Shown here one piece after another: positions 1 to 31,225 of a DNA stretch of 31,225 nt. The notes below the pieces were generated by a model. That model searched no databases, was not told where the DNA came from, and saw only the letters and a program-made list of their open reading frames with translations. Source of the stretch: Fonticula alba ATCC 38817 (Eukaryota; Protista; Nucleariida). Numbering within the stretch: position 1 is the stretch's first letter; each line of letters starts with the position of its first letter. A program made the position numbers and the translations under genes. The stretch is from NCBI GenBank assembly GCA_000388065.2, contig KB932201.1; one strand, written 5' to 3'.

Positions 1-700
1 GGGGGGGGGGCGGGGCCGGTGGGAAGACACTCCCCAGGACCGGTCTTGTGCGGCCGCCTTTGCTCTGTTCATATGCCGCGCGGCGGCCAATGCCGGTGGA
101 ATGTCTTGGCAGTATCACTTGCACTGGTGCATACCCATCCTCCAGCCGACTCTTGACCAGGGCCAGGTGGTGCTCTCCCCCCCCCCCCCTCCTCCCCGCC
201 CCCGTGTGCTATACCATATTGCCGAAGGGATGCATCCACTCGCCGATGGGCTTGTCAGGGGCTCGGGGGGGTTGCGGCAGTGTACTTCCCATGTTCTCCC
301 TGGCGCGTTCCCATCCACTCGCTTGTGGGGGACACTTTCTTCTCGCGCCCGCGCGTCCGGCCGATGGGGTTTGGTGAGAGATGCTCCGCCGGGGAGATGG
401 TTGCCATTTCCTCGGGGTCCGACTGGGACGGTGTCCCGCGTGAGATTGCTCGCACGCGCCCCACCGGCGGCGCTTTTTCCGATTGCACAGGGGCCTCGGC
501 CCCTCCGCCAAGGGCCCAGCAACAGGCTCCTCGCCTGATCTCCCTCCCCTCTTCCTCCGATTCGCGTATTGCCATCTTCCTCGCTTTCCTCTTTTCCCCG
601 GTTTGNNNNNNNNNNNNNNNNNNNNNNNNNNNNNNNNNNNNNNNNNNNNNNGCCGCCGCCGCCGCCGCCGGCGCGCCTGGACGTGGTCTCCCATCGTGTG

Positions 701-2273
701 ATGACCGCCAGGGCGTGCACCCCCTCCCAGGGTCGGTGCTTGTCCTCGCTGGTGTCGCTTTCGCTGCTGGCATGCCTTCTGCTGCTGGCCCACGTGCAAG
801 ATGTCGCCAGGGGTGTGGCTCCCCCGGCCCCCGGCGCCGCGTCACCCGCCGGATTGACCGAGCCACCAGGGCTAGCGGCCACGACGCTGGCCTTTCGCCT
901 GGTGACCCGGGTGGCGCATCCTGACGCGGTAAGCCCCAGCGACCGAGCGAACATCCAATTCTGCGACTTCTTCAACGCCCAATCGCTCCAGCCCTTCACG
1001 GGAGATGGCTTCGATGACCTGGCTTACATGTCCAGCTTCTACAGTCTGGCCACATCGCCCCTGGCCCGGGCCGGGCTGCCATCCTCCCGGCCTCGGGAGT
1101 TTCTCCCCGGGCCCCCCCTTCGCACCCACCGGTGCTTCTCCTACCCCTTCGCCCGGAAGCCGCTCAGCCCCTTCTGCCAAATTCTTGATGTCATCTCGCC
1201 CGAGCTGTCCTACATCCAGGAAATCTTCTCCGTCGGCAACCAGGCCATCTACCATGCCGAGGGCTTCATGCAATCGGGTGCCACACTGTTCGACCCCGCA
1301 TCCGTGGTTGTCGGGACTTCGCTCGCGGGCAGCAGCTTTCTATTGCAGCCGGATTCGCTGTGGTCCAAATTGCAATTCAACTTCTTCGATGACGTCGGCT
1401 CTTCAACGCACTCCCTGATGCAAGGCTTCCGGGGGTTTGAATTCCTCCAAGCCACGGACCTCGATGGGGATGGCCTGGTCGATGCGGTCACCGTCGCCTC
1501 GCCCCCGGGGGCTGTTCTCCCAGCCGGCCGGGGGATCTATTGGCTAAACCGCCTCGGCGAGGCGGCCCTCACCCCGGACAGCCCGGCCGATGTGAGCCTC
1601 CTGCTGCCGTTGCCGGTCGACATGGAGGTGGGCCAGCTTTTGGTGGGGGACTTCGATGGGGATGGGCTTGCGTCCGATTTGGTGGTGGTCTCCGGGGCCC
1701 GGTCCACTGGGCCGGCCCGCATCATCATCCTCTTGACCTCGGACCTGTCGGCCCCGGTGACCATTTCACTGTCGGAGATGGCCACCAATGACCCCGCCCT
1801 GGCGGCGGTGCCCCAGAACCAGCACTATCCCAAGGCCGCGGCCGCGCGGCTGACCACCCCGGCGGCCGATGATCTGGTAGTGGCCTTCGGCTCGCGCGTG
1901 TGGCTCATCCCCGGGCCCCTGCATCCCGCGAGCACCTCGACAGCGCGTCAGCTCAGCACCCTCGGGGCGACCCCGCTGTTGCCCGATCACCCCTCCTCTT
2001 CGGGGGTCTGGCGTTCAGTGGCCTTCGGGGATTTCGACGCCGATGGGCGTCTGGACATGGCCCTGGCACACTCGACCACTGGCGGGGACATTTTCCTGCT
2101 CAGCCAGGTGGATGCCACCCCGGCGTGCTTGTGTGGCCCTGGGGGCATCTGCCTGCCCGGCGCCGGTGGCTTCTACTCGGTGCCCACTTGCGGCTGTGAG
2201 GACCCGAACGCCGACCCGGACTTCAAGCTCGCCCCCTGCGAGTTCTGCCGGCCGGGCTTCTTCCGAACCGATG
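701..2273 (+). CDS. Paralog 1 exon 1: signal peptide, ectodomain module A (three DxDxDG motifs) and EGF-like Cys linker
   Basis: Motifs DLDGDG (~1457), DFDGDG (~1649), DFDADG (~2030); donor G|GTGCGC at 2274 matches the paralog 2 donor position. Confidence 0.85.
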
Positions 2274-4159
2274 GTGCGCATGGCAGCGACATTGTCCTTT
2301 TCTTCTCTGTGTCCTTCTCTGTGTCCTCTCTCTCTCTCTCTCTCTTTGTTTCTCCCCCCTCCCCCCCTCTCCCCCTCCCCCTCCCCCTCTCTCTCGCCCG
2401 ATGTGCCATTCGATCACTGACATCGACCTGGGTGACAGAGAAATCGCCCTGCCAGCTGTGCCATGGCAACTGTAATACCTGTTCCGGCACTCAGGAAAGC
2501 GACTGCCTGAGCTGCCCGGCCCGGTTCATTCTGGTCGTGGAACGGCCGCCGACTGGCCGTTGTGTGCCGGCCGACCCGAGCACCACAGTGACGCTCCTCC
2601 GGCCGGCCCCCGAGCGGCCCTATTATCAAGCCGGCTCGGAAATCGCCCTGGACTCAGCGCCGATGTCGGCAGCTCCCATCCTGGTGGCCGATCTTCTCCG
2701 GCGCACGGTTTCCGTGCCCGAGACTCGGATGATGCACACCTACTCCACCTCGCCCACTGTGTCCCATTCTTTGGAGGCCATCAGCACCGTTAATCGAATC
2801 CTCCTCCTTCAAGAAGACATCCACGGGGCCGGCTTGATCTTGCATCGCGAGCTGACCCCCGAGGTCCGGTCGGCTCATGTTCCCTCGGCCGAGGGGTTGC
2901 ACCGGGTCCTCATCGGGTATGGGTCGTTTGCCATGTGCGCGGACAATCCCCCCAGTATTCCGAAGGGCCTGTGCTCGCGATTCAACACCTATCCCTTGTC
3001 TGGCTCGGCGGATCTGAGCCTCGGCCGGCTGGCACCCGGGCTCCAGGCGGGCGATTCGCCCCGATTGGGGATCCTGTCGAGGGATCGCTTTGGCACTCGG
3101 CCCCTGGCCAAAACCCATGTGTTCAGCTCGCTCTGGCTGGATGCCGACAATGGCATGGGGTTGGATTCGCCGGTGGTGCTTCATTCGGCCGGGATTTCCG
3201 GCCAAAGCCTCTGCTGGCTTGGCTGGCAGCCACGTCTGGCCAATGATCTGGTAATCACGGTCCCAATCGTGGATCCTGTGCGCATCCTCGACGAGCCCAT
3301 GCCCTGTGGGAAGTTGCTGAGATTGCCGCCCCCCATGCCTGGCAGCCGGTCATCCCTGCTGCTGGTCAGCGGGAGCCCCGACAGCGGGGAGGCAGTCCTG
3401 TATCTCCTGCGAAATCGTGGCCGGGGGCAGGACTTCCGCCCGCGCTTTGAGGCTCCACTCCCGCTGCTGACGGCCGCCGACCTCGGCTACCTCCCCGGGA
3501 CCAGGCTCGTCGGTGTGCAGGCGGCCATCGATCCCAAGGCTCTGACCCCCACCGAGGCCGGGCTCTTCCTTTGGGAGGGGACATGGGTCTTCCGGGTGAC
3601 CGTCAGCCAGGACGTGTCCCCGGGGGCCGGGCAGCCGGATCGGGTCACGGTGTCCGTGGAGCCGGTCATCCCGCGCGACAGTTTCAGCTCCTTCACCGAG
3701 GGGTTGATCATGTTGTCGATAGATGCCGATGGTGATGGCGCCGGGGACCTGGCCCTTTTGAGCTCCAAGTCCCAGAAGCTTGTCCTCTTCCGCCGGGCAT
3801 CCGAGCGCAATGGCTGCGGCTGCGGCCGGGCCAGCGTTTGCAACATCCCCAGCACCTGGGGCGAACACCATTGTGATGCCACCGACGCCCCCCCCTCGTG
3901 CCTTCCCCAGCACACATCTCTCCGTGTCCCGGATCTTTGCACATGTGCGCCAGGTCTGCGTTCCCCGGCCGACGGGTCCAGCTTATGCAGTCAGTGTGAC
4001 TCTTCGACTGGGGACTTCCCCCCGGAGTTCGGTGGTGCGTGCAAGCTATCCCTGTTGTCTCTCTCTCTCTCTCTCTCTCCATCTCTCTTTCTCTCTCTCC
4101 CTCTCTCTTTCTCCCTCTCCCTCTCTCTCTCTCCCTCTCTCTCTCGCTCTCCCTCTCCC

Positions 4160-4193
<34 letters not shown>

Positions 4194-4236
4194 CATCTCT
4201 CTCTCTCTCTCTCTCCCTCTCCATCTCTCTCTCTCT

Positions 4237-4279
<43 letters not shown>

Positions 4280-7200
4280 TCTCCCTCTCCCTCTCCCTCT
4301 CTCTCCCTGCTCTGTTGCACTGGCCTTCGTCTGACCCTCTTGCTGTCCTTCAGTTGATTGTGCCCCGTGCGATGTGGATGGCTGCATGCTGTGCGACACA
4401 TCCGGCCAGTGCCTGCGTTGCCGGCCGGGGCTGGTCCGCACGCCGGCTGGCGAGTGCGCCACCAACTGCCCGGACCCGGATGCCCCGGTGGTGGATGCCG
4501 TGTGCCAGACCCCGGAGCCCGCTGACACATGGATCAGCTCGGCCGAAGTCCAGGCCGACCCTTCGTGGGCCGGGTTCCGGGTGGTGGATGTGTCAACCCT
4601 GCGCGCGGTGGCCCAGGACGGCGCGGTGGAGGGGTCGCGTGCTGTGTCGACCACCTTCCCCACGCTGCATGTCCTGCAGCCGGAGTACCCGCATTTTGGC
4701 ACTTCGCAGAGTGTGTGGCTGCTTCCCCTGGCGCGTCTGCTTGCCGACGGTCGGCCGGCCACCTTCGGCCGTCTGGATCTGGTCAGTGCCTCCCAGTGGC
4801 TGGACGACGTATGCACCTTGGTGGCGAGTCCCGACGTGCAGTTGGCCGCCATCCAGCAGGATGCCGCTGGGGAGGATGAAACCCGGCCGCTGACGGCCCT
4901 TTCGGCCTCGGTGCTGCAGTCGAACCTCGGCGCCCTTCCGGGCGGCCAGAATGGGGACTTCGCAGCCGCCGGTGTGCCTGCCCCTTCCGGAAACGTCAAG
5001 CGCATTGGCATTGAACTTGTCGACCGGTCGATTCTCAACAAGCAGTACCTGCCCATCCGCCGGCCCTGGTTCTCGCAGCTGAGCCAGCCCTTCCCCTCGG
5101 CCGGCCTGGAGCCGGTGCCGACGATGACGCCCGACTCGCCGGTGCTTCACTTCCAACGGTCGATGGACTTCTTTTACGAGGTGATCGAGATGCACCCCAA
5201 CCCTCTGCAGGGATTTGACCCGCCGCCAGTGCTTCCGTCAGACTTCCGGACCTGCTCCATGAGCTGGGACCTGCTGCCGGCAAAGACCCGACTCACGGTC
5301 AAAGGGTCGCCGGAGCTGGCCAACATGTCTGGCAAGGCGACATGCACCATCCAGCGCGTGTGGGTTCCTTTCTCGGTGTCCGAGCTGTCCTTCCACCCGC
5401 GCCTGCCCGGGTGGTTCATCACTCATGATGCGCACATGATGCTTCGTCGTCCCACAACCCCGGGAGCCCGGCCGAGCGTGGTCATCCTGCTGTTTGTGAA
5501 GAAACAGCCCCCCGGGGTGACTGGGTGCCCTTTCCAGCTGCTGGAAGTGCCCCTGACTGCTGGGGCTTCCAGTTTGCCGGTATTCCGGTCGATCCAATCG
5601 TTCCTCACCATCTCGCCGGTTCTCTTCTTCGTGCGGGTCCCCTCGGTGCGGGACTTCAATCCGGATGCCTCGGCCTCCGGGCCGGGGGTTGTCGCGGTTG
5701 CCGGGCCCAACATGGTCAGCAACTCCCTCGCCGTGGCCCTGTCCCCGAATGAGCCCGCTGAGGTGGACCTGCAAATGGTTTCACTCAATCTGAGTGAAAA
5801 TGTCTTGCACATGGTCTTCGTCCGGACTGACGGCCTGCCCGACAGCATCATGGCCCTGCCATACCCCTGCTTGGCGCTGAAGCACGCCGACTGGAAGGAT
5901 GCTGCCCCGGGACATGGCTCGCCCGATCGAATGTGGCCCACCGATCGGCCGACCTATGGCTGCGCTCCGCTTTTGCTGGAAACCCGGGCCCTGGTCAGCG
6001 GCGGCCCCCATGGCCGGCCAGTGGTCCTGGCAAAGGACATGGACAGCGACGGGATGGACGATTTGCTGCTCCATTGGCCAGCCACTGGCCGAGTGGTGGT
6101 GTACTCCACACTGAACACGGTCCCCGTGACCTTCCGCCAGTCGATCATCTTCCCCGGGCAGGTGCCCGAATCTCCGTCGACCGCTGCCATGCAGTCGGTC
6201 GAGTACCCGGCGCTGGCCGATCCGCAGCTGCTGCTGGTGGATGTCGATGGCGATCGATTTGTGGATGTGGTCCTGCTGGACCAGGCGTCGCCCTCTGGGA
6301 CGCTTTCCGCCTCCAGCGCCCCGGTCCCGGTGATCCGGGTGTTCGGCCGGTCGGACCAGACCAGCAACTGGTGCCCGGCCGAGGTGGACTATGACCCGGT
6401 AGCCGGCGAGTGTGTCTGCCCCGGGCGTTTGCGGCACCTGACCCCCCTGTCGGATGCGTGCGAGTGCATCACGCACGCGGTGCCGGTGGCCCCGGGCGCG
6501 CCGGATTGCGTCTGCCCGGTGGGCATGGCCGAGGGGGTGGGGGCGTGTGTCTGCCAGCCGGGGCTGCTGCCGGTGGCGAGCGAGTCCACCGGGGCGCCGG
6601 TGTCTCCGCCCCGCTGCGAGACCTGCCATGCCAGCTGTGCCAGCTGCTCGGCCACGCGCTCCGGCCTGTGCGCCAGCTGCCCCCCGGGGCACTTCCTCCA
6701 GGCCGGCGTGTGTGTGACGGCCTGCGGGCCGGGGTTCACCATTTCGGCCGACGGCCGGGAGTGTATCGCCTGCGCGGCCTCCTGCTCGACCTGCCTGGGC
6801 CCGGCGTCCAACCAGTGCTCGGCGTGTGCCGGCAACCGGTACCTGCCCGGCGGCATGCCAGGCACGTGCCGGTCCTGCAATGCGGCCTGCTCCGGGTGCA
6901 CCGGCCCGGCGGCCTCCCAGTGCACGGTCTGTGCGACGGGCTGGCTGCGCGCGCCCTCGGGCGAGTGTGTGCGCACCTGTCCCGAGGGGACCGGGATTTC
7001 GTCTCCCGGGTCCAGCCAGTGCAAGGCCTGCGCCGATGCCGGATGTCTCTCCTGTGTGACGGCCCAGGCCGGGGCCATTTGCCGGGCCTGCCGAACGGGC
7101 CTGCAGATTGACGCCACCGGCAAGCAGTGTCTCCAGTGCCATGGGACCTGCGCCACGTGCGATGGCAACGGCCTGGCCAACTGCCTAACCTGCGCTCCGG

Positions 7201-10200
7201 GGCTTCTGCTCCATGGGTCTTCCTGTGTGGCCTCCTGCCCGGAGGGCACCTTCCCCGAGGCGGGGGCAGCCTGCTCGCGCTGCTCGGGACGCTGTGCCAC
7301 CTGTAGTGGCCCCCTGTCGACCCACTGCCTGACCTGCCCCCCGGAGTGGGTTCTTCAGGAGGATGGCACCTGCCTGCCGGATCCCTGTCCGACATGCGGC
7401 GACTGCGATGACATCGATTGCGAATCATGCAGCCCCGCCAACCCGGGCGTGTGCCTCATCTGCGCGGCCGGCAAGCTGCTGCTCCCGGATGGCACCTGCG
7501 TGGATGCCTGCCCCTCGGGCATGTACATGGCTCCCAGCGGGGACGCCTGCCTCCCCTGCCATGGGNNNNNNNNNNNNNNNNNNNNNNNNNNNNNNNNNNN
7601 NNNNNNNNNNNNNNNNNNNNNNNNNNNNNNNNNNNNNNNNNNNNNNNNNNNNNNNNNNNNNNNNNNNNNNNNNNNNNNNNNNNNNNNNNNNNNNNNNNNN
7701 NNNNNNNNNNNNNNNNNNNNNNNNNNNNNNNNNNNNNNNNNNNNNNNNNNNNNNNNNNNNNNNNNNNNNNNNNNNNNNNNNNNNNNNNNNNNNNNNNNNN
7801 NNNNNNNNNNNNNNNNNNNNNNNNNNNNNNNNNNNNNNNNNNNNNNNNNNNNNNNNNNNNNNNNNNNNNNNNNNNNNNNNNNNNNNNNNNNNNNNNNNNN
7901 NNNNNNNNNNNNNNNNNNNNNNNNNNNNNNNNNNNNNNNNNNNNNNNNNNNNNNNNNNNNNNNNNNNNNNNNNNNNNNNNNNNNNNNNNNNNNNNNNNNN
8001 NNNNNNNNNNNNNNNNNNNNNNNNNNNNNNNNNNNNNNNNNNNNNNNNNNNNNNNNNNNNNNNNNNNNNNGCTGCCGGCAGTGCCAGGACTCGCCGGGCT
8101 TCTGCACCCAGTGCCCGGCGGGCAAGCTCCTCGGCACAACGCCGGGCACGTGTGTGGACCGGTGCGGCGACCGGGAGTTCGCCGATCTGACCACTCCCTC
8201 GATGGCTCGCTGCGCGGCCTGCCACAACAGCTGCGCCTCCTGTGAGGGCGGCGCCAAGCCCGAGGACTGTACTGCCTGCTCGCCGGGCCTCTTCCTGCTG
8301 GCGGGCGTGGGCTGCGTGGGCGCCTGCCCGAGCGGGTACTTCGTTGAGGAGGGCCCGCTGGCCGGCTCCCAGGCATGCGCGCCCTGCGTGGCAGAGTGCG
8401 CCGAATGCACCGGGGCCGATGCCGGCCACTGCACGCGCTGCATGGATGATCGTCTGCTGATGGTGGGCTCCGGCTACTGCCGGCCCGTGGGCGAGGACAC
8501 CTGCCCGGCCGGGTGGCACGCGGATCTCCCCGGCCGGCGGTGTCTCCGTTGCCCGGATGGGTGCCTCGCGTGCCCGGCCTCGGTGGAGGACTGCGAGCAG
8601 TGCAGTGCCGACATGCGCTCGATCCGGCTGCTGGACCGCGAGGCGACGGACGCGGCGCCGGTCGGCTCCGGGCCGCGCACCTGCGTGGCCATGTGCCCTG
8701 GTGGGTGGTTCGCTCCCGAGGGCCAGGCTGACGTATGCTCGGCTTGCGACATGGCGTGTGGCACGTGCTCCGGCCCCGGGCCGGACGGGTGCCTGGAGCC
8801 GAATTGCGACCAGCCCGGCAGTTGCCCTAAGACGGGTATGTTTGTCGCCCTTATTTTCCTCCCCCCCCCCCGTGACGTATCATGTTGCGTTTGACTGACG
8901 ACCCCCCCCCCCTCCCCAGGCTCCCGCTCACTCGCACTGGCCATTGCCTTGCCGTTGGCGCTGCTCCTCCTGCTGCTGCTCATTTTGCTCCTGGTTCTTG
9001 TTCTTCTGCGGCGCCGGCGGCGCCACGCTGGCGCCAAGGAGGGCGACGCCATCCCAATGCAGTACATTGGCGATCCGGTGCGGTCTCGCTTGCTCGCTTC
9101 CACTCGTTTTGCCCTGATGCTGACCTCCCCTCCTCCCCTCCCTTCCCAATGCACGCGCCGCCTCGCAGGAGGACATGACCGTGATGAACACCATGCTCGG
9201 TACGATGGCAACAGCCCCCCGCCCGCCCTCCGGGCTCGGCCACATGCATATGCTCTCCTGTCGGCCTCCACTGACATCCCCCCCCCCCCAATTAGAACTG
9301 TCTCTCCCGGGACACTTGCTTCTCAACCCCGAGGTGGACTACCGCATTGAGCCCGGCTGCGAGGAGCTCGGCAAAGGCGCTCAAGCGGTGGTCCTGCCGT
9401 GCACATTGCTACGTGCGGACCTTTGTACGGCGGCCGGCGGCGATGCCGGTGCTGTGAAGATGGTTCCAACCGGTGCGCATGCCCTCACAGCGCTCGGATT
9501 TCCGATCCCCCTGCTGACCCCCACATGCCTGGTAGACTCGCCCTTCCGCACGCAATTCGAGCCGCTGCTCGACCAAGAAATTGCCATCCTCAGCATCCTG
9601 CTGGCCGACGGGGGGTCGCCATTTGTGTGCCAGCTGGTTGGCTACTCGGCTGCCCCGAGCAAGGCCCTGGTGATGCCCCACTACCCGGGGCTCCTGTCGG
9701 ACCTGCTTTGGCCCTCTCGCTTGAGCCCGGCGCAGACCCTGCAAATGGCCGCCGACATTGGTGCGCATGTGACCCTGCGTGCCTGACATCCCCCCCCCCC
9801 CTGCCCCCTGTGGCACGGTGCACTGACCGACTACCTCCCCGCGCGCAGCGGCCGGCATGGCGTTCATCCACTCGCGCGGCGTGGTGCACAAGGACCTGAA
9901 GCCGGAGAACATCTTCCTCCGGCCGGATCCGGCGGACCCCGGCCGCCTGCAGCCGGTCATCGGGGACTTTGGCGTGGCGCTGGTTCTCAACCGGTTCTCC
10001 GTCATCCCGACGCTGGGTAATGTGGCGGCCGGCAGCTTGCCATACGCCTCGCCGGAGACGCTGGCCCGGCTGTACGGCATGACCTTCCCGCTGGCGCCAT
10101 CCGACAGCAGCGTGGTCTCCCTGCTGAAGGTGGACATCTACTCGCTCGGTGTGCTGCTCTTCGGCTTGGTGGCGGCGGCGCGCCCCTGGACCGGTACGCT

Positions 10201-10218
10201 TTCCCCGCCTCTCTCCCT

Positions 10219-10255
<37 letters not shown>

Positions 10256-10559
10256 GCTCTTTCTCCTGCTTCATTCAGGGGCTTATCGTGACTGACGTGA
10301 CCATCTAGGCACTGGTTCGGATGATGTTGCCACTGCGGTGCTGGCCGGCAAGCGGCCGGACATGAATCCCTCTTCTGGAACCCCGGTCCCGGTGTTGGTG
10401 GGCGACACGGGCAGCGAGCCGGCCTGGATGGCGGAGTATCGTCAGATCTACCGCGAGGCATGGGCGGCCGATCCTCGCGAACGCCCGTCGGCGGCCAAGC
10501 TGGCGGCCACGTTGATTGATCTCGCTGAGAGAGAGTCTCCTGCGGTCAGTCCATCATAG
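701..10559 (+). CDS. Giant single-pass receptor-like Ser/Thr (TKL-type) kinase with FG-GAP/VCBS-like DxDxDG modules and furin-like Cys-rich repeats (paralog 1); exons 701-2273, 2439-4034, 4354-8835, 8920-9077, 9169-9199, 9296-9472, 9536-9760, 9849-10193, 10309-10559
   Basis: All 8 introns are GT..AG with a CTGAC-type branch point, and splice phases join into one frame (~2,950 aa including the N-gap 7566-8070). Signal peptide (MTARAC...LLACLLLLAHV), six DxDxDG motifs, ~12 visible CxxxCxxC furin-like units, TM LALAIALPLALLLLLLILLLVLVLL followed by RRRRR, kinase motifs GKGAQA, AVK, alphaC E, HKDLKPEN, DFG, SPE, DIYSLG; stop TAG 10557-10559. Confidence 0.9.
2439..4034 (+). CDS. Paralog 1 exon 2: furin-like repeat, module B (DADGDG) and Cys linker
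   Basis: Acceptor CAG 2436-2438 after a CTGAC branch; donor GTGCGT at 4035; colinear with paralog 2 exon 2. Confidence 0.85.
4057..4305. repeat. (CT)n/(CCT)n microsatellite inside intron 2 of paralog 1
   Basis: About 250 bp of almost pure C/T low-complexity repeat; source of the spurious SL- and ER-rich ORFs. Confidence 0.95.
4354..8835 (+). CDS. Paralog 1 exon 3: module C (DMDSDG, DVDGDR) and long furin-like Cys-rich stalk, interrupted by N-gap 7566-8070
   Basis: Open frame from acceptor CAG 4351-4353 to donor GTATGT at 8836; dense CxxxCxxC..CxxC periodicity from ~6620. Confidence 0.85.
8920..10559 (+). CDS. Paralog 1 exons 4-9: transmembrane helix, juxtamembrane region and protein kinase domain
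   Basis: Hydrophobic ~25-mer plus RRRRR stop-transfer; spliced kinase has all catalytic motifs; the K..EN catalytic loop indicates Ser/Thr rather than Tyr specificity. Confidence 0.9.
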
Positions 10560-11539
10560 GCGAGTGCCTCCGGCTGACCTGCTTCCATCCTTTCCCGATA
10601 GATGTGTGACGCTTCCTCGTTCCCAGACTTGCATCATCATGCAAGCATCTTCCCGACGCGCTGACACAAAATAGACCATTCCACTTTGCAGTGTAAGGTG
10701 CTAGCTGGCGGAAGGCGGACAGGTGTGCAGGTGGGAAGTGGCAGAGCCGAGGTGCTGAAGGGGCGAAAGGCAATCTGTGAGAGTGTCCCCGGCATCGTGG
10801 CACAACTTTCGGCACAAGTGGCAAGACAAGGACAGCTGTCATGATGTGAGTTGGAAAGGGGAGGAGGGGGGGATAGAGAGAGAGGGGGAGAGGGGGGGGG
10901 GGGAGGGGGACAGAGAGAGCTTGGTGTCAGGCCCAGGAGCCAGATGCCTGTATGTCCGATCCCGAGGCACAAAAGGGGACGGGATGAATGGCAGCCTCGG
11001 CAACCCCCCGTCGAGGAGAACGGACACAGCCCTCCGACTGTGGACACCGAGGCAGGGCTGGGTTCCGGGATCTCGCCTGAGGGAATGCAGTCACATTGCG
11101 GACCATCGGCCCTCGGAGGTGATCACCAACAGGCCCGCCTCCCTCGCAGCACATTGCCCAGCGAAGCTTGCTTGAAAGATCCGCGTCTTGAGATGGTCCC
11201 CGACAGAGGCGAGTGCTCGGGGTATCGGCGGATTTGGTCCGGTCCCGCTTGTTGGGTGCCAGCCGGCGGTGGGGACATTCAGGCACATGCGCCTGAGTGG
11301 GCACACCCTTCAAGTAACATCCCACAAGGGGGCTGTGCACTTCACCCTCGTGGGCCACTGCTCCGAGGCCGAGCCAGTTCCGGAAAGTCCGAGCCAGCGT
11401 AATGGAGCTGGCCCTGGGGCGATTGTCTTCTTTCTTTCCGTTATCGAAGCCGCACCACACGGCTGTGGCACCCTCGGGGCGCGACAACCCCAGCAGATGG
11501 AAGTGCCTCTGACAAAAGAGTGCCACTGGCGGTGAACAG

Positions 11540-11583
<44 letters not shown>

Positions 11584-12924
11584 CTTTTAGTGGAACCGGA
11601 TGGCGGGTCGGGGACGGCGCGGCTTGCTGCGGCATCGGCCGAGGCATCTAACGCGGTTGGTAATAGCGCCCCAACGTAACTGACTTACCTGTTAAACTGA
11701 GTCTCCAGGAGAAAAGCCAGCCCCTGGGCGAGCCCGCGACGGAGTTTCCTGCCGCGGCTGGCCCGTTCGCCGAGTTAAAGCCCCCCAGCGATCGAGCCCG
11801 CCAGTGCCTTTGCCACCTCAAACAACGCTTCTCCGCTCGGCACATGCCGGGGTGGACCACAGCCGCGAGGTTCCCCCGACCAAGGCCACATATGCCCAGC
11901 TGCAAGGGGGGGGGGGGGGGCATCCGACGACCCGTGTGGCCTTCGGGGATCGCTCCCTTTGTGGCCTTCGCCTGCCCGGCAGCCAACGGGGAGCGGGGGG
12001 TGGAGGGCCCCTTGCACCGCGAAACCGAAGGCCTTAGCGACAATCATCTGATGGCCGGCCGTGTGGACTTGGGCAGCATGGTGCGAATGGCTCGGCCTTC
12101 GAGACGCGCCTCGGTGGGCCTGCCTTCCCGAGGCTGCTTGCTCCCCTGCTTTCCTCCTGGTCGGACCTGAGGTCGCCTGGCCCGAGTCATGTCGGCCGCC
12201 AAGGGCGATGGTGACACTTGGGCGGCCAGTTCGTCCCTCGCCGACGCGGTGCCAGGAGTCCGGGCGCTGGCCGATCTTCGGCAGGACTTGACCGGCCAAA
12301 GTCCCCGGCGCGGACACGAGCTTCATGATCAGGGCGCCCATCGTGGGTGGCCGTCGCTTCGCCCCCTCCAGCCCGTGGGGAGGAGCAAGCCCCGGAAAGC
12401 AGCCACAAGAGTGGCATGTCCCTCTCGCCCATCCTCCCTCTCGGCTTTTCTTTGGGTTTTCCCTCTCTCACTGTCTCGAAGGGCCATCGGATGCCTCGGA
12501 AATAGGCGGCGACACGCGTCCGAGTAGCCCCGCCCACAGGATCCCGTCGCCCTTTCCCCTGGACCAAAACCCTCCTCCAGCAAAGGCGGGCCGCCATCGA
12601 GAGCAAGGCCCAGGGGGGGGGGGGGGGGGGGGGGACACCCCTTACGCCGCTCGTTTCCCCTATCGGCAGAATGGTCATCTTGAAGACCTCCTCTTCCTTC
12701 GCAGTGCATTGCCCATGGCCTGACCGCTTGCTGGTCCAGGGTGAGCCACTGGGGGCACCAGCAGCGCGGGTGGCCCCTGTCCAGCGAGCACATGCTCCCT
12801 TGGCACTCGTGGGAGGGGCCCAGCGGCGGCGAGAAGCCGGGGTGGCCAGTGTCCGGGTCTCTCCGTCCATCCGGCGCAGGCTTAGCCCGTGGCGGCTCTC
12901 GGCGCCCGGGTCGAGGGTGTCCAT
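10546..12924 (-). other. Possible minus-strand spliced transcript of unknown function
   Basis: Minus-strand splice signals: GTAAGG donor 12645 with CAG acceptor 12559; poly-C TTGCAG acceptor 11900; CAG|GTAAGT donor 11688 with acceptor 11526; (CT)-tract acceptor 10836. No recognisable protein. Confidence 0.25.
11543..11580. repeat. (CA)n microsatellite
   Basis: About 19 CA units seen directly. Confidence 0.95.
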
Positions 12925-13007
12925 GCTGCGAAGCTCGGAGCGAGGGGAGTCCGGGGCGAAAAGCGTGAAAAGGTAAATACCCTATCGACGGGCGGAATCC
13001 CATGCGT

Positions 13008-13079
13008 GGGAGATTAGTCTAGTGGTATGATTCTCGCTTAGGGTGCGAGAGGTCCCGGGTTCGATTCCCGGATCTCCCC
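13008..13079 (+). tRNA. tRNA-Pro (anticodon AGG)
   Basis: 72-nt cloverleaf: acceptor stem GGGAGAT/ATCTCCC, anticodon arm CTCGC-TTAGGGT-GCGAG, T arm CCGGG-TTCGATT-CCCGG; A and B boxes present. Confidence 0.96.
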
Positions 13080-13080
13080 G

Positions 13081-13088
13081 TTTCTTTT
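13081..13088 (+). terminator. RNA polymerase III oligo-T terminator of tRNA-Pro(AGG)
   Basis: TTTCTTTT immediately 3' of the tRNA. Confidence 0.6.
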
Positions 13089-14141
13089 GGCCCCCNNNNN
13101 NNNNNNNNNNNNNNNNNNNNNNNNNNNNNNNNNNNNNNNNNNNNNNNNNNNNNNNNNNNNNNNNNNNNNNNNNNNNNNNNNNNNNNNNNNNNNNNNNNNN
13201 NNNNNNNNNNNNNNNNNNNNNNNNNNNNNNNNNNNNNNNNNNNNNNNNNNNNNNNNNNNNNNNNNNNNNNNNNNNNCCCCCCCCCGGCGATGGGCCCCGG
13301 GGGAGCCCCCACACCCAAGGGGCCCTGCGTCGGGAAGAGCCGCCGGCGAGGGCAGGCCCCCGCCCGGTCAGCCCGACGGCCAGCCGGCTTGAGGCCTCCC
13401 CCCTCGGACGCGTCTTTTTTCCCACCGAGCACGGCTTTGCCCACTTTGCCGCACAGCCACTCTTCCCCCGGACCATGCTGCCAACTTGCCTGGCTCCCGA
13501 CAGCATTCAGCCGCTCGATATAGGCCTGCCCAGCCCTCACGCTCAGGGGGTGCGGCTCCCAGCCAGTCGCATGTTTCCCCCATCTCCCCGATCAGGCGTC
13601 GCCCGGCCGCTGCGAGCCAAGTCCGGGCGAACCCCTGCAACAGGCCGGGTGCTACGCAAGCAGCCCCCGAGGGAGGACAAAGACACGCCGGGGTCTGGCC
13701 GCGGGGCCTCCCCAGGCGCAGACTGCTCGGACGGCCGTGGCAGGTCGGGTGGCAAGGGGCCGCCCTCCGGGGAGCGCCGTGAGCGTGCGGCTGGGCACAG
13801 GTGCACCAGAGATGGCCTCGGTGTCGCTGCCAGGGCCATGCATGCATGCATGCTCGCTGGGACTATCTTGCCGCATGGCCCACAATCGCTTTGCATGCTT
13901 GATCGGCTGGTGAATGTGCCCTGGTGTGAGCCTGTGCCATCGTCGGCGGAAGTCGATCGGCCTCGCTGTGGCATCGGCTTGCCCTCGAGTGGTGTGTGGG
14001 GCTGCCACGCCGGTGGCCGGCAGCCCGGGCCCCAGCCGGAGATGGAAATCTCCCGGCCCTTTGGCCGAGATCGAGCTCCGGCCGGCCGGGTCACGCGGGC
14101 TGCGCACATGGTCGTGATTCGGCCAGAGGCCAGGCCGGCTG

Positions 14142-14569
14142 TGTAGTGGAATCCCAAACTCCGTAAACCAAATCACCTTTGAGTTACAAACTGCACGTGC
14201 GGGATACCCCGTAACATATGTGACATTCTAAACGGCGTTCCTCCATAGAGGAACACGGCGACTGCCTAGCGGCCGCCTTTCCCGGGCCTGTGTACAGGAG
14301 CCCGAGAGAGGGACGGACGTTCGCGCGTGTGCGGAGTTCTCAGATCTGCCCCTTTTGACCGAGCCAAAGGTCAAAAGGGGGACTCCCTCCGGGAGCCTCC
14401 TGAGAATGAAGGCCTTGGCAGCTGTGTGTGTCGAAGAGCATGCGAGAGCATCGCTGAGAGCACCAGTCCAGCCCGCGAAGACCTGTTCTAAGGCTGCCTC
14501 TCGAGCCCCCTTTTCATTTATTTTATTTTATTCCTTCTTCCGTTCGCCCGCCAACTCGTCTCAGGCCGA

Positions 14570-14611
<42 letters not shown>

Positions 14612-14757
14612 TCCAGGCGACAGTATATTCCCTGGCTCGGTACGCCCTCTACTTCATGCCCCAGAGTGCCCCCTACCCGGCGGCAGATTTCCGATATGGC
14701 TCCCGTCAAAGCATCACTCCTTTGCCGAAAGACCGGACCCGTGAGAACCCTGCTACA
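14142..14757 (+). repeat. Full-length LTR (616 bp, LTR-A)
   Basis: Starts TGTAG, ends CTACA; first ~125 bp and last ~36 bp recur directly at 20477-20641; the body recurs inverted at 20646 to beyond 21030. Confidence 0.88.
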
Positions 14758-14766
14758 GCTGCTAAG
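14758..14766 (+). promoter_or_regulatory. Putative self-priming primer-binding site (GCTGCTAAG)
   Basis: No TGG-starting tRNA PBS follows the LTR; 14755-14766 ACAGCTGCTAAG pairs with LTR-internal 14414-14425 CTTGGCAGCTGT (12 bp, one G-U). Confidence 0.6.
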
Positions 14767-15223
14767 CTTTTGCCTTTCGTTCTCCTGGGGGCTCCTCACC
14801 GCGCAAGTGAGGAGCGAGACCCCACGTCTCCCACGGGGGACGCCTCCGGAGACTTGTAGACCGCAAGGCTACTTGGGTCCTGCCTAGGCCCCAGCTGGGC
14901 TGGCGAGCGGATCGACGCTCGGGCGCAGACCTATGACTTGTCGCTGCCAGGGCTGATAGAGCAATCTAGAGCAGGAGCGATGGCGGAACTCCGTCCTTCG
15001 AAGTGTAGCTCGTACCGCCGGACCATGGTAGCGCTTCTCGCGATGGAGTAGGGGCTCGAGAACCGAGTGAATTGAGAGTCCGCACGAGACCTCAATGTGG
15101 TCTTCTAACTCCCGACCTTCGTCGCCTCCCCTTTATCTTTTCTCCGGGTCGGATCTCCCATCCCCTCCGTCCGCCTCGTGTCGCCTTGCCGAAGCTGTGC
15201 TCTGTAGTTTCGAGACGCTCGAC

Positions 15224-16616
15224 ATGGAGTCCGGTGACCTTCCGACGAACCAGCCTGTCTCAGGCTCCTCCCTGCCTTTCGCAGAAGAGGACGGATTGGA
15301 CTATGTCCTCGGCTTTGAGCTATGGTTCCAGAAAGATTACGAGACTGGTTCCGAGGCGAAGGACAAGATGAAGACCTTCTTCCACGAACTGGAGGCGAAA
15401 CTACCCGTCCAGGACTATCCGATTGAGACCCTGGACGACGTCGCTAGGGAGCTGGAACAGATGTTCCGGCAAGCGGACAGGCAGCTCCTCGTCGTCCAGC
15501 TCGAGAGTACCAAGTGGTGGAGAGAGTACCGAGTCCGGAAGGGCGGAGAGCCTATCTCGAAGGGGGTGAGTGCAGGTACACCGGCTGTGCCGGTGGTTGT
15601 GGCGAATGACTATTATCGGACGTTGGGGCGACTCAGCGGCGAGGAGGTCATCACGATCCTGCAGGAGAATCACCGTTCTCGAGAGGGACGCCCATCCCCT
15701 CCACCGGAGGATTTGAACGATCGTTGGACCCGAGCCAGCAGGATGACTCCGCCGCCCGACTTCGAGGCGGTCATGCCGTGGACAGTGAGCGAAAAGCTGG
15801 CCTTGGTGCAAGTGTGCAGAGAAGATCAAGTTAACGTAGATTGCGAGGGGTGGTCCCATTGACCGGAGAAGGGGGGCATTTATAGGCTGGCCCTCCGGAT
15901 CCGCGAGGCAACGATGTATTGCCTGCGCAAATACCCCATCTGAGCGCCAGGTGAAGAAGATCTTCCAGAAGATCGAACCGTCGGTGCCTTGGGATTGGTC
16001 TCCCCAGGGAACCCCCTTCAGCATAAGCATGGCGGAGAACTTGGCTTTCGTTCCAGAGAGTCAGCGAGCGGCGTTGATCGTCGTGTTGTTCCATAGCCTA
16101 CGGGATTTGTCCTCCTTTGGGGAGCAAGTGTACCTGCTCCGCTGCATTCTGGCCAAGTCGGGCCTCGGATTCAGCTGGTCCGATGCCTGCTTGATCGCCC
16201 AGTTCGGTTCCCGCGGCTTGCCCGTCGACTGGCACTCTAGCTTGCGACAGGTCCTGGATATCCTCAGTTCGGACCATCCGCGTGATTTGAATTACCCTCC
16301 CATCGAACTGCTGAGCGCAGTCCCTCGTGTCCTGCCCGGTCGAGAGAACTGGCCAGAGCATGGGGATGGTCGTTCCGAGGCTTATCACGATCATTTCACG
16401 TCCAGGAAGCGCTCCAAGGAGGGCGCTGCGATCGTCCCTGTTCCATCCAAGCGTCAGAGAGTACGCTCGCAACACTCTTCCCATTTCCCCGAGAGCAAGT
16501 CGGAGACTCCTGGTCAGGAGAATTCGGTGATCATCCGAGGTAGCACGAGCTATCGCGGAGGCCGCGGTCGGTTTGGCAAACTGAACAGGAGGAACCTCAG
16601 CCGAGGTCCCAAGTGA
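15224..16616 (+). pseudogene. gag: gag-like ORF, disrupted
   Basis: Lies between LTR and protease; in-frame TGA at 15860-15862, +1 frameshift in a C-run near 15935; RG-rich basic C-terminus (RGSTSYRGGRGRFG); no CCHC knuckle. Assigned mainly by position. Confidence 0.65.
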
Positions 16617-16829
16617 CCTCCTGCTGGTGGATCTACCACCGACTCGCGCGGCACGCAGTCCTGAGGCATGGCCTCCAGGTGGCCCTTGCAATATACTCAC
16701 TCACCTCCTTGCACATCCACTACTACTCCTCACGGGGGTCGATCGGTCAGCAGCAACCGGATGGGCCTACGGGCCGGCGGTGCGACCGCGGAGAGACGAC
16801 TGGTCGTGCGGGAGCCCTGGACCGGGAGA

Positions 16830-19800
16830 TGTACAGGAAACTGTGCTCCATGAGCGTTCTGGATACAGGCCACGGGCATAGCATTCGCTTCGACGAGTGT
16901 GCGGGGACACTCTGCTCCGACTGAGGTATGACTCAGGAGCCCTGGGGTTGAACGCCATCCCCCATAGTCTCGTCCAAGCTTTTGGGTTGGATATTGCAAG
17001 AAGAGTCCAGTCATGATCCGACTGGCCGACGGTACTGAGATTGCCGCGATCGGGGAGGTGCAGTTGACCTTGCACTGTGGAGGCAAGACTGCTCGAGGCA
17101 GGTTCGTAGTTTTGGCTGCCGCTGGTGGCGAGGTGTTTCTGGGGTTGCACACTATGCAGAAAGTCTGGCCGGAGCGTTGGTCGTGGTGGACCGACGAGGT
17201 TTCCACGGAACCTGTGGCTTTCTGGCAGCCGGCCCGCACCGCGGGACCAGAGAACCCCTCGTACGCCGTGGTACTGCGGTCCGCCGGGGAAGTCGACGAG
17301 ATGCGGACTCGTACGCAAGAGGCAGGGCACTGCGTCCATCCCCCGTGGATGAAGTACCTCGAAATGGTCCGTGCGGCACAAGGGCGGCTCCCCAAGTCCC
17401 AGGGGGTCGCCCCTATCCGGATCAAGCTCAGACCGGACGTCGTGTTGCCGCCGTTCCACAATCGCCGGTTTACCCCGGTAGAGCAGGCTGACATCGAGGA
17501 GTGGGTGCTGGGCGCACTCAAGTCAGGACTCACCACCGAGACGCATGTTGATCAGTGAGCGGCTCCGTTGGTTGGCGTGCGAGTGCCCGGGAAGAAGACA
17601 CGCTGGTGCGTGGATCTCCGGGGCCTGGACGCACCGGTGGAGACCTTCAGCCTTCCCATGCTGGTGGCTGACGAGGCACTGACCAAGGCCGGGAAGGGAA
17701 GGTGGTTCACTTCACTGGACCTGGCAGAGGCCTGCCATCATGTGTCGAGGTCCACCCGGAGGATCGGCACCTGCTGATCTTCGTTGCCAACAAGAAGTAG
17801 TACCACTTCAAGCGGATGCCCTTCGGCTACCGGAATGCGTCGCATCACTGCAACGCCGCGATGGATAACATCCTCGCCCCGGCGCGCAAGTGCGCCATCT
17901 GGTATCTCGATGATATCCTGATCTTTTCTGAGACGCAGCAAGAGCATGTTCGACCGGTTCGCGCCGTGCTGGAGCTCCTAGCTAAGGCAGGGGCCAGTAT
18001 TCGCGCCGGGAAATGCCTCTTCATGGTGTCAACTGTGAAGTTTCTCGGGCATCGCTTGGGAGGCGGTGTGCTTGATTGGACTCAGGATCGGATGGCCGCC
18101 CTGAGCGAATACGAGAAGCCAGCCACCATTCGCCAACTTCGATCTTTCTTGAGTGCACTGAGCTACGTCGTGAGATGGCTGCCGCTGGCTGCTTGCGAGT
18201 TGGCCCCGCTCAACGAGTTGTTCCTCGGCAAGTCTCCGCGAGCCAATAATCGGATCACTTGGACCGAGAAGCTCGATACTCATTTTGACAAGGCCAAGAG
18301 ACTGGCGAGGAACTCGCAAGCCCTCGCCCTGCCTCGGGAAGACGAACCCTACACCATGGCCACGGACGCCTCGGATTTTGGCATGGGGGCCGTCCTTTTG
18401 CAGGAGTCTAAAGGCGACCGGGACCTATCGGGCCGGACCCTGCTGAAGCCGGTTGCGTATTGGAGTCGGAAGCTCAGCCCGGCCGAGCGCAACCACAGTA
18501 CCTGCGAGAAGGGGTTTCCTGCACTTGTGGGCGCCCTGCGCCAATGGCGCCACAAAGTGGAGAATGGCGAACCGCTGACGGTGTTGACCGACCATCAGCC
18601 ACTCCTCCGTTGGGCCGTCCAGCAGGAGCCCAAGCAGCGTGTGCAACGCTGGAGCTGGGAGCTAGCTACCTTCCAAAAACCGCAGCTTGTTCACCAGCCC
18701 GGCGTGCTCAATGTGGTGGCGGACGGGCTGTCTCGCCTGCGAGATGAACCGCCATCCAAAGCTGGCCAGGCCGCGATCCGGCCGTCTCTCTTCAGCCACC
18801 CGTACTTGCGGTGGACCACCAAGGAAGACATCCGCGGCGGGTTAGGCTCTATGACGCGGGTGGACGCTCCTTCGTGGATGAGTCGGCTGATCAACCAGCA
18901 GAAAGTATGCGCTGCTGGCCGTCCCGACCGGAAGCTAGGGGACCATAACGGCATCCTGTATTTCGAGGATCGGATTTACCTTCCCGAGAGTATGATCTTG
19001 GAGGTACTGGAGCACATCCACGACTCGACGGTGTACGGCCATCCCGGGCGGGAGGCCACCATCAAGCTGGTGTGCGACCGATTCGCCAGTGAGCGGCTGC
19101 GGCAATACGTCCCGGAGTATGTCCGGACTTGCGCGAATTGCCAAGCCCTCAAGGCTAGAAACCGCAAGCCTCTAGCGAACCCCAGGGAGCCGGGCGTTGT
19201 CGCGGGCAGGCCCCTGGAGGTAGCTTCGCTAGATGTGCTTTCAGCTTTGCCAGACGACCTCGAATGCGAAGCCTTGTTGGTGATCGTGGATCAGCTTTCG
19301 CGATACACCTGGGTAAGCGTATGCAGCTTGTCTGTCGTGGACGACATACGACTTTTACAAGCAGCTCTGTACGAATGTCGACCCATGGGGCCCGTTCCCC
19401 AAAGTGGTGAATTCGGACGGAGGCCCGACGTTCCGTTCTGGAGAGTGGAGCCTTCTGCTGGCTCGCAAGGGGTGTGTCCCGGGGGTCTCCACCCCCCAAC
19501 CACCCGATGTCCAACGGGGCAGCCGAACGGGCGATTGGCATTCTACCGCAGCACATTCGGATCGCCCGGGCGACTTCCTGGAAGGACCGGAAGCACGCAG
19601 GAAGAGCCATCGTTCGAGCGGCAGCCGCGTTGAACCGTGTTCCGGTATCCTTCTTGGGGTACAGTCCGGAGTACATCATTGCTGGGTACGGCTCCGATGT
19701 CTCCGAGATGGGAGCCATCCCGACCACCAGGAAGGCACACAAGGAGATGCTAGAGGAGGTGAAGGGACGTAATGCGGCCCAGGGCAATCGCGTTGTCGAG

Positions 19801-20067
19801 ACACTCAAAACCCGCACGACCCCCTGCCAATTCAAAGACCTCGATTGGGTATTGGTAGATGTGGCGACCCTGTGGGGTGACCACAAGAAAGCTGTCAAAT
19901 GCTCCAGACCTGTGCAAATTCGGAAAGCATCGGGCACCACGCTGGAACTCTTCGAAAAGCCCGCGGGAGGAAAGTCCGTCCTGATCAGTTCCCAGTATGC
20001 AAGGCCGTACCACAATCGGAACGACTGGATCATTGCAAAAATCCCCGGCTTCACACCTAATACCTGA
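16830..20067 (+). pseudogene. pol: pol polyprotein (aspartic protease, reverse transcriptase, RNase H, integrase), disrupted
   Basis: PR: VLDTG (16856-16870) and IRLADG...VFLG. RT: RWCVDLRGL, LDL, MPFG, YLDD, FLGH. RH: TDASDFGMGAVL, AYWSRKL, TDHQPL. IN: H..H..CANC, LDV, NSDGGPTF, SNGAAER. Stops at 17556 and 17798; frameshifts near 16920-17010, 17743, 19398 and 19480-19500. Confidence 0.93.
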
Positions 20068-20329
20068 ATAGCGAAGGCTCTGTGAGAGCGGCGCCTCCTC
20101 AGGGCCACCTTGCCACAAGCGAGGGATTCGGCGCACCAAATAAATATCTGCCCCAATTCCCCAAGGAGGAGCGATGAGCCCAAGACCTGCCTCACCAGCG
20201 GCAAGGCCAAAGATCTCGAGCCAGGCAACCTGCAACCATACATTATCAGCACTTGAGAGAACCGACGATAGGCTTGCCTAGAAGCGTTGAGATCGGGTGA
20301 GCGAGCATAGCTAGCCCTCACGCCGAGGC

Positions 20330-20351
20330 AAGAACAAGGGGGGGGGGGGAG
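20330..20351 (+). promoter_or_regulatory. Polypurine-tract-like sequence
   Basis: AAGAACAAG(G)nAG downstream of pol, but 125 nt upstream of the LTR remnant rather than abutting it; G-runs are common in this genome. Confidence 0.35.
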
Positions 20352-20476
20352 CTTAGCATCCTCATCAGCCGCCCCAAATCAGACCCAAGGGATTACCACA
20401 GGAGTCCAAAGAGCAGCGCTTTTGAAAACAAGGGCCTTTTCAAAGTCACCAAAAGCGTTGCCTCTCACCTGGCGGC

Positions 20477-20641
20477 TGTGGCGGAATCCCCCAAACTCCG
20501 TGAGCCAAATCACTTGCTGAGTTACAAACTACATGTGCCGGATACCCCGTGACAGATTTGAGTACTAAACGGCGTTCCTCTCTGGAGGCGCGCGGGGGAA
20601 GGCGACTGCCGAAAGACCGGATCCGTGAGCGCCCTGCTGCA
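20477..20641 (+). repeat. Internally deleted LTR (LTR-B, 165 bp)
   Basis: TGTGG...CTGCA; aligns (roughly 80% by eye) to LTR-A 14142-14266 joined to 14727-14757 at a TGCC microhomology. Confidence 0.85.
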
Positions 20642-20645
20642 CACT

Positions 20646-21184
20646 TGTAGCAGGGTTCACACGGGTTAAGCCTAAGTCAAGTGAGTGAAGCTTGACGAAG
20701 GGTACCAGTGTGATCTGCCACCCGGTTAGTAACCTCTAGGCATGAATAAAGGGAACATACCAACCAGCGGTTCACGGTCGTCTGTTTCCAGAGTGAGTCA
20801 GTAACTCGGTTTGAGTCGAGTTAGTGGCAAGCGAAATAGAAAGAGAAACTCGAATAAATAAAAGGGGTTCGAGAGGAAGCCTTAGAACAGGTGTTCGTCG
20901 ACTTGACTGGTGTTTCAGCTATACTTTCGTATACTCTTCGACACACAGCTGCTAAGGTCTTCACTCTCGGGAGGTCCCTTGCGGGAGCCCCCCTTTTGAC
21001 CTTTGGGATAGGTCAAGGGGTGGATCTGAGAACCCCGCGGTGGGACTTGTCCCCCCCGCGTATCTCCACGCTCGGTCGAGCGCCTACATCGCTCGACCTC
21101 GCCGGGCCACCTGGGCCGTTATCCAACCCCGCATTCTCGATCAAGAGAATGCTATTGGAACTTTGTCCTTCTTTGGTTTAACAC
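20646..21184 (-). mobile_element. Inverted LTR of a related subfamily (LTR-C), probably solo, running into an N-gap
   Basis: Begins TGTAGCAGGGTTC, the reverse complement of the LTR-A end; 20860-21035 is clearly the reverse complement of 14335-14530; diverged elsewhere. Confidence 0.82.
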
Positions 21185-22842
21185 NNNNNNNNNNNNNNNN
21201 NNNNNNNNNNNNNNNNNNNNNNNNNNNNNNNNNNNNNNNNNNNNNNNNNNNNNNNNNNNNNNNNNNNNNNNNNNNNNNNNNNNNNNNNNNNNNNNNNNNN
21301 NNNNNNNNNNNNNNNNNNNNNNNNNNNNNNNNNNNNNNNNNNNNNNNNNNNNNNNNNNNNNNNNNNNNNNNNNNNNNNNNNNNNNNNNNNNNNNNNNNNN
21401 NNNNNNNNNNNNNNNNNNNNNNNNNNNNNNNNNNNNNNNNNNNNNNNNNNNNNNNNNNNNNNNNNNNNNNNNNNNNNNNNNNNNNNNNNNNNNNNNNNNN
21501 NNNNNNNNNNNNNNNNNNNNNNNNNNNNNNNNNNNNNNNNNNNNNNNNNNNNNNNNNNNNNNNNNNNNNNNNNNNNNNNNNNNNNNNNNNNNNNNNNNNN
21601 NNNNNNNNNNNNNNNNNNNNNNNNNNNNNNNNNNNNNNNNNNNNNNNNNNNNNNNNNNNNNNNNNNNNNNNNNNNNNNNNNNNNNNNNNNNNNNNNNNNN
21701 NNNNNNNNNNNNNNNNNNNNNNNNNNNNNNNNNNNNNNNNNNNNNNNNNNNNNNNNNNNNNNNNNNNNNNNNNNNNNNNNNNNNNNNNNNNNNNNNNNNN
21801 NNNNNNNNNNNNNNNNNNNNNNNNNNNNNNNNNNNNNNNNNNNNNNNNNNNNNNNNNNNNNNNNNNNNNNNNNNNNNNNNNNNNNNNNNNNNNNNNNNNN
21901 NNNNNNNNNNNNNNNNNNNNNNNNNNNNNNNNNNNNNNNNNNNNNNNNNNNNNNNNNNNNNNNNNNNNNNNNNNNNNNNNNNNNNNNNNNNNNNNNNNNN
22001 NNNNNNNNNNNNNNNNNNNNNNNNNNNNNNNNNNNNNNNNNNNNNNNNNNNNNNNNNNNNNNNNNNNNNNNNNNNNNNNNNNNNNNNNNNNNNNNNNNNN
22101 NNNNNNNNNNNNNNAGGGGGTGGGAGAAGCGCGTCCCTCTGTTGTCGGCCGTCTCGGCTCTTCGTGTGTTGCTGCCGCGCGTTGAGCCCGGCATATGGCC
22201 GGGTTCCTCGGGCCCCGAGCAGCGAACCGGAGCCAAGGCCGGAATGGTGCCGCAACCTGTACGTGGGGAGCCCTTGTATGTTGTTCCCCCCCTCCCCCCG
22301 GCGGAGTCAAACTCCTTTCATCATGCGCCCTCGTGGGGCCGAGGGTGCCCTCTCGCCGCGTGTGTGCGGTCTCCTGGGCCCCTGGCGTGGGGGCGCCCTG
22401 AAATGTGCGTCGTGTGGGTGTGTTGGTGAACGGCCGCGCACCCCGAAGCCGGCATGGCCCGGGTCTGGAGCACACACACCGGTCGGGCCACGGGGGGGGG
22501 GGGGGGGCCGGAGCACTAGGGGGCATCTCTCCTGGCCGAACGGAATGACGCCACATGGTGTGGGATTGGCGCAGCGGCACACCGCCCGGGCCTGGGCGGC
22601 GCTGGCCCGACATTTTGTTCCCCCCCCCCCCCCTGCACGGGGGGGGGCATTTTCCGTCCCTGCCCCGGTTGCCGTCTCTTGCCTAGAGGGGGGGGGGGCC
22701 GCCGCCCCCTGTGGCACGGGGGGGATGCTCCGGCGGTGTTTGGGCCACGAGCGGAGCGAGTGTGGGCCACACGCCGCGGAAGCTCTCCGGCCCAAAACCG
22801 CAACAGATAAAAGCCAATAGCCGGACGCCCTCTAACAAGTGT

Positions 22843-22914
22843 GGGAGATTAGTCTAGTGGTATGATTCTCGCTTCGGGTGCGAGAGGTCCCGAGTTCGAT
22901 TCCCGGATCTCCCC
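22843..22914 (+). tRNA. tRNA-Pro (anticodon CGG)
   Basis: Identical to 13008-13079 except the anticodon first base (C, 22875) and one T-stem base (A, 22893, giving an A-C mismatch). Confidence 0.93.
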
Positions 22915-22919
22915 ATGTC

Positions 22920-22924
22920 TTTTT
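22920..22924 (+). terminator. RNA polymerase III oligo-T terminator of tRNA-Pro(CGG)
   Basis: T5 run 6 nt downstream of the tRNA. Confidence 0.65.
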
Positions 22925-23919
22925 GGACCGCCGCAGCCTCAACGGTTTTTCCCAACACCCCCCCCTCCCCCCCCGGGCGGGGAGAGACAGAGAGAGGAGG
23001 GCGGCGGGGGCGTGCAACGCAGACAGAGGGCTTTGGCTTGCGCCTTCTTCTCATCCGGCGTGAAAGTGGCGCACAATCCAGCTTGGGTGGGCATCGGCAT
23101 GGGGGGGCGTTATTCTTCCATCACCGAGGGGGTATTGGCGGCCCAGGGCGCGGTGCTCACGGTGGGAGGCGGGGGGCCATGGGGGGAGTGCGACGATGGA
23201 GGTGGCCCGACAAAGACACTGCCCACAGGCCTGGGAACAACGCCTGCCGCGGGGGGAGAGAAGGGCGCGGGAAGCGTGCCGCCAGGGCTTGGGGGAGGGG
23301 GGGGGGGGGGGGGGGAGCGGGCAGCGTTGCGAATTCCACCATGGCTGTTTCTATTTCCTGCCCATGTTTCGCCCCTCGCCCCCTGATATGACCCCCGGGA
23401 CCTCCAGCCCCCCTGGGCACTGCACTCGTAACATGTTCCGCCCTCCGGCGTCGGAGCACCCTCCTGACCCAGCAGGCCGGCAGCGTCTTGCCATCTTGCC
23501 GGGGGGCCGAGGCTATTTCCGCATCTCCAAAGCCCCCGGAGAGCCGGGGGACGGTCGGGCACTGGAAAATCCCCTGCCCTTCTTCGCCCGCGTCTCCCCC
23601 GCCCCCCCCCCCCTCCACCTCGTTTTTTTTTGCGTTCCCCTCTTCTGGCTGCCGGGTACGCGCATACACGCGGGTGCGCGCGTGTGTGCACTGCACCCCC
23701 CCCCCCCCCCCCCCTTGCGTCGGTCGGCTGTTCGCCCTGGCCGACGGTCGGCCGTGAGTTCGCGCCTGAGCCCCCCAATCGAAGGCGAGTACCCACGGCT
23801 ACGGCCGATCGTCCGGCCGCCTGACCGCGCCCACGGCATCTGGCGGGGTCTGACTGGCTGCCTGCTTCTTGGCCCGCCCCCTTCTGCCCGGGCCCCCCCC
23901 CCCCCCCCCCCCCCCCCCC

Positions 23920-26900
23920 ATGCCAGCCAGCTTGTGGTACCTGGCCGCCGGCCGGCGGCTGCCACTTCTTCTGGGCTGTGTGCTTCTCCTTCTCCGGCTT
24001 GCGGCTGGCAAGGCCTCTCAACAGGCCGCCTCCGGGCCGCCTGTGCTGCCGCGCTTTCACACTCTCGTGCAGCTCGCAGATCCAGGCGCCACTCCGGCCA
24101 ATGCGCGGGATAACATCCAATTTTGCGACTTCTTCGATGCCCGGTCTCTTCAGCCCAACCTGGCTGACGGGTTTGATGATCTGTCCTACATGTCCAGTTT
24201 CTTCAATGTGGCCACCTCGCCTCTTGCCCGGGCCGGGCAGCCGTCCAGCCGGCCGCGGGAATTCATCCACGGCCCGGCCTACTCGCCGCACAGATGTCAC
24301 TCATATCCCTTTGCCCGGGAGCCGGCGGCCCCCTTCCGCATGGAGCCGGATCGCCTTTCGGCGCTGAACCCCGTGCTCACCGAGGCCTTTTCCTATGGCC
24401 GGTCCCTCCTCCATCGCGCGCACGACCACTTGGTGGATGGCCTTTACACGTTTGACCCTATGCGGCTGGTGCTCGGCACCACGGCCGCCGGTAGCCCCTT
24501 CGCCCTGCAGGCTCGAGTCCAATATGACGGCCTGGAGTTCATGTTCCTCGAGGAGAACAACTTCCCCAGCCACCACTTCATGCTTGAATATGAGGGCTTC
24601 AACTTCCTGCAGCCGACCGACCTCGACGGCGATGGCCTCGTGGATGCGGTGACCGTCGCTTGGCTGGCGGACATCATCGCCGTTGACACCGGCCATCCCG
24701 CCCCCCATGCCCATGGGGCCAGCAATGGCAGCCCTGCCAGCGATTCCGAGTCCATGGTGGCAGCCACCCCGACGTCTCCTCCCGCGCGTACCGGCGAGCA
24801 TGGGCTCTTTTGGCTCCATCGCTTCGGCGAAGCGGCCCTGGCACCCGGCAACCCGGCTGACGTGACCCTGCTGATGACCCTGCCGGATGACATCGAAGTG
24901 GGTCAGATCCTGATCGGGGACTTCGATGGGGATGGCCTGGCGTCCGATGTGGCGGTGCTTTCCGGCCGCGATTCCACCGGCCCGGCTCGCATCATCCTCC
25001 TATTGACATCCGACCTGTCGGCCCCGGTGACCATCCTCCTGGCGGACATGTCCTTCGATGACCCGGCGCTGGTTTCCCTTTCGAGCCTCGATCACACCCC
25101 GAAGGCGGCCGCCGCGCGGCTCACCGCCACCACCGGCACCGGCACCGCCACCACCCCGGCCGACGATCTGGTGGTGGCCTTCGGCTCGCGGGTGTGGCTC
25201 ATCCCCGGCCCCATCCGGCCGACCGGCAGCCCGGTGACCCATGACATCTTGGCGCTCAATTCGGTGCCCCTGCTGCCGGATCACCCAAGCACCTCGGGCG
25301 TCTGGTATTCATTGGCATTCGGGGATTTCGACGCCGATGGCCACCTGGACCTGGCCCTTGCCCATTCGGACACCGTCAATGACATCCTGCTTCTGAGCCA
25401 GGTGCACGCCACGCCGAGGTGTCTGTGTGGGCCCGGGGGCATCTGCCAGCGCGACCCGACCAGCTTCTATAGCCTTCCCTCCTGCGCGTGCGAGGACCCG
25501 CATGCCGATCTCGGCTTCAAGCTGGCCCCGTGTGAGTTTTGCCAAGTCGGCTACTTCCGGCAGACGGGTAGGTCTTGCCTTTCTCTCCGCTCTTCTGCCT
25601 CTGCCTCTTCTCCTGCTCCATCTCGGCCCCCTGCCCCGGCCTGGCCATTGACTCAAACGCCAACACCGTTCACACTCAATCAGAGAGCTCCCCCTGCCAG
25701 CAGTGCAGCGCTAGCTGTCTCACTTGTGCTGGTCCTGGCATGTCGGATTGCCTCAGCTGCCAGCCTGGCTTCGTTTTCGAATCTTCCCCGCTCCCGACCG
25801 GGCTCTGCGTGCCAGACACCACAGGCAACCAGGTGGTGGTGACCTTCCCGGACCCCGAAAGGCCGTACTATCAAGCCACCTCGGAGATTGACTTGACCAT
25901 TGGCTTCCATGTGGTGCCTTTCAACCTGCATTCGACACTGCAAAAAACCCAAACGCTTGTGGAGCTCCGGCTGCAGGAGCTCTTCACCATGCCCACCAGT
26001 AAGCCGACCCTGGTTCAGGGCATCAACCATGGGAATGGGCATGTCATCTTCCATGAAGATCGCCTTGGCGGGCACTTGCTCCACTCGAGGCTCAGCCTCG
26101 CCATCAATCGGGTCACCGTCTCGGGCCCCGCCGGTTCGATTGACATGTTCCTCCTCGGCGATCGGGGGGATGTCTGCATCGCCGAGCCGGGCAAGCCCTG
26201 TGCCCGGTTCCAGACCCAGTGGGTGAGCTGGCTGCACAATGCCCACCTGGGCCGCGTGGCCCCTCGGCCGACTCCCGGGGACCCTCCCTTTGTGGGCATT
26301 CTCTCCAATGGTCACCTTGGCACGCGGCAAGTGGTTGACTCTCACATTCACAGCGCCATCTGGCTGCAGGTCGACAACAATCTAGACCTCGACTCGGTGG
26401 TTGTCCTCCATTCGCCCCCCTCCGGCCCGTCGAAAGAGTGTCACCTTGGTTGGCAGCCACGCTTGGCCATTGACATCTTCTCCTATACCTACCCGATGAC
26501 GGCCGAGAACTTGCTCCCCCATACGCTTCCCTGTGGGCAGCTTCTTGGTCTCCCGGCTGTCGATCCTGCCACTCGGCCCCCGCTGCTGCTGGTGGTGACG
26601 GAGCCGGCCGCCGGCGAGGCGTTCGTGTACCTGCTGCGGAACCGCGGCCGCGGGAGCGACTTCCGCCCGCACTTTGACGCCCCGGTGCCGCTGTTGACCG
26701 GGGCCAACCTCGGCCACAAGACTGGCCACTCGCCAAGCAGGGTCCTGGCGACCCTGGACCCCACGGATCTGACGGCCACCGAGGCGGCGCTCTTCCTCTG
26801 GGACGGGACTTGGGTCTTCCGCGTGGTGCTACGCCAGCACGTTCCCCCGGGAGCCGGCCACTCGGACTCTGTCACTGTGCTGGTGGAGCCGCTGGTTCCG

Positions 26901-27303
26901 CGGACTTCCTTCTCGTGGCTCTCCTCCGCCAGCAACCTGGTCCTGATGCCGCTGGATGCCGATGGTGATGGGGTGGCCGAGCTGGTCATTTTCATCCCCA
27001 CCGGCTTGATGACGCTCTTCCGCCGGAGCTCCGAGCAAAATGGCTGCGGCTGCGGTCGGCTCGGTGTCTGCACCATTCCAAGCAGCTGGTCCGCCTCCCG
27101 GTGCGATGGGCCCGCAGCCGACAGCTCCTGTGTCTATGAGCCGACGGCCCTGCGGACGTCGGATCTCTGCGCCTGCGCCCCGGGATTCCAATCTCCAGCC
27201 GGTGGGTCGTCCGGTCTCTGTACGATGTGTGACTCCTCCGCCAGCGGGGGTTTCCCGCCAGAATTCGGCGGTGCGTGCCACCTGGCTCCCTGTGCCCTTC
27301 CCC

Positions 27304-27342
<39 letters not shown>

Positions 27343-30300
27343 ACATGGCCTCCCTTCGCCCTTCTGACATGCCCTCGCGCCCTTGGCCCCGTTTTCTTTG
27401 GGCGGGGGCTTCTTTTCGTCCCTTCGGCAGTCGATTGTGATGCCTGCTCGGTTGAGGGCTGCTACCTGTGCGATGCCTCGGGCGAGTGCCTGCGCTGCCG
27501 GCCGGGGCTGGTTCGTACGCCGACCGGGGGCTGTGCCCCGACCTGCCCGGACCCGGATGCACCGGTGGCGGACGCTGTCTGCCAGGCCCGGGACCCATCC
27601 GACATGTGGATCAGCTCGGCCGAGATCCCCGCACACCCCTCCTGGGCCGGTGCCAGGCTGGTCGATGTGTCGACTTTGCGCTTCGTGCACCAATCCAACA
27701 CCCCCCCGGGCACACGCGCCGCGGCCACCACCTTCCCCACGCTGCACGTTCTGCCGCCGAATGCCGTGGACTCGGACACCGTGTGGTTGCTGCCGGCCGC
27801 TCGGCTGTTGGCCGACGGCCGGCCGGCTGACTTTGGCCAGCTGCATCTGCCAGCCGCGGCTGCCTGGCTGGCGAACACCTGCCACCTTGAGGGGGTGGTC
27901 CTGCCGGCGGCCGACCACAAAGGCCCGGCCGCCGAGGATGTCGATGATGGAGCCGACGCCGGCCCAGCCATGGGGATGGCCTCGCCGGGGCCGCTGGCCC
28001 GGCTGTCGGGTCGTCCCCCGGGAGTCCCCCGGGCCTCGGGCGGGGACTTCACCGTGGCCGCAGTGTCCCAGCCGCGGCAGTTGGTTGATCATTCGGGGGT
28101 GGATATGGTCCCGTGGTCGGTCCTGAATCGGGGCGAATTCCCCGTTCCGCGGCCGTGGTTTGCGCGGCTGGCCGAGCCCTTCCCCGGGTTCGGCGAAGAG
28201 CCCGGGCCTACTCCAACGCCGCCGGTGTATTCGCAGATGTTCCACTTCCAGCGGCAACTCAACTCCTTTTACATGGTCGCCGAAATGGAGCCTGTGTTGT
28301 TTGCCCCGGCGCCCAGGGTGGACCCGTCGGACTTCCGAACGTGCACCCTGGCCAACACCATGGAGGAGGCGGCCACCCGTTTGACTGTGTACCAATCGCC
28401 GGAGCTCCAAGACCTCCGGGGTCAGCCATACTGCTCTTACTCTCGGATTTGGGTTTCCCTCCCAGCATGGGAGCTCTCCATGGTGCCGGGCCAGCAGTCC
28501 TGGTCCATGTCCCTGTCGACCATTGTCTTGCTGCATCGGCCCTCGAACGGCGAGCGTCCCAGCCTGGTTGTCCTCACCCGAGAGGAGGCATATCGCGCGG
28601 ATCAAACCGGCTGCCATTATCGCTCACTCCGGGTACCGCTGGTGGCCGGGGCGCCGGCCTTGCCCATCATCCCTCCGAGCCCCTCCCTGGCGAGCATCGT
28701 GTCGCTGCCCATCTTCCTACATGTGGCGTCGGTGCAGGAGGTCCACCCCGCCGCGGGGATCGCCGGGCCTGGCATCATTGCCGTCGGGGAGCATCCGTAC
28801 ATTGCCAACCGCTTGGTTGTGGCTCTGTCCCCCAGCGAGCCGAGCCCGGTGAATCTTCAATTCGCCTTGATGAGGCTGCTCGAGGATATGCCGTATCTGG
28901 TTTTCGTGCGGACCGACAATCTGGCGGACAGCATCATGGCCATGTCGACCGAGTGTCTGGTGGAAAACCACAAAAACTGGCAGATGCCTTCTGCCCCGGG
29001 CCCTGTGCTCCCGGAGTGGGCGTGGCCCACCACTCGGCCGCTGTATGGCTGCGCTCCGGTCTTGCTGGAAACCCGGCCGCTGGATGGCCATGGCCCGCAC
29101 GGCCGGCCGACCGTCCATTCCCGGGACATGGATGGTGATGGCTTGGACGACTTGGTGCTCCACTGGCCGACGACCAACCGCCTGGTGGTGTACTACACGC
29201 AGGTCACTGCGCCCCTTTCCTTCCGGCAGACGGTCATCCTGCCGGGAAATCCGCAGGATTCCCTGGGCACGCAGGCGGTCGAGGACCCGGCCCTGCTGAC
29301 CCCGCAGCTGTTCTTGGCGGATGTTGATGGGGATCGCTTTGTTGACATCCTGCTCTTCGACCAAGCTGCCCCGGCCGGCGTGCGTTCCTCCACTCCCTCG
29401 GGCCCGGTGCTGCGGCTGTTCGGCCGGTCGGACCAGACCAGCAACTGGTGCCCGGCCGAGGTGGACTATGACCCGGTGACGGATGAGTGCGTGTGTCGCG
29501 GGCGCTTGCGGCACCTGACCCCCCTGTCGGATGCGTGCGAGTGCATCACGCACGCGGTGCCGGTGGCCCCGGGCGCGCCGGATTGCGTCTGCCCGGTGGG
29601 NNNNNNNNNNNNNNNNNNNNNNNNNNNNNNNNNNNNNNNNNNNNNNNNNNNNNNNNNNNNNNNNNNNNNNNNNNNNNNNNNNNNNNNNNNNNNNNNNNNN
29701 NNNNNNNNNNNNNNNNNNNNNNNNNNNNNNNNNNNNNNNNNNNNNNNNNNNNNNNNNNNNNNNNNNNNNNNNNNNNNNNNNNNNNNNNNNNNNNNNNNNN
29801 NNNNNNNNNNNNNNNNNNNNNNNNNNNNNNNNNNNNNNNNNNNNNNNNNNNNNNNNNNNNNNNNNNNNNNNNNNNNNNNNNNNNNNNNNNNNNNNNNNNN
29901 NNNNNNNNNNNNNNNNNNNNNNNNNNNNNNNNNNNNNNNNNNNNNNNNNNNNNNNNNNNNNNNNNNNNNNNNNNNNNNNNNNNNNNNNNNNNNNNNNNNN
30001 NNNNNNNNNNNNNNNNNNNNNNNNNNNNNNNNNNNNNNNNNNNNNNNNNNNNNNNNNNNNNNNNNNNNNNNNNNNNNNNNNNNNNNNNNNNNNNNNNNNN
30101 NNNNNNNNNNNNNNNNNNNNNNNNNNNNNNNNNNNNNNNNNNNNNNNNNNNNNNNNNNNNNNNNNNNNNNNNNNNNNNNNNNNNNNNNNNNNNNNNNNNN
30201 NNNNNNNNNNNNNNNNNNNNNNNNNNNNNNNNNNNNNNNNNNNNNNNNNNNNNNNNNNNNNNNNNNNNNNNNNNNNNNNNNNNNNNNNNNNNNNNNNNNN

Positions 30301-31225
30301 NNNNNNNNNNNNNNNNNNNNNNNNNNNNNNNNNNNNNNNNNNNNNNNNNNNNNNNNNNNNNNNNNNNNNNNNNNNNNNNNNNNNNNNNNNNNNNNNNNNN
30401 NNNNNNNNNNNNNNNNNNNNNNNNNNNNNNNNNNNNNNNNNNNNNNNNNNNNNNNNNNNNNNNNNNNNNNNNNNNNNNNNNNNNNNNNNNNNNNNNNNNN
30501 NNNNNNNNNNNNNNNNNNNNNNNNNNNNNNNNNNNCATGGGACCTGTGCGGAGTGCTCCTCGCACCGGTCGAACTCCTGCACCGCCTGCCCGGGGGCCCA
30601 TGTTCTGGACCGCGGGTACTGCCGCGAGGCATGTCCGCGACTTGGCTTCTTCGAGGAGGCCAAAACATGCCGGGCATGTCACTCATCGTGCCTTTCCTGC
30701 ACCGGGCCCGGGGCCGGGCAGTGTGAGCTCTGCCCTCGGACCCATCTTTTCCGCGACTCCCACTGCCTGGATGGGTGCCCGCCCGGGAGCACGCCCCTGG
30801 CCGGCGAGTGCGCCGAATGTGCCGCCACCTGCCTGGACTGCGCCGGGCCCGAGGCCAGCCAGTGTACCGCTTGCGGCCCCGCCATGCCGAGTCTCTGGAA
30901 TGGCTCCTGCCTGGAGACCTGCCCAGCTGGGACCTTCCCCGGGTCGGATCCCAGCACTTCGGACACGTGTCTATTGTGCTCTTCGCTGTGTCTCGAGTGC
31001 GCCGGCCTGGCCAGTAACCAGTGCGCCGAGTGCGCCGGGGATCTGCTGCTGCACCCGGTGTATGGGTGCGCTTCGGCCTGTGGCACCGGCTTCCTGGAGG
31101 CCCAGGGCCAGTGCGTGACTTGTCACTCCAGCTGCCGGCAGTGCCAGGACTCGCCGGGCTTCTGCACCCAGTGCCCGGCGGGCAAGCTCCTCGGCACAAC
31201 GCCGGGCACGTGTGTGGACCGGTGC
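23920..31225 (+). CDS. Paralog 2 of the FG-GAP/furin-repeat receptor-like kinase, 3' truncated by the window; exons 23920-25567, 25684-27270, 27431->31225
   Basis: Signal peptide (MPASLWYL...LLLGCVLLLLRLAAG); the same six DxDxDG motifs; the same two phase-1 intron positions; furin-like repeats continue in frame after gap 29601-30535. TM and kinase are not visible and are inferred from paralog 1. Confidence 0.88.

Follow-up and report, generated by a model that had tools for sequence, protein, structure and literature searches.

The fugu Pcdh2 and zebrafish protocadherin clusters are among the described systems closest to the locus analyzed here. Neighboring genes in these clusters are diverged in their 5' part, which encodes the distal ectodomain, and exceed 99% nucleotide identity in their 3' region; this pattern has been ascribed to repeated regional gene conversion, and GC3 is raised in the converted part (PMC1852091). 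Among aggregating amoebae, the tgrB1/tgrC1 genes of Dictyostelium encode surface proteins and belong to a gene family that duplicates and recombines (PMC12745789). A further process bears on how repeated sequence of this kind is represented in draft genomes: ALLPATHS-LG builds unipaths at K = 96 and glues together any perfect repeat at least K bases long, and scaffolding of the ALLPATHS-LG type avoids links into repeats (PMC3483556).

Here we analyzed a window of 31,225 nucleotides from Fonticula alba ATCC 38817 (contig KB932201.1) containing two genes, paralog 1 and paralog 2, that lie on the same strand and belong to a family of giant receptor kinases specific to this lineage. The two genes lie 23 kb apart and have the same architecture (Table 1). 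Like the teleost protocadherins, they are tandem surface receptors with diverged 5' and apparently identical 3' regions and close partners; a modest rise in GC3 is confounded by amino-acid composition. Unlike protocadherins, they combine a kinase with FG-GAP modules and furin-like repeats, Pfam detected no cadherin domain, and no constant exon is shared; their identity falls into two tracts split by a diverged transmembrane (TM) segment, and the host is a protist. In addition, near-identity of the protocadherins was read from clones, whereas here it is deduced from assembly collapse. The likeness to clustered protocadherins lies in evolutionary dynamics only.

Table 1. Coordinates of the features discussed in the text; position 1 is the first base of the window.
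Feature	Position	Strand	Remarks
Paralog 1 gene	about 701..10559	+	signal peptide, three FG-GAP-type head modules, furin-like Cys-rich stalk, TM helix, protein kinase
Paralog 1 head	701..6340	+	codon alignment with paralog 2
60-base exact match at head-stalk junction	6341-6400 = 29418-29477	+	60/60, synonymous sites included
Diverged patch	6401..6428	+	28 bases, 10 mismatches to paralog 2; same as C3 save one base
First common 95-mer	6429-6523 = 29506-29600	+	95/95; ends at left edge of gap 29601
Stalk piece R1	6524..7565	+	counterpart of paralog 2 gap 29601-30535; once in assembly
Gap in paralog 1	7566..8070	.	505 N; true fill is contig X without its overlaps (589 bases, frame kept)
Distal stalk, paralog 1	8071..8815	+	both terminal 95-mers common to paralog 2
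Diverged segment, paralog 1	8816..9606	+	end of stalk exon, pre-TM intron, TM helix, juxtamembrane region, first kinase exons
Kinase core, second glued tract	9607..10455	+	flanking exact matches; paralog 2 has a gap here
tRNA-Pro (AGG) gene	13008..13079	+	ARAGORN; Rfam tRNA 58.5 bits
Retrotransposon pol ORF	17816..19633	+	Pfam RVT_1, RT_RNaseH, RT_RNaseH_2, Integrase_H2C2
tRNA-Pro (CGG) gene	22843..22914	+	ARAGORN, Rfam; about 1 kb upstream of paralog 2
Paralog 2 gene	23920..31225, running on past window end	+	open frames; Pfam FG-GAP
Paralog 2 head-stalk junction	29418..29600	+	60 identical, 28 diverged, then 95-mer up to gap
Gap in paralog 2	29601..30535	.	935 N; counterpart is paralog 1 6524-7559, 1036 bases
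Contig X	30536..31225	+	690-base stalk piece between two gaps; weak VSP, GF_recep_IV (Pfam)

Paralog 1 has short, CT-rich introns and long open frames at 539-4354 and 4335-8891. A Pfam scan of the head and stalk pieces returned FG-GAP_3 and FG-GAP together with weak Furin-like_2, GF_recep_IV and VSP matches, the furin-like matches in the stalk scoring below the Pfam cut-offs. The kinase was matched at 9827-10288 (Pkinase, E=1e-16), and its HKDLKPEN motif is of the Ser/Thr type. In coordinates continued beyond the window, paralog 2 ends at a stop near 34560 and has its own TM helix and its own C-terminal tail; the kinase exons are separate in each gene. The FG-GAP calcium-loop repeats of the heads recall integrin alpha subunits, and the Cys-rich, furin-like region followed by a TM helix and kinase recalls receptors of the EGFR/insulin-receptor type, although here all parts lie on one chain with three head modules, sub-cut-off furin-like matches and a Ser/Thr-type kinase; the likeness is architectural only. 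We found no literature on this receptor-kinase family. Between the paralogs lie two tRNA genes and a retrotransposon with reverse transcriptase, RNase H and an integrase zinc-binding domain. A repeat of about 80 bases at 13006-13088 and 22841-22923, also present on scaffolds C20 and C3, was considered as a family-linked element and ruled out, as it corresponds to multi-copy tRNA-Pro genes; an argument from spacing, by which the start of C20 mirrors the paralog 2 locus, was therefore dropped.

The original prediction described three perfect nucleotide identities between the two genes, and all three are exact (60/60, 95/95 and 95/95), the last of them (8071-8165 = 31131-31225) running right up to the window end, which coincides exactly with the start of a further gap of 1300 N. 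Continuing the window coordinates into the adjoining sequence, we found two more exact 95-base matches, 8721-8815 = 32526-32620, with which the next paralog 2 contig opens, and 9607-9701 = 33439-33533, as well as a 54-base identity at 10402-10455 directly after the paralog 2 gap 33534-34408. The assembled bases in the common tracts thus show zero differences over 60+95+95+95+95+54 positions. Since identity in the flanks is 58-78%, a chance origin of the 95-base runs is excluded (P below 1e-10). The identity is interrupted, however, between the stalk tract and the kinase tract: base-by-base alignment showed that paralog 1 8816-9606 is truly diverged from the paralog 2 contig 32526-33533 over 790 bases, and its intron sequence is unalignable. 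At 6341-6400, the C3 copy differs by one base.

The window contains N runs at 606-651, 7566-8070, 13096-13276, 21185-22114 and 29601-30535. The gaps of the two genes had been described as complementary, and this was confirmed: contig X, although placed in paralog 2, can be inserted into the paralog 1 gap with the frame preserved, collinear with what is seen in four other paralogs. It shares 6 bases with 7560-7565 and 95 bases with 8071-8165, and the left flank of the gap ends in frame with CAT GGG, the same two codons with which contig X opens. Homologs of 6524-7565, contig X and the sequence from 8071 onward form one unbroken stretch in the C3, C6, C13 and C18 paralogs, with no indel at the junction. 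Therefore, the true fill of 7566-8070 keeps the frame and is 589 bases long. Filling 29601-30535 with 6524-7559 likewise keeps the frame, whereas the 935 N as written break it. Gap estimates compare with predicted fills as 505/589, 935/1036 and 875/700, but the 1300-N gap stands against only 555 bases predicted from paralog 1.

A whole-genome DNA search of the 31-Mb assembly showed that 6341-7565 and 30536-31225 match only themselves at 100%. The next-best copies of R1 are in C3 (92%) and C20 (88%), and over R1 and contig X together the next-best values are 92%, 88% and 80%. No internal nucleotide repeats were found in 6524-8894, and such repeats are hence not the cause of the contig breaks. 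The C20 copy is an island contig of 867 bases (C20:7127-7993) that is 88% identical to 6696-7565. Its last 95 bases equal the last 95 bases of R1 (7471-7565), and the R1 contig stops at 7565 because of this shared end. The island could be the real paralog 2 version of part of the stalk, in which case the identity would be a patchwork and not uniform.

Six gap edges in this locus share exactly 95 bases with another copy; across 11 family loci, the count is 11 of 66 edges. Where other edges have an anchored copy of at least 30 bases, its length is scattered (31-54, 78, 92, 150 and 187). Paralog 2 contigs stop exactly at the first or last common 95-mer at four separate edges. We read the recurring figure of 95 as the K-1 overlap of an assembler working with K=96 unipaths, and not as the length of a tract. 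We found no literature naming the assembler of this genome, nor a long-read assembly of F. alba; the public assembly presumably came from a center that used ALLPATHS-LG. As expected of K=96 unipath collapse, contigs here end in exactly the 95 bases (K-1) that the other copy has as well, but not every contig start conforms: three starts after gaps share just 6, 39 and 54 bases and are unexplained by a simple K-1 model. Also unlike plain K=96 collapse, the glued piece X sits in the other locus, which gives the gaps their reciprocal look. The proposal that the stalk is a near-identical repeat glued by the assembler is supported, each piece being present once in the assembly; a correction concerns the 95-base lengths, which we take as assembler overlaps and not as tract lengths. 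Likewise, the stalk does appear homogenized, but not the stalk alone, as the kinase core was glued too and a diverged TM/juxtamembrane segment lies between them.

The heads of the two genes are old paralogs. They differ as heavily as had been claimed, with 47-59% amino-acid identity, a dS of 0.91-1.06 and a dN/dS of 0.33-0.49 in the codon alignment; along the gene, dS is 0.7-1.0 up to about position 6340. Across head windows, dN/dS was 0.2-0.9 and never above 1 in this comparison of paralogs from one genome; the suggestion that the head is diversifying is thus not borne out, the divergence being old. The paralog 1 head is 83-97% identical to C3 in most 100-base windows, as against 36-76% to paralog 2, and some head blocks of paralog 1 and C3 are homogenized in patches. 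Head module 2 was left out of the codon alignment of paralog 1 and C3 on account of a gap in C3 that left just 38 codons aligned. The head blocks that do diverge between paralog 1 and C3 also have high dS and therefore look like old mosaic pieces rather than fast-evolving sites.

Before the head-stalk junction, dS between the two paralogs is about 1, and beyond it the assembled common tracts show no difference even at synonymous sites. This jump indicates recent exchange rather than constraint on the protein, as originally proposed, and the incongruence with C3 points the same way: at 6435-6523, paralog 1 equals paralog 2 at 89/89 positions and C3 at 85/89 (just four informative sites), although its head is nearer to C3. 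Regional conversion is, for this reason, the best reading. The succession of three tracts (60 bases, stalk, kinase) with diverged sequence between them (a patch of 28 bases, then the segment of 790 bases) forms a mosaic, and mosaic blocks likewise occur in the C20 island and in the comparison of paralog 1 with C3. GC3 is 0.82-0.88 in the stalk, 0.88 in the kinase exon and 0.77-0.82 in the heads, a modest difference that is confounded by amino-acid composition. An independent tandem pair on C18 has the same pattern with the same head-stalk boundary, C19 has similar gap-edge signatures, and in at least five family loci a gap begins 183-733 bases after the head-stalk junction.

We consider it probable (roughly 0.7) that the stalk and kinase core were recently made identical, or nearly so, by ectopic conversion between tandem neighbors and then glued at K=96. 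Conversion would have homogenized a first tract of about 2.5 kb in the stalk (6429-8815 with contig X inserted) and a second of about 0.85 kb in the kinase core (9607-10455), probably halting at the head-stalk junction, where identity collapses. A de Bruijn or unipath assembler with K=96 would then glue perfect repeats of at least 96 bases and keep one copy per tract; each glued piece would be assigned to one locus and the other locus given a gap of estimated length, with contigs stopping K-1 = 95 bases into the common sequence. Such gluing would account for the identities of exactly 95 bases as well as for the complementarity of the gaps. From the behavior of the assembler, we infer that paralog 2 is nearly identical to paralog 1 over the gap-covered stretches as well, along the full 2.5 kb; conversion as the mechanism, like the reason for the tract boundary, is deduced from the pattern of identity. 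The case is one of real but fairly ordinary concerted evolution, overlaid with an assembly artifact.

An unlikely alternative to conversion is that a copy of the 3' half of paralog 1 came to lie behind an older head through a recent partial duplication or an unequal crossover, the TM region being replaced later. The tandem, same-strand arrangement of the genes, the sharp onset of identity at a domain boundary within one giant exon, and blocks of 700-820 bases that other family loci share across scaffolds at 93-97% identity would all suit such an origin. However, it leaves the 790-base diverged segment and paralog 2's own C-terminal tail to be explained, and therefore needs at least two further events. 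Moreover, the 60 identical and 28 diverged bases that precede the identical tract at the boundary are typical of heteroduplex repair, and the same boundary is seen again in the C18 pair.

Slightly harder to sustain is the view that the pattern is an artifact only, in which the paralog 2 stalk and kinase are unassembled but not near-identical to those of paralog 1, contig X is a misplaced piece of paralog 1, and the 95-mers are isolated conserved or converted patches. The sequence inside the paralog 2 gaps is indeed predicted and not read, contig X fits the paralog 1 gap perfectly, the 1300-N gap mismatches its predicted content, and the C20 island shows that part of the stalk also occurs as an 88% variant. 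Yet the diverged stalks of C3, C6, C13 and the C18 copy at 146 kb were assembled without trouble, and the assembly has no paralog-2-specific stalk contig above 92%, the C20 island possibly excepted. The ends of paralog 2 contigs at common 95-mers, on four edges, are also what gluing of a longer common sequence gives.

We regard as improbable a self/non-self or prey-recognition array in which diversifying selection acts on the heads while the shared stalk is held uniform. A surface receptor family that has many copies, strongly diverged heads and homogenized signaling parts would fit this view, but no head window exceeds a dN/dS of 1, dS is saturated, and the divergent head blocks of paralog 1 and C3 are high in dS too. 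The original prediction also drew an analogy to allorecognition by tgrB1/tgrC1, whose products likewise sit on the surface of an aggregating amoeba and come from a gene family that duplicates and recombines. This analogy found no support: the Pfam scan detected no IPT/TIG domain in any head or stalk piece, and no matched ligand-receptor gene pair was found at the locus, where the two genes are alike in architecture and strand. In addition, tgrB1/tgrC1 are defined by extreme polymorphism between strains, whereas the comparison here is between paralogs of one genome. The Tgr proteins form a polymorphic pair of ligand and receptor and are not known to carry a kinase. Finally, although the stalks of distant paralogs are somewhat better conserved (65-85%) than their heads (45-77%), strong purifying selection on stalk and kinase in place of exchange can be set aside almost entirely, as it is already contradicted by identity at synonymous sites, the same stalk has a dS of 0.02-0.5 to the C3 copy and is 15-35% different from others, and selection on protein cannot yield zero synonymous change beside a dS of about 1.

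These results mean that the glued stalks systematically break the gene models of this receptor-kinase family and that pieces of one family gene may sit within the gap of its neighbor; copy counts, domain counts and stalk or kinase trees are therefore misleading. A concrete set of loci is now identified for resolution with long reads. The dynamic matches that described for vertebrate protocadherin clusters and is by itself no sign of self/non-self recognition. It is conceivable, though we think it doubtful, that the family forms a recognition repertoire for kin, mates or bacterial prey, in which concerted evolution keeps one chassis of stalk and kinase core while many heads are maintained; if true, this would be a protist counterpart of protocadherin and immune-receptor logic, with the head-stalk boundary upheld by selection and not by mere loss of homology. 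Together, these observations describe, in a relative of fungi, lineage-specific surface receptors whose signaling parts evolve in concert while their heads stay diverged.

The original prediction held that two paralogs with divergent heads share base-identical stalk segments broken by reciprocal assembly gaps. They are receptor-kinase genes on the same strand, paralog 1 (701-10559) and paralog 2 (from 23920 past the window end). All three identities were exact (6341-6400 = 29418-29477, 60/60; 6429-6523 = 29506-29600, 95/95; 8071-8165 = 31131-31225, 95/95), with 10 mismatches in the 28 bases separating the first two, and the N runs lie at the predicted positions. Since the paralog loci elsewhere align patchily at 71-78%, the identical runs of 95 bases are not due to chance. 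The gap at 7566-8070 is preceded by the codons CAT GGG, which also begin, in frame, the stalk contig 30536-31225 (X); the last 95 bases of X are the sequence of 8071-8165. In searches of the whole genome, the counterparts of 6341-7565 and X adjoined each other on three other scaffolds carrying family sequence (C3, C6 and C13), again with a 5-6-base overlap. When 5800-7565, X and 8071-9000 were aligned with C3, C6, C13 and C18, the junction was free of indels, and 30 junction-spanning residues in the alignment of paralog 1 and X were identical to C3. Because these junctions are collinear, in frame and indel-free, X is, on sequence grounds, the content of the paralog 1 gap (589 bases for 505 N). 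Reciprocally, 6524-7559 (1036 bases) fits the paralog 2 gap (935 N) and restores the frame, so that this part of the prediction is borne out. Estimated N and predicted fill agree for three gaps (505/589, 935/1036 and 875/700) and disagree for one (1300/555). The latter, at 31226-32525 just past the window end, has more than twice the 555 bases of paralog 1; it may hold about five extra furin-like repeats in paralog 2, or may be poorly estimated.

For each gap edge, we determined the longest exact copy elsewhere that was anchored at that edge. It measured exactly 95 bases at six edges of the paralog locus (7565, 8071, 29600, 31225, 32526 and 33533) and 54 at another, with nothing at the remainder; the window end coincides with the start of the 1300-N gap. 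Across 11 family loci, exactly 95 bases were found at 11 of 66 edges, including pairs on C18, C19 and C28, and the other anchored copies of at least 30 bases at these edges had scattered lengths (31-54, 78, 92, 150 and 187). ALLPATHS-LG uses K=96 for its unipath graph, in which any perfect repeat at least K bases long is glued (PMC3483556). In an assembler of this type, which we take to have been used here, a unipath entering a glued repeat would stop K-1 = 95 bases inside it. Given such gluing and the edges of exactly 95, this length is an assembler constant and not a biological tract length. The edges nonetheless prove that paralog 2 reads pass, at four places, from a paralog-2-specific base into 95 or more bases that match paralog 1 exactly. 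Some contig starts fall off this pattern: X overlaps 7565 by 6 bases, and the overlap is 39 for an island on scaffold C20 and 54 for the contig at 34409.

Paralog 2 joins the common path at 6429 and exits at 8815. Its own contig, 32526-33533 (numbering continued into the next 20 kb of the scaffold), carries the pre-transmembrane intron, the transmembrane helix, the juxtamembrane region and the first kinase exons; compared with paralog 1, its introns are unalignable and identity is 86-93% towards the end. It rejoins the common path at 9607 and exits at about 10455, ahead of its own C-terminal tail. Each glued piece is present in a single copy in the assembly. As the diverged stalks of other members were assembled normally, the failure at paralog 2 is best explained by a stalk and kinase core near-identical to those of paralog 1. 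The predicted collapse and homogenisation thus hold for the stalk but do not describe the full extent, as the kinase core is glued too and the transmembrane segment is not.

The genome comprises 31.3 Mb in 214 scaffolds (65% G+C), and the window corresponds to C1:141095-172319. Both paralogs are encoded on the + strand in long open frames with hardly any introns, with FG-GAP repeats (Pfam) in the heads and cysteine-rich stalks with weak Pfam matches of furin-like, growth-factor-receptor and VSP type. The third family member, downstream of paralog 2, is 75% identical to 1827-2244 and to 6451-6716; examination of its gap edge turned up no exact tract in common with either of the two paralogs. 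A tRNA-Pro gene precedes paralog 2 by about 1 kb, and several near-identical copies also lie upstream of the C3 paralog. At the right end of the retrotransposon there is an inverted 79% match (14331-14574 against 21038-20801) and a 930-N gap. CT-rich microsatellite tracts (4055-4313, 2290-2395, 10209-10267, 14578-14610 and 27286-27343) are mostly found in short receptor-gene introns, except for 14578-14610, which is intergenic near the retrotransposon. Their frame stays open, encoding Ser-Leu repeats, and naive ORF calling therefore passes through the introns.

Features of the paralog locus and related loci (positions above 31225 continue the window numbering)
Feature	Position	Strand	Remarks
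Paralog 1 transmembrane helix and kinase exons	3' of stalk	+	Pkinase E=1e-16 at 9827-10288
Paralog 2 transmembrane helix, kinase start, C-terminal tail, stop codon	beyond window	+	paralog 2's own copies
Third family member	~36800-48525		starts ~5.5 kb past window end
tRNA-Pro genes (AGG and CGG anticodons)	13008-13079 and 22843-22914		between paralogs, flanking retrotransposon
Further tRNA-Pro copies	C3:3290044-3291901; C20:309-382		three copies on C3
Retrotransposon pol ORF	17816-19633, within 14300-21184		between paralogs; reverse transcriptase, RNase H, integrase zinc-binding domain
Exact 95-base gap-edge overlap	C18:9581-9675 = C18:29242-29336
Exact 95-base gap-edge overlap	C19:622-716 = C19:7926-8020
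Exact 95-base gap-edge overlap	C18:32261-32355 = C28:43318-43412

Between paralogs 1 and 2, the heads have a dS of 0.91-1.06 and a dN/dS of 0.33-0.49 (Nei-Gojobori), and zero differences begin abruptly, synonymous sites included. The head of paralog 1 is 83-97% identical to the C3 copy in most windows versus 36-76% to paralog 2; at 6435-6523, paralog 1 equals paralog 2 (89/89) and C3 matches at 85/89. Abrupt identity, its extension to synonymous sites and this incongruence are classical signs of interlocus gene conversion, which would account for the common stalk. Raised GC3 is another such sign; here it is 0.82-0.88 in the glued tracts and 0.77-0.82 in the heads, a modest difference that is confounded by amino-acid composition. 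The closest precedent for such a pair, with 5' parts diverged and 3' parts common, is the fugu protocadherin cluster, in which neighbours differ in their 5' parts and are >99% identical in their 3' parts, a pattern ascribed, together with a raised GC3, to gene conversion of a regional kind (PMC1852091); the F. alba proteins are unrelated to cadherins, so the likeness is one of dynamics and not of membership. The proposed resemblance to the tgrB1/tgrC1 allorecognition system, whose defining feature is polymorphism between strains (PMC12745789), found no support in the one genome compared: Pfam detected no IPT/TIG domain in the paralogs, and no paired ligand gene was found at their locus.

The proposal that the heads are diversifying was likewise unsupported: none of their 60-codon windows had a dN/dS >1. 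When paralog 1 was compared with C3, blocks with a dS of 0.02-0.3 alternated with blocks of dS ~1 in both head and stalk (for the head, window 653-6340 against G000:C3:3292594-3298400, with dS ~1 at, for example, 4785-5100 and 5325-5950), so that mosaic exchange is not confined to the stalk. The dN/dS of 0.3-0.7 in the divergent blocks points to old mosaic pieces rather than positively selected sites.

The start of C20 (G000:C20:1-29864) consists of three small contigs with gaps of 221, 5856 and 21871 N. Its island at 7127-7993 (867 bases) is a mosaic stalk fragment, 88% identical to paralog 1 and 85% to C3, that runs from C3-like through paralog-1-like to unlike both and ends on 95 bases equal to window 7471-7565; these final bases explain why the paralog 1 contig stops at 7565. 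Either the island is an additional family member, poorly assembled, at a third locus, or it is a misplaced paralog 2 version of 6696-7470. Further tandem members with glued stalks lie at G000:C18:3000-33023, C19:1-16721 and C28:43318-44080. The C18 tandem pair shows the full pattern again: its heads are 50-65% identical, rising to 89% over the last 430 bases before an exact 95-mer that borders the gap, at an edge corresponding to paralog 1 position 6471-6565. In five family loci the gap begins 183-733 bases past the head-stalk junction, and blocks of 700-820 bases that are 93-97% identical link C18, C19 and C28. Judged from these sequences, exchange between members is apparently a habit of the family.
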